Positions 1 to 64,000 of a stretch of DNA of 64,000 bases are shown here, piece after piece. The stretch is taken from the NCBI GenBank assembly GCA_031383405.1, contig JANMZO010000480.1, positions 2,829 through 66,828 of the forward strand, in the 5' to 3' direction. The DNA comes from Acidimicrobiia bacterium (lineage in GTDB: Bacteria; Actinomycetota; Acidimicrobiia; Acidimicrobiales; JANYDT01). How positions within the stretch are numbered: position 1 is the first letter of the stretch; each line of letters opens with the position of its first letter. The notes beneath the pieces are model-generated. The model did no database searches and was not told the origin of the DNA. It saw only the letters and a program-made list of their open reading frames with translations. The position numbers and the translations under genes were made by a program.

Positions 1-511
1 GGACGAGCGTGAGGTGCTTGCGCGGACGGGACCTGGCGAGCGCGAACGCGTAGCGAACCGCCCGCTCCACGCCGAGGCGCGTGTTGACGCTTCCCTGCGT
101 CGCGATCTCGTGTTTGGTGCCCTTGCGGAGGAAGCCGCCCTCGCCGGCGTAGGTGCCTTCGGTGTTCTCGCGGATCACAATGCAATCGACGTTGTTCTTC
201 GGGAAGAGGAACGGCCGCTGGTTGATGTAGAGATCGAGTTCGAAGCGCATCTTCAGAAGAAGGCCGCGTTCGAGCACGCCGGGAGCGACTTCGGGGGTAC
301 CGATGGCGCCCAGAAGGATGGCGTCGTAACCTCGAAGTTCTTCCAGAACCAAATCCGGCAGGATCTCTCCCGTACGCAGGTAGCGCCGTCCACCAAGGTC
401 GTACTCGGTGGTTTCGAGCGTAACCCCCGTTGCGGCCACGACCTTCAGCGCCTCGGCCGTGACTTCAGGTCCGATTCCATCGCCACCGAGTACCGCGATC
501 TTGTGAGCCAT
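1..511 (-). CDS. leuB: 3-isopropylmalate dehydrogenase (5' part; runs off window start)
   Basis: Not in ORF track. Manual translation from ATG at 511 gives [24 protein letters not shown]...DAILLGAIG...[23 protein letters not shown], the IPMDH N-terminal signature; leuCD nearby. Confidence 0.93.
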
Positions 512-671
512 GTGCCTGTGAACCTTTCGTTGGTGCGTCGTTGCTCGTGTTCGAGTGCACTGATTGCCTCGCGGAATCAGCCGGACGCTCAGGTTAGTGG
601 CCGATCGGGCAGGCATCCTCACCTCCCGTCGGCAATCTCCAAGGGGCAAGATGCAACTACCCTTGAGGGCT

Positions 672-1136
672 GTGAGTACGACCAAGCTTTCTCAAGCTGC
701 CTATGACCGCCTGAAGGCTGAGTTCGATGACCTCATCGGTCGCGGCAAGATCGATATCGCTCGGCGCATTGAAGCCGCCCGTGAAATGGGCGATCTTTCC
801 GAGAACGGCGACTATCACGCCGCCAAAGAGGAGCAGGGCAAGATGGACGCCCGGATGCGTCAGATTCTGTACGTCATCGAGTCGGCCGAGATCGTTGACA
901 GCGTCGACACGAGTGCCGTCAACGCTGGTTCCGTGGTGGAGATCCGCTATGAGGGCGATGGTGACACCGAAAAGTACCTCTTAGGCTCGATTGAAGAGCG
1001 CCGCGACGGTCTCGACGTCATGTCACCGCGCTCCCCGCTCGGTTCTGCGCTCCTGGGCCACAAGGTGGGCGACACGGTCGAGTACCAGGCTCCGGGCGGA
1101 AAGCTCAAGGTAGAGGTTGTCTCGATCTCGGCCTGA
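672..1136 (+). CDS. greA: Transcription elongation factor GreA
   Basis: Motifs [20 protein letters not shown] and SPLGSALLG; GTG at 672 has a TACCCT -10-like hexamer 8 nt upstream. Confidence 0.93.
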
Positions 1137-1185
1137 CGTCGCCGAGCGAGCCCACCCCATATCGGCTCCGGGTGCACGTCCTGCA

Positions 1186-1283
1186 CAGCCATGACCGGGA
1201 AACAGCCATGACCGGGCGTCGGCTGGTCGGGAAACAGCCATGACCGGGAACCAGCCATGACCGGGCTTCGGCTGGCCGATCAT
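1186..1283 (+). repeat. Nested tandem duplication: 4 copies of CAGCCATGACCGGG forming two ~49-bp units
   Basis: Copies start at 1186, 1203, 1235 and 1252; the last contains the ATG of the GH15-like gene. Confidence 0.9.
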
Positions 1284-3017
1284 GGCGTGATCGGCGATCG
1301 GGCGACGGCGGCGCTGATCGATGCCACCGGTGCGATCGACTGGTATGCGCCCGATGGGATGGATCGTCCGGCATCGCTGTACCGGCTGGTCGATCCGACC
1401 GGTGGCACGATCCGCATCGGACTCGACCGCCAAGATGTCGTCGGCGAGCAGACTCACGATTCGAATGCACCGATCGTCACCACGACGTTGACGGCCCGCG
1501 ATGCGACGTTCTCGGTAACCGACCATCTTCTTCGGGGCCGAATCGTTCGGGTGGTCACCGGCCTTCGCGGCATGTCCGAGGTCACCACCGAAGTCGTGCC
1601 GGGTTGGCGATTCGGAGTTCCCCGCCGTGTCGATCGGTGGTCCGACGGTATTGCGTTCGGTTCCCTGATCGTTCGCGGCGTCGATCTCGACACGCCGCGG
1701 GTGCTCGCGCCCGACGAACGGTTCGTCGTCACAATTTCACCCCTCGACGATCAGAGAATGCTCCGCCGCGCTCCGGAGTTGGCGGGTCTGACAGTGGACG
1801 GCGCAATGGCGGAGCAGGTCCTCCTGCGACGCGAATGGCGCAACTCCCTCGGTCGGATCGAACTTACATCGGCGTATCGCGCTCAGGCGCTCACCTCGAT
1901 CCGCCATCTCCGGTTAATGACGGATCGAACCTCCAACGCGCTTTTACGTGCACTTACGACATCGCTTCCCGCCCGCACGGGAAATGAGCGGAACATCGAT
2001 GAACGCTACGCCTGGCTGCGTGACAATGCCGACGTCACAATGCTCTGGGAATCCCTCGGCGCCCACGAATGGGCGTATGCGTCGCGGTGGTGGCTCCACC
2101 AACGAGCCCGCGACGAGTATCCGTTGGCACCCGCCTACCAGTGTTCGGGCGACGGAATCGGCAGTGAGCAGGATGCAATGCTGCCCGGGTGGCGAGGGCA
2201 TGGCCCCGTTCGTTCCGGTAACAGGGTGGGGTCGTTGCTCGATCTCGGCGCGACAGCCCAACTCTCACTGGTTCTCGACGCCCGGTCATCGTGGCCCGAG
2301 CTTGAGAGGCTCGGGAATTTTCTGGCTGAGAACATTCGACGACCCGACAACGGTCGCTGGGACCGTCGGGCCCGTCCGCAGCGACACGTCGAGTCGGCGC
2401 TGGCGGTGCGCGGCGCCCTCGGCGCGCTCATCCGGACGGCCCAGCGACGCGATCCACTCGACCTTGTGGTCGTGGGCTGGCGGGAAGCGCTGAGCGGACT
2501 CGATGACTGGTTACGGAAGGAAGGGTGTTTCGGCCGTCGACCGACCGCCGGATGGCGCCGGCTAGGCGCAGCGACCGAGGGCGATATTGGCGACGACACC
2601 TCCGACGCGTCCCTGCTCATGCATCTGTGCGATCCTGTGGCGTTTCCATCGCTGCCCGACGACGGACCTGACGATGCCGCGACCAGACGCAACGCGACGC
2701 TCGCCCAGACCTCGGCTCAACTGTCGGAGGGCGTTCTGATGCACCGCCATCTCGCACATGTCGACGACGGCTTTCCACCTGGTCAAGGAGCAGATTTGTG
2801 GGCGTCGTTCACGTTCGTTCGCGCGCTGTGCGCCGCTAACCGTTGGGAGGAGGCGCATGAGCGAATGGAGTCGCTACTTCCGCTGCTTGGCCCGACCGGA
2901 ATCGGCGCAACCCACGTGGACCCTGCGTCGCGGGACCTTCGCGGCAACCTGGTCGCTGCGCCCACACATCTCGCTGTCGTGATGGCTTGCGCGGCGTTTG
3001 CCAATAGCCCGCAGTAG
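1257..3017 (+). CDS. Glycoside hydrolase family 15-like (trehalase/glucoamylase-like) protein with degenerate catalytic motifs
   Basis: N-terminal DHGVIGDRATAAL...GAIDW, then TTSLP...RNIDERYAWLRD, DASLL and C-terminal GN...H, all matching GH15 layout. Confidence 0.75.
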   Translation: MTGLRLADHGVIGDRATAALIDATGAIDWYAPDGMDRPASLYRLVDPTGGTIRIGLDRQDVVGEQTHDSNAPIVTTTLTARDATFSVTDHLLRGRIVRVVTGLRGMSEVTTEVVPGWRFGVPRRVDRWSDGIAFGSLIVRGVDLDTPRVLAPDERFVVTISPLDDQRMLRRAPELAGLTVDGAMAEQVLLRREWRNSLGRIELTSAYRAQALTSIRHLRLMTDRTSNALLRALTTSLPARTGNERNIDERYAWLRDNADVTMLWESLGAHEWAYASRWWLHQRARDEYPLAPAYQCSGDGIGSEQDAMLPGWRGHGPVRSGNRVGSLLDLGATAQLSLVLDARSSWPELERLGNFLAENIRRPDNGRWDRRARPQRHVESALAVRGALGALIRTAQRRDPLDLVVVGWREALSGLDDWLRKEGCFGRRPTAGWRRLGAATEGDIGDDTSDASLLMHLCDPVAFPSLPDDGPDDAATRRNATLAQTSAQLSEGVLMHRHLAHVDDGFPPGQGADLWASFTFVRALCAANRWEEAHERMESLLPLLGPTGIGATHVDPASRDLRGNLVAAPTHLAVVMACAAFANSPQ

Positions 3018-3080
3018 CTGACGGATCGCCGCGGGCCGCCGAAATCGTAACCAGTGACGATTGCAAGTACCCTTAGCTTT

Positions 3081-3992
3081 ATGGTCGATCGATCGTCTGA
3101 ACCAGCTGCCGCTGATGCGAAGGTAGGACGCGCACGAACTGAGCGGGTCGATTGCGCACCTGAGGGCCGGTTCGTCGTACTTCCGGGCCGTGGCAAAACG
3201 TATGTGTACGAACTACAGGGTCCGGCCAACGCACCGACCATCGTATTGCTTCACGGTTGGACGGCTACGGCGGCCCTCAATTTTTCCCAGTTGCTGGTGC
3301 CTCTGTCGGCGAAGTACCGCGTGCTCGCGATGGACATGCGCGGTCACGGTCGCGGAATTCGTCCGCGCCCCTTTTTCCGCCTCGAAGACTGTGCCGATGA
3401 TGCCATTGCGTTGGCCGACGCACTCGGTATCGACCAGATCATCCCCATCGGATATTCGATGGGCGGTACGGTTGCCCAGCTCATTGCCCACCGAGAACCC
3501 GCCCGCGTGAGTGGTGTCGTTCTGTGTGCGACGGCGAAGACGTTCAAGTCGCAGGGCCGCGATCGTTTTCTCTGGGAAGGCTCAATGGGGATCGCGGCAA
3601 CGATGCTCACCATTGCACCCAACGGAGTTCGCCAACAGATTCTCGATCGTTTCGTGCTGGTGAGGGCCAAGCCCGAGACCCCGCCGTGGATGGTGGATGA
3701 GATCAAGCGCAATGATCCCGCAATTGTCATCCAGGCCGGCCTCGCGCTCGGCCGCTTCGACGCCACCGACTGGATCGGAACGCTCGGTCGAGAGGGATCA
3801 AGTGGCATCCCGGCTTCAGTCGTGATCACCACGAAAGACACGACGGTTGCGACACCCCGGCAGCGTGCGCTCGCGAAGGCGATGACCGGAGCAACCGCCC
3901 ATGAGGTCGACGCGGGCCATCGGGCGGCTGTGACCGATTCCGATCTCTTTATACGCGCGCTGACGGACGCGCTCCGCGACGTCACGACGTAA
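3081..3992 (+). CDS. Alpha/beta-fold hydrolase
   Basis: LLHGW, DMRGHG, nucleophile elbow GYSMG, C-terminal AGH; ATG at 3081 preceded by TACCCT. Confidence 0.85.
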   Translation: MVDRSSEPAAADAKVGRARTERVDCAPEGRFVVLPGRGKTYVYELQGPANAPTIVLLHGWTATAALNFSQLLVPLSAKYRVLAMDMRGHGRGIRPRPFFRLEDCADDAIALADALGIDQIIPIGYSMGGTVAQLIAHREPARVSGVVLCATAKTFKSQGRDRFLWEGSMGIAATMLTIAPNGVRQQILDRFVLVRAKPETPPWMVDEIKRNDPAIVIQAGLALGRFDATDWIGTLGREGSSGIPASVVITTKDTTVATPRQRALAKAMTGATAHEVDAGHRAAVTDSDLFIRALTDALRDVTT

Positions 3993-4078
3993 CCTAGCGT
4001 CCGAAAGGGTCGGTGTGGCGTCCTTCTGCTTTCCGACGAAGGACCCTGCAACAAGGCAACGCCAGCTACGGTTGGACC

Positions 4079-4957
4079 ATGCGGTTATGGCCCAGACACT
4101 GGCACCCGGAGACGTGGATATGTTCCATGCGAGGGCACGTCGCGCCGGCCATGAACGTAGAGTTTCTCACCGAGGCCGATGCCGCCCTCGGAGCGATCCT
4201 CGGTGACGGTCGACGCCTCGCCCGCTGTCTACGTTGTGATACGTGGGTCGAGCACACGCAACCAGTCGGGCAGGAGATAACGTCGCAGGTGCTTCCTGGA
4301 GTTGACGATCTCCCGAAACCCCGCCGGGGCGAGCCGTTACACGAGGCGATTCTCATGAAACTGATCTCGATCAACAAGGGCGTTCACGCGTTGTTGTTCA
4401 CGATCATCGCGGGAATACTGGCAGCGCTTCAGTCCAACATCGGCCCGCTGCAGAAATGGGCGGAGCGAATCAACACGGCCCTAGCACCGGTGGTCAACGA
4501 CACCGGGCAGGGCGCGGGCCGATCATTCGTCACCCGTCAACTCGAACGCATACTTTCCCTGAAGGCCAACACCATCAGAGTGCTGTTGATAACCGCCTCG
4601 CTGTATGCCGCGATGGAGGCGGTTGAGTCAGTCGGGTTGTGGCGCGAACGACGCTGGGCCGAGTACCTGACGGTTCTCGCGACTGCTGGTTTCCTGCCCC
4701 TCGAGATCGACGAACTCGCGAAGGAAGTCACCACGTTGCGGATGAGTGCCTTCGTGGTGAACGTCGCGCTCCTGTCGTGGCTGGTATGGAACAAGCGGCT
4801 GTTCGGGCTCCGTGGCGGTCACCGCGCGTTACTCCAGCATGACCGTACGGATTGGCCGGCGGTGATTGCCGGCCCAACACCGGCAACTCAACGATCGGTT
4901 CAACGGCGCAAGTTCTGGCCGTTTCGACCCGGGACCCGTTCGGGCCCGACCGGATGA
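4079..4957 (+). CDS. DUF2127-like membrane protein with N-terminal Cys/His (CxxRGH...CLRC) region
   Basis: EAVESVGLWRERRWAEYLTVLATAGFLPLEI resembles DUF2127; several hydrophobic helices. Confidence 0.7.
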   Translation: MRLWPRHWHPETWICSMRGHVAPAMNVEFLTEADAALGAILGDGRRLARCLRCDTWVEHTQPVGQEITSQVLPGVDDLPKPRRGEPLHEAILMKLISINKGVHALLFTIIAGILAALQSNIGPLQKWAERINTALAPVVNDTGQGAGRSFVTRQLERILSLKANTIRVLLITASLYAAMEAVESVGLWRERRWAEYLTVLATAGFLPLEIDELAKEVTTLRMSAFVVNVALLSWLVWNKRLFGLRGGHRALLQHDRTDWPAVIAGPTPATQRSVQRRKFWPFRPGTRSGPTG

Positions 4958-5631
4958 AGGTCACCACGCAGGTACCAGCCGGCCGACGTTTCGATCGACC
5001 GGGCCGCGTGCATCACGGCCTCGGCGTATTTGGCCCCGGGTGCCTTGGTTGTGCGGGTAATCGGACCTGACACCGACACGGCGGCGCGGACCTCGCCGGT
5101 GTCATCAAAGATAGGTGCACTTACAGATGCCACCCCGGCCTCGCGCTCCCCTACGCTTTCGACCCAGCCCCGACGAAGAGCCGCTGCCTCCCGAAGCAGT
5201 ACCCGCCCCGCCGAGCCCTTGTCGAGTGGTAGTGCGGCACCGACGGCGACGATCGTCCGCAAACCGTGGGGCGACTCGACGGTGTCGATGCAGATGCGGG
5301 TGTCGCCGTCGCGCACGTAGAGCTGCGCACTTTCGCCGGTGACAGCCACAAGCTCCTCCAATGACGGGCGGGCCAGATCGCGAAGGGGAAATCCCTCGGA
5401 TGCGGTGCGGCCGAGCTCGACCAGACGGGGACCGAGAATGAAGCGGCCCCGACCGTCACGGCGCAAGATGCCGTGGGCTTCGAGGGCGGTGGCGAGCCGG
5501 TGGGCGGTGGCCCGGTGAAACCCGGTCGCCTCGGTGAGAGCAGCCAGGGCCATGGGTTCGGACTGCACCGCACCCACGATGGCCATCGCTTTATCAAGTA
5601 CTCCGACATCGCTTACACTGGGTTTCGCCAC
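4900..5631 (-). CDS. IclR-family regulator divergent from leuCD (NdgR/LtbR-like)
   Basis: VGVLDKA...ATAHRLA HTH, TGESAQLY, GSAGRVL, SVGERE; position divergent from leuC as for Streptomyces ndgR. Confidence 0.88.
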   Translation of the reverse strand: MAKPSVSDVGVLDKAMAIVGAVQSEPMALAALTEATGFHRATAHRLATALEAHGILRRDGRGRFILGPRLVELGRTASEGFPLRDLARPSLEELVAVTGESAQLYVRDGDTRICIDTVESPHGLRTIVAVGAALPLDKGSAGRVLLREAAALRRGWVESVGEREAGVASVSAPIFDDTGEVRAAVSVSGPITRTTKAPGAKYAEAVMHAARSIETSAGWYLRGDLHPVGPERVPGRNGQNLRR

Positions 5632-5642
5632 CCGAGAATCCT

Positions 5643-5659
5643 ATCTCAAATGGCGAGAC
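5643..5659. promoter_or_regulatory. Candidate IclR operator (ATCTCAAATGGCGAGAC, TCTC-N7-GAGA)
   Basis: Imperfect palindrome in the 72-bp IclR/leuC intergenic region, overlapping the -10-like TAGGAT of the IclR gene. Confidence 0.5.
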
Positions 5660-5703
5660 ATGAGTCTTGGTAGATTTCAGAAACACCGATGATCGGAGCA
5701 TCC

Positions 5704-7119
5704 ATGGGAAAGACACTGAGCGAGAAAATCTGGGAGCGTCACCTCGTTCGCGCGGCAGACGGCGAGCCGGATCTTCTCTATATCGACCTTCACCTCGTCC
5801 ACGAGGTCACGTCGCCTCAGGCCTTCGACGGTCTACGGATAGCGAACCGCAAGGTCCGCCGCCCCGATCTCACCGTCGCCACCATGGACCACAATGTCCC
5901 GACCGATATCAAGGGTCTGAACATGACCAACACCGAGTTGGTGACCGACGAGGTCAGTCGTCAGCAGATGCAGAAACTTCAGAGCAACTGCGACGAGTTC
6001 GGCATCACGCTCTACCCGATGGGTCATCCGAAACAGGGAATTGTGCACGTCATCGGTCCGGAGCAGGGCCTCACCCTTCCGGGGATGACCATTGTGTGCG
6101 GCGACTCCCACACCTCGACGCACGGTGCGTTCGGCTCGCTGGCGTTCGGCATCGGCACCAGTGAGGTCGAGCACGTACTTGCCACGCAGACGCTGCCGCA
6201 GACCCGTCCGAAGACGATGGCCGTCAACATCGAAGGCGACCTTCCGGCCGGTGTGACGCCCAAAGACGTGGTGCTGGCAATCATCGCGAACATCGGTACT
6301 GGGGGCGGCATGGGCCACGTGATCGAGTATCGCGGTTCGGTGTTCCGCGATATGTCCATGGAAGGCCGAATGACGGTCTGCAACATGAGCATCGAAGGCG
6401 GGGCCAAGGCCGGTCTCGTCGCTCCCGACGAAACCACGTTCGCATACCTTCAGGGTCGTGAGCATGCACCGAAGGGTGCGGCGTGGGATGCAGCCTTGGC
6501 CGACTGGCGTTCGCTGGTCACCGACGAAGATGCAGTGTTCGACAAGGTCGTGAGCATTGATGCGTCGACGCTCGAGCCACATGTGAGTTGGGGAACCAAC
6601 CCGGGCCAGACGCTTCCGATCAGTGCGAGACTCCCCGACCCTTCCGCATTCACCGACCCGGTTGAGAAGGATGCCGCTCAAAGGGCCCTCACCTACATGG
6701 GCCTGAGCGCCGGTATGGCGATCAAGGACATCCCGGTCGACACCGTATTCATCGGCTCGTGCACAAACTCGCGGATTGAAGATCTCCGGGCCGCGGCCAA
6801 CGTGTTCAAAGGTCGGTTCGTCAAAGCCGGTATGCGGGTCATGGTCGTTCCCGGATCGTTCGCCGTAAAGACCCAAGCCGAGTCGGAAGGTCTCGACGCC
6901 GTCTTCACCGCCGCCGGTGTCGACTGGCGTGAACCCGGGTGCTCCATGTGCCTCGCCATGAACCCCGACAAGCTAGCGATCGGCGAACGATCGGCCTCGA
7001 CCAGTAACCGCAACTTCGAGGGCCGTCAGGGCCGGGGTGGTCGCACCCACCTCGTGTCGCCGCAGGTTGCCGCGGCCACGGCGATTCTCGGTCATTTCGG
7101 CACGCCCGAAGACCTCTGA
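5704..7119 (+). CDS. leuC: 3-isopropylmalate dehydratase large subunit
   Basis: [51 protein letters not shown]. Confidence 0.98.
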
Positions 7120-7187
7120 TCTGCTCGACCCCCCACACTTATTACGTACGCTTATCTTCACGACCTCAGACTTGAAACGAGAACATC

Positions 7188-7781
7188 ATGGAAGCAGTTC
7201 GCGCCATCACCGGCACCGCAGTTCCTCTCGACCGCTCCGACGTCGACACCGACCAGATCATCCCGTCCGACTGGCTGAAGCGCATTGAACGCACCGGCTT
7301 CGGCAAAGGTCTCTTCGCCGAGTGGCGAGACGACCGCGACTTCGTGTTGAACAACGAGGAGTTCGCCGGCGCAAACATCCTCGTGGCCGGGGCGAACTTC
7401 GGCACCGGCTCCTCACGCGAGCATGCGGTGTGGGCGCTTGAGGACTACGGGTTCAAGGCCGTCGTGTCGCCGCGCTTCGGCGACATCTTCAAGAACAACG
7501 CAACCAAGGTCGGGCTCCTACCGGTTCAGGTGTCGGCCGAAGTCGGCCAGCAGCTTATGGCCGCAGTGCAGGCCGACCCGACGCTCGAGATCACCATTGA
7601 CGTCGAACGTCGAACACTCAGCGCCCCGAAAATCGGCCTTGAGACCACCTTCCCGCTCGACGACTTCACGCAGTACCGACTCCTCAACGGTCTCGACGAC
7701 ATCGGTCTCACCCTGCGTCACGGCGACTCGATCACCAGCTTCGAGTCCATGCGCCCGGCCTGGGCTCCCACGGCTCAGTGA
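7188..7781 (+). CDS. leuD: 3-isopropylmalate dehydratase small subunit
   Basis: DVDTDQIIP, NFGTGSSREHAVWAL, LLNGLDDI. Confidence 0.98.
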   Translation: MEAVRAITGTAVPLDRSDVDTDQIIPSDWLKRIERTGFGKGLFAEWRDDRDFVLNNEEFAGANILVAGANFGTGSSREHAVWALEDYGFKAVVSPRFGDIFKNNATKVGLLPVQVSAEVGQQLMAAVQADPTLEITIDVERRTLSAPKIGLETTFPLDDFTQYRLLNGLDDIGLTLRHGDSITSFESMRPAWAPTAQ

Positions 7782-7942
7782 GCGACCACTACTCCGCCTG
7801 CGCACCCGCCCAATGCCCAACGCCCAACGCCGAAAATATGTTCGCTGTCTCGCACGGTCTCCGGGGAGTTGGGGAACTGACCGCCACGAAATGGGTTGCG
7901 ACGGACCTTCCCAACCCGGCGAGGGTCCGGTGACCGGGCGGG

Positions 7943-9421
7943 TCAGCTGACCATTGCCCCTCGGAGGGCGTAGGAACCGGTGCCGACCTTCAGTGTTTCG
8001 CTGAAATGCGATTTCGTAAGCTTCCATAAGGTCGACTCGAGAGCGCTGCCGCCGAGGTCGATCCACACGGTGGCATCCGCTTGCCCGATCGGGCCTTCTG
8101 CGACATCGTTCAGGTTGAATGAGATCTCGGCCGTGCCCTGCTCTTTGATCTTCATGGTGACGTCGGCCTTGGTCCTGCCGACGTGGAAGCGCATCGTGTC
8201 GCGGCCGACGAGTGTGTCGGTGGCCAGGCACGTCACCGTGATCGAATATTTAGGGTTCTTCTGTTTCAGTGCAGCGCTGGTGAAGGCGGCGGTGTCTTCA
8301 TCGCCGGCGGCCTGGGCCTTTGGCAGATTGTCGAGGAGCAGCGAGGACGATTGCGTCATGGCTGCTTCCAATGACGAGAACGCGAGGTAGGAATGAGCGG
8401 CTTTCTTGGCGGATTCGCCGTCGACGACCGACGGCGCCTCGTTCGATGCTCCCGCCTTGCCGCCCTTCCCTGAGGCCTTATCACCTTCGGCCAATGCACC
8501 GAGCCCCTGCACGTCCCAGGGAAGGCTCCATGCCGATCGAGAGAGATGGGTGACTGAGCCCGGCGGGTCATCGTAACCCTTCACGCCGAACGATGTCTGG
8601 AACGACTCCTGTCCCTTCACCGCCACGAGCTTGGCTGCACCGATCGTGTTTGCAACGGTCATAGACGGCTGGTCGAAGGCGTCGCGTCCGGGAACGATAC
8701 CGGAGACCGACACCGACGGATTGTCAGCCGTCAAGGCTCCGGGCGGGAGGAAGAACGGCGCTTGCGCAGCAGCGACGACCGTGCCACCCGAGTTCACTTC
8801 GGAGACATCCCGGTGCGCGCCCGTTGTTCCCACATTCCCCTCGAATTGGATGGGCGCGTCGTCCGGTTTCGCGGCGGGTTGCTCGTAGACGGCACGCCGA
8901 TCGGACACCTTGACCGTCTGCACGAAGCCGCCCTGAACGATCTTGCCCGTAGCAATGGAATAAGCAGCTTTGTTGAGTGTGAGTTGGACATCCGTCATCA
9001 CGGCCTTCGGCCCGGTGATCGTGGTCATCGATCCGTTGATCGCCGCCGAAGTCACCCCCGACATTTTCGGCACGGCCGGCGGTGACGCGGTCACCATGTC
9101 GGCGGGAACCGGTCCACCCTTCCACTCGGTCGGTGCGCCGGCCGCCGGTGCGGCGGTCGGCGCCGCGGATGGGGGATCGCCCCGTTGCACCAGCGAAGCG
9201 GTCGAACGCAGGACACGCTGCACGGCCCGGTTGCCGATCGTTCGCTGGAGTCCATCAACCGCCGAGGCGAGCAACGTTCTTCGGGCAATCGTCGCAGTTC
9301 CCGATTGAGCACGCAGATAGGGTTGCGACGCTGCCCTTTCAGGCAATCCAGGGCTGCGTTCGTAGCGGAGTTCGGATGCACGAGCCTCAGCGACGGGCTC
9401 GGGACGAACTGCGTCGGCCAT
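7943..9421 (-). CDS. Hypothetical protein with N-terminal LQRxxGNxAV...VQR motif (possible eCIS/DUF4157-associated cargo)
   Basis: 492-aa ORF; LQRTIGNRAVQRVLR...LVQR followed by a Pro/Ala linker and beta-rich-looking domains; GAGG upstream of ATG. Confidence 0.6.
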   Translation of the reverse strand: MADAVRPEPVAEARASELRYERSPGLPERAASQPYLRAQSGTATIARRTLLASAVDGLQRTIGNRAVQRVLRSTASLVQRGDPPSAAPTAAPAAGAPTEWKGGPVPADMVTASPPAVPKMSGVTSAAINGSMTTITGPKAVMTDVQLTLNKAAYSIATGKIVQGGFVQTVKVSDRRAVYEQPAAKPDDAPIQFEGNVGTTGAHRDVSEVNSGGTVVAAAQAPFFLPPGALTADNPSVSVSGIVPGRDAFDQPSMTVANTIGAAKLVAVKGQESFQTSFGVKGYDDPPGSVTHLSRSAWSLPWDVQGLGALAEGDKASGKGGKAGASNEAPSVVDGESAKKAAHSYLAFSSLEAAMTQSSSLLLDNLPKAQAAGDEDTAAFTSAALKQKNPKYSITVTCLATDTLVGRDTMRFHVGRTKADVTMKIKEQGTAEISFNLNDVAEGPIGQADATVWIDLGGSALESTLWKLTKSHFSETLKVGTGSYALRGAMVS

Positions 9422-9527
9422 TACCTCGCATAGTACCGGACTTCATGTCCGTCCGCACCCGTCGCCTGCATCCGCACCTGACTCGAAGCCAACGACGCCA
9501 AACCTGACGAAATCGCAGCTTCAGGTC

Positions 9528-10334
9528 TCAGGAGCGGGCGAGTTCGCGTTCGAGAACGACACCTACGCCATCTTCGTCGTTGGTCAGCGTGACCTCGTCG
9601 GCGACCGCTTTGGTTTCGGCGTGGCCATTGCCCATGGCCACCCCGTGGCCGGCCCAGGCCAGCATCTCGATGTCGTTGGGCATGTCACCGAAAGCGATCG
9701 TGTCGTCGACGGAGATATTGCGGTGGTCGCAGATTCGCTGCAACGCTGCAGCCTTCGACACGCCGGGTGCCATTACCTCGATGAGCGTGCGTGACTGCGG
9801 GACACTGGCGGTTGAACCGTAGGTGATTGTGCCGTGCACACCGACGGCTTCGACAATCGCGCGGAGAATCTCGCCGTCCATCGACCGATGGCGGAACAGC
9901 AGCTTGAGCGACGGTGTGGCGATCAACTCACCCAGTGGCGCAATGGTGACCTTGCGGCCGACGTCGAACGCCGGTTGATACGGGGGTTCGTGACCGAATC
10001 CGTCGAGTGAGTCAACGGCGAAGCCGACGTCGGGCAGGATCGCCCGTATCGCTTCGGTGGCCGCCGCAGCGTCTTCGGGCGACAGGAGGCGTGTGTCGAC
10101 GATCGACTCGTCGCGGAGGTCCATGGTGACCGCACCGTTGGAACAGACGGCGATGCCGTGGTGGTCGAGCATCTCCGCGATGGGGTGCGTCCAGCGGGGC
10201 GGACGGCCGGTCGCGATAACAAACAGCGACCGCTCGATCACGGCGTTCACAGCCGCACGATTACGCGGCGAGAGAGTCTCATCGGAACGGAGAAGGGTCC
10301 CGTCGACATCGGAAGCCACCAGACGGAAACGCAC
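9528..10334 (-). CDS. Cof-type HAD-IIB hydrolase
   Basis: DVDGTL, ATGR, GVSKA, FGDMPND, AMGN, NDEDGV. Confidence 0.92.
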   Translation of the reverse strand: MRFRLVASDVDGTLLRSDETLSPRNRAAVNAVIERSLFVIATGRPPRWTHPIAEMLDHHGIAVCSNGAVTMDLRDESIVDTRLLSPEDAAAATEAIRAILPDVGFAVDSLDGFGHEPPYQPAFDVGRKVTIAPLGELIATPSLKLLFRHRSMDGEILRAIVEAVGVHGTITYGSTASVPQSRTLIEVMAPGVSKAAALQRICDHRNISVDDTIAFGDMPNDIEMLAWAGHGVAMGNGHAETKAVADEVTLTNDEDGVGVVLERELARS

Positions 10335-10480
10335 GATGATTGACGCTAGTGCACCTTCAAAGAAGTACCTTGAACGTCGAAAGCGTCAGGTCTGTCTGTA
10401 AAACGGGTTGTCGTTTTCCGGGTCCATCGCGTGCTGGCATGCAACCAGCACGGGTACGCCCGCCGCGGACACAACACCGG

Positions 10481-12052
10481 TCACACTTCGTCGATGGGGT
10501 CGACACCGGTGATGCCGGCAGTCGCACGCAGTTCATCGATAGCGACGGCCGGAACGGCTCCATCGGTGTCAAGGACCATAAGCGCGCTTCCGCCGTGCTG
10601 GGCCCGACCGAGCGCCATGTTGGAGATATTTACGTCGTGCTTGGCCAGCGTGGTCCCGACGACGCCGATCATGCCCGGACGGTCATCGTTGCGTACAACG
10701 AGCAGGTGCTGCGACGGCGGAACTTCGACTTCATGATCGTCGACCATCACGATGCGCGGCTCCATACGCAGACCGGCCAACGTTCCGGCGAGCGAGTGGC
10801 CGCAACTGGAACGAAGCGTGATCTTGTTGCGGTAGTCGTCGCTCGTGGTGGTCTTCGACTCGGTGACCTTGAGACCGCCCACCTCAGCCAACTGCGGGGC
10901 GTTGACGAAGGTCACCGGCTCGGGCGAGCGGTAACCCAGGAGGCCCTTCAGCACCGATAGTCGAAGGATACGCGTGTCATAGTCGGCGATCTGCCCGGCA
11001 ATGCGAATCTCAAGGCCCGAGGGCACGCCACCACAGATTCCACCGAGCAGCCGACCCAGACGCTCGGCCAACGGAAGGAAGGGGCGTACCGTCGCCGATG
11101 CTTCCGCCGCATCCACGTTGACCGCGAATGGCACGAACTCGTTTCCGAGGGCGAGCTCCACCATGTCGGCGATTGTCTGACCGGCTTTGTCCTGTGCTTC
11201 ACGGGTCGAAGCTCCGAGGTGCGGCGTGACCACAACGCTCGGCAGCGTGAACAACGGCGAGTCTGTACAGGGTTCTTCAACGAACACGTCAAGGCCCGCT
11301 CCCGCGATCTGACCCGAGGAGATGGCCATGAACAGCGCCGCTTCATCGACAATCCCGCCCCGAGAGGTGTTGATGATGCGGAGGTCGGCCTTCGCCAACT
11401 TGAACATTTCGGCGCCGATGATGCCATTCGTGTCCTTCGTCTTCGGAAGGTGGACGGAAATGAAATCCGCAGTACGCATACATTCCTCGAGCGAAACGAG
11501 CTCGGCTCCGAACTGCTGGGCCCGGTCGGCCGAAATGTAGGGATCGTACGCAATGACCCGCATGCCGAAGCCCGCACAGCGTTGGGCCACAAGCGCGCCA
11601 ACTCGACCGAGGCCGACGATCGCAACCGTCTTTTCGTACAGCTCGACGCCCTCCCACTGCGAACGCTCCCACTTCCCGTTCTTCAACGCCGCGTGGGCTT
11701 GCGGGATATTACGCGCAGTCGCAAGGAGCAGCGCCATCGCCTGTTCTGCGGCCGACACCACGTTCGACTGAGGCGCGTTGACGACCATGATGCCCTTGCG
11801 GGTAGCGGCCGGCACATCCACATTGTCGAGACCAATACCCGCACGGCCGATGACCAGCAGCTCCTCGGCCGCTTCGACAACCGCTTCGGTCACCTTCGTC
11901 GCCGAACGGATAATCAGCGCATGCGCGCTCTTGATCGCGACCAGGAGCTGCTCAGGCGACAGCCCTTCTTGCACATCGACTTCATGGCCCGCTTTGCGGA
12001 GCTGCTCCAGGCCGTTGTCGGCGATTGATTCAGTAACGAGGATCCGTGACAT
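10481..12052 (-). CDS. serA: D-3-phosphoglycerate dehydrogenase with ASB and ACT domains
   Basis: IRSATK, GRAGIGLDNVD, GLGRVG, PHLGAST, C-terminal DRPGMIG ACT domain. Confidence 0.96.
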   Translation of the reverse strand: MSRILVTESIADNGLEQLRKAGHEVDVQEGLSPEQLLVAIKSAHALIIRSATKVTEAVVEAAEELLVIGRAGIGLDNVDVPAATRKGIMVVNAPQSNVVSAAEQAMALLLATARNIPQAHAALKNGKWERSQWEGVELYEKTVAIVGLGRVGALVAQRCAGFGMRVIAYDPYISADRAQQFGAELVSLEECMRTADFISVHLPKTKDTNGIIGAEMFKLAKADLRIINTSRGGIVDEAALFMAISSGQIAGAGLDVFVEEPCTDSPLFTLPSVVVTPHLGASTREAQDKAGQTIADMVELALGNEFVPFAVNVDAAEASATVRPFLPLAERLGRLLGGICGGVPSGLEIRIAGQIADYDTRILRLSVLKGLLGYRSPEPVTFVNAPQLAEVGGLKVTESKTTTSDDYRNKITLRSSCGHSLAGTLAGLRMEPRIVMVDDHEVEVPPSQHLLVVRNDDRPGMIGVVGTTLAKHDVNISNMALGRAQHGGSALMVLDTDGAVPAVAIDELRATAGITGVDPIDEV

Positions 12053-12136
12053 CGGTCGATCTCCCAAAGAAGTGAAGCGCCAACCCTAGGTGCGCCCGGG
12101 TTGTACATTTTGTATCAGCGCCAAATGGCGGCGGGC

Positions 12137-13342
12137 TCAGCCTTCGCGGATGAGCGCGTTGATGCGGCTCACGCCTTCGACGAGGTCAGCATCGCCCAGC
12201 GCGTACGAGAGGCGGGCATAGCCTGGGGCCCCGAAGGCTTCCCCGGGCACGATCGCCACCTTGGCATGCTCCAAGACGACGTTGGCCAGGGTGAGCGAGG
12301 AGTCGATGACCGTGCCGCGGATCGTGCGACCTATCGCGCCGGCCACCGACGGGAAGGCGTAAAACGCGCCCTCGGGCTCGGCGCAGGTAAATCCGGGAAC
12401 TTCACTGAGCATGCGCTGAATCGTCTGGCGGCGGCGATCGAAGGCGGCCCGCATCTCGCCGACGGCCACCAGATCACCCGTGAGCGCTGCGACCGCGGCC
12501 TTCTGAGCAATGTTGTTGACGTTGCTCGTGGCGTGCGACTGCAGGTTGGTGGCGGCCTTTATGACGTCGAGCGGGCCTATCATCCAGCCGACGCGCCAAC
12601 CGGTCATGGCGTAGGTCTTCGCAACGCCGTGCACGATGACCACGCGGTCACCCAGTTCGGGAACGAGTGTCGCGATCGAACAGATTTCACGACCACCGTA
12701 CAGAAGGTGCTCGTAGATCTCGTCGGTGACCACCCACAGACCGTTATCGGCCGCCCACCTGCCGATCGCTTCAACCTCGACGGGCGAATAGACCGCGCCG
12801 GTCGGGTTCGACGGCGACACGAACAGCAGGATCTTCGTACGATCAGTGCGCTTTGCTTCGAGTTGGTCGATGGTGACCTTGAAACCGGTCTCGATCGTCG
12901 ACTCCACGTACACGGGAACCCCTCCGGCCAACACGATCGCCTCGGGATAGGTCACCCAATACGGAGACTGCACGAGAACCTCGTCGCCCGGATCACAGAG
13001 GGTCGCGAACGTGTTGTAGACAGCCTGCTTTCCGCCGTTGGTGACGAGGACCTGGGCTGTCGTGGCAACGTAACCGGAGTCACGCCTGGTCTTGGCGACA
13101 ACAGCTTCTTTCATGTCAGGAAGGCCCCCGGCCGGTGTGTACCGGTGCATCGCCGGATCCTGAGCGGCCCTGATGGCCGCTTCCACGATGTGGGCCGGGG
13201 TCGGGAAGTCGGGTTCGCCGGCTCCAAACCCGATGACCGGCTCGCCGGCCGCCTTCAGCGCCTTTGCCTTGGCGTCGATGGCCAGCGTGGCAGATTCCTG
13301 AATTGCTCCGATACGACGAGATACACGCGAAGTTGGGCTCAT
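12137..13342 (-). CDS. PLP-dependent class I/II aminotransferase (aspartate aminotransferase-like)
   Basis: [42 protein letters not shown]. Confidence 0.92.
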
Positions 13343-13477
13343 AACGGGCTATAGCCTTGCAGATCAAAGCGGAGCTCCGTCCCATATTCCGCCGCGGTTT
13401 GGCTGCGTGACGCGCGCCACGGCGGAATCTTCCAATTCCGTACGAAACGTCAACCGGTCGGCTTCTACGCTCTCGCG

Positions 13478-14614
13478 GTGCCGATTCCCGATATCACCAT
13501 TCCTACCGACCTTCTTCCCGCCGACGGACGTTTCGGATGCGGGCCTTCGAAGGTCCGACTCGAGTCGCTGACTGCACTGGCGGAAACCGGAACGTCGTTC
13601 CTCGGGACGTCGCACCGCCAGGACACCGTGAAACACATGGTCAGACGCCTGCGCGCTGGCCTGCGCGAGTTCTTCGACCTCCCTGATGACTACGAGGTGC
13701 TTCTCGGAAACGGCGGGGCCACCGGATTCTGGGACATTGCGACATTCGGCCTTATCACGAACAAGAGCCAGCACCTCGTGTGCGGCGAGTTCTCCTCGAA
13801 GTTTGCCGATGCCGCCCGCAATGCACCCCATCTGGGCGATCCGACCGTGATCGAGAGTGCCCCGGGCACCCGTCCGTACGCCAAGGCCGAAGCGGAGGTC
13901 GACACGTACTGTCTTGTCCATAACGAAACGTCGACGGGCGTTTCCATGGAAATCGTGCGCCCAGCCGGCACGTCGGCCGCCAACGATGAACTCGTCATCG
14001 TCGATGCCACCTCCGGCGCCGGTGGTCTAGCCGTCGACCCGGCCAATTTCGACTGCTACTACTTCGCCCCGCAGAAATGCTTCGCTTCCGATGGTGGTCT
14101 GTGGGTCGCGCTCTGCTCCCCCGCCGCGCTCAAACGCATCGCAACGATTTCGGCTGGCGGGCGGTGGATCCCGGCATCGCTCGACCTCGCGACCGCCGTC
14201 GACAATTCGACGAAGAACCAGACGTACAACACGCCGGCTCTGGCCACGATCTTTTTGTTCGTGCAACAACTCGAGTGGATGAACGGCCAGGGTGGACTGA
14301 ATTGGGCTGCGGCCCGGTGCGCGGAATCAGCGTCGATCATGTACTCCTGGGCCGAGTCGCGACCGTTCGCAACACCGTTCGTCGCCGACCCCACCGACCG
14401 CTCCAACGTCGTCGCTACCATCGACCTCGACGGTGTAGACGCCAACGTCGTGAGTGCCGTGCTTCGGATCAACGGGATCGTCGATACCGACAGCTACCGC
14501 AAGCTCGGGCGCAATCAGCTCCGCGTTGCCATGTTTCCGGCTATCGACCCGCAAGACATCCGTGCGCTCACCAACTGCATCGATTACGTCGTCAACGCGT
14601 TGGCCAAAAACTGA
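13478..14614 (+). CDS. serC: Phosphoserine aminotransferase (actinobacterial type)
   Basis: DGRFGCGPSKV, GTSHRQ, HNETSTG, DATSGAG, FAPQK, NQTYNTP, YRKLGRNQLR. Confidence 0.95.
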   Translation: MPIPDITIPTDLLPADGRFGCGPSKVRLESLTALAETGTSFLGTSHRQDTVKHMVRRLRAGLREFFDLPDDYEVLLGNGGATGFWDIATFGLITNKSQHLVCGEFSSKFADAARNAPHLGDPTVIESAPGTRPYAKAEAEVDTYCLVHNETSTGVSMEIVRPAGTSAANDELVIVDATSGAGGLAVDPANFDCYYFAPQKCFASDGGLWVALCSPAALKRIATISAGGRWIPASLDLATAVDNSTKNQTYNTPALATIFLFVQQLEWMNGQGGLNWAAARCAESASIMYSWAESRPFATPFVADPTDRSNVVATIDLDGVDANVVSAVLRINGIVDTDSYRKLGRNQLRVAMFPAIDPQDIRALTNCIDYVVNALAKN

Positions 14615-14623
14615 CATCATGAT

Positions 14624-14684
14624 GCCGTCCGCTCGGGGTACGGCTTGCCTCCACGCCGTCGGCTCGGGTACGGCTCGCCTCCAC
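14624..14684 (+). repeat. Two ~30-bp imperfect tandem units, each with an internal GCCGT...ACGGC inverted repeat
   Basis: gccgtccgctcggggtacggcttgcctccac / gccgtcggctcgggtacggctcgcctccac. Confidence 0.8.
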
Positions 14685-14709
14685 GGGGTCGTTCGACGAA
14701 TGACCCGTG
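14682..14709. terminator. Hairpin between convergent serC and the WXG100-like gene (possible bidirectional terminator)
   Basis: cacggggtcgttcgacgaatgacccgtg is an imperfect inverted repeat; no U-tract. Confidence 0.5.
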
Positions 14710-14714
14710 TCGGC

Positions 14715-15155
14715 TCAACTGAGTGCGATCACTCCGATGCCGTAGGACCCGGGCATCGGAGCGCTGCCCATCCGCTGGACCGGTCTTGATCGTTCGGCCG
14801 CCAACTCCTCGTCGTGGGCATGCTCAGCCCGAACTTCTGCTTCCCAACGGGTCCGATCGGCAATCCGGATGCGCTGCTCCAACTCTGCCGACGCGATCTC
14901 GGCGTAGACACCCTCGACGGCCGCTCGCAGTTGGCTCATGACGTCGAATGCAAAGCGATCGAGCCGCGCCGACTCGGTGTCGAACTCCTCCCGGTACCGA
15001 CCGCGCCATTCACGGGTCGCCTGCGCCCTCGCCGACGCCAGATTGTGATTGCGAGATTCCAAAAATGCTAGGCATCCATAGCAATTGCCAATCGTTTCGT
15101 AGGCGGCTTGATAGTCGAACTGCACGTCGGTCCAGTTCGGTTGCCAGGTGGGCAT
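14715..15155 (-). CDS. WXG100-like helical protein (possible type VII secretion substrate)
   Basis: ATG at 15155 with GGAAGGAG RBS; 146 aa; DVQFDYQAA...ATREWRGRYREEF, with W-x-G near residue 50 between predicted helices. Confidence 0.6.
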   Translation of the reverse strand: MPTWQPNWTDVQFDYQAAYETIGNCYGCLAFLESRNHNLASARAQATREWRGRYREEFDTESARLDRFAFDVMSQLRAAVEGVYAEIASAELEQRIRIADRTRWEAEVRAEHAHDEELAAERSRPVQRMGSAPMPGSYGIGVIALS

Positions 15156-15350
15156 GCAACTCCTTCCGTTCGTTGGTCCCGGCCGGTCACCGGATCCTGA
15201 AGAGCCTTGTTCCCGGCCCGGTCCGCAAGGGTCGGTAACCGCGCGCAAGGCTTACAATGGAACGGGTGGGCCAGGTTCAAACCTATTGAAAGCGTCGAAC
15301 CCGGGATATCTGCAACGTTCGCAGCGCCACGGTAACCGGACCAACCGCAA

Positions 15351-16985
15351 TCAGCGAGTCGTCGTGCCGAGGCCTTTGCTGGTGATGCCAATCAGGGAGA
15401 AGTACAGGATTGCGCCCGAAAGGGTCATCGCCTTGACGAGACCCGGAACGGCGGAGTGGACCGTGGCTGAATGGAAGGTCGACCGCGTCCACAAGATCGT
15501 GGCGGCCGATCCAACGAGTCCGACCATCGGTGAGATCATTGTATAGCCAACCGCCAATTCCGGAGTCTGCAGCATCATGGAGAAAGGTGGCGGCCCGATG
15601 ACCAGGCTGAGGGCTGCCCCGGCGGTCGCGGTCAGGCCACCCACGACGCCGACCATGACGCAGACCGCCAGCGTGGCAGCGTCGGAACGGGCGACACTGT
15701 TGATGGTGAGGCCGGTAAGAAACGCAAAACCACCACTAAGTGCACCTACAATTCCCACAACGACGAACGGGACGATCGTCTGTCGGTTTGCCATGCGGCC
15801 CCGATGGCGGGGCATCATCGCAGCAAGGTCGGGATGGTCGACGTCTTGAGCCATGGCCTCACAAGCATCGAGCGCCACCAGGTACAGAGCTACACCCGGA
15901 ACAATCACCAGCGGAATGGTATGTTCCCATGCGATTCGGGCCGCAGCACCGGCTACCGCAGCGTTCAGCACCACACGGAGAATGCGAGACAGCGGCCACC
16001 TGGCGATGCCGCGAAGCCCACGCACGCGAATCGCACTGTCGAGCCCGGCACCACTCTTCACGTTGAACCATGGCTTCTGGCGGGGACGCTCGGCGGCCAG
16101 TTGACGGCGAAGCAGCAACGCCGCACGAAGGTCTTGGGTGGTCACGGCGAAGCGCAACTCTCCGACGAGTGCGGTACGGCGCTCGGCCTGCTCCAGTGAC
16201 GTTCCGCCCAAACCGACCCGGCCGAGAACAGCGGTAACGACGGCCAGCCCACCGAGCCCAACGAGCCCGACAATCGGTGAGACCGACAGGGCGGCTCTTT
16301 TCGGCAAACTGAAAAACAGGCCAGCGCCAATCACAGTCGTAGGTGAGCTTACGATGTTTCCGATGAGATCGGCCACCGCCCATGTGAGTAGGGCGAACAA
16401 GGCCGCTGAGGCGATCCGTCGGCCGAGGCCGCGCCCGCTTGCGATAGCAGCTACGCCCGTGAATGTCACACCGAGAAACCCCCCGAATCCGGCTCCCGTG
16501 GTGATCCAGCCTCCCACCGACCCGAGTAGAAAGGGCCGCGTGCACGCACCGATGGCAATACCGGCCAAACCACCGATGTAGATCCCCCGCCGAAGCTGGT
16601 GGACGTACGGACGACCGAGCGAGAGTCGGCGGGGAATCGGGGCTTGCATCACATGGGTGACATCGGCTGCTTCCAGTGAGAGAGGTCCGCCCCGGCTGCC
16701 AGACCGCAGAGCACCGCCGATCGCGAGTGCAACAAGCACACCGGCCGCAGCCGGACCGCGCTGAAGCACGTGCATTCGGGTGCGCTCGTTCAGGGCGGGC
16801 GACCCCAGGAGGGTGACGACCCACCAGAGCAGAAAGCCCCCTCCACCGAAAACGATGTAGAGGCGGTAGATCGAATCGGACCAGTGGATATCCTGCAGCC
16901 GATGCCCCCGGCGCGTCGACCGAAGTTCCCGGAGCGCAACCCGCGGAGCATCAACCGAAGCGCGCCCGGCGAACAGCGTATTCAT
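15351..16985 (-). CDS. Multi-pass membrane protein, probable ABC exporter permease
   Basis: Many hydrophobic helices; its ATG overlaps the stop (ATGA) of the upstream ABC ATPase. Confidence 0.7.
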   Translation of the reverse strand: MNTLFAGRASVDAPRVALRELRSTRRGHRLQDIHWSDSIYRLYIVFGGGGFLLWWVVTLLGSPALNERTRMHVLQRGPAAAGVLVALAIGGALRSGSRGGPLSLEAADVTHVMQAPIPRRLSLGRPYVHQLRRGIYIGGLAGIAIGACTRPFLLGSVGGWITTGAGFGGFLGVTFTGVAAIASGRGLGRRIASAALFALLTWAVADLIGNIVSSPTTVIGAGLFFSLPKRAALSVSPIVGLVGLGGLAVVTAVLGRVGLGGTSLEQAERRTALVGELRFAVTTQDLRAALLLRRQLAAERPRQKPWFNVKSGAGLDSAIRVRGLRGIARWPLSRILRVVLNAAVAGAAARIAWEHTIPLVIVPGVALYLVALDACEAMAQDVDHPDLAAMMPRHRGRMANRQTIVPFVVVGIVGALSGGFAFLTGLTINSVARSDAATLAVCVMVGVVGGLTATAGAALSLVIGPPPFSMMLQTPELAVGYTMISPMVGLVGSAATILWTRSTFHSATVHSAVPGLVKAMTLSGAILYFSLIGITSKGLGTTTR

Positions 16986-17647
16986 CCCATCAGCGCAAGA
17001 ACTTCTTGCGCATCGAGCTTGCCCGACCTCACGACTGAGCCGTCGCTCAACGCCACGCATCCATCCGCCCGCTCAAGAAATCCGAGTTCATGCGTGGAGA
17101 CCACGACGGCCGTCCCGTTGGTCGCCGCATGACCGATCAACTCGAGGAAGCCCGCCTTGCCTGGAGCGTCGAGTCCGACGAACGGCTCATCGATCAGCAG
17201 CAGCGAACACGGCCTTACGAAGCCAATAGCCAAGGACGTCTTCTGACGCAGCCCCCGGCTGAACCTCGATGGCAGATCATCCGCGCGCGTACGAAGTCCG
17301 AGAACGTCGAGAAGATCCCACGCGTGCGCTTCCCATTCCTCAACTTCGTGCATCCGTGCGATGTACTCAAGATGCTCGATAACACTGAGATCGTCGTACA
17401 GCACCGGATTGTCGGAAATGTACGACGTGGCCGCCCTAGCCTCAATCGTCCCGGGCTCATTACCCTCGACGGTTACCTCACCCGAGGTCTTGTCGAGCAG
17501 ACCGGAAATGATCCGAAGCAACGTGCTCTTCCCCGCACCATTCGATCCGACAAGCGCCACCGTCTGGCCCGCTGAGACGTCCATCGACACCCTATCGAGA
17601 GCCAAGAGATCTCCGAAGTCCTTGACCACGTTTTGCACAATCAGCAC
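16982..17647 (-). CDS. ABC transporter ATP-binding protein
   Basis: Walker A GSNGAGKS, signature FSRGLRQK, Walker B LLIDEP, STH. Confidence 0.93.
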   Translation of the reverse strand: MLIVQNVVKDFGDLLALDRVSMDVSAGQTVALVGSNGAGKSTLLRIISGLLDKTSGEVTVEGNEPGTIEARAATSYISDNPVLYDDLSVIEHLEYIARMHEVEEWEAHAWDLLDVLGLRTRADDLPSRFSRGLRQKTSLAIGFVRPCSLLLIDEPFVGLDAPGKAGFLELIGHAATNGTAVVVSTHELGFLERADGCVALSDGSVVRSGKLDAQEVLALMG

Positions 17648-17716
17648 GCGCCAACGCTAGTTCAACGGCTCATGACCCCGACCACGGAGACCGTTAAGAA
17701 ACGCACACGCCGCGAT

Positions 17717-17758
17717 TGTCCGAAGGCGAATGTCCGAAGGCCCATGTCCGCAGACACA
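17717..17758 (+). repeat. Three 14-bp imperfect direct repeats in a divergent promoter region
   Basis: tgtccgaaggcgaa / tgtccgaaggccca / tgtccgcagacaca. Confidence 0.7.
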
Positions 17759-17850
17759 TCTCACCCGGACTGACCCGGTCGCCAAACCTCGCACATCGGG
17801 GGGGTGTCATTCGGAGGACCCGAAAGGCGGAGGTGCCGTACGATCTAGCA

Positions 17851-18654
17851 ATGTCGCTTCGGGTAATGACGTGGAATGTGTGGTGGCGGTTCGGCCCGTG
17901 GGAGCAGCGCCAAGCCGCCATCATCGCCACGCTAAAAGCCGAACGGGCCGACGTGATCTGTCTCCAGGAAGTATGGGCGAGCGATTCCGGAGAAGATCAG
18001 GCGGCCGTCATTGCCGACGCAATCGGATTCCACCACGCTCGGACCCCCGCTCCATTCTGGGAGGGTTTCTCGTTCGGCAACGCAGTACTCAGTCGATGGC
18101 CGATCCTCGATGCCCAGACACTCCCACTGCCCGACGCGTCGGGCAAACCATCCCACCGCAGCGTCTTGTTGGCCACGGTCGACGCACCGTTCGGTCCGTT
18201 GCAGGCGGTTTCGACACACATGGAGTTCCGCTTCGATCGGAGTGCCACCCGTGATGCCCAGACACGGGCGCTGGCGCGCATCCTCGCTGAGTACCGCAAC
18301 GATCCTCAGACGTCGTTTCCTGTTGTGATCGGGGGCGACTTCAACGCGATGCCCGACGCCGACGAGATGCGCCACCTCTTCGGCGCGTCGACTCCGGAAC
18401 GGGACAACCTGATGTTTCACGATGCCTGGGCCATCGCCGGCGATGGCAGCGCGGGCCACACGTGGTCTTCGACGAATCCGCACCTGGCCGACGCAACCTG
18501 GCCGAACCGTCGGCTCGACTATCTCCTGGTGTCGTGGCCGCGACCCAAAGCGGTGGGCACTCCAGTCGCGTGCTGGACAAGCGGTCATGTTCCCGTCAAC
18601 GGCATAGTGGCGTCGGACCACTATGCCGTGGTCGCCGATCTCCGCACCGAGTAA
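17851..18654 (+). CDS. Endonuclease/exonuclease/phosphatase (EEP) family protein
   Basis: TWNV, CLQEV, GNAVLSR, GGDFN, RLDY, SDHYAV. Confidence 0.9.
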   Translation: MSLRVMTWNVWWRFGPWEQRQAAIIATLKAERADVICLQEVWASDSGEDQAAVIADAIGFHHARTPAPFWEGFSFGNAVLSRWPILDAQTLPLPDASGKPSHRSVLLATVDAPFGPLQAVSTHMEFRFDRSATRDAQTRALARILAEYRNDPQTSFPVVIGGDFNAMPDADEMRHLFGASTPERDNLMFHDAWAIAGDGSAGHTWSSTNPHLADATWPNRRLDYLLVSWPRPKAVGTPVACWTSGHVPVNGIVASDHYAVVADLRTE

Positions 18655-18766
18655 CTACGAGCCCAGAACCATCACCGCCACTCGAGGCCGCTCGAGGCCG
18701 CTCGAGCCTCGCTACGACCAACCCGCTCCGGTAGGTAAGACCTGCGCGACGTCCGCAGACTGTCAA

Positions 18767-19378
18767 CTACCAGCGGCCGTAGTGCACCACCTCATGGAGG
18801 GGACGGCGGCGCCGTCGTGACGGCGAGCCTTCCCGGCCCGTTTGAAGCGCGACTTCGCTCGGGTATCCGAGGGCGATTGCTCCTATCGGCCGCGTCCCCT
18901 CCGGCACCCCGAGATTCGCAAGCATGGCGGCTTCATTACGGAAAATGCCGAAGAACAATGCCCCGAGTCCTTCGTTGACCACCGCATAGAGCAGGGCCAT
19001 TCCGGCCATCCCCGTGTCAATGAACCAATACGGAACGGGCCAGGCATCTTCACTCTCACCAAGCCCGGCCGGGGCCTTGTCGGGTTGTGAGTACCGGTGC
19101 AGGTACGCCGCTGCATCGGCGAGCGGTAACACGATCACCGGGGCGCCAAGCAGACCCGGCCAGCGGAAGTTCGCACGTTCGTTCGCGGGGAGCGAGTGCT
19201 CCCAGAACCTTTCCGTATCAGGTCCTTCAAGCACCAGGAAATCAATTCCTTGGGAAAATCCGGCACTCGGAACGCGTCGGGCCTGATTCAGCATCCGATC
19301 CAGAACCTCCCGGGAAACGGGGTCGGGCCGGAAATCCCGGACCATCCTGCGGCGAGCTACGAGGTCGTTCCAGTCCAC
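18767..19378 (-). CDS. Nitroreductase family protein
   Basis: RRRMVRDF, PSAGFSQG, GLGALFFG, IALGYP; start uncertain. Confidence 0.85.
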   Translation of the reverse strand: MDWNDLVARRRMVRDFRPDPVSREVLDRMLNQARRVPSAGFSQGIDFLVLEGPDTERFWEHSLPANERANFRWPGLLGAPVIVLPLADAAAYLHRYSQPDKAPAGLGESEDAWPVPYWFIDTGMAGMALLYAVVNEGLGALFFGIFRNEAAMLANLGVPEGTRPIGAIALGYPSEVALQTGREGSPSRRRRRPLHEVVHYGRW

Positions 19379-19451
19379 TCCGAGAACGTAGCCGTTCCGA
19401 CCGACCGCAATTCCATTAAAGGTGCGGGTCCAACTCGCCGATCTTTCAGAC

Positions 19452-19874
19452 ATGAACCGGGTCTCACCTCTTCACGCCCGACGCACGGCCGGCCGAATTC
19501 TCTTCTTCGTCGCCGCCCCACTTTGCGTGTTTGCGTCGGCCGGACACGCACTCGCCACCGATCAGATCCCGCCGCCGGCGCCGGCGGCGGCGACAATCGC
19601 CAAACAGTCCCCCGCTGTACCGCCAACGTCCACTCTCGCAACAGCAGTGCCGGCAAAGCTTGCACAAACGAACCCGGTGAAGACCGGCGACACATCGACC
19701 GGCGAGACATCGGCCGACGTCCCGATTCCCACCGGCGCGAATCCTTCGGAAACGGCCGGGCCCGCTCTCGCCACCACTGGCATGATCAGCCAGGACGTCC
19801 TGTACAGCGGCCTCGCGTTGCTCGCCGTCGGCGTCGGTTTGCTCCTCGGTGTGAGCGAGGAAAAATCGCGGTAG
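19452..19874 (+). CDS. Small secreted Pro/Thr/Ala-rich protein with LAXTG-type cell-wall sorting signal
   Basis: Signal peptide ending in ALA, low-complexity body, LATTG + hydrophobic segment + EEKSR tail. Confidence 0.65.
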   Translation: MNRVSPLHARRTAGRILFFVAAPLCVFASAGHALATDQIPPPAPAAATIAKQSPAVPPTSTLATAVPAKLAQTNPVKTGDTSTGETSADVPIPTGANPSETAGPALATTGMISQDVLYSGLALLAVGVGLLLGVSEEKSR

Positions 19875-19978
19875 CAGCTACGACATCAGAGGAGCGCAGT
19901 CAGCCGCAGCACCAACCAGGCCCGTCACCACCCACGGTCCGAGGCGCAGCGGCACCCGGCGACCACGCCTCATTGCGC

Positions 19979-21502
19979 CTAATTGGCGATTGCGCCGATG
20001 AAACTGGAGAGATCGACGAGCTTCGTTACCAGGGCCGGGTAAACGCCGACGGCCATAACGCCCGCGATACAAAGACCCATCGCGAGCGTAAGCGAGGCCG
20101 GAATACGGATGGGCGTGCGGTCGCCGTCGGGAACCGGACGCATCCACATTTCCCGCATGATGCCGGCGTAGTAGTAGAACGCGATGACCGAGTTGACTGC
20201 TGCGATCACCGCGAGTCCCACGGCCCACGGGGTGCCCGCATCCATCAGCGACTTGAAGACGAAGAACTTCGCCCAGAAGCCACCGAACGGCGGAATACCC
20301 GCGAGCGAAAACATGAAGATTGTCATAGCCACGGCTGGAACCGGCGCGTAGCTCAGCAGCCCGCCATAGGAGCTGATCTCGCCGGACCGGGTCTTGCGGG
20401 CCACGATGATCACGATCGAGAACGCTCCAAGGTTCATCACGGCGTAGACGATCAGATAGGTCACGATAGCGTCGAATGAACTGCGTGCGGCCGACTCGTT
20501 GGCATTCGCAATAGCGAACGGCGCAAGGATGAACCCGGCCTGCGCTATCGACGAATACGCGAGCATACGGACGATGTTCGTTTGCTTCAACGCAATCAGG
20601 TTGCCGACAATCATCGTTGCGACAGCCAACACCCAGAACACCGGCTGCCAGACGTCTGAGCGTCCGAAGAAACCGACGTAGATCAACTGCATCAGGGCCA
20701 CGAACCCGGCGGCCTTCGACGCAACCGACAGGAACGCGGTGACCGGAGTAGGCGCGCCTTCATAGGTATCGGGCGCCCACTGATGGAACGGTACCGCCGA
20801 AACCTTGAAGGCGAAGCCGACGATGATCAAGAAGATCCCGACGGTGAGGATCGGCGGTGTGGAACCCGACCGCACGGTGGCTGCGATGTCGGTGAGCAAC
20901 GTGGCTCCGGTTACGCCGTAGACCAGCGACATACCGTAGAGCATCACGGCCGACGCGACGACACCGAGCAGGTAGTACTTCATCGCCGCCTCGTTGGACT
21001 TCGGGTCACGCTTTCGCCAACCAGCCAGCAGATACGCCGGGATCGACATTGTTTCCAGAGCGATGAAGATCGTGATCAGATCACGAGAGGAGCACATGAC
21101 AACCATGCCGAGCAGCGAACACACGAGGAGAAAGCTGAACTCGCCCTCGTAATAGTCGCCTTCCGACACGTAAAGCGAGGACAGCAGCAACACGATGTAA
21201 CCACTCAGCAGAAACATCGCCTTGAGGAGCAACGCGTAGTTGTCGACGACGTATCCGCCGCCGAACAACGAACGGTCCTGACCGTTGACAGCGAGGGTCA
21301 GCAGCGGGATGCCGGCGAGAGCGACGCCGATACCGGCGATGGTCGTAATCCAGAACTTCCGGGTTTCGTCGAGGAACAGATCGATGATCAGGATCGCGAC
21401 AGCAACGACGGTGAGAGCAATTTCGGGCGCTATTGCGTGGAGATCGACATGGGGGGCGTCGAACTTGGCAGCGCCAAGCACACCCGCAAGTGTTGCGAGC
21501 AT
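19979..21502 (-). CDS. nuoN: Complex I subunit N (cluster 2)
   Basis: EAAMKYYLLG, FKVSAVPFHQWAPDTYEGAP, MLAYSSIAQ. Confidence 0.93.
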   Translation of the reverse strand: MLATLAGVLGAAKFDAPHVDLHAIAPEIALTVVAVAILIIDLFLDETRKFWITTIAGIGVALAGIPLLTLAVNGQDRSLFGGGYVVDNYALLLKAMFLLSGYIVLLLSSLYVSEGDYYEGEFSFLLVCSLLGMVVMCSSRDLITIFIALETMSIPAYLLAGWRKRDPKSNEAAMKYYLLGVVASAVMLYGMSLVYGVTGATLLTDIAATVRSGSTPPILTVGIFLIIVGFAFKVSAVPFHQWAPDTYEGAPTPVTAFLSVASKAAGFVALMQLIYVGFFGRSDVWQPVFWVLAVATMIVGNLIALKQTNIVRMLAYSSIAQAGFILAPFAIANANESAARSSFDAIVTYLIVYAVMNLGAFSIVIIVARKTRSGEISSYGGLLSYAPVPAVAMTIFMFSLAGIPPFGGFWAKFFVFKSLMDAGTPWAVGLAVIAAVNSVIAFYYYAGIMREMWMRPVPDGDRTPIRIPASLTLAMGLCIAGVMAVGVYPALVTKLVDLSSFIGAIAN

Positions 21503-21510
21503 GGTCGTTC

Positions 21511-23034
21511 CTACCCGAAGACCTTCGTCAGCACCTGGACGGCCGGGTCGGTGACGTTGAACATGAGCTTCGGCCAGAGACCGAACACGACTATGCCAAT
21601 GAGGAGAGGGGTCCAGGCGAGCCATTCGTGCGTGGTCACATCATCGAACTCATGACCCTCCCACTCACTCTTTTGCGTACCGAAGGCGGTCCGCTGGTAG
21701 AGCCAGAGCAGGTAGCCGGCAGCGAACACGGTTCCGACCGCGGCGACAACCATAAGCGTGCGGAACAAGGCGACATTCAGCGCGGGGGCCGGCTGATATG
21801 TGGCCATGATCGCCGGGAACTCACCCCAGAAGCCGGCGAGACCGGGCAGACCGAGCGATGCCATCGAAGCGAAACCGAGTATCCAACCGAGACGGGGCAT
21901 GGTCTGCAGCATGCCACCCATTCGATTGATCTCGAGGGTGTGGAAGCGTTCCTTCACCGAACCGGCGCAGAAGAACAGCATGCCGGTGATGAGTCCGTGG
22001 GCGACCATGCCGAAGAGTGCAGCATTGATGCCGAAGCTCGTGAGCGTCGAGATGCCGAGCATCACATAGCCCATGTGCGCGACCGAGGAAAAGGCAATCA
22101 GCCGTTTCATATCGGTCTGGGCCAGACAGCCGAGCGCTCCGTAGATGATTCCGATCGCAGCCAGGATGCCGATGACGGGAGCCCAGGTCTTTGCCGCTTC
22201 GGGGAGGATCGGAATTGCGATCTTTATGAAACCGAACGTGCCGAGCTTCAGGAGGACGGCAGCCAGGATGACGGAGCCAACCGTCGGTGCCTCGGTGTGC
22301 GCGTCTGGCAACCACGTATGGAACGGGAACATCGGGACCTTGACCGCAAAGCCCATGAAGATACCTCCAAAGATCAGCGTCTGCGTGTTCTTCGGGATAC
22401 TTGCGTTGGCCACGTTGGCCGTGAGTTCAGCGATGTCGAACGTGCGGCCGGCCTTGAAGTAGAGCGCCAGGAAGCCCAGAAGCATGAACGCCGAACCGAA
22501 CATCGTGTAGAGGAAGAACTTGATCGAGGCGTACTGCCGGTTCGGCCCGCCCCACACGCCAATGAGGAAATACATCGGGAGCAGTGTGAGTTCGAAGAAG
22601 ACAAAGAACAGGATGAGGTCCTGGGCGACGAACACACCGTTCATGCCCACTTCGAGCAACAGCATCAGGGCGAGAAGGGCCTTGGGGTTGTGGGGTTCGG
22701 GCCAGTGGTCCCAGGAGTAGATGATGCAGAGAACAATCACCACGGTCGACAGCAGCAGCATAGGGAGGCCCATGCCATTGAGGCCGATGTGGTAGCGCGA
22801 GTTGATGACTTCGATCCAGCTCTTGTTCTGGACGAACTGGTTTTCGCCCGCTTTGTCAAAATTGAAATAGGTCGCCGCCACGACCGTCATGGCCATCGTC
22901 GCGAGAGCAAACCCGAGCCCGACGGTCTTTTGACTCGACTCATCATCGCGTGGCATGAGTGCGACGGCGATAGAGCCGAGTAGCGGCAGAAAGATGATGA
23001 GGGTGAGGCCCCAGTTGTTGACAAAACTTTCCAT
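21511..23034 (-). CDS. nuoM: Complex I subunit M (cluster 2)
   Basis: KFFLYT, KVPMFPFHTWLPDAHTEAP, LLKLG, FWGEF. Confidence 0.95.
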   Translation of the reverse strand: MESFVNNWGLTLIIFLPLLGSIAVALMPRDDESSQKTVGLGFALATMAMTVVAATYFNFDKAGENQFVQNKSWIEVINSRYHIGLNGMGLPMLLLSTVVIVLCIIYSWDHWPEPHNPKALLALMLLLEVGMNGVFVAQDLILFFVFFELTLLPMYFLIGVWGGPNRQYASIKFFLYTMFGSAFMLLGFLALYFKAGRTFDIAELTANVANASIPKNTQTLIFGGIFMGFAVKVPMFPFHTWLPDAHTEAPTVGSVILAAVLLKLGTFGFIKIAIPILPEAAKTWAPVIGILAAIGIIYGALGCLAQTDMKRLIAFSSVAHMGYVMLGISTLTSFGINAALFGMVAHGLITGMLFFCAGSVKERFHTLEINRMGGMLQTMPRLGWILGFASMASLGLPGLAGFWGEFPAIMATYQPAPALNVALFRTLMVVAAVGTVFAAGYLLWLYQRTAFGTQKSEWEGHEFDDVTTHEWLAWTPLLIGIVVFGLWPKLMFNVTDPAVQVLTKVFG

Positions 23035-23051
23035 GGCGTTTGGGGAGACTC

Positions 23052-25340
23052 CTAGACGAACAGGGCGAGGGCGAGGCCGATGATGCCAACACCACCGAGG
23101 AATAGAGCGGCGTAGTTTTGAACGCGACCGCTTTGGAGGATGCGAAGGACGCCGCCGCCTTCGCGGGCCGCTGATCCGGAGCCGTTGACGAGACCGTCGA
23201 CAAGCCCCTGGTCAACAAACTTGTAGACGAGCTTGCCACTGGCGGCAGCCCCGGTCCCCACCGTGTTGACCACTCCGTCGAGGACGTTTTGGTTGACCCA
23301 GTAGGCAGCTTTCGCAATCGGTCCCCGTATGGAACCAAAGACGACCCCGGTCCACAGGTGATCGAGGTAATACTTTTTCCTGAGGAGGTTGTGGAACCAG
23401 CGGGCCGGGGCAAAGCGACGGACTAACCCCAGGTCACCTTTCAGCACCCCGTAATAGACGGCCGAAGCCACAATGCCGCCGACGGCGAGAGCAATGGATG
23501 GGGCGGCAACGCTCCACGTGAACTCTCGGAGAAGCCCATTGTGAACGATTGATTCTTCAAAGACGCTGTTGGCGATGAAGTGCTCGAACCAATACTTACC
23601 CGGCCACTGCAGAAGGCCCACCAGCAGGGTTGGAATCGCCAGAAACACGAGCGGCGCAACAATCCACCAGTTCGACTCGTGTGGTCCGTCTTCCCCCCCG
23701 TGCGCGTCGCTGTGACCCGCATGCGCGTCGAGGGCCTCATGCACATCCTGGGTGTCGTGCGACACGTGCGTGTCGTGCTCATCTTGGACCTGTGCGTCTT
23801 GACCGTGGTCATCATGGGCCAAATGCAGACGGTTCTCGCCGAAGAACGTCTTGTACATAACCCGGGTCATGTACGCGGCCGTGAGGAAGGCACCGACACA
23901 ACCAGCCGCGAACGCGAAACCAAAGTGGTTCTCCTTCGCGTGCGTCAGGATTTCATCTTTGGAGAAGAAGCCCGAGAAAGGCGGAATTCCGGACAGCGCT
24001 AAATAACCCACGGTGAACGTACCAAACGTCCATTTCATCGATTTGCGCAATCCACCCATACGATCCATCTCGAAAGAGTGGTGGCTACCGGAATGCGAGA
24101 CCGAGCCAGCGGCCTGGAAGAGCAGCGCCTTGAAGAACGCGTGCGTGAAGAGGTGGAAGATCGCTCCGGCCCAGGCACCGACCGACAGGCCCATCACCAT
24201 GTAGCCGAGCTGCGACACGGTCGAGTACGCAAGCACCTTCTTGATGTCGGTCTGCACAAACGCGAGGAGCGCAGCCATCACGATCGTGATCGAACCGATC
24301 CAGGCACCGAGATTCATACCGCCGGCGGCGATGGAAAAGCCTTTGAAGAACACGCCGTAGAGGCGACCGAACAGATACACACCGGCAACGACCATCGTGG
24401 CCGCGTGGATGAGCGACGACGCGGGAGTCGGTCCGGCCATGGCATCGGGCAACCAGGTATGGAGCGGGAACTGGGCCGACTTGCCGACGACGCCACTGAA
24501 CAGGCAGCACGCCGAAACCAGCAGTAAGCCCTGTCTGATCCCACCGTTGAGGGCCAGTTCGTTGGTGTGCGCAATGTCGAATGTCTGACCCGAAGCCCAG
24601 AACAGGATGATGATACCTACGAGTAGACCGATGTCGCCGGTTCGGGTCGTCAGGAACGCCTTGACCGCGGCCGTGGAATTGTTGTTGTCCTCCCACCAGT
24701 GGCCGATGAGGAGGAACGAACACAGGCCCATCATCTCCCACCCGAAAAGCAGGCCGAGGGTCGTGGCACTCTGAACCATCCACAACATGGCGCCGGTGAA
24801 GAGAGCGAGCGATGCGAAGTAATGCACGAACCTGCTGTCAGTGCGGAGGTACTCCCGCGAGAAGACGTGCACACAGAACGAAATGAAACTGACCACGAAC
24901 AGCATCGCCACGGCGAAACCGTCGATATGGCTGCCCAGTTCGATCTTGACGTTGCCGTCGTTGTACCAGGTGATGATGTTGCGGACCGGCTCCCGGAGCA
25001 TGACGGGTCCTGCTTCTTCCGCCGCCTTGACCGCAAAGCCCCTGCTCCCACCGAACGAAAGCGCCGCTTCCTCGGTTGCCCCCTCGGTCGTTTCGGCCTT
25101 GGTCGTGGCACCCTCATTCGATCCGACCTCAGCGGTGACTTCGGTGGTGACTTCGGAAGTGACGGCAACCTTCTCACGCTGGTTCCACTGCACACCTGCG
25201 ACGGTGGACAGGACGAGACAGGCGGTTACGGCCAACTGGCCGACCCACCAACCACCCTGCGGCAGCTTCTTGCCGACGAACAAAATTATGACGAAGGCCC
25301 CAACCATCAGGGCAGGCAGAATCCACGCGTTCTGGAGCAT
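23052..25340 (-). CDS. nuoL: Complex I subunit L (cluster 2) with acidic and His-rich insertions
   Basis: GKSAQFPLHTWLPDAMAGPTP, IHAATMV, HAFFKALLF. Confidence 0.95.
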   Translation of the reverse strand: MLQNAWILPALMVGAFVIILFVGKKLPQGGWWVGQLAVTACLVLSTVAGVQWNQREKVAVTSEVTTEVTAEVGSNEGATTKAETTEGATEEAALSFGGSRGFAVKAAEEAGPVMLREPVRNIITWYNDGNVKIELGSHIDGFAVAMLFVVSFISFCVHVFSREYLRTDSRFVHYFASLALFTGAMLWMVQSATTLGLLFGWEMMGLCSFLLIGHWWEDNNNSTAAVKAFLTTRTGDIGLLVGIIILFWASGQTFDIAHTNELALNGGIRQGLLLVSACCLFSGVVGKSAQFPLHTWLPDAMAGPTPASSLIHAATMVVAGVYLFGRLYGVFFKGFSIAAGGMNLGAWIGSITIVMAALLAFVQTDIKKVLAYSTVSQLGYMVMGLSVGAWAGAIFHLFTHAFFKALLFQAAGSVSHSGSHHSFEMDRMGGLRKSMKWTFGTFTVGYLALSGIPPFSGFFSKDEILTHAKENHFGFAFAAGCVGAFLTAAYMTRVMYKTFFGENRLHLAHDDHGQDAQVQDEHDTHVSHDTQDVHEALDAHAGHSDAHGGEDGPHESNWWIVAPLVFLAIPTLLVGLLQWPGKYWFEHFIANSVFEESIVHNGLLREFTWSVAAPSIALAVGGIVASAVYYGVLKGDLGLVRRFAPARWFHNLLRKKYYLDHLWTGVVFGSIRGPIAKAAYWVNQNVLDGVVNTVGTGAAASGKLVYKFVDQGLVDGLVNGSGSAAREGGGVLRILQSGRVQNYAALFLGGVGIIGLALALFV

Positions 25341-25348
25341 GTTCGACC

Positions 25349-25648
25349 TCAGCCTTTCATCTGCGAGACGTCGGAAATGTCGATACTGCGACGGTTCCGG
25401 TAGATGAGTAGGACGATCGCGAGGCCGACACCGACTTCAGCGGCGGCCACCGCGATCGCAAACAGTGCGAATACGTGGCCGATGATGTTGTCGTTGCGAA
25501 CCGAGAACGCGATCAGGTTCATGTTGACGGAGTTGATCATCAACTCAATCGACATGAGGACCAACACGGCGTTGCGACGGGCCAGTACGCCGTAGACACC
25601 ACAGCAGAAGAGGAAGGCGGCAAGGATCAGAAACTGGTTGATCAACAT
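25349..25648 (-). CDS. nuoK: Complex I subunit K (cluster 2)
   Basis: [18 protein letters not shown]. Confidence 0.95.
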
Positions 25649-25656
25649 GGCAACGC

Positions 25657-26169
25657 TCAGTCCCTTCGGGCCACTACGACGGCGCCGACCAATGCGGCGA
25701 GCAGCAGGATCGACGTCACTTCAAACGGGACCAGGTACGTCGAAAAAATAGAGTCGGCCACCCGGGATGTTGTGACCCCGGAAGCGCCGCTTGCCAACCC
25801 GTTCTGGAGGTCGAGCTTCTCCTTGCCGAAGGCATCGATCAGGAGTGCACCGAGACCGGCGAACAGAAAGAGCGCTACCGCAGCCGAGATCGCCCTCTGG
25901 TCGTTGTCGAGCTGCTGCTCTTTGCCGATCGGAGCCCGGGTGAGCATGATCCCGAAGAGGATGAGCACCATGATCGCACCCACGTACACGAGAATCTGGA
26001 CCACAGCCACAAACTCGGCGGCGAGAAGGATGTACTGACCGGCCATACCGGACAGGACAATCACGAGATACAACGCGGCATGCACCACATTTTTCGTGGT
26101 GACGAGTTTGACGGCCGATATGGCCATCGCCGCGGCCAGGAGGCCAAAGAAGAGGTTCTGTGCGAACAC
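25657..26169 (-). CDS. nuoJ: Complex I subunit J (cluster 2)
   Basis: [22 protein letters not shown]. Confidence 0.94.
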
Positions 26170-26180
26170 GGGTCGGCAGG

Positions 26181-26699
26181 CTACTTCTTCTTGGCGTCGG
26201 CCCCAACCTCAAGGGCCGGCTTGGTGGGGACAGTTTCCATCCACTCGCCAAGACGTGTCTTGTCGTGCAGAAGGTCCGCGATGGTCGGGGTCGAGTACTC
26301 GTATTCCGGGCTCCAGAACAGCGCGTCGAACGGACAGACTTCCACACAGATACCGCAGTACATGCAGAGGCTGTAGTCGATGTCAAAACGATCGAGAAGC
26401 TGCACCGTTCGGGGCTTGCCACCTTCTCGGCGGGGTGGGGCCTTGTCTTTATGACCTTCGATGTAGATACACCAGTCGGGACAACTGCGGGAGCAGAGCA
26501 TGCACGCCGTGCAGTTCTCCTCCTTCAGGGCAATCACCCCGCGAGCCCGGGTTGGCGGGTCCTCACGGACGTGCGGATACTGGACCGTCTGGTTTGGACG
26601 GAACAACTCCTTGATCGTGACGCCGAGGCCGCCGGTGAGGCTGCGGGCGATGTCGCCGACCTTGGAATCGCGTAGCGCTCTCGGGAGTGGAAGAGGCAT
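26181..26699 (-). CDS. nuoI: Complex I subunit I (cluster 2), 2x[4Fe-4S]
   Basis: CTACMLCSRSCP and CMYCGICVEVCP; ATG overlaps the nuoH stop (TGATG). Confidence 0.93.
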   Translation of the reverse strand: MPLPLPRALRDSKVGDIARSLTGGLGVTIKELFRPNQTVQYPHVREDPPTRARGVIALKEENCTACMLCSRSCPDWCIYIEGHKDKAPPRREGGKPRTVQLLDRFDIDYSLCMYCGICVEVCPFDALFWSPEYEYSTPTIADLLHDKTRLGEWMETVPTKPALEVGADAKKK

Positions 26700-27751
26700 C
26701 AGAAGGCAACCTTCAAGACGGCGGTGACCATGATGTTCACGAGCGAAATCGGGATGAGGTACTTCCACGCGATCGACTGCAGTTGATCCTCGCGGAAACG
26801 GGGGTAGCTGAAGCGGAACCAGAAGATGAGAAATGCCACGAACATCACCTTGGCGAAGAGGATTCCCGGGCCGAGAACGTTGGCGAGATTGTTGGCGACC
26901 CAGGCGTCTGGCATTGGAAGGTACCAGCCGCCGAGGAAAAGCGTTGCCGCGATCGCCGAGAGGGCGAACGCCGAGGCGACCTCACCGAGGACGAACGACA
27001 GGAAGCGGAAGCCCGAGTACTCGGTCATGTATCCGGTAACGAGTTCGGATTCGGCGACCGGCATGTCGAAGGGGGCCTGTGTGAGTTCAGCTTGTGCGGC
27101 GATCATGAAGATCACAAACCCGACAAACTGCGTCGCGACGAACGGCATGCCGGCCAGGTTGAGACCGAAGATCTGGAACTGCTGCTGGGCGTGCACGATG
27201 TCCTGGAGGCTCATCGAACCCGCTTGGATAACGACACCAATGACGGCAAGCACCAGTGGGAGCTCGTAGGCAATGAGCTGGCCGGCGGCGCGGAGTGATC
27301 CCATGAGGGAGTACTTGTTGGCGCTCGCCCAACCGGCCATCAAGATGCCGAGCACACCTATCGATGAAACCGCCAGGGCATAAAAAATTCCAACTTTGAG
27401 GTCGCTGATGACGAGGTCGGGACCAGCCGGAATAACGAGATAGAGCATGAACGTCGACATGACAACGACGTACGGCGCCAACGAGAAGACCCACTTGTCG
27501 GCCTTCGCCGGGATGATGTCTTCCTTTTGGATGAACTTCACCGCGTCGCCGATGTTCTGGTACCAGCCGTGGAAACCTCCCGGGTCCATCGGGCCGAGGC
27601 GGGATTGCATGTGGGCCATCATCTTCAGCAGGAAGACATATCCAATCAGCAGGCCACCAACCGGAATGACGACCAGAACTGACAAGAGCTTGACGCTCGT
27701 CCAGAACCAGTAGGCATTGAGCGTGAAGTCGGCAAGGACGGCTGCGTTCAC
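26699..27751 (-). CDS. nuoH: Complex I subunit H (cluster 2)
   Basis: QSRLGP, DAVKFIQKED, PFDMPVAESELV, PRFREDQL; GTG at 27751 with GAGGG RBS. Confidence 0.94.
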   Translation of the reverse strand: MNAAVLADFTLNAYWFWTSVKLLSVLVVIPVGGLLIGYVFLLKMMAHMQSRLGPMDPGGFHGWYQNIGDAVKFIQKEDIIPAKADKWVFSLAPYVVVMSTFMLYLVIPAGPDLVISDLKVGIFYALAVSSIGVLGILMAGWASANKYSLMGSLRAAGQLIAYELPLVLAVIGVVIQAGSMSLQDIVHAQQQFQIFGLNLAGMPFVATQFVGFVIFMIAAQAELTQAPFDMPVAESELVTGYMTEYSGFRFLSFVLGEVASAFALSAIAATLFLGGWYLPMPDAWVANNLANVLGPGILFAKVMFVAFLIFWFRFSYPRFREDQLQSIAWKYLIPISLVNIMVTAVLKVAF

Positions 27752-27834
27752 GGATACCCTCGGGTCGACGAGGGGCAAGCCGACGTCCGGCAAACCGGTG
27801 CAAGCGGAGGGGGGATCGAAACAAACGTCTTCAT

Positions 27835-29067
27835 TTAACGATCAATGTCCCCGAGGATGAAGTACAGCGAACCGAGAATCGTGATGATATCGGGCACAAA
27901 GACACCCTTCGTCACCCATGGAACGATAGAGATGTTGTTGAAACTTGGTGTACGGATTTTGACGCGGAACGGACCGAGGCCCCCGTGGCTTACGACGTAA
28001 TAGCCCATTTCACCAAGTGGGTTCTCCGTCGAGACATACGTCTCTCCCGCCGGGACTTTGATGATCCGAGGAACTTTGGCCATGATCGGACCGGCCGGGA
28101 GGCCATCGAGAACTTGATCAACGATCTTGGTCGCCTCGCGAACTTCCTGCATGCGGACCCACAGGCGGGCGAAGCTGTCGGAATCGGTATGTGTCCATAC
28201 CTTCCAGTCGAGCTTGCTGTAGGCGAGCGGCGACGGTGTATCGCGACGCACGTCCCAGTCGACACCGCTGGCCCGGAGGTTTGCGCCCGACATCCCATAC
28301 TCCAGAGCCTTTTCAGCCGGGATGACGCCGGTACCGCGGGTGCGTTTCTGGAAGATCGCGTTGCCCATCATGAGGTCATCGAGCTGGTCGCAGAACGACC
28401 GCATCTTCCCCATGACCGTCTTGGTTTCGGCGATCCAACCCTTCGGAAGGTCTTCCTTGAGACCACCGATACGGTCGTAGTTCGGGTGGAACCGACCACC
28501 GGTCGCGGCTTCGATCTGGTTCAGGACGTGCTCGCGGTCACGGAAAGCAAAGAACACCGGGGTGATCGCGCCCATCTGCACGCCCATGTCGCCTATGCCG
28601 AGCGAAATGTTGGCAATGCGCGCCATCTCAAACAACGCGGTGCGGATCCACTGCGCACGCTGCGGCGCTTCGATCCCCATGAGTTCCTCGGCGGCCAGGA
28701 TGAATGGCACTTCGTTGGCAAAGCTGCCCAGCCAGTCGATCCGGTTCACCAGCGTGGTGATCTGCGGGTAGGTACGGACTTCGCAGAGCTTCTCGTAGCC
28801 ACGATGCATGTAGCCCATTACCGGTTCACAGCTGATGACCTGCTCGCCATCGAGCTTGGCGATGAGGCGTAGCGTGCCGTGCGTAGCCGGGTGCTGCGGG
28901 CCCAGATTGACCGTCATACCCTCGTCGGTCTCGAGTTGGACGTTGACGCGGATGTCAGCCGCCTGAGCGGCAATGTAGGCCGCCTGCTTCATCTCCTCCG
29001 GGCTGTTCGGATGAAACGACGTCGAGACCGCGTCGCCCAACCCGGACGGGTTCAATGTTGAAGTCAT
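27835..29067 (-). CDS. nuoD: Complex I subunit D (cluster 2)
   Basis: NLGPQHPATHGTLRL, GYMHRGYEK, C-terminal GDIDR; no NiFe CxxC motifs. Confidence 0.94.
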   Translation of the reverse strand: MTSTLNPSGLGDAVSTSFHPNSPEEMKQAAYIAAQAADIRVNVQLETDEGMTVNLGPQHPATHGTLRLIAKLDGEQVISCEPVMGYMHRGYEKLCEVRTYPQITTLVNRIDWLGSFANEVPFILAAEELMGIEAPQRAQWIRTALFEMARIANISLGIGDMGVQMGAITPVFFAFRDREHVLNQIEAATGGRFHPNYDRIGGLKEDLPKGWIAETKTVMGKMRSFCDQLDDLMMGNAIFQKRTRGTGVIPAEKALEYGMSGANLRASGVDWDVRRDTPSPLAYSKLDWKVWTHTDSDSFARLWVRMQEVREATKIVDQVLDGLPAGPIMAKVPRIIKVPAGETYVSTENPLGEMGYYVVSHGGLGPFRVKIRTPSFNNISIVPWVTKGVFVPDIITILGSLYFILGDIDR

Positions 29068-29789
29068 CAGGCTTCGCCACCTTCTTCGCCGACATCGCCG
29101 GCAATGGGTTCAACGCTGGTCAGGCCGGGCCACGGCTTCACTTCGCGGGCCAACAACGGAAAGTCTTTTCTGAGCGGATGGCCTTCGAAGGCGCCGGGTA
29201 GGTAGATGTGCTTCAGGTCGGGATGACCATCAAATCCGAATCCATACATTTCCCAGGCCTCACGCTCGTGCCAGTTGGCTCCGGGATAGAGCTTCTGGAT
29301 CGAGGCGACCCGGGGGTCCGCGGCGTCGAGATCGGCCTTCAGAACAACACCGCGCCTGTCCGCAATGGAAACCAACCGGGCGAACACCTGGAACCGGGTT
29401 GTACCACCGGCGAGACCCGTGCGGAAGGCAGCGGCTGCTTCGGTGGGAGCAACCTCACCAGCCGCCTCGGATTCCACGGGGGGAACCTCTTCGGCTCCGG
29501 TTTCGGCTTCTTGTTCTTCCTCGACTGAACCCCACACATTTTCGTAGCGGGTCGTCTGCAGCGGGCTGTCGAGCCAATCGAGGCCCGAGAGGAAACAGAA
29601 ATAGGTGAGACCGAGCTGTTTACGGCACGCCGTCGCCGCTTCCAACCAGGCGTCTGCGCTCACCCGGACGACGGCATCACGACGATTGACCGTGGCTTCG
29701 AGAACCCTATCTCCAAGGACCGACCGGAGACGAGAAATGTATTCCAGACAGGTCGCGTCAGACTCAACCGCTACTTCTTCGACGGGCAC
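29067..29789 (-). CDS. nuoC: Complex I subunit C (cluster 2) with acidic insertion
   Basis: ANWHEREAWEMYG...GHP...GHPLRKDFPL; GTG at 29789 preceded by TAGTCT 7 nt upstream. Confidence 0.9.
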   Translation of the reverse strand: MPVEEVAVESDATCLEYISRLRSVLGDRVLEATVNRRDAVVRVSADAWLEAATACRKQLGLTYFCFLSGLDWLDSPLQTTRYENVWGSVEEEQEAETGAEEVPPVESEAAGEVAPTEAAAAFRTGLAGGTTRFQVFARLVSIADRRGVVLKADLDAADPRVASIQKLYPGANWHEREAWEMYGFGFDGHPDLKHIYLPGAFEGHPLRKDFPLLAREVKPWPGLTSVEPIAGDVGEEGGEA

Positions 29790-29886
29790 GGCGCAAAGAC
29801 TAGTGAATGAACGACCCCACCTAACAAACGTCGGTGGAAAAACGATGAGATTTTTCACTTTTCTCGAACGAATCACCGCTGGCCGT

Positions 29887-30672
29887 TCAGTTTCGGGCCC
29901 GTGACGAACGTTTTTGGCGTCGACGACGCACCCGCCGCCGGACGCGACGACCCGACACATCAGGGAACATATTCGGACCCGACCACGTATCGCCGTCGTC
30001 GACCCTTCCGTCTACGCGGAGGAAGCCAGCATTGACACTCGCAACGGTGCGGGTTCGCTCATACACCCCGTTGCCGTTGCGGGAGCCGTCGATGTTCGTG
30101 TTGCCCTCGATTGTGGTAATCGTGCCGTCATCATGTACCCGCGTGACAATTCCGGTGTGCCCCCGACCGCGGCCGTGTGCCAGCAGGAAAATGTCGCCAA
30201 CACGCGGAGTCTTGGCCAAACGCCGATGAGCTCTTCCCCACCTGAATCCTTGAGCGACCTTCGCAAACCCTTTCCGGCCCTGAATTTCCGGAAGGGGCTC
30301 ACCGGCCCGGGCAAACACCCACGATACGAACATCGCGCACCACGCTTCGTGGTTCAACCCGTACCAGCGACCGAACTTGGAGTCGTTGTTGCGGCCTTCG
30401 CGGTAACCGATCTGGCTCCGTGCCACGTCGATCAGACGAACCGTGTCCGTGTCGGCGCGGCTCAAATCAGCGCCGACGCGGGCCGTTCGAGCGGCGTGCT
30501 GCTCCCACAGGCCGGCCAGACTGTGCAACGTGAAGGCAGGGTATTCCAACCGGCGGTCGGCGGTAAGGCGGTTGGCCCACGCGTTGAGTTCCACCTCGAA
30601 CTCATGGGCGCGGTAGCAGAACCGCTCCAGTTCGGAAGGAATCGCCGACACCGATCCCAGATGCTCCAACAA
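29887..30672 (-). CDS. CHAP-domain peptidoglycan hydrolase with helical N-terminal domain and Arg-rich tail
   Basis: ARSQIGYRE...WYG...AWCAMFVSW...GD...GHTGIV...TIEGNT (Cys/His/Glu of CHAP); TTG at 30672 with GGAGG RBS. Confidence 0.85.
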   Translation of the reverse strand: MLEHLGSVSAIPSELERFCYRAHEFEVELNAWANRLTADRRLEYPAFTLHSLAGLWEQHAARTARVGADLSRADTDTVRLIDVARSQIGYREGRNNDSKFGRWYGLNHEAWCAMFVSWVFARAGEPLPEIQGRKGFAKVAQGFRWGRAHRRLAKTPRVGDIFLLAHGRGRGHTGIVTRVHDDGTITTIEGNTNIDGSRNGNGVYERTRTVASVNAGFLRVDGRVDDGDTWSGPNMFPDVSGRRVRRRVRRRRQKRSSRARN

Positions 30673-30896
30673 CCAAAGACCTCCGACCAACGCCCGGATC
30701 CGGGCCGCTCCAACTCAGGTGGAGGGGAGTCTGACCAGCCTACGGACCAACCGGGTGGTCAAGGAAGGCGGAACATGCGCGCAGGCATCGGGTCAGCGTC
30801 GCCCTGTGCCTGCGGCGTGTTCACTGCGTCGCGCTTTTCGGGATCCGGGTGTCACGACAGGGAAGGCGGTGCGCCGACGCTCCGCCACGATCGGGC

Positions 30897-31424
30897 TCAG
30901 CGAGCGGGACCGCCACCGACCACGATCGGGTCCCCGCGCCATTTCGCACCCATGTCCTCGTTTTGTATGCGCTCCTGGAGGAGCACAATTCCTTCGAGAA
31001 GTGCCTCGGGGCGGGGTGGGCAGCCAGGTATGTACACGTCGACGGGGATGATCTGATCAACGCCCTTGGTAACGGAGTAGCTGTCCCAGTATGGGCCACC
31101 GCAGTTCGCGCAACTGCCCATGGAGATCACGTACTTCGGCTCCGGCATCTGCTCGTAGAGTCGCTTGATGGCCGGAGCCATCTTGTCGGTCACGGTGCCC
31201 GAAACGACAACAAGATCAGCTTGGCGGGGAGAGGCCGGGAAGGGAATCACGCCAAGCCGCATGACGTCGTAACGGGGCGACGCGAAGGCCGCACCCATCT
31301 CAATGGCGCAGCAGGCGAGTCCCCACTGGTAGCACCACAATGAATATTTGCGGCTGTAGTTGAGCAACCAGGTGATGGGCTTAGCGCCCTTTTTCCCAAG
31401 CAGACCGTTCTCGACTAGACCCAT
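30897..31424 (-). CDS. nuoB: Complex I subunit B (cluster 2)
   Basis: [29 protein letters not shown]. Confidence 0.96.
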
Positions 31425-31780
31425 CGAAGGACCCCCTTCTTCCAGGCGTACACGAGACCGAGCAGCAGAATAAACACGAAGATGCCCATTTCGATGAGGC
31501 CGAATACGCCGAACGCCTCAAGCCGCAACGCCCACGGAAAGAGGAAGACGGCCTCCACGTCGAACATGACGAACAGAAGAGCGAATATGTAATAGCGGAT
31601 CTGACTCTGCGACCAGCCGACTCCGACCGGGTCGACCCCCGACTCGTAAGCCATCAACTTTTCCCGACCCGGGTTCTTCGGGCGAACCAGTCGGGAGATC
31701 GACAACGTGCCGCCTACGAGGACGAATGCCGCCATCGCGAGGAACACGATCGTGAGATACGAGCGGAGAAAATCGGACAC
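31415..31780 (-). CDS. nuoA: Complex I subunit A (cluster 2)
   Basis: [30 protein letters not shown]; GTG at 31780 preceded by TAGGAT. Confidence 0.94.
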
Positions 31781-31867
31781 GATTGTTGATCCTACTGGTG
31801 ATCGGAGGAAACGAACGAAACGGAAGAGTTGGAGAGTTGTTGTCGTCGGGTCGGACACAAAGTCGTG

Positions 31868-33406
31868 CTACCGGAGAAACGCCTTGTCGGCGAAGTCCAG
31901 AAGTGCCTGCGGAACGATGCCGGCAAACAGCGTGAACGCGACCGCCACCACCAACGCGATGCGGGTTCCGATCGGCACCGTGAGCGACGCCGCGGACGGA
32001 GTCGATTCGACAGGGTCGTTCATGTACATCTGCACCATGAGGCGAAGGTAGGCGTAGGCCGAAACAACCGATGCCAACATGGCGACAATGGCGATGGCGT
32101 AGGAATGCACGTCGACGGCGGCCCGGAGCACACCGAACTTGGCGACGAAACCCGACGTCATCGGGATACCTGCTTGGGCAAGGAGGAACAGCGTGAGGGC
32201 GAGAGCCAGCGCCGGCGAACGCTCGCCCAGGCCCTTGTACGACTCGACGGCGTGACTACCGTCGCCCCGCTTACCGACAACGGTCACAACCGCAAACGTG
32301 CCAAGCACAACGAACGTGTAGGTCAACAGGTAAAACAGCGACCCGGCCATACCCTCGGTCGTGGCGGCCTGAAGGCCGATAAGGATGAAGCCGGCGTGGC
32401 TGATCGAACTGTAAGCGAGGACACGCTTTACATCGGTCTGCACCACCGCAAGAATCGAACCGACCACCATGGAGGCAATCGCAAGCGCCCAGATGATCGG
32501 CCGCCAGTCGAGCGAACGGGTACTGAGGGCGGTCAACAGAAGGCGGAGGAGTCCGGCGAAGCCCGCGGCTTTTGCCGCAGCAGCCATGAAGCCGGTGACC
32601 GGTGATGGTGAGCCCTGGTATACGTCGGGCGTCCACATGTGGAACGGGACGGCCGCAATTTTGAAGCCGAGCCCGACCACTAGGAATGCGAGACCAGCCG
32701 TTAGGAGACCGTTCTTGAGAATGATCTGCTGGGTGAGGTACGCCGCAATGTCGTTGAAGTTCGTCGAACCGGTCGCACCGTAGGTTAGGGCTATGCCGTA
32801 GAGGAAGATCGCCGACGAAAAGCTACCGAGCACGAAGTACTTCAGGGCGGCCTCCTGCGACTCCACCCGACGCAGATGTGAACCGGCCAGGACATAGAGG
32901 GCGATCGAGAGGATCTCAAGACCTAGGAACAACACGATGAGATCGTTGGCGCTGGCCATGACGATGCCACCCGAAGCGGAAAGCATCGCAAGGACGTAGA
33001 ACTCGGGACCTTCAAGGTCTTCGCGGCGGAGGTAGCCGTCGGCGATCAACACCGCGAGCACCAGCGCCGAGCAGACGACGGTCGTGACGAACACGGTGAA
33101 GCCGTCGACGTTGATGGCATCCGCGATGGCAGTGAACGCTCCTTTACGGATACGTATCCACTGACGCCACGCGGCGAACCCGGCCACGGCTGTGGTCGCG
33201 GTCGTAAACCAAACGTAGGTGCCGTGAATCCACTTCGTGTGACGGGCCAGGGATCCAACGACGAGAAGCAGAAACGCGCCGGCGATGAGAATCGTCGCTG
33301 GACCAACGGCTGTCCAGTCAACTGCAGGCATCTTCAACGCTTCGGGAAGTGCGTCCTGCAAATGAATCGCCCCAGTCAGGCTTGTGGCAATGGCGTTGAA
33401 CATCAT
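31868..33406 (-). CDS. nuoN: Complex I subunit N (cluster 1)
   Basis: EAALKYFVLG, FKIAAVPFHMWTPDVYQG. Confidence 0.95.
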   Translation of the reverse strand: MMFNAIATSLTGAIHLQDALPEALKMPAVDWTAVGPATILIAGAFLLLVVGSLARHTKWIHGTYVWFTTATTAVAGFAAWRQWIRIRKGAFTAIADAINVDGFTVFVTTVVCSALVLAVLIADGYLRREDLEGPEFYVLAMLSASGGIVMASANDLIVLFLGLEILSIALYVLAGSHLRRVESQEAALKYFVLGSFSSAIFLYGIALTYGATGSTNFNDIAAYLTQQIILKNGLLTAGLAFLVVGLGFKIAAVPFHMWTPDVYQGSPSPVTGFMAAAAKAAGFAGLLRLLLTALSTRSLDWRPIIWALAIASMVVGSILAVVQTDVKRVLAYSSISHAGFILIGLQAATTEGMAGSLFYLLTYTFVVLGTFAVVTVVGKRGDGSHAVESYKGLGERSPALALALTLFLLAQAGIPMTSGFVAKFGVLRAAVDVHSYAIAIVAMLASVVSAYAYLRLMVQMYMNDPVESTPSAASLTVPIGTRIALVVAVAFTLFAGIVPQALLDFADKAFLR

Positions 33407-35070
33407 TCAGCAGCCCTGACCGCGACCGTCGTGTCAGTCGCCGACTCGGCGGCCGTCGCTTCAGGATCCGCCACGTCAAAAGCGTCCTGGCCGCCCCGGT
33501 TCTTGGCGACGGCCGGTTCTTTGGCCTTGGACCTCTCTTCGACGTGTTGGATCAACTGTTTTACCGATGGATCAATACGATCGAGGATGGGCTTCGGATA
33601 GACACCCATACCGATTATGAGTACGAGGAGCGGCGCAATCACGAAACGCTCGCGCGTGGTCAGATCCCACATGTGGGCCCGATTCTCTTCGTCGGGCTCG
33701 CCGTGGAATGTGCGCTGATATGCCCACAGCAGATACAGCGCGGCGAGGATCACGCCCGTCGCAGCAACCACGGCCCACCAACGATGCGTCAGGAACGTGC
33801 CCATGAGAATCATAAACTCGCCGACGAAGCCGTTGAGTCCGGGAACACCGATGGAGCTGAGCATCACGATCGTGAACACACCGGCCATCACCGGGGCTAG
33901 TGTCTGGAGCCCCTTGAGCTGGGAAATTTCGCGTGTATGCCGGCGTTCATAGATCCAGCCCACGAGAAGGAACAGGGCGGGCGTGGAAACCCCGTGGTTG
34001 ATCATCTGCAGCACCGAACCCGACAGCGCCTGGTTCGTGATGGCGTAGGTGCCGATCACGATGAAGCCAAGGTGGGCGACGGACGAGTATGCGACAAGAC
34101 GCTTGAGGTCTTTTTGAACCACGGCGGTGAGGGCTCCGTAGATAATCCCGGTCACGCCCAGAGTGAGCATGACCGGACCAAACCAGACCGAGGCTTCGGG
34201 GAAAAGGTACAGACCGAAACGGATCAGACCATACGTACCCATTTTCAGCATCACGCCGGCGAGGATGACCGAGCCGGCCGTGGGCGCTTCGGTGTGGGCG
34301 TCGGGCAACCACGTATGCAACGGGAACACGGGCACCTTGATCGCGAACGCCAGGGCGAAGGCGAGGAACAACCAGCGGGCCGTGTTCTGTGGGAGGTTTG
34401 CCTGGGCCAGCTGGGTGATGTCGAAGGTAAGAACACCGAGCTTGGCTTTGGCCAGGAAGGCCAGCGTGATGGACGCAACCAGCATGAGCGCCGAGCCGAA
34501 CATCGTGTAGAGGAAGAACTTCATCGCGGCGTACTGCTTTTCGCCGTGACCCCAGCCGCCGATGAGGAAATACATCGGGACGAGCACGATCTCGAAGAAG
34601 ACGAAGAACACGAAAAGGTCAAGGCTGAGGAACACACCCATCACGCCGGCTTCGAGAAGCAGCAACCAGGCCACGTAGGGCTTGATGTTGTGACGCTCAT
34701 CGGGACCGAGAATGGCGATCGGGAACAAGATTCCGGTGAGAACGACGAGGAACAGAGAAATGCCGTCGACCCCGAGATTCCAAGAGACTCCGAATTGCTT
34801 GATCCACTCGTGTTTGGAACCGAACTGGAAGCCTGCATCGAGCTTCTCAAAATTTGTAAGCAGCCAAACGGTCATCGCCAATGTGACACCGGAGAAGCCG
34901 AGGCCCGCGACCTTCACGATCTCTTCCCGGCTCTTCGGGATCAGCGCAACAATCACTGCGCCGATGAGCGGAACGGCGATGAGCATCGTGAGAAGAGGGA
35001 ACGCCACCGGAACCGCCTCGTGGAGCGGTTCGGTCGTTGACACGGCCGCGAAGAGCTGAGACATGGCCAT
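33403..35070 (-). CDS. nuoM: Complex I subunit M (cluster 1)
   Basis: KFFLYT, KVPVFPLHTWLPDAH, MLKMG, FVGEF. Confidence 0.95.
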   Translation of the reverse strand: MAMSQLFAAVSTTEPLHEAVPVAFPLLTMLIAVPLIGAVIVALIPKSREEIVKVAGLGFSGVTLAMTVWLLTNFEKLDAGFQFGSKHEWIKQFGVSWNLGVDGISLFLVVLTGILFPIAILGPDERHNIKPYVAWLLLLEAGVMGVFLSLDLFVFFVFFEIVLVPMYFLIGGWGHGEKQYAAMKFFLYTMFGSALMLVASITLAFLAKAKLGVLTFDITQLAQANLPQNTARWLFLAFALAFAIKVPVFPLHTWLPDAHTEAPTAGSVILAGVMLKMGTYGLIRFGLYLFPEASVWFGPVMLTLGVTGIIYGALTAVVQKDLKRLVAYSSVAHLGFIVIGTYAITNQALSGSVLQMINHGVSTPALFLLVGWIYERRHTREISQLKGLQTLAPVMAGVFTIVMLSSIGVPGLNGFVGEFMILMGTFLTHRWWAVVAATGVILAALYLLWAYQRTFHGEPDEENRAHMWDLTTRERFVIAPLLVLIIGMGVYPKPILDRIDPSVKQLIQHVEERSKAKEPAVAKNRGGQDAFDVADPEATAAESATDTTVAVRAAE

Positions 35071-37019
35071 CAAAGTGCCGTCCGAACGAGTACGTATGCG
35101 ACCATCAACACGAGTCCTCCGACCAGGCCCAGCGCGTACTGACGCACATAACCGGTTTGTACCTTGCGAACAGTACCGCCGACCGCCTGAACGACAGTTC
35201 CAAACCCGTTCACGACGCCATCGATGATCTTCTTGTCGAAGACAAAGGCCGCGAAGTTGCTGATCGCCAGCCCCGGGACGGTGATGACCTTGCCGAGGAT
35301 GGCATCGATGCCATAGGCGCGCTTAAGAAGTGGAACTTCGAGTTCGGGCTGATCGGCCCCACGCTTCCACATCGACCATCCAAGGAAGATACCGACCAGG
35401 CCACACGCCACGGCGATGGCTGCGAGCGCGAACTTCGTGCCACCCCCGACGTGATGCGGTTCGCTCACAAACGCGTGGATTTCGGTACCGGGGATCAGGC
35501 CGGATTCGAGCCACTTAGCCAGGAATTCAAACTTGGCCCTGAACGGCGTGTTCATCAGGCCGCCGACGGTCGCCAGGCCGGCGAGAGCCACCAGTGGAAG
35601 CAACATGGTGACCGGAGACTCGTGCGGGTGTCCGCGATGGGCCGCGTCATGTTCATCCGTTGCGGCCACGGTATTCGCGTCGTGCAGAAAACGCTCCTTG
35701 CCGTAGAACACCAGAACGACCTGGCGGGTCATGTAGTACGCGGTCAGCAGCGCGGTTACCAGCCCGAGAACCCAGAGCGGTTTGCTGGTCTGGTAGGCAC
35801 CGAGGAGGATCTCGTCCTTGGACCAGAAGCCGGAAAACGGCGGTATGCCCGAAATGGCGAGCCAGCCGACCATGTACGTGGCCCACGTGATCGGCATCCA
35901 CTTCCGGATGTTGCCCATGAACTTCATGTTCTGGGGGTCGTCGTGTCCGTGCATGCCATGGATGACCGAACCGGCACCTAGGAACATCAGCGCCTTGAAA
36001 AACGCGTGGGTGACCATGTGGAAGATGGCGGCCACGTTTGCCCCGACGCCAACCGCCAGGAACATGTAACCCAACTGGCTGATCGTCGAATACGCCAACA
36101 CGCGTTTGATGTCGTCCTGTGCCGTGGCGATCGTGGCGGCGTAGAGCGCCGTGAGCCCTCCGGTCCACGCCACGACCTGCATCACACCGGGCGTGAGTTC
36201 GAGCAGCGGATGGATGCGGACCATGAGGTACACGCCGGCGGTCACCATGGTGGCGGCGTGGATAAGCGCCGACACGGGCGTCGGGCCTTCCATGGCATCG
36301 GGGAGCCAGACATACAGCGGGAGCTGGGCCGATTTGCCACAGGCACCCAGGAACAGCAGGAGACAGATCGCAACCACCGTCGACTGCGCCGGACGGTTCT
36401 CCTCGATGGAGCGGAACACGGCGTGGTACTGGAGCGAACCGGTCTGTTGGAAGATCAGGAACATAGCGGTCATGAGGCCGAAGTCGCCGATGCGGTTCGT
36501 GACGAACGCTTTCTTGCCGGCGCTCGACGCCGAGTCCTTTTCGAACCAGAACGAGATGAGCAGGTACGAGCAGGTACCGACACCCTCCCAGCCCAGGAAC
36601 ATCAGCAGGAAATTATCGGCCAGAACCAACATGAGCATCGAGAACACAAAAAGGTTCAGGTACGTAAAGAACCGTGGGAACCGCGGATCACCGTGCATGT
36701 AGCCGATTGCAAAGAGATGAATCAGCGTCGCGATACCGGTCACGAAAAGCACCATCGTGATCGACAGCGGGTTCACGAGCAACGCAACATCGACACCGAG
36801 CGACGGCATCCACGAGAACAGCACCCTGGTGAAGGCCCGCTCGTCCTCGTGCTTGCCGACCAGCGAAACGAACACGGCTGAGGCCGTGACAAAAGAGCCA
36901 CCGACCATCGCGGTGGCCAGATAACCACTGAGGGGCTCCCCGATGCGCTTGCCGACGAGAAGCAGAATGCAGAACCCGACAAGGGGGAGCGCGGGTATGA
37001 GCCAGACGAGATCGAGCAC
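35070..37019 (-). CDS. nuoL: Complex I subunit L (cluster 1)
   Basis: NRIGD, GKSAQLPLYVWLPDAMEGPTPVSALIHAATMV. Confidence 0.96.
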   Translation of the reverse strand: MLDLVWLIPALPLVGFCILLLVGKRIGEPLSGYLATAMVGGSFVTASAVFVSLVGKHEDERAFTRVLFSWMPSLGVDVALLVNPLSITMVLFVTGIATLIHLFAIGYMHGDPRFPRFFTYLNLFVFSMLMLVLADNFLLMFLGWEGVGTCSYLLISFWFEKDSASSAGKKAFVTNRIGDFGLMTAMFLIFQQTGSLQYHAVFRSIEENRPAQSTVVAICLLLFLGACGKSAQLPLYVWLPDAMEGPTPVSALIHAATMVTAGVYLMVRIHPLLELTPGVMQVVAWTGGLTALYAATIATAQDDIKRVLAYSTISQLGYMFLAVGVGANVAAIFHMVTHAFFKALMFLGAGSVIHGMHGHDDPQNMKFMGNIRKWMPITWATYMVGWLAISGIPPFSGFWSKDEILLGAYQTSKPLWVLGLVTALLTAYYMTRQVVLVFYGKERFLHDANTVAATDEHDAAHRGHPHESPVTMLLPLVALAGLATVGGLMNTPFRAKFEFLAKWLESGLIPGTEIHAFVSEPHHVGGGTKFALAAIAVACGLVGIFLGWSMWKRGADQPELEVPLLKRAYGIDAILGKVITVPGLAISNFAAFVFDKKIIDGVVNGFGTVVQAVGGTVRKVQTGYVRQYALGLVGGLVLMVAYVLVRTAL

Positions 37020-37021
37020 GT

Positions 37022-37357
37022 TCAGCCCTTCAACAGCGAGGCGCTGTCTGCCGTTGCGCCGATTTTACGACGGCGGAAGATGGACACGATGATTCCGAGA
37101 CCGACCACGACTTCTGCGGCCGCCACAACCATCGAAAAGAAGACGGCCACCTGCCCACCGATGTCGTTGAGAGACCGGGCGAACGTAACGAGCGCAAGGT
37201 TCGCTGCGTTGAGCATCAATTCCACGCACATGAACATCACCAGCACGTTTCGCTTGAGCAGAATGCCAACGGCACCGAGGGTGAACAGCACCGCCGAGAC
37301 CGACAGATACGCAGCGGTCGTGGGTCGGCCCACGGCGGAAAGAACGACAGCGGTCAT
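37022..37357 (-). CDS. nuoK: Complex I subunit K (cluster 1)
   Basis: [19 protein letters not shown]. Confidence 0.95.
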
Positions 37358-37890
37358 GCGGCGATTCCCTCATCGAGAGGTTTGGGCTTCCGGGTGAGCA
37401 GCACTGCACCGACTACGGCGATGACCAGCAACACCGAGGTGATCTCGAACGCGAACAGGTAGCGGGTGAACAACGATTTGCTCAGGGTTTGTACGTTGGT
37501 TTCGGGGCCCGTCGCCACACCCGCCGTGCTGGCCTTGCCGAGCACGAAGTTGACCCGGCTGATCAGGATCAACTCCGCCAGGGCAATCGCTCCGACGAGC
37601 CCCGCCGCGATCCTTTGACCTTTCAAAGGTTCACCGGTGAGGCCATCGTTGCGGTCGACGCCAAGAAGCATAATGACAAACAGGAAGAGAACCACGATTG
37701 CACCGGCGTACACGATGACCTGCACCGCGGCAAGGAAGTGGGCTCCCTGAGCCACGAAAAGCACGGCGACACCGAAGAGCGTCTGCACAAGCGACAGCGC
37801 GGCATGCACCGGATTCCTCATGGTGAGCACACCAACGGCGCCGACCAGCGCCATCAGCGAACCGACGATGAATACGATCCAATCAACCAT
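37354..37890 (-). CDS. nuoJ: Complex I subunit J (cluster 1)
   Basis: [28 protein letters not shown]. Confidence 0.95.
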
Positions 37891-38579
37891 CAGTGTTGGC
37901 CACCCCCATGTGAGGCACCGTGGGATGCGGTGGCCGTAGCCCGAACCGCGTCGTTCACAGCCTCGGCCTCGAGAGCGGAGCGGCGTTCGATCTCGACCGA
38001 CTGGCCGACTTCGGGGGCCCGGTCGCCGTAGCCAAGATCGCCCGACCAGAGCACCCTACCCTCAAACGTGATGTCTCCTCCGGGAGCAGTGGCGCGCATC
38101 CATCCAGAGATCGGGATTTCAGCGCCGCGGTCGTCTTCCCATGGCTGCACGCGGGGATTTCCGTTGTCATCGACAACCAGTTCGGCCTTCGTGTAGATCG
38201 CGTCGCGACGGTTCGTGAAGCTGAACTCGAAGATCTTCGACTCAGTGATCGCTTCGGTCGGGCAGGCCTCTACGCACAAGTCGCAGTGGATGCAGCGGAG
38301 ATAGTTGATTTCGTACACGAAACCGAACCGCTCCCCCGGAGATGTCGGGTTGTCGGGATCGTTGTCAGCTCCGCGCACATAGATACATTTCGCCGGGCAA
38401 ACGCCAGCGCAAAGCTCGCAACCAATGCACTTCTCCATGCCATCTTCATAACGGTTCAGCACATGGCGACCGTGAAAGCGCTCGGGCTTGGGACGAAGGG
38501 TGTCGGGATAACGCTCGGTACGAACGTCGCCGCGCCAATGTTCGAGCAGCGGAATACGGAAGCCTTCCAGGTAGCCCAT
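37890..38579 (-). CDS. nuoI: Complex I subunit I (cluster 1)
   Basis: [24 protein letters not shown]; start set at ATG 38579 (MGYLEGF). Confidence 0.95.
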
Positions 38580-38581
38580 AG

Positions 38582-39814
38582 CTACAACCTTCCGGTCGAG
38601 AGACGCTTGCCTGTTGCCGCACCGGCCGCCAATTCCTGATCTGATGTCTTTCGACCAACACGCATCGCCGCAGAGAGTAGACCCCAAACGGCAGCGATTC
38701 CTGCACCCGCAAACAGAAGGTTGCGGAACACCTCGGCCCGGTTGCCCTTGGCCACGTCGCCGGCGGCCAAAAGAAGCAGCCAGAGTAAAGATGCCGGGAT
38801 CAGCTTCTTCCAACCCAGATCCATGAGCTGGTCGTAGCGGAAGCGGGGCAGGGTGGCTCGCAGCAGCACGTAGACGTAGAGAAGCACGATCAGCTTCAGC
38901 ATGAACCAGAGCGGCGATATCGCTCCGAAGAACGGAACGTCCCACGGGATGCGCGGGCCGCCAAGGAACAGAGTGATGATCAGCGCCGACATCGTAATGG
39001 TGTTCATGAACTCGGCAAGGAAGAAGAACGCGAAGCGCGCCGACGAGTACTCGGTGTGGAACCCCCCAACCAGCTCGGATTCCGCTTCAACGAGGTCGAA
39101 GGGCGGACGGTTGAGCTCAGCAGTCGCTGCGATGCAAAAGATCACAAACGGGACCACCACGGTGGTGGCGACGTTCCATCGGTACCCCGACTGGGCGGCC
39201 ACGATGCCCTGCGTCGAAAGGGTGCCACTTTTCAAGATCACGGCCGCGAGCGAGAGCCCGAGCGCGGCTTCGTAGCTGACCATGTGCGCACTCGCACGCA
39301 CGGCCCCCATCAACGGGTACTTCGATCCGCTCGACCAACCGGCGAGCATCACGCCGTACACCGCGATACCCGATAGCGCCAGACTGAACAGCACGCCCAT
39401 CGGGGGGTTGGCCAGCTGAAGGTACGTCGAGTGCTTTCCGTAGTGAACCAGACCACCCAGCGGGATGATCGCGAACATCAGGAACGCAGGCACAGCGCTG
39501 AGGTAGGGAGCCAGCCGGAACACCCACTTGTCGGAGCGCTCCGGGAACAGATCCTCTTTAAAGAACAGCTTGGTGCCATCCGCGAGGGTCTGAAGCAGAC
39601 CGAAGGGTCCGGCCCGGTTCGGGCCTACCCGGTTTTGCATCTTGGAGATCGCTTTACGTTCGAACCAGACCATCAACATGACACCGACGAGGCAGAATAC
39701 GAACGAGACCAGGACCTTCACCAAGATGATGAGGATCGGCCAACCCCAAAAATCGAAACCCGCCGAAAACAGCGGATCACCCTGTTCAGTTGCGAGGATC
39801 AGACCCATGCTCAT
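38582..39814 (-). CDS. nuoH: Complex I subunit H (cluster 1)
   Basis: ERK...[34 protein letters not shown]. Confidence 0.96.
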
Positions 39815-42489
39815 CCTCCGGTTACCGATTCAAGACGCACTTTTGTGACACCTTCTGTGCCCATCGTGGCGACATCGATGAGATCCGCAGCGCCTGGGCC
39901 GTGTTGGTTGAACGGCACGAACGCAGCACCTCGCGGCACGCGCTCGTCGGCCATAACCGACAATACGACATCGGCGGTTTGCGATACGAGTCGGACGTTC
40001 GATCCGTGGGTCAACCCGTGGCGTTCGACCTCGCCCGGATTGAGCCGAACGTGAGGCCCGGGAGCAAGCTTCGCCAGCGACGGACTGGCCTGTGTGATGG
40101 TGCCGTGGTCGTAGAGCGTACGGCTCGTCACGAGCCGCAACGAGTACGAGTCGGGCTGGGGAACCACGGCCGCGGCGGCGTTCGGCCGGAAGCTCACGAG
40201 TGGGGGAACCGACAGCGCACCTGGCGCCGTGGCCTCCTTCTCAGGAGCATCCGCACCGGCGGTCGGGGAGGTATCGGCGGAGGCTTCGGTGGGTGCGTCA
40301 GTGGGCACCGCTGATTCGATCGAAGCCGCCGGTATCGGCACGAGCACGCCGTCGGCATTGCCGGGAGCATTGAGGACCGTCGCGGTCAGGCCCAGATGCG
40401 ACGGACACACCGCGGCGATTTCCGCCGTGATGTCCTCCACCGAGTCGAAGCCGAAGTCTTCGCCCAGATTCGATGCCATCTCGGCGAACGCCATCCAGTC
40501 AGGGCGGGCCAGACCGGGCGCGGAAACCTTCGCCCGAACGTTGCTCACGCGACCTTCGATATTTGTTGTGGTACCCGACTTCTCGCCGTAACCGGCGGCC
40601 GGCAGGAGAACGTCGGCGAACGCGTTGGATGAGTTCGGCATGGTGTCTATGGCAACGATGTACCCGACATTGGCAAGAGCCTTTTGGGCAAGTGCCCTGT
40701 CAGGAAAATCCGCGAGCGGATCGGCACCGACGAGCACCAGTGCCTTGATCCCTCCACCAACAGCACCGAGAAGCATCTCGTGGGTGTCAAGGCCCACCGA
40801 AACGGGAGCCGCACCCCAGTGTTTGGCGAACCACGACGCTCCGTCAGCCAGGCTCGTGCGCCCAGGCAGCATTCCCGGGGCGAGACCCATATCGAGGGCG
40901 CCACGAAGATTGGAACGACGCATGGCGGGGAGAAACGTGACGCCCGGGATCCCGTTGTTGAGGGCACCTAGCGCCTCGACCACCGAGTCGGTCGTTTCGG
41001 CCAGCGACGGACGACCAAAAATCACAACAACCCTGCCGTTGCCCCTGCCACCAGCGACCGCAACCCTGAGTGCTTCTGCCGCGATGTGAAGATCAACTGC
41101 CTCCACGCCTCCAACCTGGCGCTCCACATCAACACCCTCGATGAGCGACAGCAGCGAACGAACGACGACCGCTGCTTCACCCGGCCGGTAGGCAAGGGTC
41201 GACGTCGTGTAGGGGCTGAGACCGGTCCGGGTCGGCGACAGTTCGATGATCGGAACACGCTTCTCCGATGCATCGCGAAGGCGCAGGAAGAGAACCGGAA
41301 GTTCTTCTTTGATGTCGGCGCCCAGAACGATCACCGCCGACGCGCCGCATGCATCGTTGATCGTCGCCGAGGGGAGACCGAGCCAGGCATGGGCCGGAAG
41401 CCCGTCGCCAAGTTGCGCATCGACGTTGTCAGTCTTCACAACCGCCTTCGCGAACTTCACCATCGCGTACTGGTCCTCATTGGTCAGTCGGGCACCGCCG
41501 ATGAAGCCGATCTCCGACGGTTGATAGGTACGCAGACGATCGGTGACCTGGCCGAGCGCTTCAGTCCACGATGTCCTGACTGCCGCCCGGCCCTTCGCAA
41601 CCCGCACCATCGGTTGGGCGAGACGATCGGAGGCGCTGATGCTTTGAAAATCGAAGCGACCCTTGTCGCACAACCAGCCCCAATTGATCGGGCCTGAGTC
41701 GACGCCCTGGACTCGGGTGATTTCGTCGCCGCTCGACTGAACGACCACCCGGCAACCAACCGCGCACGACGTGCACGTCGACTCGACCTGATCGAGGTCC
41801 CAAGGACGGGCGACAAAGCGGTACGGCTCGGCGGTGAGTGCACCGACCGGGCAGATCTGCACAACATTTCCCGAGAAGTACGACGCGTAGGGGTCGTCGG
41901 GAAAGGTGTTGACCTCGGTTGCGTTGCCACGGTTGATGAAATGAATCAGCGGATCGCCGCTCACTTCTTTGGAGAACCGGGTGCAGCGGTCACACAGAAT
42001 GCAGCGCTCGCGGTCGAGCAACACGAGGTCGCTGATCGGGATCGGTTTCTCAAAGTGCCGCTTCTCCTCGACAAAGCGTGACTCACCCGGACCGAACGTG
42101 AGGGTCTGATCCTGCAGCGGGCACTCGCCACCCTTGTCGCATACCGGGCAGTCGAGCGGATGATTGATCAAAAGGAACTCAAGCACGCCGTCTTGTGCCT
42201 TCTTGACGACTTCGCTCTTGGTGTCGACGACCATACCTTCAGCACACGGCTGCATGCACGCCGGCTGCAGCGACATGCCCCGTGGGCCCGAAACTTCAAT
42301 CAGACACATGCGACACATGCCGACCTCGCGCATACGCGGGTGCCAGCAGAACCTCGGGATGTACGTGCCCGTCCGTTCGGCGGCGGCGATCAAGAGCTCA
42401 CCGGGATTCGCCTCGACGGCGTGACCGTCGATCGTAACCGTGAGAGTTGTCTTCTTCGGGGCTTCGGGTGCGGAGGCGATGTCAGTCAT
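39811..42489 (-). CDS. nuoG: Complex I subunit G
   Basis: IPRFC...CRMC...AC, HPLDCPVCDKGGEC, CILCDRC, CTSCAVGC (N7-type cluster). Confidence 0.96.
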   Translation of the reverse strand: MTDIASAPEAPKKTTLTVTIDGHAVEANPGELLIAAAERTGTYIPRFCWHPRMREVGMCRMCLIEVSGPRGMSLQPACMQPCAEGMVVDTKSEVVKKAQDGVLEFLLINHPLDCPVCDKGGECPLQDQTLTFGPGESRFVEEKRHFEKPIPISDLVLLDRERCILCDRCTRFSKEVSGDPLIHFINRGNATEVNTFPDDPYASYFSGNVVQICPVGALTAEPYRFVARPWDLDQVESTCTSCAVGCRVVVQSSGDEITRVQGVDSGPINWGWLCDKGRFDFQSISASDRLAQPMVRVAKGRAAVRTSWTEALGQVTDRLRTYQPSEIGFIGGARLTNEDQYAMVKFAKAVVKTDNVDAQLGDGLPAHAWLGLPSATINDACGASAVIVLGADIKEELPVLFLRLRDASEKRVPIIELSPTRTGLSPYTTSTLAYRPGEAAVVVRSLLSLIEGVDVERQVGGVEAVDLHIAAEALRVAVAGGRGNGRVVVIFGRPSLAETTDSVVEALGALNNGIPGVTFLPAMRRSNLRGALDMGLAPGMLPGRTSLADGASWFAKHWGAAPVSVGLDTHEMLLGAVGGGIKALVLVGADPLADFPDRALAQKALANVGYIVAIDTMPNSSNAFADVLLPAAGYGEKSGTTTNIEGRVSNVRAKVSAPGLARPDWMAFAEMASNLGEDFGFDSVEDITAEIAAVCPSHLGLTATVLNAPGNADGVLVPIPAASIESAVPTDAPTEASADTSPTAGADAPEKEATAPGALSVPPLVSFRPNAAAAVVPQPDSYSLRLVTSRTLYDHGTITQASPSLAKLAPGPHVRLNPGEVERHGLTHGSNVRLVSQTADVVLSVMADERVPRGAAFVPFNQHGPGAADLIDVATMGTEGVTKVRLESVTGG

Positions 42490-42520
42490 GGCTCGTTGAT
42501 CTCGGGTAGCGCGAAAATCA

Positions 42521-43846
42521 TCAGTGATCGCCCGACAACACAGGGATACGGGTCGGGCTTGGCTTCGCTTTTGCTATGTACGCTTCATATTCGTTGCGGA
42601 ACCGTTTCACGGAGCCCGGCAACGCCCCCGCCGCAGCTGACGGACCGAGCGGGCAGATCGTCGTCTGCTTCGGTGGCCATGTCAGCCCGGGGCTGATGTT
42701 GTCGGCAACATCGAGCAGGAGATCAATGTCTTCAGGACGGCCATGACCATCGAGAATGCGCCGATAGATTTTTTCGAGCCAGTTCGTGCCTTCACGGCAC
42801 GGCGAGCACTTGCCGCAACTTTCCTTGGCAAAGAACTTCACCAGACGCCACGTGGCCTTGACGATGTCGGTGGTCTCGTCCATCACCACGATCGCGCCGG
42901 AACCGAGCATCGAGCCCTTGCTGCCGACAACGCCCGCATCAAGCGGTGTGTCGAGATCCTCTTCGAAGAACCACGGAGCCGAGCCGCCGCCGGGAATGAA
43001 CGCCTTGACTTTGCGGTCTTCGCGTATGCCACCGGCAAAGTCGTAGAACAACTCACGGAAGGTCGTCGTGCCGAACTCAACTTCGAACACGCCAGGGTTC
43101 TTTACGTGACCCGATACGGCGAACAGACGGGTCCCGGCATTTTTCTCGTTGCCGACGGCCGTGAAAGCTTCGGCGCCGTTGATCATGATCCACGGCAGAT
43201 TCGACAGGGTCTCGACGTTGTTCACCACCGTTGGCTGCAGATACAGCCCCTTCGAGGCCGGGAAGAACGGTGGCTTCAGACGCGGCATGCCACGGTTGCC
43301 TTCGAGCGATTCGATGAGTGCGGTTTCCTCGCCCACGATGTAGGCGCCAGCACCCCAATGCAGCATCACGTCGACACTGAAATCCGTGCCCATGATGTTC
43401 TTGCCGATATATCCGCTGGCGTAAGCATCGTTCAACGCCTGGGCCATCCGCTCCTGGGCGTGGGGCATCTCGCCGCGGATGTAGATGAACGCCTGCGCCG
43501 CCCGGATGGCATACGCGGCGATCAACACACCTTCGATCAACTGGTGCGGGTCCCGCTCCAACAAGATGCGGTCTTTGTAGGTACCCGGCTCCGACTCGTC
43601 GCCGTTGACCACGAGGTAACGGGGGAACACGTCTTTCGGAAGGAAGCCCCACTTGGTACCGCAGGGAAAACCGGCGCCGCCGCGTCCGGCGAGGTTTGCC
43701 GCCTTGACTTCGTCGACCACCTCCTCGGGGGTACGGGCAAGCGCCTTGCGCAGACCTTCGTATCCGTCGGTGCGAAGGTACCCCTCAAGGGTGTGCCCGT
43801 CGGCCTGGTCCCAACGGGTTGTGATCATCTTGAGTGGAGCGGGCAT
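42521..43846 (-). CDS. nuoF: Complex I subunit F (FMN/NADH-binding)
   Basis: GRGGAGFP, NGDESEPG, GAYIVGEET, ESCGKCSPCREG. Confidence 0.97.
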   Translation of the reverse strand: MPAPLKMITTRWDQADGHTLEGYLRTDGYEGLRKALARTPEEVVDEVKAANLAGRGGAGFPCGTKWGFLPKDVFPRYLVVNGDESEPGTYKDRILLERDPHQLIEGVLIAAYAIRAAQAFIYIRGEMPHAQERMAQALNDAYASGYIGKNIMGTDFSVDVMLHWGAGAYIVGEETALIESLEGNRGMPRLKPPFFPASKGLYLQPTVVNNVETLSNLPWIMINGAEAFTAVGNEKNAGTRLFAVSGHVKNPGVFEVEFGTTTFRELFYDFAGGIREDRKVKAFIPGGGSAPWFFEEDLDTPLDAGVVGSKGSMLGSGAIVVMDETTDIVKATWRLVKFFAKESCGKCSPCREGTNWLEKIYRRILDGHGRPEDIDLLLDVADNISPGLTWPPKQTTICPLGPSAAAGALPGSVKRFRNEYEAYIAKAKPSPTRIPVLSGDH

Positions 43847-43903
43847 ATGAGTCCTACGTTGTTAAGCGTACGTACGAAAGGGAACTAGAAGACGAAGGGA
43901 AAA

Positions 43904-44467
43904 TCAGAAGGTCTGTCGTGAAGCTCGCCGGTCAGAGGGAATCGATTGACGAACCTTACCCAGCGAGCCGTGCGACGGGATATCCGAGCGCCGTCCGGCG
44001 CGTATTTCGGTCACCAGCGAATCGAAACCGGAATTGCTCACCCTGTACTCGTAGCGGTAGTTAACCTGCAGACACGGTGCCTCCGTACACGCAGCCAGGC
44101 ACTCCATCTCCTCAAGCGTGAACAGTCCGTCGGCCGTCGTCGCGCCAGCCCGGATGCCGAGCGATTTCTCCGCATGCTCCAGCAGTTCCTCGCCGCCGAC
44201 CAGCAGGCACGAGATGTTGGTGCACACGCCCACGATGTACTTGCCCACCGGATGGAACTTGAACATCTCATAGAAGCTCGCCGTGCCGTAGACCTCAGCC
44301 GACGTACAGCCCACGAGTTCGGCGATCTGCACCATCGCGTCCTCAGTCAGATACCCGTCTTGCTCCTGGGCCAGATGGCACAGCGGAATTGTGGCGCTCT
44401 TCGAACGCGGATAATGACCGACGAGTTCTTTGGCGCGTTCGAGATTGGAGGCACTGAAGCGAGCCAT
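43904..44467 (-). CDS. nuoE: Complex I subunit E ([2Fe-2S])
   Basis: VCTNISC...ECLAACTEAP. Confidence 0.96.
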   Translation of the reverse strand: MARFSASNLERAKELVGHYPRSKSATIPLCHLAQEQDGYLTEDAMVQIAELVGCTSAEVYGTASFYEMFKFHPVGKYIVGVCTNISCLLVGGEELLEHAEKSLGIRAGATTADGLFTLEEMECLAACTEAPCLQVNYRYEYRVSNSGFDSLVTEIRAGRRSDIPSHGSLGKVRQSIPSDRRASRQTF

Positions 44468-45768
44468 CAGCGGTCGACCTCACCCAAAACGGGGTCGATA
44501 GAACTTATGATCGCGATCGCGTCGGCCATCATGGCGCCGCGCATCATCGTCGGCATCGATTGCAGGTTTACGAACGACGCGCCTCTCCAGTGCATCCGGA
44601 ACGGCTTCGTGCTTCCATCGCTGACCATGTAGCAACCGACTTCTCCCCGGGGCGACTCGACAGGCACGTAGACCTCACCCGCAGGAACCTTGAAACCATC
44701 GGTGAACAACTTGAAATGGTGGATCAATGCTTCCATCGACTCATCGATTCGGCTGCGCGGAGGCGGCGTGATCTTCTTGTTCTGTGTGCGGTAATCACCC
44801 GTGGGCATCATGTCAACAATCTGGCGGACGATCCGGATCGACTCACGGATTTCGTTGAGACGAATGGCGTACCGGTCGAACGCGTCGCCGTGCGTGCCGA
44901 CGATCACGTCGAACTCGACCGCATCGTAGGCCAGATACGGCATATGGCGGCGAAGATCCCATTCGACACCGGTCGAACGGAGAATGGGTCCGGTTGCACT
45001 AAGACCGATCGCCTCCTCCGGCGTCATGACGCCGACGCCCTGGGTGCGATCCATGAAGATCGGCTGTCCGGTGAGCAGGGTGTCGTAGTCATCGAGGCGG
45101 GGCTCAATCGCTTCACACAACGCCAGACAGTCGTGCTGCCAGTCACTCGGAAGGTCAGCGGCGACGCCACCGGGACGGATGTAGTTGTGGTTCATTCGAA
45201 GACCGGTGGTCTTCTCGAAAAACGAGAGCACCTCTTCGCGCTCACGCCACCCGTAGATCATCATGCCGACCGCTCCGAGGTCCATGCCGTTCGTAGCCAT
45301 GAACAACAGATGACTCGCCATGCGGTTGAGTTCCGACATGAGCATTCTGATCCAGGTGGCCCGCTCGGGCACGTCGATCTCCAGCAGTTTTTCTGTGGCC
45401 AGACTGAAGGCGAGTTCGTTGAAGAACGGCGACAGATAGTCCATGCGGGTGACGTTTGTGCCACCCTGCATATAGGTCAGCGTCTCTGCGGTCTTCTCCA
45501 TACCGGTGTGGAGATAGCCGACCACCGGCTTGGTGCGAAGGATCTGCTCGCCCTTCAGTTCCAGCATCACACGGAGGACCCCGTGCGTACTCGGGTGCTG
45601 CGGACCCATGTTGATGATCATCGTCTCGTCGTCGCCGAGTTCGATGTCGTAGTCACTCACATCGAGAAGATCGACATCGCTCACGCCCCGCAGAACGGCC
45701 CCTTCTTCACGGAGGAGTTCTTTGGCCGGCGTTTCGAGTCGACCCTGCATTTCCTGGCCGAAGTTCAT
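44467..45768 (-). CDS. nuoD: Complex I subunit D (cluster 1)
   Basis: NMGPQHPSTHGVLR, GYLHTGMEK, RMDY, GEVDR. Confidence 0.97.
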   Translation of the reverse strand: MNFGQEMQGRLETPAKELLREEGAVLRGVSDVDLLDVSDYDIELGDDETMIINMGPQHPSTHGVLRVMLELKGEQILRTKPVVGYLHTGMEKTAETLTYMQGGTNVTRMDYLSPFFNELAFSLATEKLLEIDVPERATWIRMLMSELNRMASHLLFMATNGMDLGAVGMMIYGWREREEVLSFFEKTTGLRMNHNYIRPGGVAADLPSDWQHDCLALCEAIEPRLDDYDTLLTGQPIFMDRTQGVGVMTPEEAIGLSATGPILRSTGVEWDLRRHMPYLAYDAVEFDVIVGTHGDAFDRYAIRLNEIRESIRIVRQIVDMMPTGDYRTQNKKITPPPRSRIDESMEALIHHFKLFTDGFKVPAGEVYVPVESPRGEVGCYMVSDGSTKPFRMHWRGASFVNLQSMPTMMRGAMMADAIAIISSIDPVLGEVDR

Positions 45769-45770
45769 AG

Positions 45771-46292
45771 CTACCTCGCGGTTCCTTCTTTGAACTGCAC
45801 CGGAATCCGGCCAGTCGCATAGTCCTTGCGCAGGGGATGACCTTCCCAGTTGTCGGGTAACAGGATCCGGGTTAGGTCCGGATGGCCATCGAAGTTGACG
45901 CCGAGCAGGTCAAAGGCTTCTCGCTCCATTGCTTCAGCACCCGGGTACAGGTCGTAGAGCGATGCGACCGTGCAGTCGGCCTCCGGCACCTGGACCCGCA
46001 CGCGGACCCGCTCACGCCGGGCATGCGACAGCAGGTTGGCGACCACTTCGAAGCGTTCGGCCGCAATGCCGACCGGAAGTTCGCGGGTGTGGTTGCCGAG
46101 ATAGTCGACCGCGCAAAGATCCGACAGCTGAGCAAAGCCCTCACCCTTCAGCGACCTGACAATCTGGAGATAGTCAGCGCGCCTAGGATGCACGACCTTC
46201 TCGCCCCGACTGTACGACACGGGGGATCCATGAAGAGTCTCGAGGGCAGGTGGTGGGGCTTCTGCGGGAGTCGAGACATCGGATGTCGACAT
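45771..46292 (-). CDS. nuoC: Complex I subunit C (cluster 1)
   Basis: EREAFDLLG...GHPDLTRIL...GHPLRKDY. Confidence 0.95.
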   Translation of the reverse strand: MSTSDVSTPAEAPPPALETLHGSPVSYSRGEKVVHPRRADYLQIVRSLKGEGFAQLSDLCAVDYLGNHTRELPVGIAAERFEVVANLLSHARRERVRVRVQVPEADCTVASLYDLYPGAEAMEREAFDLLGVNFDGHPDLTRILLPDNWEGHPLRKDYATGRIPVQFKEGTAR

Positions 46293-46840
46293 TACTTCGG
46301 GCGTCCGATAGCGATAGTTGGAGGGGGAACATCGAGGAGAATCGATGCGCCGACACCTGTCTCGCTACGGCGCTTGGCGATCTCGCCCGTCTCAATCTTC
46401 TTGTGAATCGTAAGGATGGCGTGAATCAGGGTCTCGGGGCCCGGAGGGCAACCCGGGGCGTAGACATCGACCGGAACAATCTGGTCGACGCCCTGCACAA
46501 TGGCGTAGTTGTTGAACATGCCACCCGACGACGCACACACTCCCATCGCGATGACCCACTTCGGTTCCATCATCTGGTCGTAGACCTGACGAAGAACAGG
46601 AGCCATCTTCTGCGACACGCGTCCGGCCACGATCATGAGATCGGCTTGACGCGGCGAAGCGCGAAAGACCTCCATGCCGAAGCGGGCGAGGTCGAAACGC
46701 GATGCACCGGTCGCCATCATCTCAATCGCGCAGCAGGCCAAGCCGAACGACGCCGGCCAGACGCTGTTCTTACGCGACCAACTGACCAGACTTTCGACAG
46801 AACCGGTCAGAAAATTGTGATTGAGATCTTCGAGCCCCAT
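46292..46840 (-). CDS. nuoB: Complex I subunit B (cluster 1)
   Basis: [21 protein letters not shown]. Confidence 0.97.
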
Positions 46841-46843
46841 GGA

Positions 46844-47314
46844 TTAGGCCGCCTCTACTGGGGGAACAACCGGCTCCGGACGACCCACTCGACGGATCGT
46901 CGACGACGTCGAACGTGCCTGCGTCAGCGTCTTCTCCGCCGAACGCAATGCCGACACCGGACCCCAGTCGAGGGCGCCATTCGAGATCAGATATGTGAAG
47001 GCTACGACCACCGCAGCGGAGAACATGACCATCTCGGTCAAGCCGAAAAGCCCGAGCTGGCTGAACGTCACGGCCCACGGGTACAAGAAGATGACCTCGA
47101 TGTCGAAGATTATGAAGATCATCGCCACGAGATAGAACTTGACCGGGAACCGTTCGGCGGGTTCGTGTTCGGGAACGATTCCGCATTCGTAGGGTCCGAT
47201 CTTCGCTGCGTTCTCGCGACGCTTCGGACCGAGGAGAGCCGAAGCTACGAACGAGCCGAATACGAAGAGGGTGGCTACGAGAAACAGCAGAAGAATCGGA
47301 AGGTAGTCGCCCAC
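46844..47314 (-). CDS. nuoA: Complex I subunit A (cluster 1)
   Basis: PYECG, FIIFDIEVIFLYPWA. Confidence 0.95.
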   Translation of the reverse strand: MGDYLPILLLFLVATLFVFGSFVASALLGPKRRENAAKIGPYECGIVPEHEPAERFPVKFYLVAMIFIIFDIEVIFLYPWAVTFSQLGLFGLTEMVMFSAAVVVAFTYLISNGALDWGPVSALRSAEKTLTQARSTSSTIRRVGRPEPVVPPVEAA

Positions 47315-47319
47315 GACAA

Positions 47320-48156
47320 CTACGCCCTCGCCGGCTTCAGGGATGCCATGTGGGCCATCAACTGCTTATCCCGCTTGTGAAGGCTGAGCACACTGATCAC
47401 AAACAGCACCATCGAACACATGAAGATGAAGAACGGTGGTTGACGCTTCGTGCCAGCATCCCGGTAGCCGACCACGTAGATGGGCTTGGCCGCGGTATCG
47501 ACAACAAAGGCACCTTTATCGTCTTTGACCGGTTCACCGACATCGTTGGTTTTGTAGGTCTGAATGATCTCCACGATGTAGTGCTTGGAGTGAAGAAGAC
47601 CCATCATCCGGTAGCTCGTAGGGTCGTACCACTTCTCGCCCTTTATTTTTCGGGGCCGGATCTTCAAACGCTGATCGCCGCCAGTTTCATAGGTGGCGAT
47701 CGCTTTGTACCGCTCCGCTCCGGTGGCGGGAAAAAGTGCGGCTCCACCGTCTGCGACCGGTTTTTTGAGGAAGGCACCCAGTGCCGCACTGGAGTCGCCG
47801 GCCGTCGTCGAACCAGCCTTCACGACACGCCAGCCCTTGATGTCCATGTCGGGCTTGGCTGGCAGCAGGGCCACCTTTTCGATCTGAGCGCTCGACGGGT
47901 CAGTAATTGCTTCGATGCCCTTCCACGACGGATCTTTGCCCTTAAGGCCGATCCCGTACATCATCCAGACGACACACATCAGTGCCATCCAACCCCAGAA
48001 TGCGGCATTGGCAAGAAGGAAACCGAGCCGGTTGCCGACGTTCGTGGACAAGATGACGTAGGTGCTCCCACAAAGGATCAGGAACATGATTCCGGGGAAC
48101 AGAATGCCCCGGATAGTGGGATCCCACTTCAGAATGGCTAGAACAGCAGAAAGCAT
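47320..48156 (-). CDS. Hypothetical membrane protein linking the bc-type cluster to nuoA
   Basis: Two N-terminal and one C-terminal hydrophobic segments; start overlaps the cytochrome c stop; ends 5 nt before nuoA. Confidence 0.75.
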   Translation of the reverse strand: MLSAVLAILKWDPTIRGILFPGIMFLILCGSTYVILSTNVGNRLGFLLANAAFWGWMALMCVVWMMYGIGLKGKDPSWKGIEAITDPSSAQIEKVALLPAKPDMDIKGWRVVKAGSTTAGDSSAALGAFLKKPVADGGAALFPATGAERYKAIATYETGGDQRLKIRPRKIKGEKWYDPTSYRMMGLLHSKHYIVEIIQTYKTNDVGEPVKDDKGAFVVDTAAKPIYVVGYRDAGTKRQPPFFIFMCSMVLFVISVLSLHKRDKQLMAHMASLKPARA

Positions 48157-49436
48157 TACAGGCCCCGCTCGTAGTCGACGATGGCTTCGATTTGTTTGTC
48201 GGTGAGGATGTTGCCGAAATACGGCATACCACCGCCACTCCAGTGGTTCACACCACCGCTTCCGTAGGCTTCAGAGTCGCCCACACCCTTGGTGATGAAG
48301 TCGATCTGGCTCGCCTTGTCAGGGAACTGCCGCTTGAGGGAGTCCTTGCGCAGTGCGGGACCGTAATAGCCACCGCCCTGCTCCTTGGGCTCGCCATAGC
48401 TGTAACCGTTGGTGTGGCATCGCGCGCAATTAAGGTTGAACAGGATCTCACCATCGGATTTTTCGAGCGTGGCCTTCGCGTCGGCGATTCCCTTTGTTGC
48501 CAATGCAAGCGCGGCTTCGGCGTTGTTGATTGCAGTCGGTTTACCTGCGGCCTTCGCGTCGTCGATCGCCTTCTGCGCGTCGGCAAGTGTCTTGGACTCG
48601 CCCTGGGCGGTCTTCCCGGCGGCAACTTTGAATTCTTCGAACGCCTTCGTGTTGGCTTCCTGTGAATCCTTCTGTGCGGCGACAAACGCCGCGTCGTAGG
48701 CCTTCACCGCATTGTGGGTCTTGTCCCACGTGTCGGTGTACGCCTGCTTGGCGACCGGGTTCTCCTCGATCGCGACGTGCTTCAAATAATTCACGAGGTC
48801 GTCGATCTGCTGGCTGTTACCCGGGCCACCGCCTTTGGTTCCCCATGGCGGCATTGGATTGTTCTTTGCCTTGCCCCGACCGTAAATGAGCACGTTGCGA
48901 ATCTGGTCGGGACGGTAGCGAAGCGCCACATTGTTGATTCGCGGAGCAGACCACGAGACCGAATTCAGCTTTTGCTTTCCGTTCGCGGCATCAATGATGG
49001 GGTTGTTGTTCTCGTCGTACTGCGGCACCAGCCAAGGAGCAGCACCGCCACCACCGTTGGCACCATGGCACTTCGCGCAGTTGAAGCCATTGTGTTCGGC
49101 CCCGAACAACTGCTCGCCGCGATGGACACTTCGCTTGTCGAAACCAAAAATTGCGCCGACCTCTCGACTCGGTTCGTTGAGCCAGTACAGCGGAAGCGAC
49201 AGGGCGACGAGCGTCATCGAAACGAGCGCCCATCCAAGCCAGCGGTCAAGACGCGGTCCTTCGAACACCTCGTCGTCGGGCGCAGACTTTCGGTTGGCGG
49301 CGTTGAGAAAGCTTTGGACAGTGTCTGCGGGGGTGCGGCGGTTCTCGAGGACGACATACACGGCCCACACCACCAGCGCGGCCACGAGGAGGACGAGCGC
49401 TACGGCTCGCTGGGTTGGAAGTGCAGCGACTATCAC
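48156..49436 (-). CDS. Membrane-anchored diheme cytochrome c
   Basis: Two CxxCH motifs (CAKCH, CARCH), each followed by a MP axial-ligand candidate; two N-terminal TM segments. Confidence 0.88.
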   Translation of the reverse strand: MIVAALPTQRAVALVLLVAALVVWAVYVVLENRRTPADTVQSFLNAANRKSAPDDEVFEGPRLDRWLGWALVSMTLVALSLPLYWLNEPSREVGAIFGFDKRSVHRGEQLFGAEHNGFNCAKCHGANGGGGAAPWLVPQYDENNNPIIDAANGKQKLNSVSWSAPRINNVALRYRPDQIRNVLIYGRGKAKNNPMPPWGTKGGGPGNSQQIDDLVNYLKHVAIEENPVAKQAYTDTWDKTHNAVKAYDAAFVAAQKDSQEANTKAFEEFKVAAGKTAQGESKTLADAQKAIDDAKAAGKPTAINNAEAALALATKGIADAKATLEKSDGEILFNLNCARCHTNGYSYGEPKEQGGGYYGPALRKDSLKRQFPDKASQIDFITKGVGDSEAYGSGGVNHWSGGGMPYFGNILTDKQIEAIVDYERGL

Positions 49437-49515
49437 GATCAGATTCCTTGGCGTTCGGTGCGAACGAATGGGTATTGGTGGTCAGACACGGCTACCTGAG
49501 TACGCATCCGCGCCC

Positions 49516-50415
49516 TCACTCTTTTCCACCGACGCAGTGTGGACCTTCAGCGGTTTGGCCGGTGGTGTTCGTACCGTCGGCCGGGCCCTGACGAACACCT
49601 GATGTATCAATCGAAACGACGCCGTCGGAGACCGAAACATCGAAACGATCGAGGCCGCGAGGGGCTGGGCCGCCTCGACGCTCACCTACGCGGTTGTACT
49701 GGGATCCATGACACGGGCACTCGAACCACTGGGAGCTTTCGCACCAAGGAACCTTGCAGCCCAGATGCACGCACTTCTGGTAAATCCCAACCAGTCCCTG
49801 TTCCATACCCGCGTACACGCCCGGCGAATAGACACTCCTGGCCTTGTCGAGCACCGCCTTCTCGGTCGGATACGGAATGAGATAGCTGCGCGCCTCGGCG
49901 ACGTACTTCGGACCCTTGGCCGTGGCAAGTTCGTTCTTGATGTCGTCGAGCTTGCCCACCGCTACCTTGGCACCGAAGCCACCGCTCAACGAGGGCCACA
50001 GGAATGCCAGAACCGCACCACCGAAACCGCCAAGGCCGAGGAGCATCATCACTGTCGTACCACGGTTGAGAAACTGGCGACGGCTGACGCCGAGCTGCTC
50101 GTAGTCGAGCGGCGCGCGGATTACGTCGGGCAGGCTGGGCGCGCTGTTCACCGCAACCTGGTCAGAAACACCCCGACGGGCGAGCGCAACGGAACGCTCG
50201 GCGGAGCGTCCGCTGGGCGGAGGCGGAGGCACCGACGCACCCGATTTCGCCGCTGAGGCATCGGCCTTCGCTCGGGCGCGATCGCGGCGAACAGTCTCGC
50301 GTGCCAGTAGGCCGGTCGCGGCGTTGCGGTCACTGTTACGAGCCGTGACTATGAAGAAACCCACCGCGGCGAGCGCGATGGCGGCGATGATAATTAGTAA
50401 GGCGATTCCACTCAT
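49516..50415 (-). CDS. Rieske iron-sulfur subunit of a Rieske/cytochrome b complex
   Basis: SRRQFL twin-Arg motif + TM; CVHLGC and CPCHGSQY boxes; GPAPRGL. Confidence 0.93.
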   Translation of the reverse strand: MSGIALLIIIAAIALAAVGFFIVTARNSDRNAATGLLARETVRRDRARAKADASAAKSGASVPPPPPSGRSAERSVALARRGVSDQVAVNSAPSLPDVIRAPLDYEQLGVSRRQFLNRGTTVMMLLGLGGFGGAVLAFLWPSLSGGFGAKVAVGKLDDIKNELATAKGPKYVAEARSYLIPYPTEKAVLDKARSVYSPGVYAGMEQGLVGIYQKCVHLGCKVPWCESSQWFECPCHGSQYNRVGERRGGPAPRGLDRFDVSVSDGVVSIDTSGVRQGPADGTNTTGQTAEGPHCVGGKE

Positions 50416-50439
50416 GAGCGTTTCCTTAGGTCGAGACTC

Positions 50440-51273
50440 TTAGAGCTCGAAGAAGATGCCTTCCCGCCACGGGAAGATGAAGTTGTACCCCGGGCCCCGG
50501 AAGAATGAGCTGATGATGACGAGAACAGCCCAGAACATTAGGAAGATCGAGAAGAGCGAGATTGCGATTTTGCGGTCCTCGGGTTTGTTCGACGGGTTCT
50601 TGTCGACGTAGGGCGTCATGCCCAGGATGAACAAACCCATACCGGGAATCGTCACACCCGCCACCATTGGATCGAACATCGTGAGCAGTTCCTGCAGGCC
50701 GAGGAAGTACCACGGAGCTTTCGCCGGGTTTGGCGTCTGGTTGTAGTTGGCCAGTGCGAGAAGCGGGGCATTCACAAATGTCGAGAGCACCATCAGCACG
50801 ACGAGACAGGCGAGCGACGCCACGAACTCACCAACGAGGAGATGCGGCCAGGTGCTCACCTTGTCGGTCGGTACCGCCTTCACGTCCTGAATTGATCCGG
50901 CCTTGACCACCGTAAGCAGGCGCTGTGTGTGTCCGTCGGGGCCGACCAGACCGGCGGTTGACGAAGTGGCAAGAGCACCGGTCGCCGCGGCTGCGGCACC
51001 TGTTGGCCTGTCGAGAACGGCAACGCCACCGCCGGCCGGCGCAGTTCCACCATCGGAGGCCGACGCTTTGGCCGCCTTCGCGGCCTCGCTGCGGGCGAGG
51101 AGGTGCGCCGGGATCTTTCCGGTCGCCTCGGCCTCGGCATAGCTCGCCGCCGAGTCGTCGACCGGAGGGGCGCTGGCCGCCGGAGCGTCGGGTGCAGCGC
51201 CACCGGCCTTTTCCGCCAGCTTGCGGGCTTTTGCCTCCGCGGACTTCCGCTTCATTTCTTCGAGATCAGCCAT
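50440..51273 (-). CDS. Cytochrome b C-terminal part (subunit IV/PetD-like) with Ala-rich N-terminal extension
   Basis: TWPHLL...TPNPAKAPWYFLGLQELL (APWY in place of PEWY), PYVDK, three TM helices. Confidence 0.85.
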   Translation of the reverse strand: MADLEEMKRKSAEAKARKLAEKAGGAAPDAPAASAPPVDDSAASYAEAEATGKIPAHLLARSEAAKAAKASASDGGTAPAGGGVAVLDRPTGAAAAATGALATSSTAGLVGPDGHTQRLLTVVKAGSIQDVKAVPTDKVSTWPHLLVGEFVASLACLVVLMVLSTFVNAPLLALANYNQTPNPAKAPWYFLGLQELLTMFDPMVAGVTIPGMGLFILGMTPYVDKNPSNKPEDRKIAISLFSIFLMFWAVLVIISSFFRGPGYNFIFPWREGIFFEL

Positions 51274-51321
51274 GGGTCAGCTCAGTTCTCACAATGGTTT
51301 GAGGGAAACGGATCACCGGCG

Positions 51322-52095
51322 TCACAGTGGACCGGAGATGCCGCCGTCTTTACGGACACGCCAGAAATGGATGGCCATGAAGATCACGATGATGAACGGG
51401 AACAACAGCACGTGGAGCACGTACCAGCGAAGCAAGGTGTCGGTGCCGATCTCAACGCCCGACAAGAGAACGAAACGGGACTGGGGGCCGAACACCGGGG
51501 TGTATCCGATCATATTTGTACCAACCGTCACGGCCCAGAGCGCCAGTTGATCCCACGGCAGCAGATATCCGGTGAACGACAGCAGCAGTGTGAGCGTGAG
51601 AAGAATTACGCCGATGATCCAGTTGAACTCCCGCGGAGCCTTGTAGGCACCGTGGTAGAAAACTCGCGCCATGTGCAAGAAGACAGAGAGCACCATGAGG
51701 TGGGCTCCCCATCTGTGCATGTTTCGCACGAGAAGGCCGAACGACACGGCCGTGTGAAGGGTCTGGATGTCCTGCCAGGCCAGCGCTTCGGTGGGACGGT
51801 AGAAGAACATCAGGAAGATGCCGGTCACCGTGAGGATAATGAACAAGAAGAACGACAGACCACCGAGGCACAGCGTGTAGCTCACCTTCACGGCATGGCG
51901 CTTCACCTTCACGGGGTGTAGGTGGTAGAGCAGCGAGTTCATGATCACGTAGCTGCGGTTACGCGGCGAGTCGCTATAGCCCTTACGGAAGATCGAGCCC
52001 GGGCGGAAGATCGAGCCCCAGGCCTGGCTGCCTTGAACTTTGTCGACCGTCTCCGCGAGTTTGGCGCTCGGTCCTGGCTTCATTGGTGTTGCCAC
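51322..52095 (-). CDS. Cytochrome b6-like N-terminal subunit (PetB-like)
   Basis: YTLCLGG (heme ci Cys position), RNMHRW...FLH, GYLLPWDQ, LH-x14-H, C-terminus GISGPL; start 52095 or 52083. Confidence 0.92.
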   Translation of the reverse strand: MATPMKPGPSAKLAETVDKVQGSQAWGSIFRPGSIFRKGYSDSPRNRSYVIMNSLLYHLHPVKVKRHAVKVSYTLCLGGLSFFLFIILTVTGIFLMFFYRPTEALAWQDIQTLHTAVSFGLLVRNMHRWGAHLMVLSVFLHMARVFYHGAYKAPREFNWIIGVILLTLTLLLSFTGYLLPWDQLALWAVTVGTNMIGYTPVFGPQSRFVLLSGVEIGTDTLLRWYVLHVLLFPFIIVIFMAIHFWRVRKDGGISGPL

Positions 52096-52160
52096 AAGGT
52101 CACCTGCATTGTTTCTGGTACAAGGAAAAGGGATCAGTCGGGGGTCTGGGACTTGGTGCG

Positions 52161-52574
52161 CTAGAAGCGCATTCCGTAGGAGTAGCCGTGCTTGTTGTCG
52201 CGCATGTGCTGGTCGCCGTCGCGCGGGGCAACGCCGGCCTTGCCCATGATGATCACACCGGTCGGGCAGCGGTCGACACATAGACCGCAGCGGGTGCAGA
52301 CATCTTCATCGACGACGAATATCACATGATCGTCGGGATCGGTACCCGGAGCAACCACGTTCGTCGAGTCTTCGACCGTTCCCGCAGAAAGCATATGGAT
52401 ACACTTCCAGGGGCAAATGTCGACGCAGCCTTCGCACATGATGCACTCGGACTGGTCGATATGCAGGAACTGCTTGGGCTTCACGCTCCTATTCAGTTCC
52501 TCGACCGTGATTTCGGCGAGCGTGTAATTGCCGGGAAAATACGGAAGGGGGGGATTTGCTTCGTTTTTCGCCAC
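52161..52574 (-). CDS. 2x[4Fe-4S] ferredoxin
   Basis: CIMCEGCVDICP and CTRCGLCVDRCP. Confidence 0.92.
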   Translation of the reverse strand: MAKNEANPPLPYFPGNYTLAEITVEELNRSVKPKQFLHIDQSECIMCEGCVDICPWKCIHMLSAGTVEDSTNVVAPGTDPDDHVIFVVDEDVCTRCGLCVDRCPTGVIIMGKAGVAPRDGDQHMRDNKHGYSYGMRF

Positions 52575-52577
52575 GGC

Positions 52578-53093
52578 TTACGCCTTCCTCACCAGCGGGC
52601 GACCATACGTCGAACTCGTTTCAAGAGCTTTCAACTCGGCGGCTTTCTTGCCGCGGCGCTGCCACCCGGTCCATAAAAAGCCGTGCGCACCGAGGAACAC
52701 GATGTAGAACGTCGCAGCGATGATGTCGCGGATCGTCTGTTTCGTGACACCAAGCCGGCCGCGACCGAAGAAGGTGACTCCATCGGGCCACAACACGTTC
52801 TTGGAATGGCTGAACCAGTGGTTGTTCCAACTCTTGGGAGTAAGTTTTCCAAAGGGACCGACAGGGATTCCTTTGATATCCGAGCGCCAGTTCAGAGTGT
52901 TCCCGTTCGCCCACTTCAAGAAGGTGTCGGGCACGATGCCGTACGCCAAAACAAAAATTGAGAACACGGCCAGGCCCCCGACCATCGCCTCACCCCACGT
53001 GAGGGGGGTGCCGACAGGACGTTTCTTGCCATAGGCCCAAACTGCCCCGATGACCACGACCAGAGCAAGCATTGATCCGAAGAACGCAACCAC
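52578..53093 (-). CDS. Hypothetical membrane protein, first gene of the respiratory block
   Basis: Three hydrophobic segments; 3-nt gap to the ferredoxin; C-terminal STYGRPLV. Confidence 0.75.
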   Translation of the reverse strand: MVAFFGSMLALVVVIGAVWAYGKKRPVGTPLTWGEAMVGGLAVFSIFVLAYGIVPDTFLKWANGNTLNWRSDIKGIPVGPFGKLTPKSWNNHWFSHSKNVLWPDGVTFFGRGRLGVTKQTIRDIIAATFYIVFLGAHGFLWTGWQRRGKKAAELKALETSSTYGRPLVRKA

Positions 53094-53149
53094 TCGTTTG
53101 ACCTATCAATCCTTGGATTCGGGCCCGAACAGACACGTCGCGAAGCTGC

Positions 53150-53167
53150 TTGTGAAGCGGCTCACGA
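53150..53167. promoter_or_regulatory. Candidate Rex (NADH/NAD+ sensor) operator TTGTGAAGCGGCTCACGA
   Basis: 2 mismatches to the Rex consensus TTGTGAA-N4-TTCACAA; lies upstream of the bc/nuo block. Confidence 0.6.
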
Positions 53168-53415
53168 AGTTGGAGCTGAGGGCCGGGGAAAATCTGACCT
53201 CCATTTCTACCACGGAGGTTCGCCCCTAGGACTAATCGTCGAGAGCAAACGAACAACCAAACCAATCACAATTTACGATCGCTCATCGTGATGACTGGAG
53301 AGGCACTCTTGAATGTGCCTAATCCGGAAAAGTTTCAGGAAGTTCGGTTCGGTTGGTTAGGCCATCGGCTGTTTCTTCGCATAGATTCTTGGGGTTCAGA
53401 TTTTCCGGAGGAACC

Positions 53416-54201
53416 GTGGCTGAGATTCCACAACACTTGCTCGACAAGGCCAAGGCGCGACGCGCAGCCTTGGCCGGTGCACCAATCGAAGAAACGTCTC
53501 CCGCCGTCCCCACGGCGGCAGCGGCGACTCCGGCACCGGCTGCGTCGGCTGCCCCCGCCGTTTCCAGCGGAGGCGGCGGAGCCAAGACCCCGGGGGGCCC
53601 CGCGGCAGGTATTCCCGTTACGCCCCCGCCTCCTCGAGGTACCGGTTTTGCGAAGATGGGTTCGGTGTTCATGCTCGTGGCCGTTCCGCTCTGGGCCATC
53701 TTCATGTTCAACTCCTTCGCAACGCCGTACTCGAAGACCTTGTCGGCCGAGAAGCAGGGCGCAGCGATCTACGCAGCGAACTGCGTATCGTGCCACCTCT
53801 CAAACGGTGCCGGTTGGGACGCCGGTGGCATCGGGCGGGCCCTCTACAACGGCCAGGCGGAAAAGACCTTTCCCAACCCGCTCGACCAACTCTCCTTCGT
53901 GAAACACGGTTCCTGCACCGCAGGCAGCCCTTACGGCAACGCCAAACGAGAAGGCGGCCAGCACATCGCCCAGCAGAAGGGGCTCATGCCGGCCTTCACC
54001 GGCGTGCTCACCGATCAGCAGATTCTCTATGTCATACAGTACGAGCGCTCGATTCTGCGAGACGGCGGCATCTGGCCGGCCGACCTACTGGCTTCAGTCG
54101 GCGAAGCACCTGACCCGGCCCGCATCCCGGCTCCGGGGAAAGCCGTCGTCGTCGACCCGGATACCTTGAAGAAGTCCTCCGACACCGTGTGTCCCGCCTA
54201 A
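53416..54201 (+). CDS. Membrane-anchored monoheme cytochrome c
   Basis: GTG with GGAGG RBS; Ala/Pro linker, TM segment, CVSCH, GLMPAF axial Met candidate. Confidence 0.88.
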   Translation: MAEIPQHLLDKAKARRAALAGAPIEETSPAVPTAAAATPAPAASAAPAVSSGGGGAKTPGGPAAGIPVTPPPPRGTGFAKMGSVFMLVAVPLWAIFMFNSFATPYSKTLSAEKQGAAIYAANCVSCHLSNGAGWDAGGIGRALYNGQAEKTFPNPLDQLSFVKHGSCTAGSPYGNAKREGGQHIAQQKGLMPAFTGVLTDQQILYVIQYERSILRDGGIWPADLLASVGEAPDPARIPAPGKAVVVDPDTLKKSSDTVCPA

Positions 54202-54265
54202 GCGCCCCCCGAAAGGAAACACGTAGACGGCAAAGTTGCAGGACGGCGAAGTTGCAGATAGTAAG

Positions 54266-54286
54266 ACGCACTCCTCGGGAGTGCGT
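54266..54286 (+). terminator. Stem-loop downstream of the cytochrome c gene
   Basis: acgcactcc-tcg-ggagtgcgt, perfect 9-bp stem. Confidence 0.55.
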
Positions 54287-54375
54287 GTTGCATTCCGGGC
54301 TCGACCGCATTCGAGTACAACATTCCCGTCGCCAAACGGTCAACAAAAACTGCTGGCCGCGCCTACGCTGAAACC

Positions 54376-54732
54376 GTGGCCGATGACGATGACTACGAGA
54401 TACCGGCCGATATGCTGTATTCGCCCGACGGCCAGCCCGACTGGGACACCTATTACGCAAACATTATGGGGACGGTCGAGTCCGAACCGATGCCCCAGAC
54501 GCTCATCCAACGCTTTCGAGGGACATCTCAGGCGGTCGGGGCTATCGGCCTCGGCATCCAGCGGGCCATTGAACCCCACAAGGTCAAGCAGGAAATCGTC
54601 GTGCAGCGAGATGATTCGGGCGATCCTGACAATCCCGACAAAGAACTCCACCTCGATTTTGACCCCGACGACCCACGCCAAACCCGAGCGATCGTGCGGC
54701 CGCATAACCGCAAGGGTGCCGTCCACGAGTAG
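54376..54732 (+). CDS. Small acidic hypothetical protein
   Basis: GTG preceded by TACGCT 6 nt upstream; 118 aa, Asp/Pro-rich. Confidence 0.6.
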   Translation: MADDDDYEIPADMLYSPDGQPDWDTYYANIMGTVESEPMPQTLIQRFRGTSQAVGAIGLGIQRAIEPHKVKQEIVVQRDDSGDPDNPDKELHLDFDPDDPRQTRAIVRPHNRKGAVHE

Positions 54733-54918
54733 TCGGGCATCGGCCGCACTCGAACGGCGGGGGCACTCCGGGCGATTCTCCTTGACTGAAGAGTCTGAGA
54801 AACCCTCTTTCTTGCGTGACCCTCGCCTCACATGTTTCTCATTACTCAGGCGTTAACTACTGATGTGAACTCAACCATCCGAGTCACTGGCAATCAACAA
54901 CTCGAAGGGGGTTCCCAG

Positions 54919-55635
54919 ATGGCCACTCTCACCTATTCCGCATATTCAACGGTTCCCACGCGGCTGGCGACGAACTATTCAAACGGTTCGAACACCGGTG
55001 CCGACACACCAAGCCCGGCTCGCAGAGCCCGAGCCAAACGGGGCGACGGCGACAGACTTCGAGATGAGATCCTCGACGCCGTCGACGCGATTCTCACCAG
55101 AACAAGAAGAGAAGACTCCGTCTCGATTCGTGCCGTTGCCGAGCAGGTGGGCTGCACGCCGCCGGCCATCTACCTCCACTTCTTCGACAAGAACGAGTTG
55201 TTGTTCGAGGTCTGTTCCCGCCGCTTCCTTCAACTGAACGCAGCGATCGACGACGCAACAATTGGCCTTACCGATCCCGTCGAGATTCTGGCTGCAGCCA
55301 CCCGCGCCTACGTGGCGTTCGGGCTCGCTCAACCCGAGTACTACCGGATCCTTTTTATGGGCAAGCCGATCCTCACCCCCGAGCAACTCGATGAGCTCCG
55401 CTCCAACGGGATAACCGGGCTCTCCCGTCTGGTCGAGCGGTGCCAGAACTGCATCGACGCGGGCGCCGTACATATGCGCAATGCCAAGCTCATGGCCTTC
55501 GGTATCTGGGCCCTGTCTCATGGTGTCGTCTCGCTGATGATCTCCAAGCCCAACATTGAATGGCCGAAGGTCGAGGTACTTCTCGGTCATCTGCTCGACA
55601 CCCACCTGGCCGGTCTTCGGGTCAACCCCGCCTAA
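54919..55635 (+). CDS. TetR/AcrR-family regulator (WHG-type C-terminal domain)
   Basis: SIRAVAEQVGCTPPAIYLHFFDK HTH; WALSHG; GAAGGGG RBS. Confidence 0.9.
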   Translation: MATLTYSAYSTVPTRLATNYSNGSNTGADTPSPARRARAKRGDGDRLRDEILDAVDAILTRTRREDSVSIRAVAEQVGCTPPAIYLHFFDKNELLFEVCSRRFLQLNAAIDDATIGLTDPVEILAAATRAYVAFGLAQPEYYRILFMGKPILTPEQLDELRSNGITGLSRLVERCQNCIDAGAVHMRNAKLMAFGIWALSHGVVSLMISKPNIEWPKVEVLLGHLLDTHLAGLRVNPA

Positions 55636-55715
55636 CCACGCCTAACCACGCCCAACCATCGCTTAATCAGGTGTCCGAGTCAGGATGCGCGTTCCAAATG
55701 CTTTGGCATGTGCAC

Positions 55716-57053
55716 TTATAACGTCTTGGCGACCGCAGTTGCAGCGATACCCGCCGCCTCGACCGTTCGGTCGATATCAGCTTCGGTGTGCGAAAAACTC
55801 GGGAACAGGGCTTCATAGGCACCGGGTGCCATGGCAATGCCCTGGCGCAACATCTCATGGAAGAACGGTGCATAAAGGCCGGCTTCGTTGGCATCTTTCG
55901 CTTCGTCAAAGTTCGTCACCGGTTGCGTTCCGAGATGGATACCGAGCAACGTGCCGACAACCGGAACCTGCGCCGGCAAACCGGCACCGCGGATCGCTTC
56001 CTGCAGCCCCGCCGCCAATCTGTGCGCCGTGACGCTGAGTGCCTCGTAACGATCCGGAGTGCACTGCTGCAACACTGCCAACCCGGCGGCCGTAGCCATC
56101 GGGTTGCCACTCAGCGTCCCACCTTGATACACCGGACCAAGTGGGGCGAGGTACGACATCACTTGAACCGTTCCACCGAAAGCCCCGACCGGCATCCCGC
56201 CGCCGATGATCTTCCCGAAAGCCCAGATATCGGGAATGACGCCCGACCAAACCGTCGCACCCCCGGCCCCGAGCCGGAATCCCGTAATGACTTCGTCGAA
56301 CAGCAGCATCGCCCCGACCGCGTCGCACGCCTTGCGGAGTCCGTCAAGGAACCCTGGGGCCGGCGGTACCAGCCCCATGTTCGCGGCAATCGGTTCGACG
56401 GCAACGACCGCCACATCGGGTCCGATGTCGGGGATCACGTTGAACGGCGCAACGATGGTGTCGGCCACCGCTCCCGGCGGAACCCCGTCACTTCCCGGAA
56501 GGCCTTGATTGGCCACACCACTGCCACCGGCCGCGAGGAGCGAATCGGAGGCACCGTGGTAACAGCCGGCGAACTTGATCACTTTCGACCGGCCGGTAAT
56601 GCCGCGGGCGAGTCGGATAGCGCTCATCGTTGCTTCCGTACCGCTTGAGCACATGCGCACCATCTCAAGGCCCGGCACCCGCTGGATGATGGCTTCGGCG
56701 AGCAGCACCTCGCGATACGTGGGAGCTCCGAATGTGCTGCCCTGCGTCGCCGCCTCCTGCATGGTGGCCACCACATACGGATCGGCATGACCGAGGATCG
56801 ACGCGCCGTAGGACTGCACATAATCCAGGTACTCGCGGCCCTCGACATCCCAGACGCGGGCACCCTGACCGCGGGCTACGAAGTACGGCGTGCCACCGAC
56901 GCTTCGAAAAGCCCGGACCGGCGAGTTCACCCCGCCCACCAGAACCTGCGAAGCTCGCGCGAACAGTGACCTGTTAGTCGCTCCAAAACCTGTACCGTCA
57001 GCCGTCGGTCTTCCATTCGGCTCGACGCCATCCCGCGTCGCCGTCGTGCTCAT
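55716..57053 (-). CDS. hemL: Glutamate-1-semialdehyde 2,1-aminomutase
   Basis: GGVNSPVRAF, SSGTEATM, FDEVITGFR, GKIIGGGMP, GTLSGNP. Confidence 0.96.
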   Translation of the reverse strand: MSTTATRDGVEPNGRPTADGTGFGATNRSLFARASQVLVGGVNSPVRAFRSVGGTPYFVARGQGARVWDVEGREYLDYVQSYGASILGHADPYVVATMQEAATQGSTFGAPTYREVLLAEAIIQRVPGLEMVRMCSSGTEATMSAIRLARGITGRSKVIKFAGCYHGASDSLLAAGGSGVANQGLPGSDGVPPGAVADTIVAPFNVIPDIGPDVAVVAVEPIAANMGLVPPAPGFLDGLRKACDAVGAMLLFDEVITGFRLGAGGATVWSGVIPDIWAFGKIIGGGMPVGAFGGTVQVMSYLAPLGPVYQGGTLSGNPMATAAGLAVLQQCTPDRYEALSVTAHRLAAGLQEAIRGAGLPAQVPVVGTLLGIHLGTQPVTNFDEAKDANEAGLYAPFFHEMLRQGIAMAPGAYEALFPSFSHTEADIDRTVEAAGIAATAVAKTL

Positions 57054-58039
57054 TGCATGGACTCGGCGATATCGCGGGCAAAGTACGTAAGGATCATGTC
57101 GGCACCGGCTCGTTTCACTGCAGTGAGCTGCTCGAGGGCGACCGCCGCACCGTCGATCCAACCGCGTTCGGCGGCAGCCTTGATCATCGAATATTCACCA
57201 GACACATGGTAAGCGGCAAGTGGAACATCGACGGCCGCCCGCACCTTCGCAATGATGTCGAGATAGGTCACGGCGGGCTTGACCATAACCATGTCGGCAC
57301 CCTCAGCAATGTCGAGCATCACTTCGGCCAGCGCTTCTCGGGCGTTGTGCCAGTCCTGTTGATAGCCCTTCCGGTCACCGCCCCCGACGATGTGGACATC
57401 GACGGCCTCGCGGAAGGGGCCGTAGAGCGCAGTTGCATACTTCGCCGAGTAGGCGAGGATCGGAATGTCAGTATGGCCGGCCGAGTCGAGTCCGGAACGG
57501 ATCGCCCGGACCTGGCCGTCCATCATTCCGCTCGGAGCCACGACCTGGGAGCCCGCTTCGGCCTGGGTAATTCCTATGCGCGCGTATAGTTCGAGGGTTG
57601 CGTCGTTGAGAACATTGCCGTGAGCGTCGAGCACGCCACAGTGACCGTGGCTCGTGTACTCGTCGAGACACAGATCGCTCATCAACACAATTGAATCGCC
57701 GAGATCGTCTCGAAGTTGTTTGAGTGCGACCTGCATGATGCCGTCGGGATTCCAGGCTTCGGATCCTTCCGGGTCCTTCGACGAGGGCACTCCGAACAGG
57801 ATCACTCCCGGAACTCCAAGGTCGCTAAGTTCGCGTACCTCCTTGCGAAGGCTCTCCACCGAGTGTTGGACAACCCCCGGAAGCGACATGATCGGACGCG
57901 GCTCGGTGATGCCCTCCCGCACGAATAGCGGTGCTATCAGGTCGTCGACCCCCAACCTGGTTTCAGCCACCAGTCGACGAAGTGCAGGTGTGCGACGAAG
58001 CCGGCGCATCCGACGCGACGGGAAAAGATCGGCACTCAT
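57050..58039 (-). CDS. hemB: Porphobilinogen synthase
   Basis: RMRRLR, DLCLDEYTSHGHCG, APSGMMDG, YGPFREA, MVKPA, VSGEYSM. Confidence 0.97.
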   Translation of the reverse strand: MSADLFPSRRMRRLRRTPALRRLVAETRLGVDDLIAPLFVREGITEPRPIMSLPGVVQHSVESLRKEVRELSDLGVPGVILFGVPSSKDPEGSEAWNPDGIMQVALKQLRDDLGDSIVLMSDLCLDEYTSHGHCGVLDAHGNVLNDATLELYARIGITQAEAGSQVVAPSGMMDGQVRAIRSGLDSAGHTDIPILAYSAKYATALYGPFREAVDVHIVGGGDRKGYQQDWHNAREALAEVMLDIAEGADMVMVKPAVTYLDIIAKVRAAVDVPLAAYHVSGEYSMIKAAAERGWIDGAAVALEQLTAVKRAGADMILTYFARDIAESMQ

Positions 58040-58056
58040 GACGCGTCGGGTTCGGA

Positions 58057-58710
58057 TCAGCTTCGGGCCACACCGACCGGGCACGAGACCCCGGTGCCGC
58101 CGATACCGCAGTATCCGTTGGGGTTCTTCGCCAGGTACTGCTGGTGATACCCCTCGGCGTAGTAGAACTCACCAAGCGGAACAATCTCGGTGGAGATCGC
58201 ACCATAACCGGCCCCAGCCAACTCGCGTTGGAACATTTCTTTGCTCGACATGGCCGCTTCAAGCTGCTCGGGCGAGTTTGTATAGATCCCTGAGCGGTAC
58301 TGTGTGCCGACATCGTTGCCCTGGCGCATGCCCTGCGTTGGATCGTGGTTTTCCCAGAACACCTTGAGGACACCCTCGAAGGAGATCAACGACGGTTCGA
58401 ACACGACGAGCACGACCTCGTTGTGGCCGGTTCGACCGGTGCACACTTCTTCGTATGAGGGATTCGGCGTGATACCACCGCAATAGCCGACAGCGGTCGA
58501 GAAGATGCCCTGGGCCTGCCAGAACTTTCGCTCAGCACCCCAGAAACACCCGAGGCCGACAACAGCCGTTTGCATACCTTCTGGGAACGGAGGGGTCATC
58601 GGGTTTCCATTGACGAAATGGGTCGCAGGAACCGTCACGGGCGTTGAACGCCCGGGCAGGGCGGTCTCCGCGGTCGGGATCTCAAGTGGTTTGCGTCCGA
58701 ATAGAGCCAT
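58057..58710 (-). CDS. msrA: Peptide-methionine (S)-S-oxide reductase
   Basis: GCFWG, YEEVC, HDPTQ...[19 protein letters not shown]. Confidence 0.97.
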
Positions 58711-58865
58711 GTCAATTATCGTACGCGTCTTTGGGGGGCTGCGGCCCAGTTCCTGAGAAACCGCTTCTCATGTCCGGTCCTAAGATCCGGTTCTACGGTC
58801 CGGTCTTACGGTGCTCGGACCCCTGGGCCGGCCGCGAACCGTCCGGGGAGGGTACGGCCCGTGGG

Positions 58866-59990
58866 TCAGTTCGTGTGGAGGACGTCGTTCAGCCCGGTCC
58901 ACTTGGCCGAACCGCTCGGGAGCGCTTCAAGTGCACCGGTTTGGCCATGGCGGCGGAACAACATGTTGTCGGCGCCGCTCAGGTACTTGGCCTTCACCAC
59001 TTCGCCGTCTGGCAGCTTTACCAAAGAACCGGCCGTGATGTAACACCCCGCTTCGACGATGCAGTTGTCACCCAGCGAGATACCAATCCCCGCATTGGCA
59101 CCGAGGAGACAGTTCTTGCCGACCCGCACCACTTCCTTGCCGCCACCCGACAGAGTCCCCATGATCGACGCACCACCGCCGATGTCGCTGTGGTCATCGA
59201 CGACCACGCCCTGGCTGATCCGGCCCTCGACCATTGACACACCGAGCGTGCCACCGTTGAAATTGCAGTATCCCTCATGCATGACGGTCGTGCCTTCAGC
59301 CAAATGGGCGCCAAGGCGGACACGCGTTGCGTCAGCGATACGCACACCCGAGGGGACGACGTAGTCGGCCATAGCCGGGAATTTGTCGATGCCATGCACC
59401 CGCACCTCGTGGCCGGCCGAACGCAGCTTTGCCCGGACCAGATCGAAACCTTCGGGATCAAACGGACCGAGGTTGGTCCAGACAACGTTGTTCAGGTGCC
59501 CGAAAATACCTTCGAGTGAGATGCCGTTGGGTTGCACCTTTCGATGTGACAGCAGGTGCAGACGAAGGTACACATCCGACACGGACATAGGCGGATCAGT
59601 AAGTGCGCCTATGAATACCACCACAGCCATGCGGGTGCCTCCGAGCGGGGTGGGCAACGCGAGAAGATCGCGGGCGGCCTGTGTCGCCTCGATATTGGGG
59701 TGCGACCTGCCGTCGCCGTCGAAGGCTTTGAACTGAGCGAGCGCGGCGTCGAGGGCCGCCAAATCGGCTTCGTACGTGGACGTACCGTTCGAATGGCCGA
59801 CCACGGAGGCCAGCACGGCCGCCGCTCCGTAGTTTTCAGACAGGTTGACGACGGGGAAGGCGGTGTCGAGCACCTTGCCCGACGGCGCCACGACGGCAAC
59901 TCCGACCGCGTAGGCGAGTGGACGCGCGTACCCTTCGGTTCCTTCGACGGAGGCGACATGGGCGTTGAATGATTCGATCGTGGCGGACAC
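58866..59990 (-). CDS. dapD: Tetrahydrodipicolinate N-succinyltransferase (actinobacterial/Pseudomonas type)
   Basis: YLRLHLLSHR, DKFP, RVRLGAHL, EGRISQGV, GTLSGGG. Confidence 0.93.
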   Translation of the reverse strand: MSATIESFNAHVASVEGTEGYARPLAYAVGVAVVAPSGKVLDTAFPVVNLSENYGAAAVLASVVGHSNGTSTYEADLAALDAALAQFKAFDGDGRSHPNIEATQAARDLLALPTPLGGTRMAVVVFIGALTDPPMSVSDVYLRLHLLSHRKVQPNGISLEGIFGHLNNVVWTNLGPFDPEGFDLVRAKLRSAGHEVRVHGIDKFPAMADYVVPSGVRIADATRVRLGAHLAEGTTVMHEGYCNFNGGTLGVSMVEGRISQGVVVDDHSDIGGGASIMGTLSGGGKEVVRVGKNCLLGANAGIGISLGDNCIVEAGCYITAGSLVKLPDGEVVKAKYLSGADNMLFRRHGQTGALEALPSGSAKWTGLNDVLHTN

Positions 59991-60113
59991 GGCGGACACG
60001 TTAGTAAAACCCGCCGCCGATCGGGCCACCTTTGGCCGATTCCTGGCCCGGCCTCGAGTTTTGTGGGTCGGCACGCCCCGACCAGAACGACAGGTGCCAC
60101 CAGAGTTCTTAGC

Positions 60114-61049
60114 TTAGTCCGACTCAGGTTTCGGGGAAGCGGGTGGCACCACTCCCGTTCGTTTCGGGCGTAGGTAGATGAACCAGTAAACGAGTCCGAC
60201 CATCCCACCCCCGCCGATGACGTTCCCGATCGTGACAGGAAGCAGATTCGAGACCAAAAAGTGTCCCCACCCGATAGACGGGTAATCCGTGGGCTGCGAG
60301 TGAACGGCACCCCAGAAACCTGGCGTGGCCCACCGTTTCACAAAGATGCCGAGCGGGAGAAAGTACATGTTGGCGATGCTGTGCTCGAAGCCGGCCGCGA
60401 CAAATGCCGTGATCGGCCCGACAATGGCAACGATTTTGTCGGTGACAGTCCTCGCAGCGAGACACAACCAGACGGCGAGACACACGAGAACATTGGCCAA
60501 GATCCCAAGCACCAGTGCCTCGATGAACCCAAGACTCGATTTGGTCTGCGCTGTATCGAGCGCCCGACGGCCCACGACTCCCGTTCCACTTCGGTATTGA
60601 CCGGACCAGAACACCAGGAGAGCAGTGAAGACTGCCCCAAAAAAGTTGGCGACATACACCAGTACCCAGTTCCGAACCAGCGCGGTGAACGTAATCCGGC
60701 GGCTGGCAAATGCCATGACGATGAGGTTGTTACCGGTGAACAACTCGGCGCCGCCAACGACGACGAGCACGAGACCCAGCGAGAACACGAGTCCACCGAG
60801 TAGGCGCGATACGCCGAAGGGCAGATCACCACCGGCCGTCACCACCGTCGAGAGCATGGCGCCAATAGAGACGAATACGCCGGCCAATACCCCCAGGGCG
60901 ATCGTCGAGGGTGCGCTGAGACCGGCCTTGGCGACTCCGATCGTCTCGGCCCGGTGCGCCATTTCACGGGGCATCGGTGCGTCGAGCCACCCCGTGTGCA
61001 CACCGCCGAGGGATCCATCAGCGGACGTAGGGTCTGGGATATCGGGCAT
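60114..61049 (-). CDS. Formate/nitrite transporter (FNT, FocA-like)
   Basis: GAELFTGN, NFFG, LANVLVCLAVW, GFEHSIANM, GNVIGG. Confidence 0.92.
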   Translation of the reverse strand: MPDIPDPTSADGSLGGVHTGWLDAPMPREMAHRAETIGVAKAGLSAPSTIALGVLAGVFVSIGAMLSTVVTAGGDLPFGVSRLLGGLVFSLGLVLVVVGGAELFTGNNLIVMAFASRRITFTALVRNWVLVYVANFFGAVFTALLVFWSGQYRSGTGVVGRRALDTAQTKSSLGFIEALVLGILANVLVCLAVWLCLAARTVTDKIVAIVGPITAFVAAGFEHSIANMYFLPLGIFVKRWATPGFWGAVHSQPTDYPSIGWGHFLVSNLLPVTIGNVIGGGGMVGLVYWFIYLRPKRTGVVPPASPKPESD

Positions 61050-61203
61050 CAGTGCCTACTTTCTCGGTCTCGTACGCGGTGATTTCGGACCAGACGCTCC
61101 GAGGGAACAGGTCGGTTGCCGCGTCGATGATCCGCTGGTGATCGGCTGCCCATGGTCACGCGTGAGCGGCCTTTCGGCAAGTCGCTCATCGCTGTCGCGT
61201 GAC

Positions 61204-61950
61204 TCACCGGTCGACGATGGATTGCACACATGCGACCAGACCATCCAGAGTATGCGGATCGGCGGTGGCGAAGACCATTACCCCGAGCCCCTCCAGGGTC
61301 TTCGTGGTCTGGGGTCCAATACTGACCACCCGGGGAGGAAGTCTCTCGATGCCGAATGCCTTGACCATCGAACGAGCCGCCGAAGATGAAGCGCACAGAA
61401 CAACGTCTGCTGTCGATGCGAGCGCCGCTTCTGGAGCGGTTGGTGTGCGATCTACCGTGCGATACGCGACAGCGACATCGACCGACCAACCCTTCGACTT
61501 CAAACCGTCGGAAATGACATCGCGGGCCTTCTCGGCCCTCGGGAGAAGGACGCGACGAACGGGCCCCGGCACCGCATCGGGAAATACCGCGACCAGACCT
61601 TCGCCGATCGACCGTTCGGGCACCAGAGCCACCGCAAATCCCAGGTCTCGACAAACCGCAGCCGTTCCGGGGCCGATTGCGGCCAGCCGAACCGGCGCGT
61701 TCACCGCAAGCAGCGAAAGTGAGCGGAGTGCGGCGTTGGGCGATGTCAGGACCACCCAGTCATACGGCGAATCCGCTCTTGCGACCACGGCCATGGCGGC
61801 TCGGAGTTGCGCCCCATCGTCGGCCGGCTCGACGACCTCGATAAGCGGAACCTCGACAACCTCGCAACCGATGACCTGAAGTCGGGCCACGAGATCCCCG
61901 GCCTGTTCCGCGGCTCGGGTGACGAGCACCCGCAACGGAGCAGTGCTCAC
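61204..61950 (-). CDS. hemD: Uroporphyrinogen-III synthase
   Basis: VLVTRA, LTSPNA, AIGPGT, AYRT, SSSA, SIGPQT; follows hemC. Confidence 0.88.
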   Translation of the reverse strand: MSTAPLRVLVTRAAEQAGDLVARLQVIGCEVVEVPLIEVVEPADDGAQLRAAMAVVARADSPYDWVVLTSPNAALRSLSLLAVNAPVRLAAIGPGTAAVCRDLGFAVALVPERSIGEGLVAVFPDAVPGPVRRVLLPRAEKARDVISDGLKSKGWSVDVAVAYRTVDRTPTAPEAALASTADVVLCASSSAARSMVKAFGIERLPPRVVSIGPQTTKTLEGLGVMVFATADPHTLDGLVACVQSIVDR

Positions 61951-62882
61951 TGCTTCCTGAGAAGGTCGCCGCCGCCCTGTCGCAAGATCTCGGCCGCCAC
62001 GAAGCGGCCAAGAGCAACCGGGTCAAACCCACTCGAATCGAAGCGAATCACCTTCCTCCCATCTGGTGACGCCACCAACGCGTCGAGTGAGAACTCCGTT
62101 GGACCGTCACCGGTCTCGAGCCCGATAGCCTCGTAGGGCACCGCCAGCCCCGCAACCGGAAGATCACAGCCGCTACCCAACTCGGACAGAAAGGCCCGCT
62201 CGGCGGTGAGCGCAGCGTGCGAATCGGAGTCGTTGATGAGCCGAAGTGCTTCAATTACCCGGTCGTCGTCGGAGCGACACTCGATGGCGATCGCCCCCTG
62301 GCCAACCATCGGAAGCATCCGGTGCGGGCTCAGCACTTCGGCAATATGGTCGGTCAGTTGTAATCGCTGGAGCGACGCCATCGCCATCACGATGGCGTCG
62401 AATCCCTTCGCCTTCTCGAGTCGGGTGTTGATGTTGCCTCGTAGCTCGGAAAACACCAGGTCGGGCCGCACGGCGGAAAGAAGCGCCCGCCGCCGCACGG
62501 ATCCGGTCGCCACGGAGCCTCCCTGGGGAATGTGGGCCAGCGCTTTGCCGACGAGCACATCACGCACGTCTCCTCGCTCAGGTACGGCGACGATCGTGAG
62601 ACCGGGGGTGGGTCCCGACGGAAGGTCCTTTGCGGAGTGCACCGCAAAATCGGCCCGGCCCTCCAGCACGGCGGCCTGCACTTCCTTCACGAAGACACCC
62701 TGACCGCCGAGCAGATGCAGCGGCGTACCGATTGCCTGCGTGCGGTCGCCGAGCGTATCGACGTAGACCAGTTCACTCTGCGATTCCGGCAGCGCCTTCG
62801 AGAGAAGTTGACCGACATGCATTGTCTGCCATTTCGCGAGCGGGCTGGACCTCGTCGCGGCCCGGAACAGGCCGGGGTTCAC
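61947..62882 (-). CDS. hemC: Hydroxymethylbilane synthase
   Basis: TRSSPLAKWQ, GVFVKE, AVHSAKDLP, RGNINTRL, GQGA, GCDLP. Confidence 0.96.
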   Translation of the reverse strand: MNPGLFRAATRSSPLAKWQTMHVGQLLSKALPESQSELVYVDTLGDRTQAIGTPLHLLGGQGVFVKEVQAAVLEGRADFAVHSAKDLPSGPTPGLTIVAVPERGDVRDVLVGKALAHIPQGGSVATGSVRRRALLSAVRPDLVFSELRGNINTRLEKAKGFDAIVMAMASLQRLQLTDHIAEVLSPHRMLPMVGQGAIAIECRSDDDRVIEALRLINDSDSHAALTAERAFLSELGSGCDLPVAGLAVPYEAIGLETGDGPTEFSLDALVASPDGRKVIRFDSSGFDPVALGRFVAAEILRQGGGDLLRKQ

Positions 62883-64000
62883 GATTCGTCGAGTTGAAAC
62901 AGCGCACGGAGGGCATCGGCCATGCGGTTGCCGCGCACCGTACCTGCATGTTCCTTCAGCCGAACCGTCGGTTCATGGAGAAGCTTGGCTACCAACTGCT
63001 TGCTGAGCGCTTCGACAGCTTCGTGCTGTTCCGGTGTGAGATCAGCCAACCTCGACTCGAACCGGGCAAATTGGTCAGTACGCATATGTTCGGCCTTGGA
63101 GCGAAGGCTTGTTATGAGCGGCGCAACGAGACGGGCGGAAGCCCCGGCACTGAAGCGTTCACATTCCTCGGCAACGATGACCTGCACAGCTTCAATCTCA
63201 CGTCGGCGCGAGTCAAGACCACGTTCGACAAACTCCCGGATCGACTCAAGGTCGAGCAGCGTGACGCCCGGAACCGTTGAAGCTGTTGGGTCGACGTCGC
63301 GGGGCATGGCCGTGTCGACGATCAGAAGGTTGCGTCCCTCCCGCGATGCCATGACCAGTTCGACGTCGTCACGTTCGAGAACAACAGTCTCAGATGACGT
63401 AGCCGTGAGAAGCACGTCGACATCCATAAGGGCAGTAGGAAGCTCATGCAGCGCAACCGCCTTGCCTCCGACCTGCTGGGCGAGTTGCGCGGCCTTCAGA
63501 CGGGTGCGGTTCGCCACCAGCACTTCACCGACACCGGCCCGTTGCAACGCGTTGACCATGCTCACACCGATCTCGCCCGTGCCGAGAACAAGGACTTTAC
63601 GGCCGACCAGGCTCCCCATCCGATCAGCAGCGAGTTCGACAGCGGCTTGCGACACCGAAGCCGTTCCCCGCGCAATTCCGGTTTCGGTCCGAGCCCGCTT
63701 CCCCGTTTCCAAGGCATGACGGAACAGCGAAGACAGGTGAGGCCCGGTGACGCCGCCGCTCCTGGCCGATTCGAAGGCGACGCGAACCTGACCGAGAATC
63801 TCCGTCTCGCCGACCACCGCCGAATCGAGACCGGCCGCGACACCGAAGAGGTGGCTCACGGCGGCTTCGTCGTATGCGGTGAACATGTGTTCCGCAAAAT
63901 GGCCCTGACCAAGACCGGACAACTCCGCGAAGAACTGGTTGATATCGGACAGCGCGCCGTGGAACGTCTCACACACCGCGTAGACCTCGGTGCGGTTACA
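62879..64000 (-). CDS. hemA: Glutamyl-tRNA reductase (5' end outside window)
   Basis: CNRTEVY at the window edge, GLDSAVVGETEILGQV, GTGEIG, ANRT, DTAMPRDV. Confidence 0.96.
   Translation of the reverse strand, partial: CNRTEVYAVCETFHGALSDINQFFAELSGLGQGHFAEHMFTAYDEAAVSHLFGVAAGLDSAVVGETEILGQVRVAFESARSGGVTGPHLSSLFRHALETGKRARTETGIARGTASVSQAAVELAADRMGSLVGRKVLVLGTGEIGVSMVNALQRAGVGEVLVANRTRLKAAQLAQQVGGKAVALHELPTALMDVDVLLTATSSETVVLERDDVELVMASREGRNLLIVDTAMPRDVDPTASTVPGVTLLDLESIREFVERGLDSRRREIEAVQVIVAEECERFSAGASARLVAPLITSLRSKAEHMRTDQFARFESRLADLTPEQHEAVEALSKQLVAKLLHEPTVRLKEHAGTVRGNRMADALRALFQLDES

Follow-up and report, generated by a model that had tools for sequence, protein, structure and literature searches.

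A ferredoxin gene fixed in a b6-type complex III operon beside a complete and a headless complex I in deep-branching actinobacteria

Many deep-branching actinobacteria encode, side by side, a ferredoxin-bearing, chloroplast-like complex III, a normal complex I and a headless complex I. We analysed one such array in a window of 64,000 nt (the whole stretch of DNA studied) from an Acidimicrobiia bacterium, and propose, with a probability of about 0.6, that it encodes three separate respiratory enzymes whose proximity is older than the split between the deep-branching actinomycetotal classes, and that the ferredoxin is a dedicated subunit of the complex III, here termed b6c. This reading draws on the genes and motifs observed, on their synteny and phyletic distribution, and on the fusion of a paralogue; menaquinone is assumed as the substrate from knowledge of the phylum. 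Pfam and NCBIfam searches confirmed the gene order originally predicted for minus-strand positions 19979-53093, from the memA start at 53093 to the nuoN2 stop at 19979. The features are as follows.

55716-63976, minus strand, haem biosynthesis neighbours, whole block (Pfam)
62879-63976, minus strand, hemA (Pfam)
61947-62882, minus strand, hemC (Pfam)
57050-58084, minus strand, hemB (Pfam)
55716-57161, minus strand, hemL (Pfam)
53353-54201, plus strand, c-type cytochrome upstream of and divergent from memA (PF13442, PF00034)
52578-53093, minus strand, memA, 171-aa membrane protein, first b6c gene (no Pfam/NCBIfam family)
52161-52574, minus strand, 2x[4Fe-4S] ferredoxin-like protein, 137 aa (Fer4 families; 2x CxxCxxCxxxCP)
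51322-52086, minus strand, cytochrome b6-like four-helix half with N-terminal extension (PF00033, Cytochrome_B N-terminal half, 153 bits)
50440-51273, minus strand, subunit IV-like protein (PF00032, Cytochrom_B_C)
49516-50415, minus strand, Rieske [2Fe-2S] protein, actinobacterial type (PF00355)
48156-49436, minus strand, membrane-anchored dihaem cytochrome c (PF00034, PF13442)
47320-48156, minus strand, memB, 278-aa membrane protein, last b6c gene (no Pfam/NCBIfam family)
31868-47314, minus strand, nuoA-N (nuo14), all 14 subunit families matched (Pfam, NCBIfam)
43904-44467, minus strand, nuoE of nuo14
42521-43846, minus strand, nuoF of nuo14
39811-42489, minus strand, nuoG of nuo14
19979-31858, minus strand, nuoA, B, C, D, H, I, J, K, L, M, N (nuo11, the EFG-less complex I; Pfam, NCBIfam)
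31415-31858, minus strand, nuoA2 (PF00507)
30897-31424, minus strand, nuoB2 (PF01058)
29887-30690, minus strand, CHAP-domain endolysin-like ORF, 267 aa (PF05257, 56.6 bits)
19979-29780, minus strand, nuoC2, D2, H2, I2, J2, K2, L2, M2 and N2 (Pfam, NCBIfam families)
27835-29067, minus strand, nuoD2

The array thus runs memA, ferredoxin, cytochrome b6, subunit IV, Rieske, dihaem c, memB, nuoA-N and nuoABCDHIJKLMN, and the genome's only two NuoD genes both lie inside the window, which also holds one of its two cytochrome b genes. b6c, nuo14 and nuo11 lie within 40 kb of each other, in either collinear or divergent orientation, in most of the Acidimicrobiia families that we examined, and are neighbours in 7/7 fetched genomes from five families outside the class; in 13/18 same-contig cases outside the class the modules are within ~30-55 kb of each other. 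Recurrence of this order in relatives shows that the arrangement goes beyond chance. The three-module neighbourhood in five further families outside Acidimicrobiia is new here, whereas the tandem of nuoA-N and nuoABCDHIJKLMN has already been published for another member of the class, Ca. Actinomarinales (PMC7771536; bioRxiv 10.1101/2021.02.01.429150). The available portions of those papers draw no link between nuo and complex III, and one calls complex III missing; by contrast, ~1-Mb genomes of our class sample carry the ferredoxin-b6c operon, and the tandem with a neighbouring b6c operon extends to other classes too.

Our best reading of the sequences places the ferredoxin with the b6-type complex III. 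Cytochrome b6 lies directly downstream of the ferredoxin gene, followed by subunit IV, Rieske and cytochrome c, in 20/20 genomes from 20 Acidimicrobiia families, and the same order holds at 20/20 loci from eight families of other classes. The synteny survey proposed with the original prediction therefore found the ferredoxin conserved beside b6 in 40/40 relatives, including classes without nuo nearby. The ferredoxin was detected in 136/151 class genomes and 68/151 phylum genomes, and cytochrome b6 in 148/151 class genomes. Class genomes without the ferredoxin have only a distant or paralogous cytochrome b, or have b6 at a contig edge; a possible exception is G096, the sole one of the 151 class genomes in which a b6 orthologue is present and the ferredoxin search gave no match. 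All eight cysteines are invariant in 22/22 alignment rows, and of more than 2000 homologues the best 120 share 74-85% identity and are nearly all 137 aa long. The single-chain predicted fold is poor (pLDDT 49.6), and a profile search of the PDB gave no match more specific than generic two-cluster ferredoxin domains. There are also singleton predicted proteins that combine Fer4 and Cytochrome_B domains, which may be real fusions or frameshift artefacts.

Further support comes from a paralogous locus on contig C174, which carries in order a cupredoxin, a 609-aa flavoprotein and an unsplit cytochrome b with 51% identity to b6. The 609-aa protein comprises Fer4_20, a GltD-like FAD/NAD domain and a C-terminal 2x4Fe-4S domain, with four cluster motifs in all. 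This C-terminal domain is 29% identical to the window ferredoxin, which is homologous to the same domain of such flavoproteins at 29-42% identity. As described in the accessible text on the anammox Rieske/cytochrome b complexes (Kuste4569-4574, Kustd1480-1485; PMC12954380), an n-side NAD(P) reductase carries four iron-sulfur clusters from haem cN to FAD, and subfamily G cytochromes b are noted to co-occur with such n-side subunits (excerpts of PMC5600118). The window complex would share with them an inner-face iron-sulfur chain next to haem cN, and the C174 paralogue has their type of flavoprotein beside cytochrome b. Unlike them, the window operon has the two-cluster module alone, without an FAD/NAD domain, and a dihaem c instead of multihaem or HAO-like partners; its host is presumed to be an aerobe rather than an anammox bacterium.

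The other b6c subunits carry conserved motifs as well. In cytochrome b6, C73-L74-G75-G76 (CLGG, the CxGG haem-ci motif) and His124/138/225/240 are invariant in 21/21 sequences; its start at 52086 was set by orthologue alignment, the longest ORF start (52281) overlapping the ferredoxin gene, and its N-terminal extension reaches 47 residues past the ExtP model and includes RPGS and DSPRNR residues that do not vary. Subunit IV has an invariant Qo motif, A186-P187-W188-Y189 (APWY, 16/16), and, in the alignment, a long low-complexity cytoplasmic N-terminal tail with IPEHLLKRS-like motifs. The Rieske protein has an internal SRRQFL twin-arginine motif and the boxes CxHxGC...CxCHGS[QK]Y in 20/21 sequences (the terminal residue is F in G030); we take its Ser/Tyr box to be typical of high-potential Rieske proteins. 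Two CxxCH motifs are present in the cytochrome c in 21/21 cases. memA, for which a crude Kyte-Doolittle script indicates ~3-4 hydrophobic segments, lies upstream of the ferredoxin in 17/20 class relatives, and memB downstream of cytochrome c in 15/20 class relatives and at 13/20 loci of other classes; the atlas matches of both are unannotated Actinomycetota clusters.

The original prediction had the ferredoxin exchange electrons with the haem-ci site, the headless complex I or both. It is partly supported: the haem-ci half is our best reading because the ferredoxin is conserved with and adjacent to b6, itself CxGG-bearing throughout, and has a flavoprotein-fused paralogue; service to the EFG-less complex I is the less probable half. 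We propose that the operon from memA through ferredoxin, b6, subunit IV, Rieske and dihaem c to memB specifies the quinol:cytochrome c oxidoreductase of this lineage. The enzyme is probably a split b6-type Rieske/cytochrome b complex that has the haem-ci cysteine and falls in the APWY clade (subfamily G). The 137-aa ferredoxin would be its dedicated cytoplasmic (n-side) subunit, presumably bound to b6/subunit IV and equivalent to the iron-sulfur module that lies close to the membrane and, in the C174 paralogue and in anammox bacteria, forms one chain with a GltD-like NAD(P)H flavoprotein. Its most likely role would be a one-electron relay that connects haem bH/ci, on the inner face, with a partner in the cytoplasm and so provides complex III with a side port. 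nuoA-N would be an ordinary NADH:quinone oxidoreductase, and nuo11 probably the lineage's known second complex I without an NADH module, in which Trp replaces the quinone-pocket Tyr throughout the family.

Consistent with this assignment, the APWY clade (PMC4122944), roughly subfamily G of Dibrova et al. (PMC5600118), is described in the sections available as having a split cytochrome b, an APWY Qo motif and a CxGG haem-ci motif. It lists one Acidimicrobidae member, Ilumatobacter, and was uncharacterised in vitro and in vivo at the time of that account (Kao & Hunte 2014, PMC4122944). The window differs from the usual WCMGG of the clade in reading T-L-C-L-G-G, and its operon fixes a stand-alone two-cluster ferredoxin and two family-less membrane proteins. 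Part of the same source suggests reverse operation for APWY complexes, whereas the window b6c is apparently the only complex III in aerobes that also have a haem-copper oxidase: in ~1-Mb genomes it is the only cytochrome b found (one match each) and a haem-copper oxidase is also present, so the complex must run forward. Cytochrome b6 also reaches the equivalog cut-off for Geobacter ExtP (NF040969, 298.5 bits against 290); the Ext cluster is without a ferredoxin in the text available (PMC5877670). Split cytochrome b and the haem-ci cysteine recur in the Firmicute b6c complexes of non-oxygenic Gram-positives (Bacillus QcrABC, heliobacterial PetABCD), and the accessible operon descriptions of these mention no ferredoxin gene. 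In Firmicute b6c complexes the Qo motif is PDWY or PEWY, and Bacillus subunit IV is fused to cytochrome c. The cyanobacterial and chloroplast b6f and NDH-1 likewise pair a split haem-ci cytochrome b complex with an 11-core-subunit complex I without NuoEFG, and NDH-1 is described as using ferredoxin (PMC8433477, in part). This is resemblance, not membership: photosystems are absent here, cytochrome c replaces cytochrome f, and the ferredoxin gene lies inside the complex III operon.

The second complex I has features of its own. NuoB2 carries a 13-residue cysteine motif and PGCPP, NuoL2 is 762 aa long, and nuoC2, nuoI2 and nuoN2 have only approximate start positions. NuoD2 shares 39% identity with NuoD1, lacks a 25-residue insert, and reads R-I-D-W where NuoD1 keeps R-x-D-Y, with Trp in place of the quinone-site Tyr in 17/17 sequences, a substitution that is also new here. 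NDH-1 and complex I have a quinone-binding Tyr at this position, another difference from the cyanobacterial enzyme. Nuo11 could instead be a dehydrogenase for F420H2 or another soluble donor, like archaeal Fpo, with an unrelated ferredoxin and a juxtaposition that reflects only a respiratory gene neighbourhood. F420 has been suggested as the nuo11 donor in Ca. Actinomarinales (portions of PMC7771536 and bioRxiv 10.1101/2021.02.01.429150), the F420 synthesis gene CofH scores above cut-off in 5/5 genomes tested, and the genome encodes a 413-aa FpoF-like protein (Fer4 + FrhB_N + FrhB_C). NuoD2 also matches the FpoD model over its full length and, like FpoD-length proteins, lacks the insert, although its score of 331.5 is below the cut-off of 600. 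The FpoF-like gene, moreover, lies outside the cluster on another contig, and FrhB_C had no match in two ~1-Mb genomes that retain nuo11 (G005, 94% complete; G089, 87% complete). We regard this explanation as unlikely, though it carries some weight.

Gene adjacency would also fit a ferredoxin that is no stable subunit, being a co-expressed soluble carrier or a factor for b6c maturation or repair, for example in haem or iron-sulfur insertion. It has no transmembrane segment, its operon includes the family-less memA and memB, and haem synthesis genes adjoin. A docked subunit accords better with its fixed length across the class (136-138 aa), 60-85% identity and conserved N- and C-terminal tails, and a homologous domain is built covalently into the flavoprotein found beside cytochrome b in the C174 paralogue and anammox bacteria; we therefore hold a carrier or maturation role to be improbable.

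Quite improbable is a ferredoxin that bridges the haem-ci side of b6c to the headless complex I in a circuit or supercomplex, whether by passing a low-potential electron from quinol bifurcation into NuoI2 or by reverse or cyclic flow. The head-to-tail array, with junctions of 5 nt (memB/nuoA1) and 9 nt (nuoN1/nuoA2), favours it, as does the closeness of the modules in most Acidimicrobiia families and in the 7/7 outside genomes. Among 151 Actinomycetota genomes, 62 have both the ferredoxin and nuo11-type NuoD, 77 neither, 6 the ferredoxin only and 6 NuoD2 only, a co-occurrence (12/151 discordant) that is new here, although the counts rest on few evolutionary events and related genomes are not independent; NuoF-like proteins are much wider (114/151). 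Searches for both proteins found neither in five same-order genomes (G029, G047, G119, G135, G143), and ~1-Mb genomes retain nuo11 where the FpoF-like gene was not found. By the anammox argument, the Rieske Ser/Tyr box would permit a very reducing low-potential branch (PMC12954380, in part). Against such a bridge, the ferredoxin gene is tied to b6 and never to nuo11, wherever nuo sits; nuo11-type NuoD occurs in G118 and G130 (95% complete), where cytochrome b and ferredoxin were not found, with only paralogous cytochrome b in G078 and G126, and as NuoD2-type matches without ferredoxin in family f55. Retention of nuo11 in two genomes where searches detected no cytochrome b speaks against obligate b6c-nuo11 coupling. 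The Trp pocket of NuoD2 is unlike a standard ferredoxin:quinone reductase, an alternative donor is at hand in the FpoF-like protein and the genes for F420 synthesis, and the clustering of hemA, C, B and L here means that the neighbourhood may be co-regulation only. Even so, calling the three enzymes separate may understate their link, given the nearly identical distribution of ferredoxin-b6c and nuo11-type NuoD and the closeness of the modules in 13/18 same-contig cases.

The array had been described as an unbroken run. Gaps are indeed tiny (-4 to 79 nt) nearly throughout, but nuoB2 and nuoC2 are split by a 206-nt gap and the CHAP ORF, which matches phrog_21357 (endolysin, PHROGs, 87.2 bits). 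None of the 27 relative regions fetched contained a match to the ORF, and in 17/17 relatives nuoB2 directly adjoins nuoC2; the ORF is an insertion, seen in this genome only, outside the respiratory system. It is also absent from the gene listing of the original prediction. On the memA side of the array, 11 of the fetched relatives have hemL and/or hemB close to the b6c operon, and a homologue of the divergent c-type cytochrome occupies the equivalent position in G123, G147, G019, G014 and G079.

Using an ORF listing together with Pfam and NCBIfam scans to read the genes of the window, we confirmed a minus-strand gene run from 53093 down to 19979. It holds a Rieske/cytochrome b operon that includes a ferredoxin (the b6c operon), then a complete complex I (nuo14, suffix 1) and then an EFG-less complex I (nuo11, suffix 2). 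All the genes named in the original prediction are present in the order it gave, but the run, which it had described as unbroken, is interrupted: a 206-nt gap and an ORF for a 267-aa CHAP-domain protein lie between nuoB2 and nuoC2. Intergenic gaps measure 3 nt (memA–ferredoxin), 74 nt (ferredoxin–b6), 5 nt (memB–nuoA1) and 9 nt (nuoN1–nuoA2).

Features of the respiratory gene run and its surroundings
First gene of the run, minus strand: memA, 171 aa, no family
Second gene, minus strand: ferredoxin, 137 aa, two CxxCxxCxxxCP motifs
Third gene, minus strand: cytochrome b6, the N-terminal half of cytochrome b (PF00033; NF040969 ExtP, 298.5 bits, cut-off 290)
50440-51273, minus strand: subunit IV-like protein (PF00032)
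After subunit IV, minus strand: Rieske protein, from the family scan
After the Rieske gene, minus strand: cytochrome c, two CxxCH motifs
After cytochrome c, minus strand: memB, 278 aa, no family
After memB, minus strand: nuoA to nuoN (nuo14), all 14 families matched
Last in the run, ending at 19979, minus strand: nuoA, B, C, D, H, I, J, K, L, M and N (nuo11), from family scans, with NuoD2 at 27835-29067
29887-30690, minus strand: CHAP-domain ORF, matching phage endolysin families
53353-54201, plus strand: divergent cytochrome c, a counterpart of which is kept in five same-order genomes
55716-63976, minus strand: hemL, hemB, hemC and hemA, directly upstream of the respiratory block

The CHAP ORF lacks a signal peptide, ends in a very basic C-terminal tail and has a GC content of 0.65, slightly above that of its flanks. 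No counterpart was found in any of the 27 fetched regions of relatives; repeats around the insertion were short and at chance level, with no target-site duplication seen, and the ORF may have been inserted recently or may reflect a chimeric assembly. The assembly (6.0 Mb in 486 contigs, 97% complete) encodes two NuoD proteins, both in the window, two cytochromes b and four NuoF-like proteins. A promoter and terminator scan of 46500-54500 gave counts within shuffle expectation (1 versus 1.8, and 11 versus 7.4). Interspersed among the hem genes are a formate/nitrite transporter gene, a DapD-like gene and msrA, and the b6c operon is neighboured by hemL and/or hemB in 11 relatives.

A synteny survey bore out the idea that the ferredoxin is conserved with the cluster. 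In a class sample of 151 genomes, including that of the window (G000), we found the ferredoxin in 136 and cytochrome b6 in 148, with orthologous b6 proteins 73-89% identical. When 40 kb was fetched from each of 20 genomes of 20 families and 33 window proteins were mapped by tblastn, the order ferredoxin–b6–subunit IV–Rieske–cytochrome c was present in 20/20 loci, accompanied by memA in 17 and memB in 15. The identical five-gene order recurred in 20/20 loci from eight families outside the class, and the phylum-level sample contained the ferredoxin in 68 of 151 genomes. Class genomes with no ferredoxin match include eight with a distant or paralogous cytochrome b only (G029, G047, G119, G135, G143, G078, G126 and G146), three in which cytochrome b was not found either (G077, G118 and G130), two with b6 at a contig edge (G054 and G140) and one with a partial b6 match (G149); G096 alone in the class sample combines an orthologous b6 with the lack of a ferredoxin match. 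The ferredoxin itself is conserved over its full length, from an N-terminal A-N-P-P-M-P consensus to a C-terminal H-G-Y-A-Y-G-x-R-F tail, and is 137 aa long in almost all of the 120 best homologues; by their source names, the closest of these assign the bacterium to the Acidimicrobiales.

Our preferred reading makes the ferredoxin a cytoplasmic subunit of the b6-type complex III. Complex prediction of cytochrome b6, subunit IV and ferredoxin from our own alignments scored 0.34, 0.07 and 0.28; the median of 0.28, where the mark is 0.32, speaks neither for nor against binding. The single-chain fold prediction of the ferredoxin was of poor quality (mean pLDDT 49.6). Profile searches against solved structures returned generic two-cluster domains only (MvhB, FwdF, NuoI, PscB and PsaC) and no Rieske/cytochrome b entry with a ferredoxin-like subunit. 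Matches to memA and memB in the Protein Atlas were unannotated Actinomycetota clusters only. Photosynthesis research has debated for decades whether ferredoxin can feed or drain the extra haem, ci, in b6f-type complexes, and a non-photosynthetic lineage with a ferredoxin-like gene inside the operon makes the question testable by purification and structure. Literature searches returned no paper in which an actinobacterial b6-type complex is described with a ferredoxin subunit; supplementary operon figures and tables of PMC4122944 and PMC5600118 may bear on this.

The cytochrome b of the window is split, with PF00033 and PF00032 on separate adjacent ORFs, as it is in 40/40 relatives. In our alignments of 21 cytochrome b6 and 16 subunit IV orthologues, the haem-ligand pairs His124/His138 and His225/His240 of b6 are invariant (21/21); we take the two b haems to be ligated by such a set of four His, 14 and 15 residues apart on helices B and D. 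Cytochrome b6 reads T-L-C-L-G-G at the CxGG position, with C73-L74-G75-G76 invariant in 21/21, and the Qo motif of subunit IV reads K-A-P-W-Y, with A186-P187-W188-Y189 invariant in 16/16. Because the CxGG and APWY motifs and the four His ligands are invariant, the complex III of the window is, by its motifs, a b6-type Rieske/cytochrome b complex of the 'APWY clade', with haem ci predicted from the motif. In the accessible part of PMC4122944 (Kao & Hunte), the CxGG motif is defined by its haem-ci cysteine, and the APWY clade is listed with one Acidimicrobidae member and no characterised complex, its possession of haem ci being left open as unverified.

Within the Rieske protein lies an SRRQFL motif; its box is an exact CPCHGS[QK]Y in 19/21 orthologues and a looser CxCHGS[QK]Y in 20/21 (CGCHGSQY in G014; G030 ends in F); a Ser/Tyr pair in this box is a mark of high-potential Rieske centres. 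Two haem motifs are present in the cytochrome c of 21/21. Haem-copper oxidase genes were found in all five genomes tested, so that forward respiration must run through the b6c complex. Cytochrome b6 extends 47 residues beyond the N terminus of the ExtP model, with invariant residues in the extension, and the paralogous cytochrome b encoded on contig C174 aligns to it from residue 14. As far as the available text of PMC5877670 goes, the Geobacter Ext cluster has no ferredoxin, and its cytochrome b has no N-terminal extension; ExtM, considered as a possible ferredoxin, is instead a 12-haem cytochrome c. The N-terminal tail of subunit IV (residues 1-140) is cytoplasmic. It carries two conserved IPEHLLKRS-like motifs on either side of an Ala/Pro/Glu-rich low-complexity spacer and resembles a docking peptide on a tether.

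The two complex I operons differ in composition and at the quinone site. nuo14 encodes the full set of 14 subunits, NuoE, F and G among them, and its NuoD1 keeps the R-x-D-Y quinone-site motif, the Tyr of which we take to bind the quinone head group. nuo11 is a single cluster of nuoA, B, C, D, H, I, J, K, L, M and N that lacks nuoE, F and G. NuoD2 is 39% identical to NuoD1, lacks a 25-residue insert and reads R-I-D-W where NuoD1 reads R-M-D-Y; the GPQHPxTHG loop retains its His. G000 shares the Trp with 16/16 NuoD2 orthologues covering the site, five families of other classes included, whereas 19/19 NuoD1 proteins have Tyr. Among the 20 class genomes, nuo14 lies co-directionally downstream of b6c within 40 kb in 12, followed by nuo11 in 10. 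A whole-genome NuoD search of the eight genomes without nuo genes in the fetched region, together with G023 and G056, found both NuoD types in 10/10. In six of these ten (G003, G025, G058, G064, G088 and G128), the two nuo clusters are divergent from the b6c operon and flank its opposite side; in G005, a genome of about 1 Mb, both lie far from it.

The electron donor of NuoEFG-less complex I is unsettled in many bacteria, and a partner with the same distribution and neighbourhood would be a concrete candidate for the donor of a nuo11-type complex. We consider ferredoxin–b6c to be such a candidate partner. In support of this idea, nuo14 is followed by nuo11 in 7/7 genomes of five families of other classes, with ferredoxin–b6c 16-27 kb from nuoA1. 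In 18 non-class genomes, a single contig carries both the ferredoxin and NuoD2; they are 32-55 kb apart in 13, 61-87 kb in two and more than 300 kb in three. The phylum sample divides into 62 genomes with both, 6 with the ferredoxin only, 6 with the NuoD2 type only and 77 with neither (56, 6, 5 and 77 after dropping seven genomes flagged as unpublished), a table that overstates the evidence, given the non-independence of related genomes. NuoF-like proteins, taken as a control, were found in 114/151, including at least seven families with neither the ferredoxin nor the NuoD2 type, and both of the latter are absent from five same-order genomes. The pairing is, however, imperfect. NuoD2 is present in G118 and G130, where cytochrome b was not found but, at 95% completeness each, may have been missed, and stands alongside a paralogous cytochrome b only in G078 and G126, while family f55 has the NuoD2 type without the ferredoxin; some discordant genomes lie at the E-value threshold. 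Taken together, the new observation is that the three-module neighbourhood is deeply conserved and that ferredoxin–b6c shares its distribution with Trp-type nuo11. G118 and G130 keep both NuoD types and may respire without complex III. G078, from a family without an orthologous b6c operon, carries on one contig (C10) the paralogous cytochrome b at 49226-49753, between nuoD1 (78232) and nuoD2 (19434).

Among other donors for nuo11, F420 has a precedent: the accessible parts of PMC7771536 and bioRxiv 10.1101/2021.02.01.429150 describe a tandem of 14-gene and 11-gene nuo clusters in Ca. Actinomarinales and suggest F420 for the latter. The nuo11 of the window has the same subunit set, in tandem with nuo14. 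CofH is present in 5/5 genomes tested, and G000 encodes an FpoF-like protein on another contig; in Fpo, the F420H2 dehydrogenase, the FpoF input subunit is by contrast encoded with the complex. NuoD2 scores 331.5 on the FpoD model (cut-off 600), and no FrhB_C match was found in two genomes of about 1 Mb that keep nuo11, out of five nuo11-bearing relatives tested. Separately, a fetched region of contig C269 of G000 (L051, about 6500-11200) contains a NuoE-like, a NuoF-like (40% identity) and a NuoG-like (27% identity) gene; the trio is probably a soluble module of the formate dehydrogenase or diaphorase type, and is conceivable as a further head for nuo11. Cyanobacterial NDH-1 has the quinone-site Tyr in NdhH/NuoD and the ferredoxin-docking subunits NdhS/V/O; NuoD2 differs in its Trp and falls below the NdhH cut-off (335.8 versus 583). 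A nitroreductase gene after nuoN2 (18767-19453), considered as an input module, is conserved in none of the fetched relatives.

The second Rieske/cytochrome b-type cluster of the genome offers a further comparison for the ferredoxin.

L050 (G000, contig C174, 40000-50570), 4763-9086: cupredoxin, flavoprotein and cytochrome b

Its gene order is cupredoxin, a 609-aa flavoprotein, an unsplit cytochrome b and, at the contig end, an IS110 transposase. The GltD-like flavoprotein (L050, 5869-7698) combines a Fer4_20 and an FAD/NAD(P) domain, and at its C terminus has a 2x[4Fe-4S] domain with 29% identity to the ferredoxin of the window; the cytochrome b (483 aa) is 51% identical to b6 and 39% to subunit IV. 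Many proteins of 591-627 aa with this flavoprotein architecture match the window ferredoxin at about 42% identity. In the available text of PMC12954380, the anammox Rieske/cytochrome b complex is modelled with a cytoplasmic NAD(P) reductase whose four FeS clusters lead from haem cN to FAD, and that of PMC5600118 (Dibrova et al.) notes the same layout for subfamily G cytochrome b. The C174 cluster shares this layout, in a presumed aerobe. Whereas the anammox type pairs an n-side FAD/NAD(P) flavoprotein with cytochrome b, the window operon has the two-cluster 137-aa protein only. Given the C174 paralogue and the anammox and subfamily G layout, the window ferredoxin looks like a stand-alone, membrane-proximal part of an NAD(P) reductase FeS module.

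A bolder proposal, to which we assign a probability of about one in ten, is that in deep-branching Actinomycetota b6c and nuo11 work as one machine, with the ferredoxin as the missing 'head' contact of nuo11. In such a machine, the low-potential electron from Qo would cross cytochrome b6 to haem ci and exit through the 2x[4Fe-4S] subunit to NuoI2/NuoB2 of the Tyr-to-Trp nuo11. As this electron went back to the quinone pool, additional protons would be pumped, a substitute for what the Qi half contributes to the Q cycle; in reverse, the route would use pmf to supply low-potential reductant. A joint machine, if real, would explain the shared distribution and lasting neighbourhood of b6c and nuo11 and why both are kept even in genomes of about 1 Mb.

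Bacteria of this kind abound in soil, freshwater and marine habitats, and metabolic reconstructions may under-call their respiratory chain. For streamlined marine Acidimicrobiia, complex III is stated to be missing in the accessible part of PMC7771536; if the class genomes of about 1 Mb are that marine group, which is a guess, annotation pipelines miss the b6c complex. In G005 and other class genomes of this size, the cytochrome b of the ferredoxin–b6c operon is the only one.
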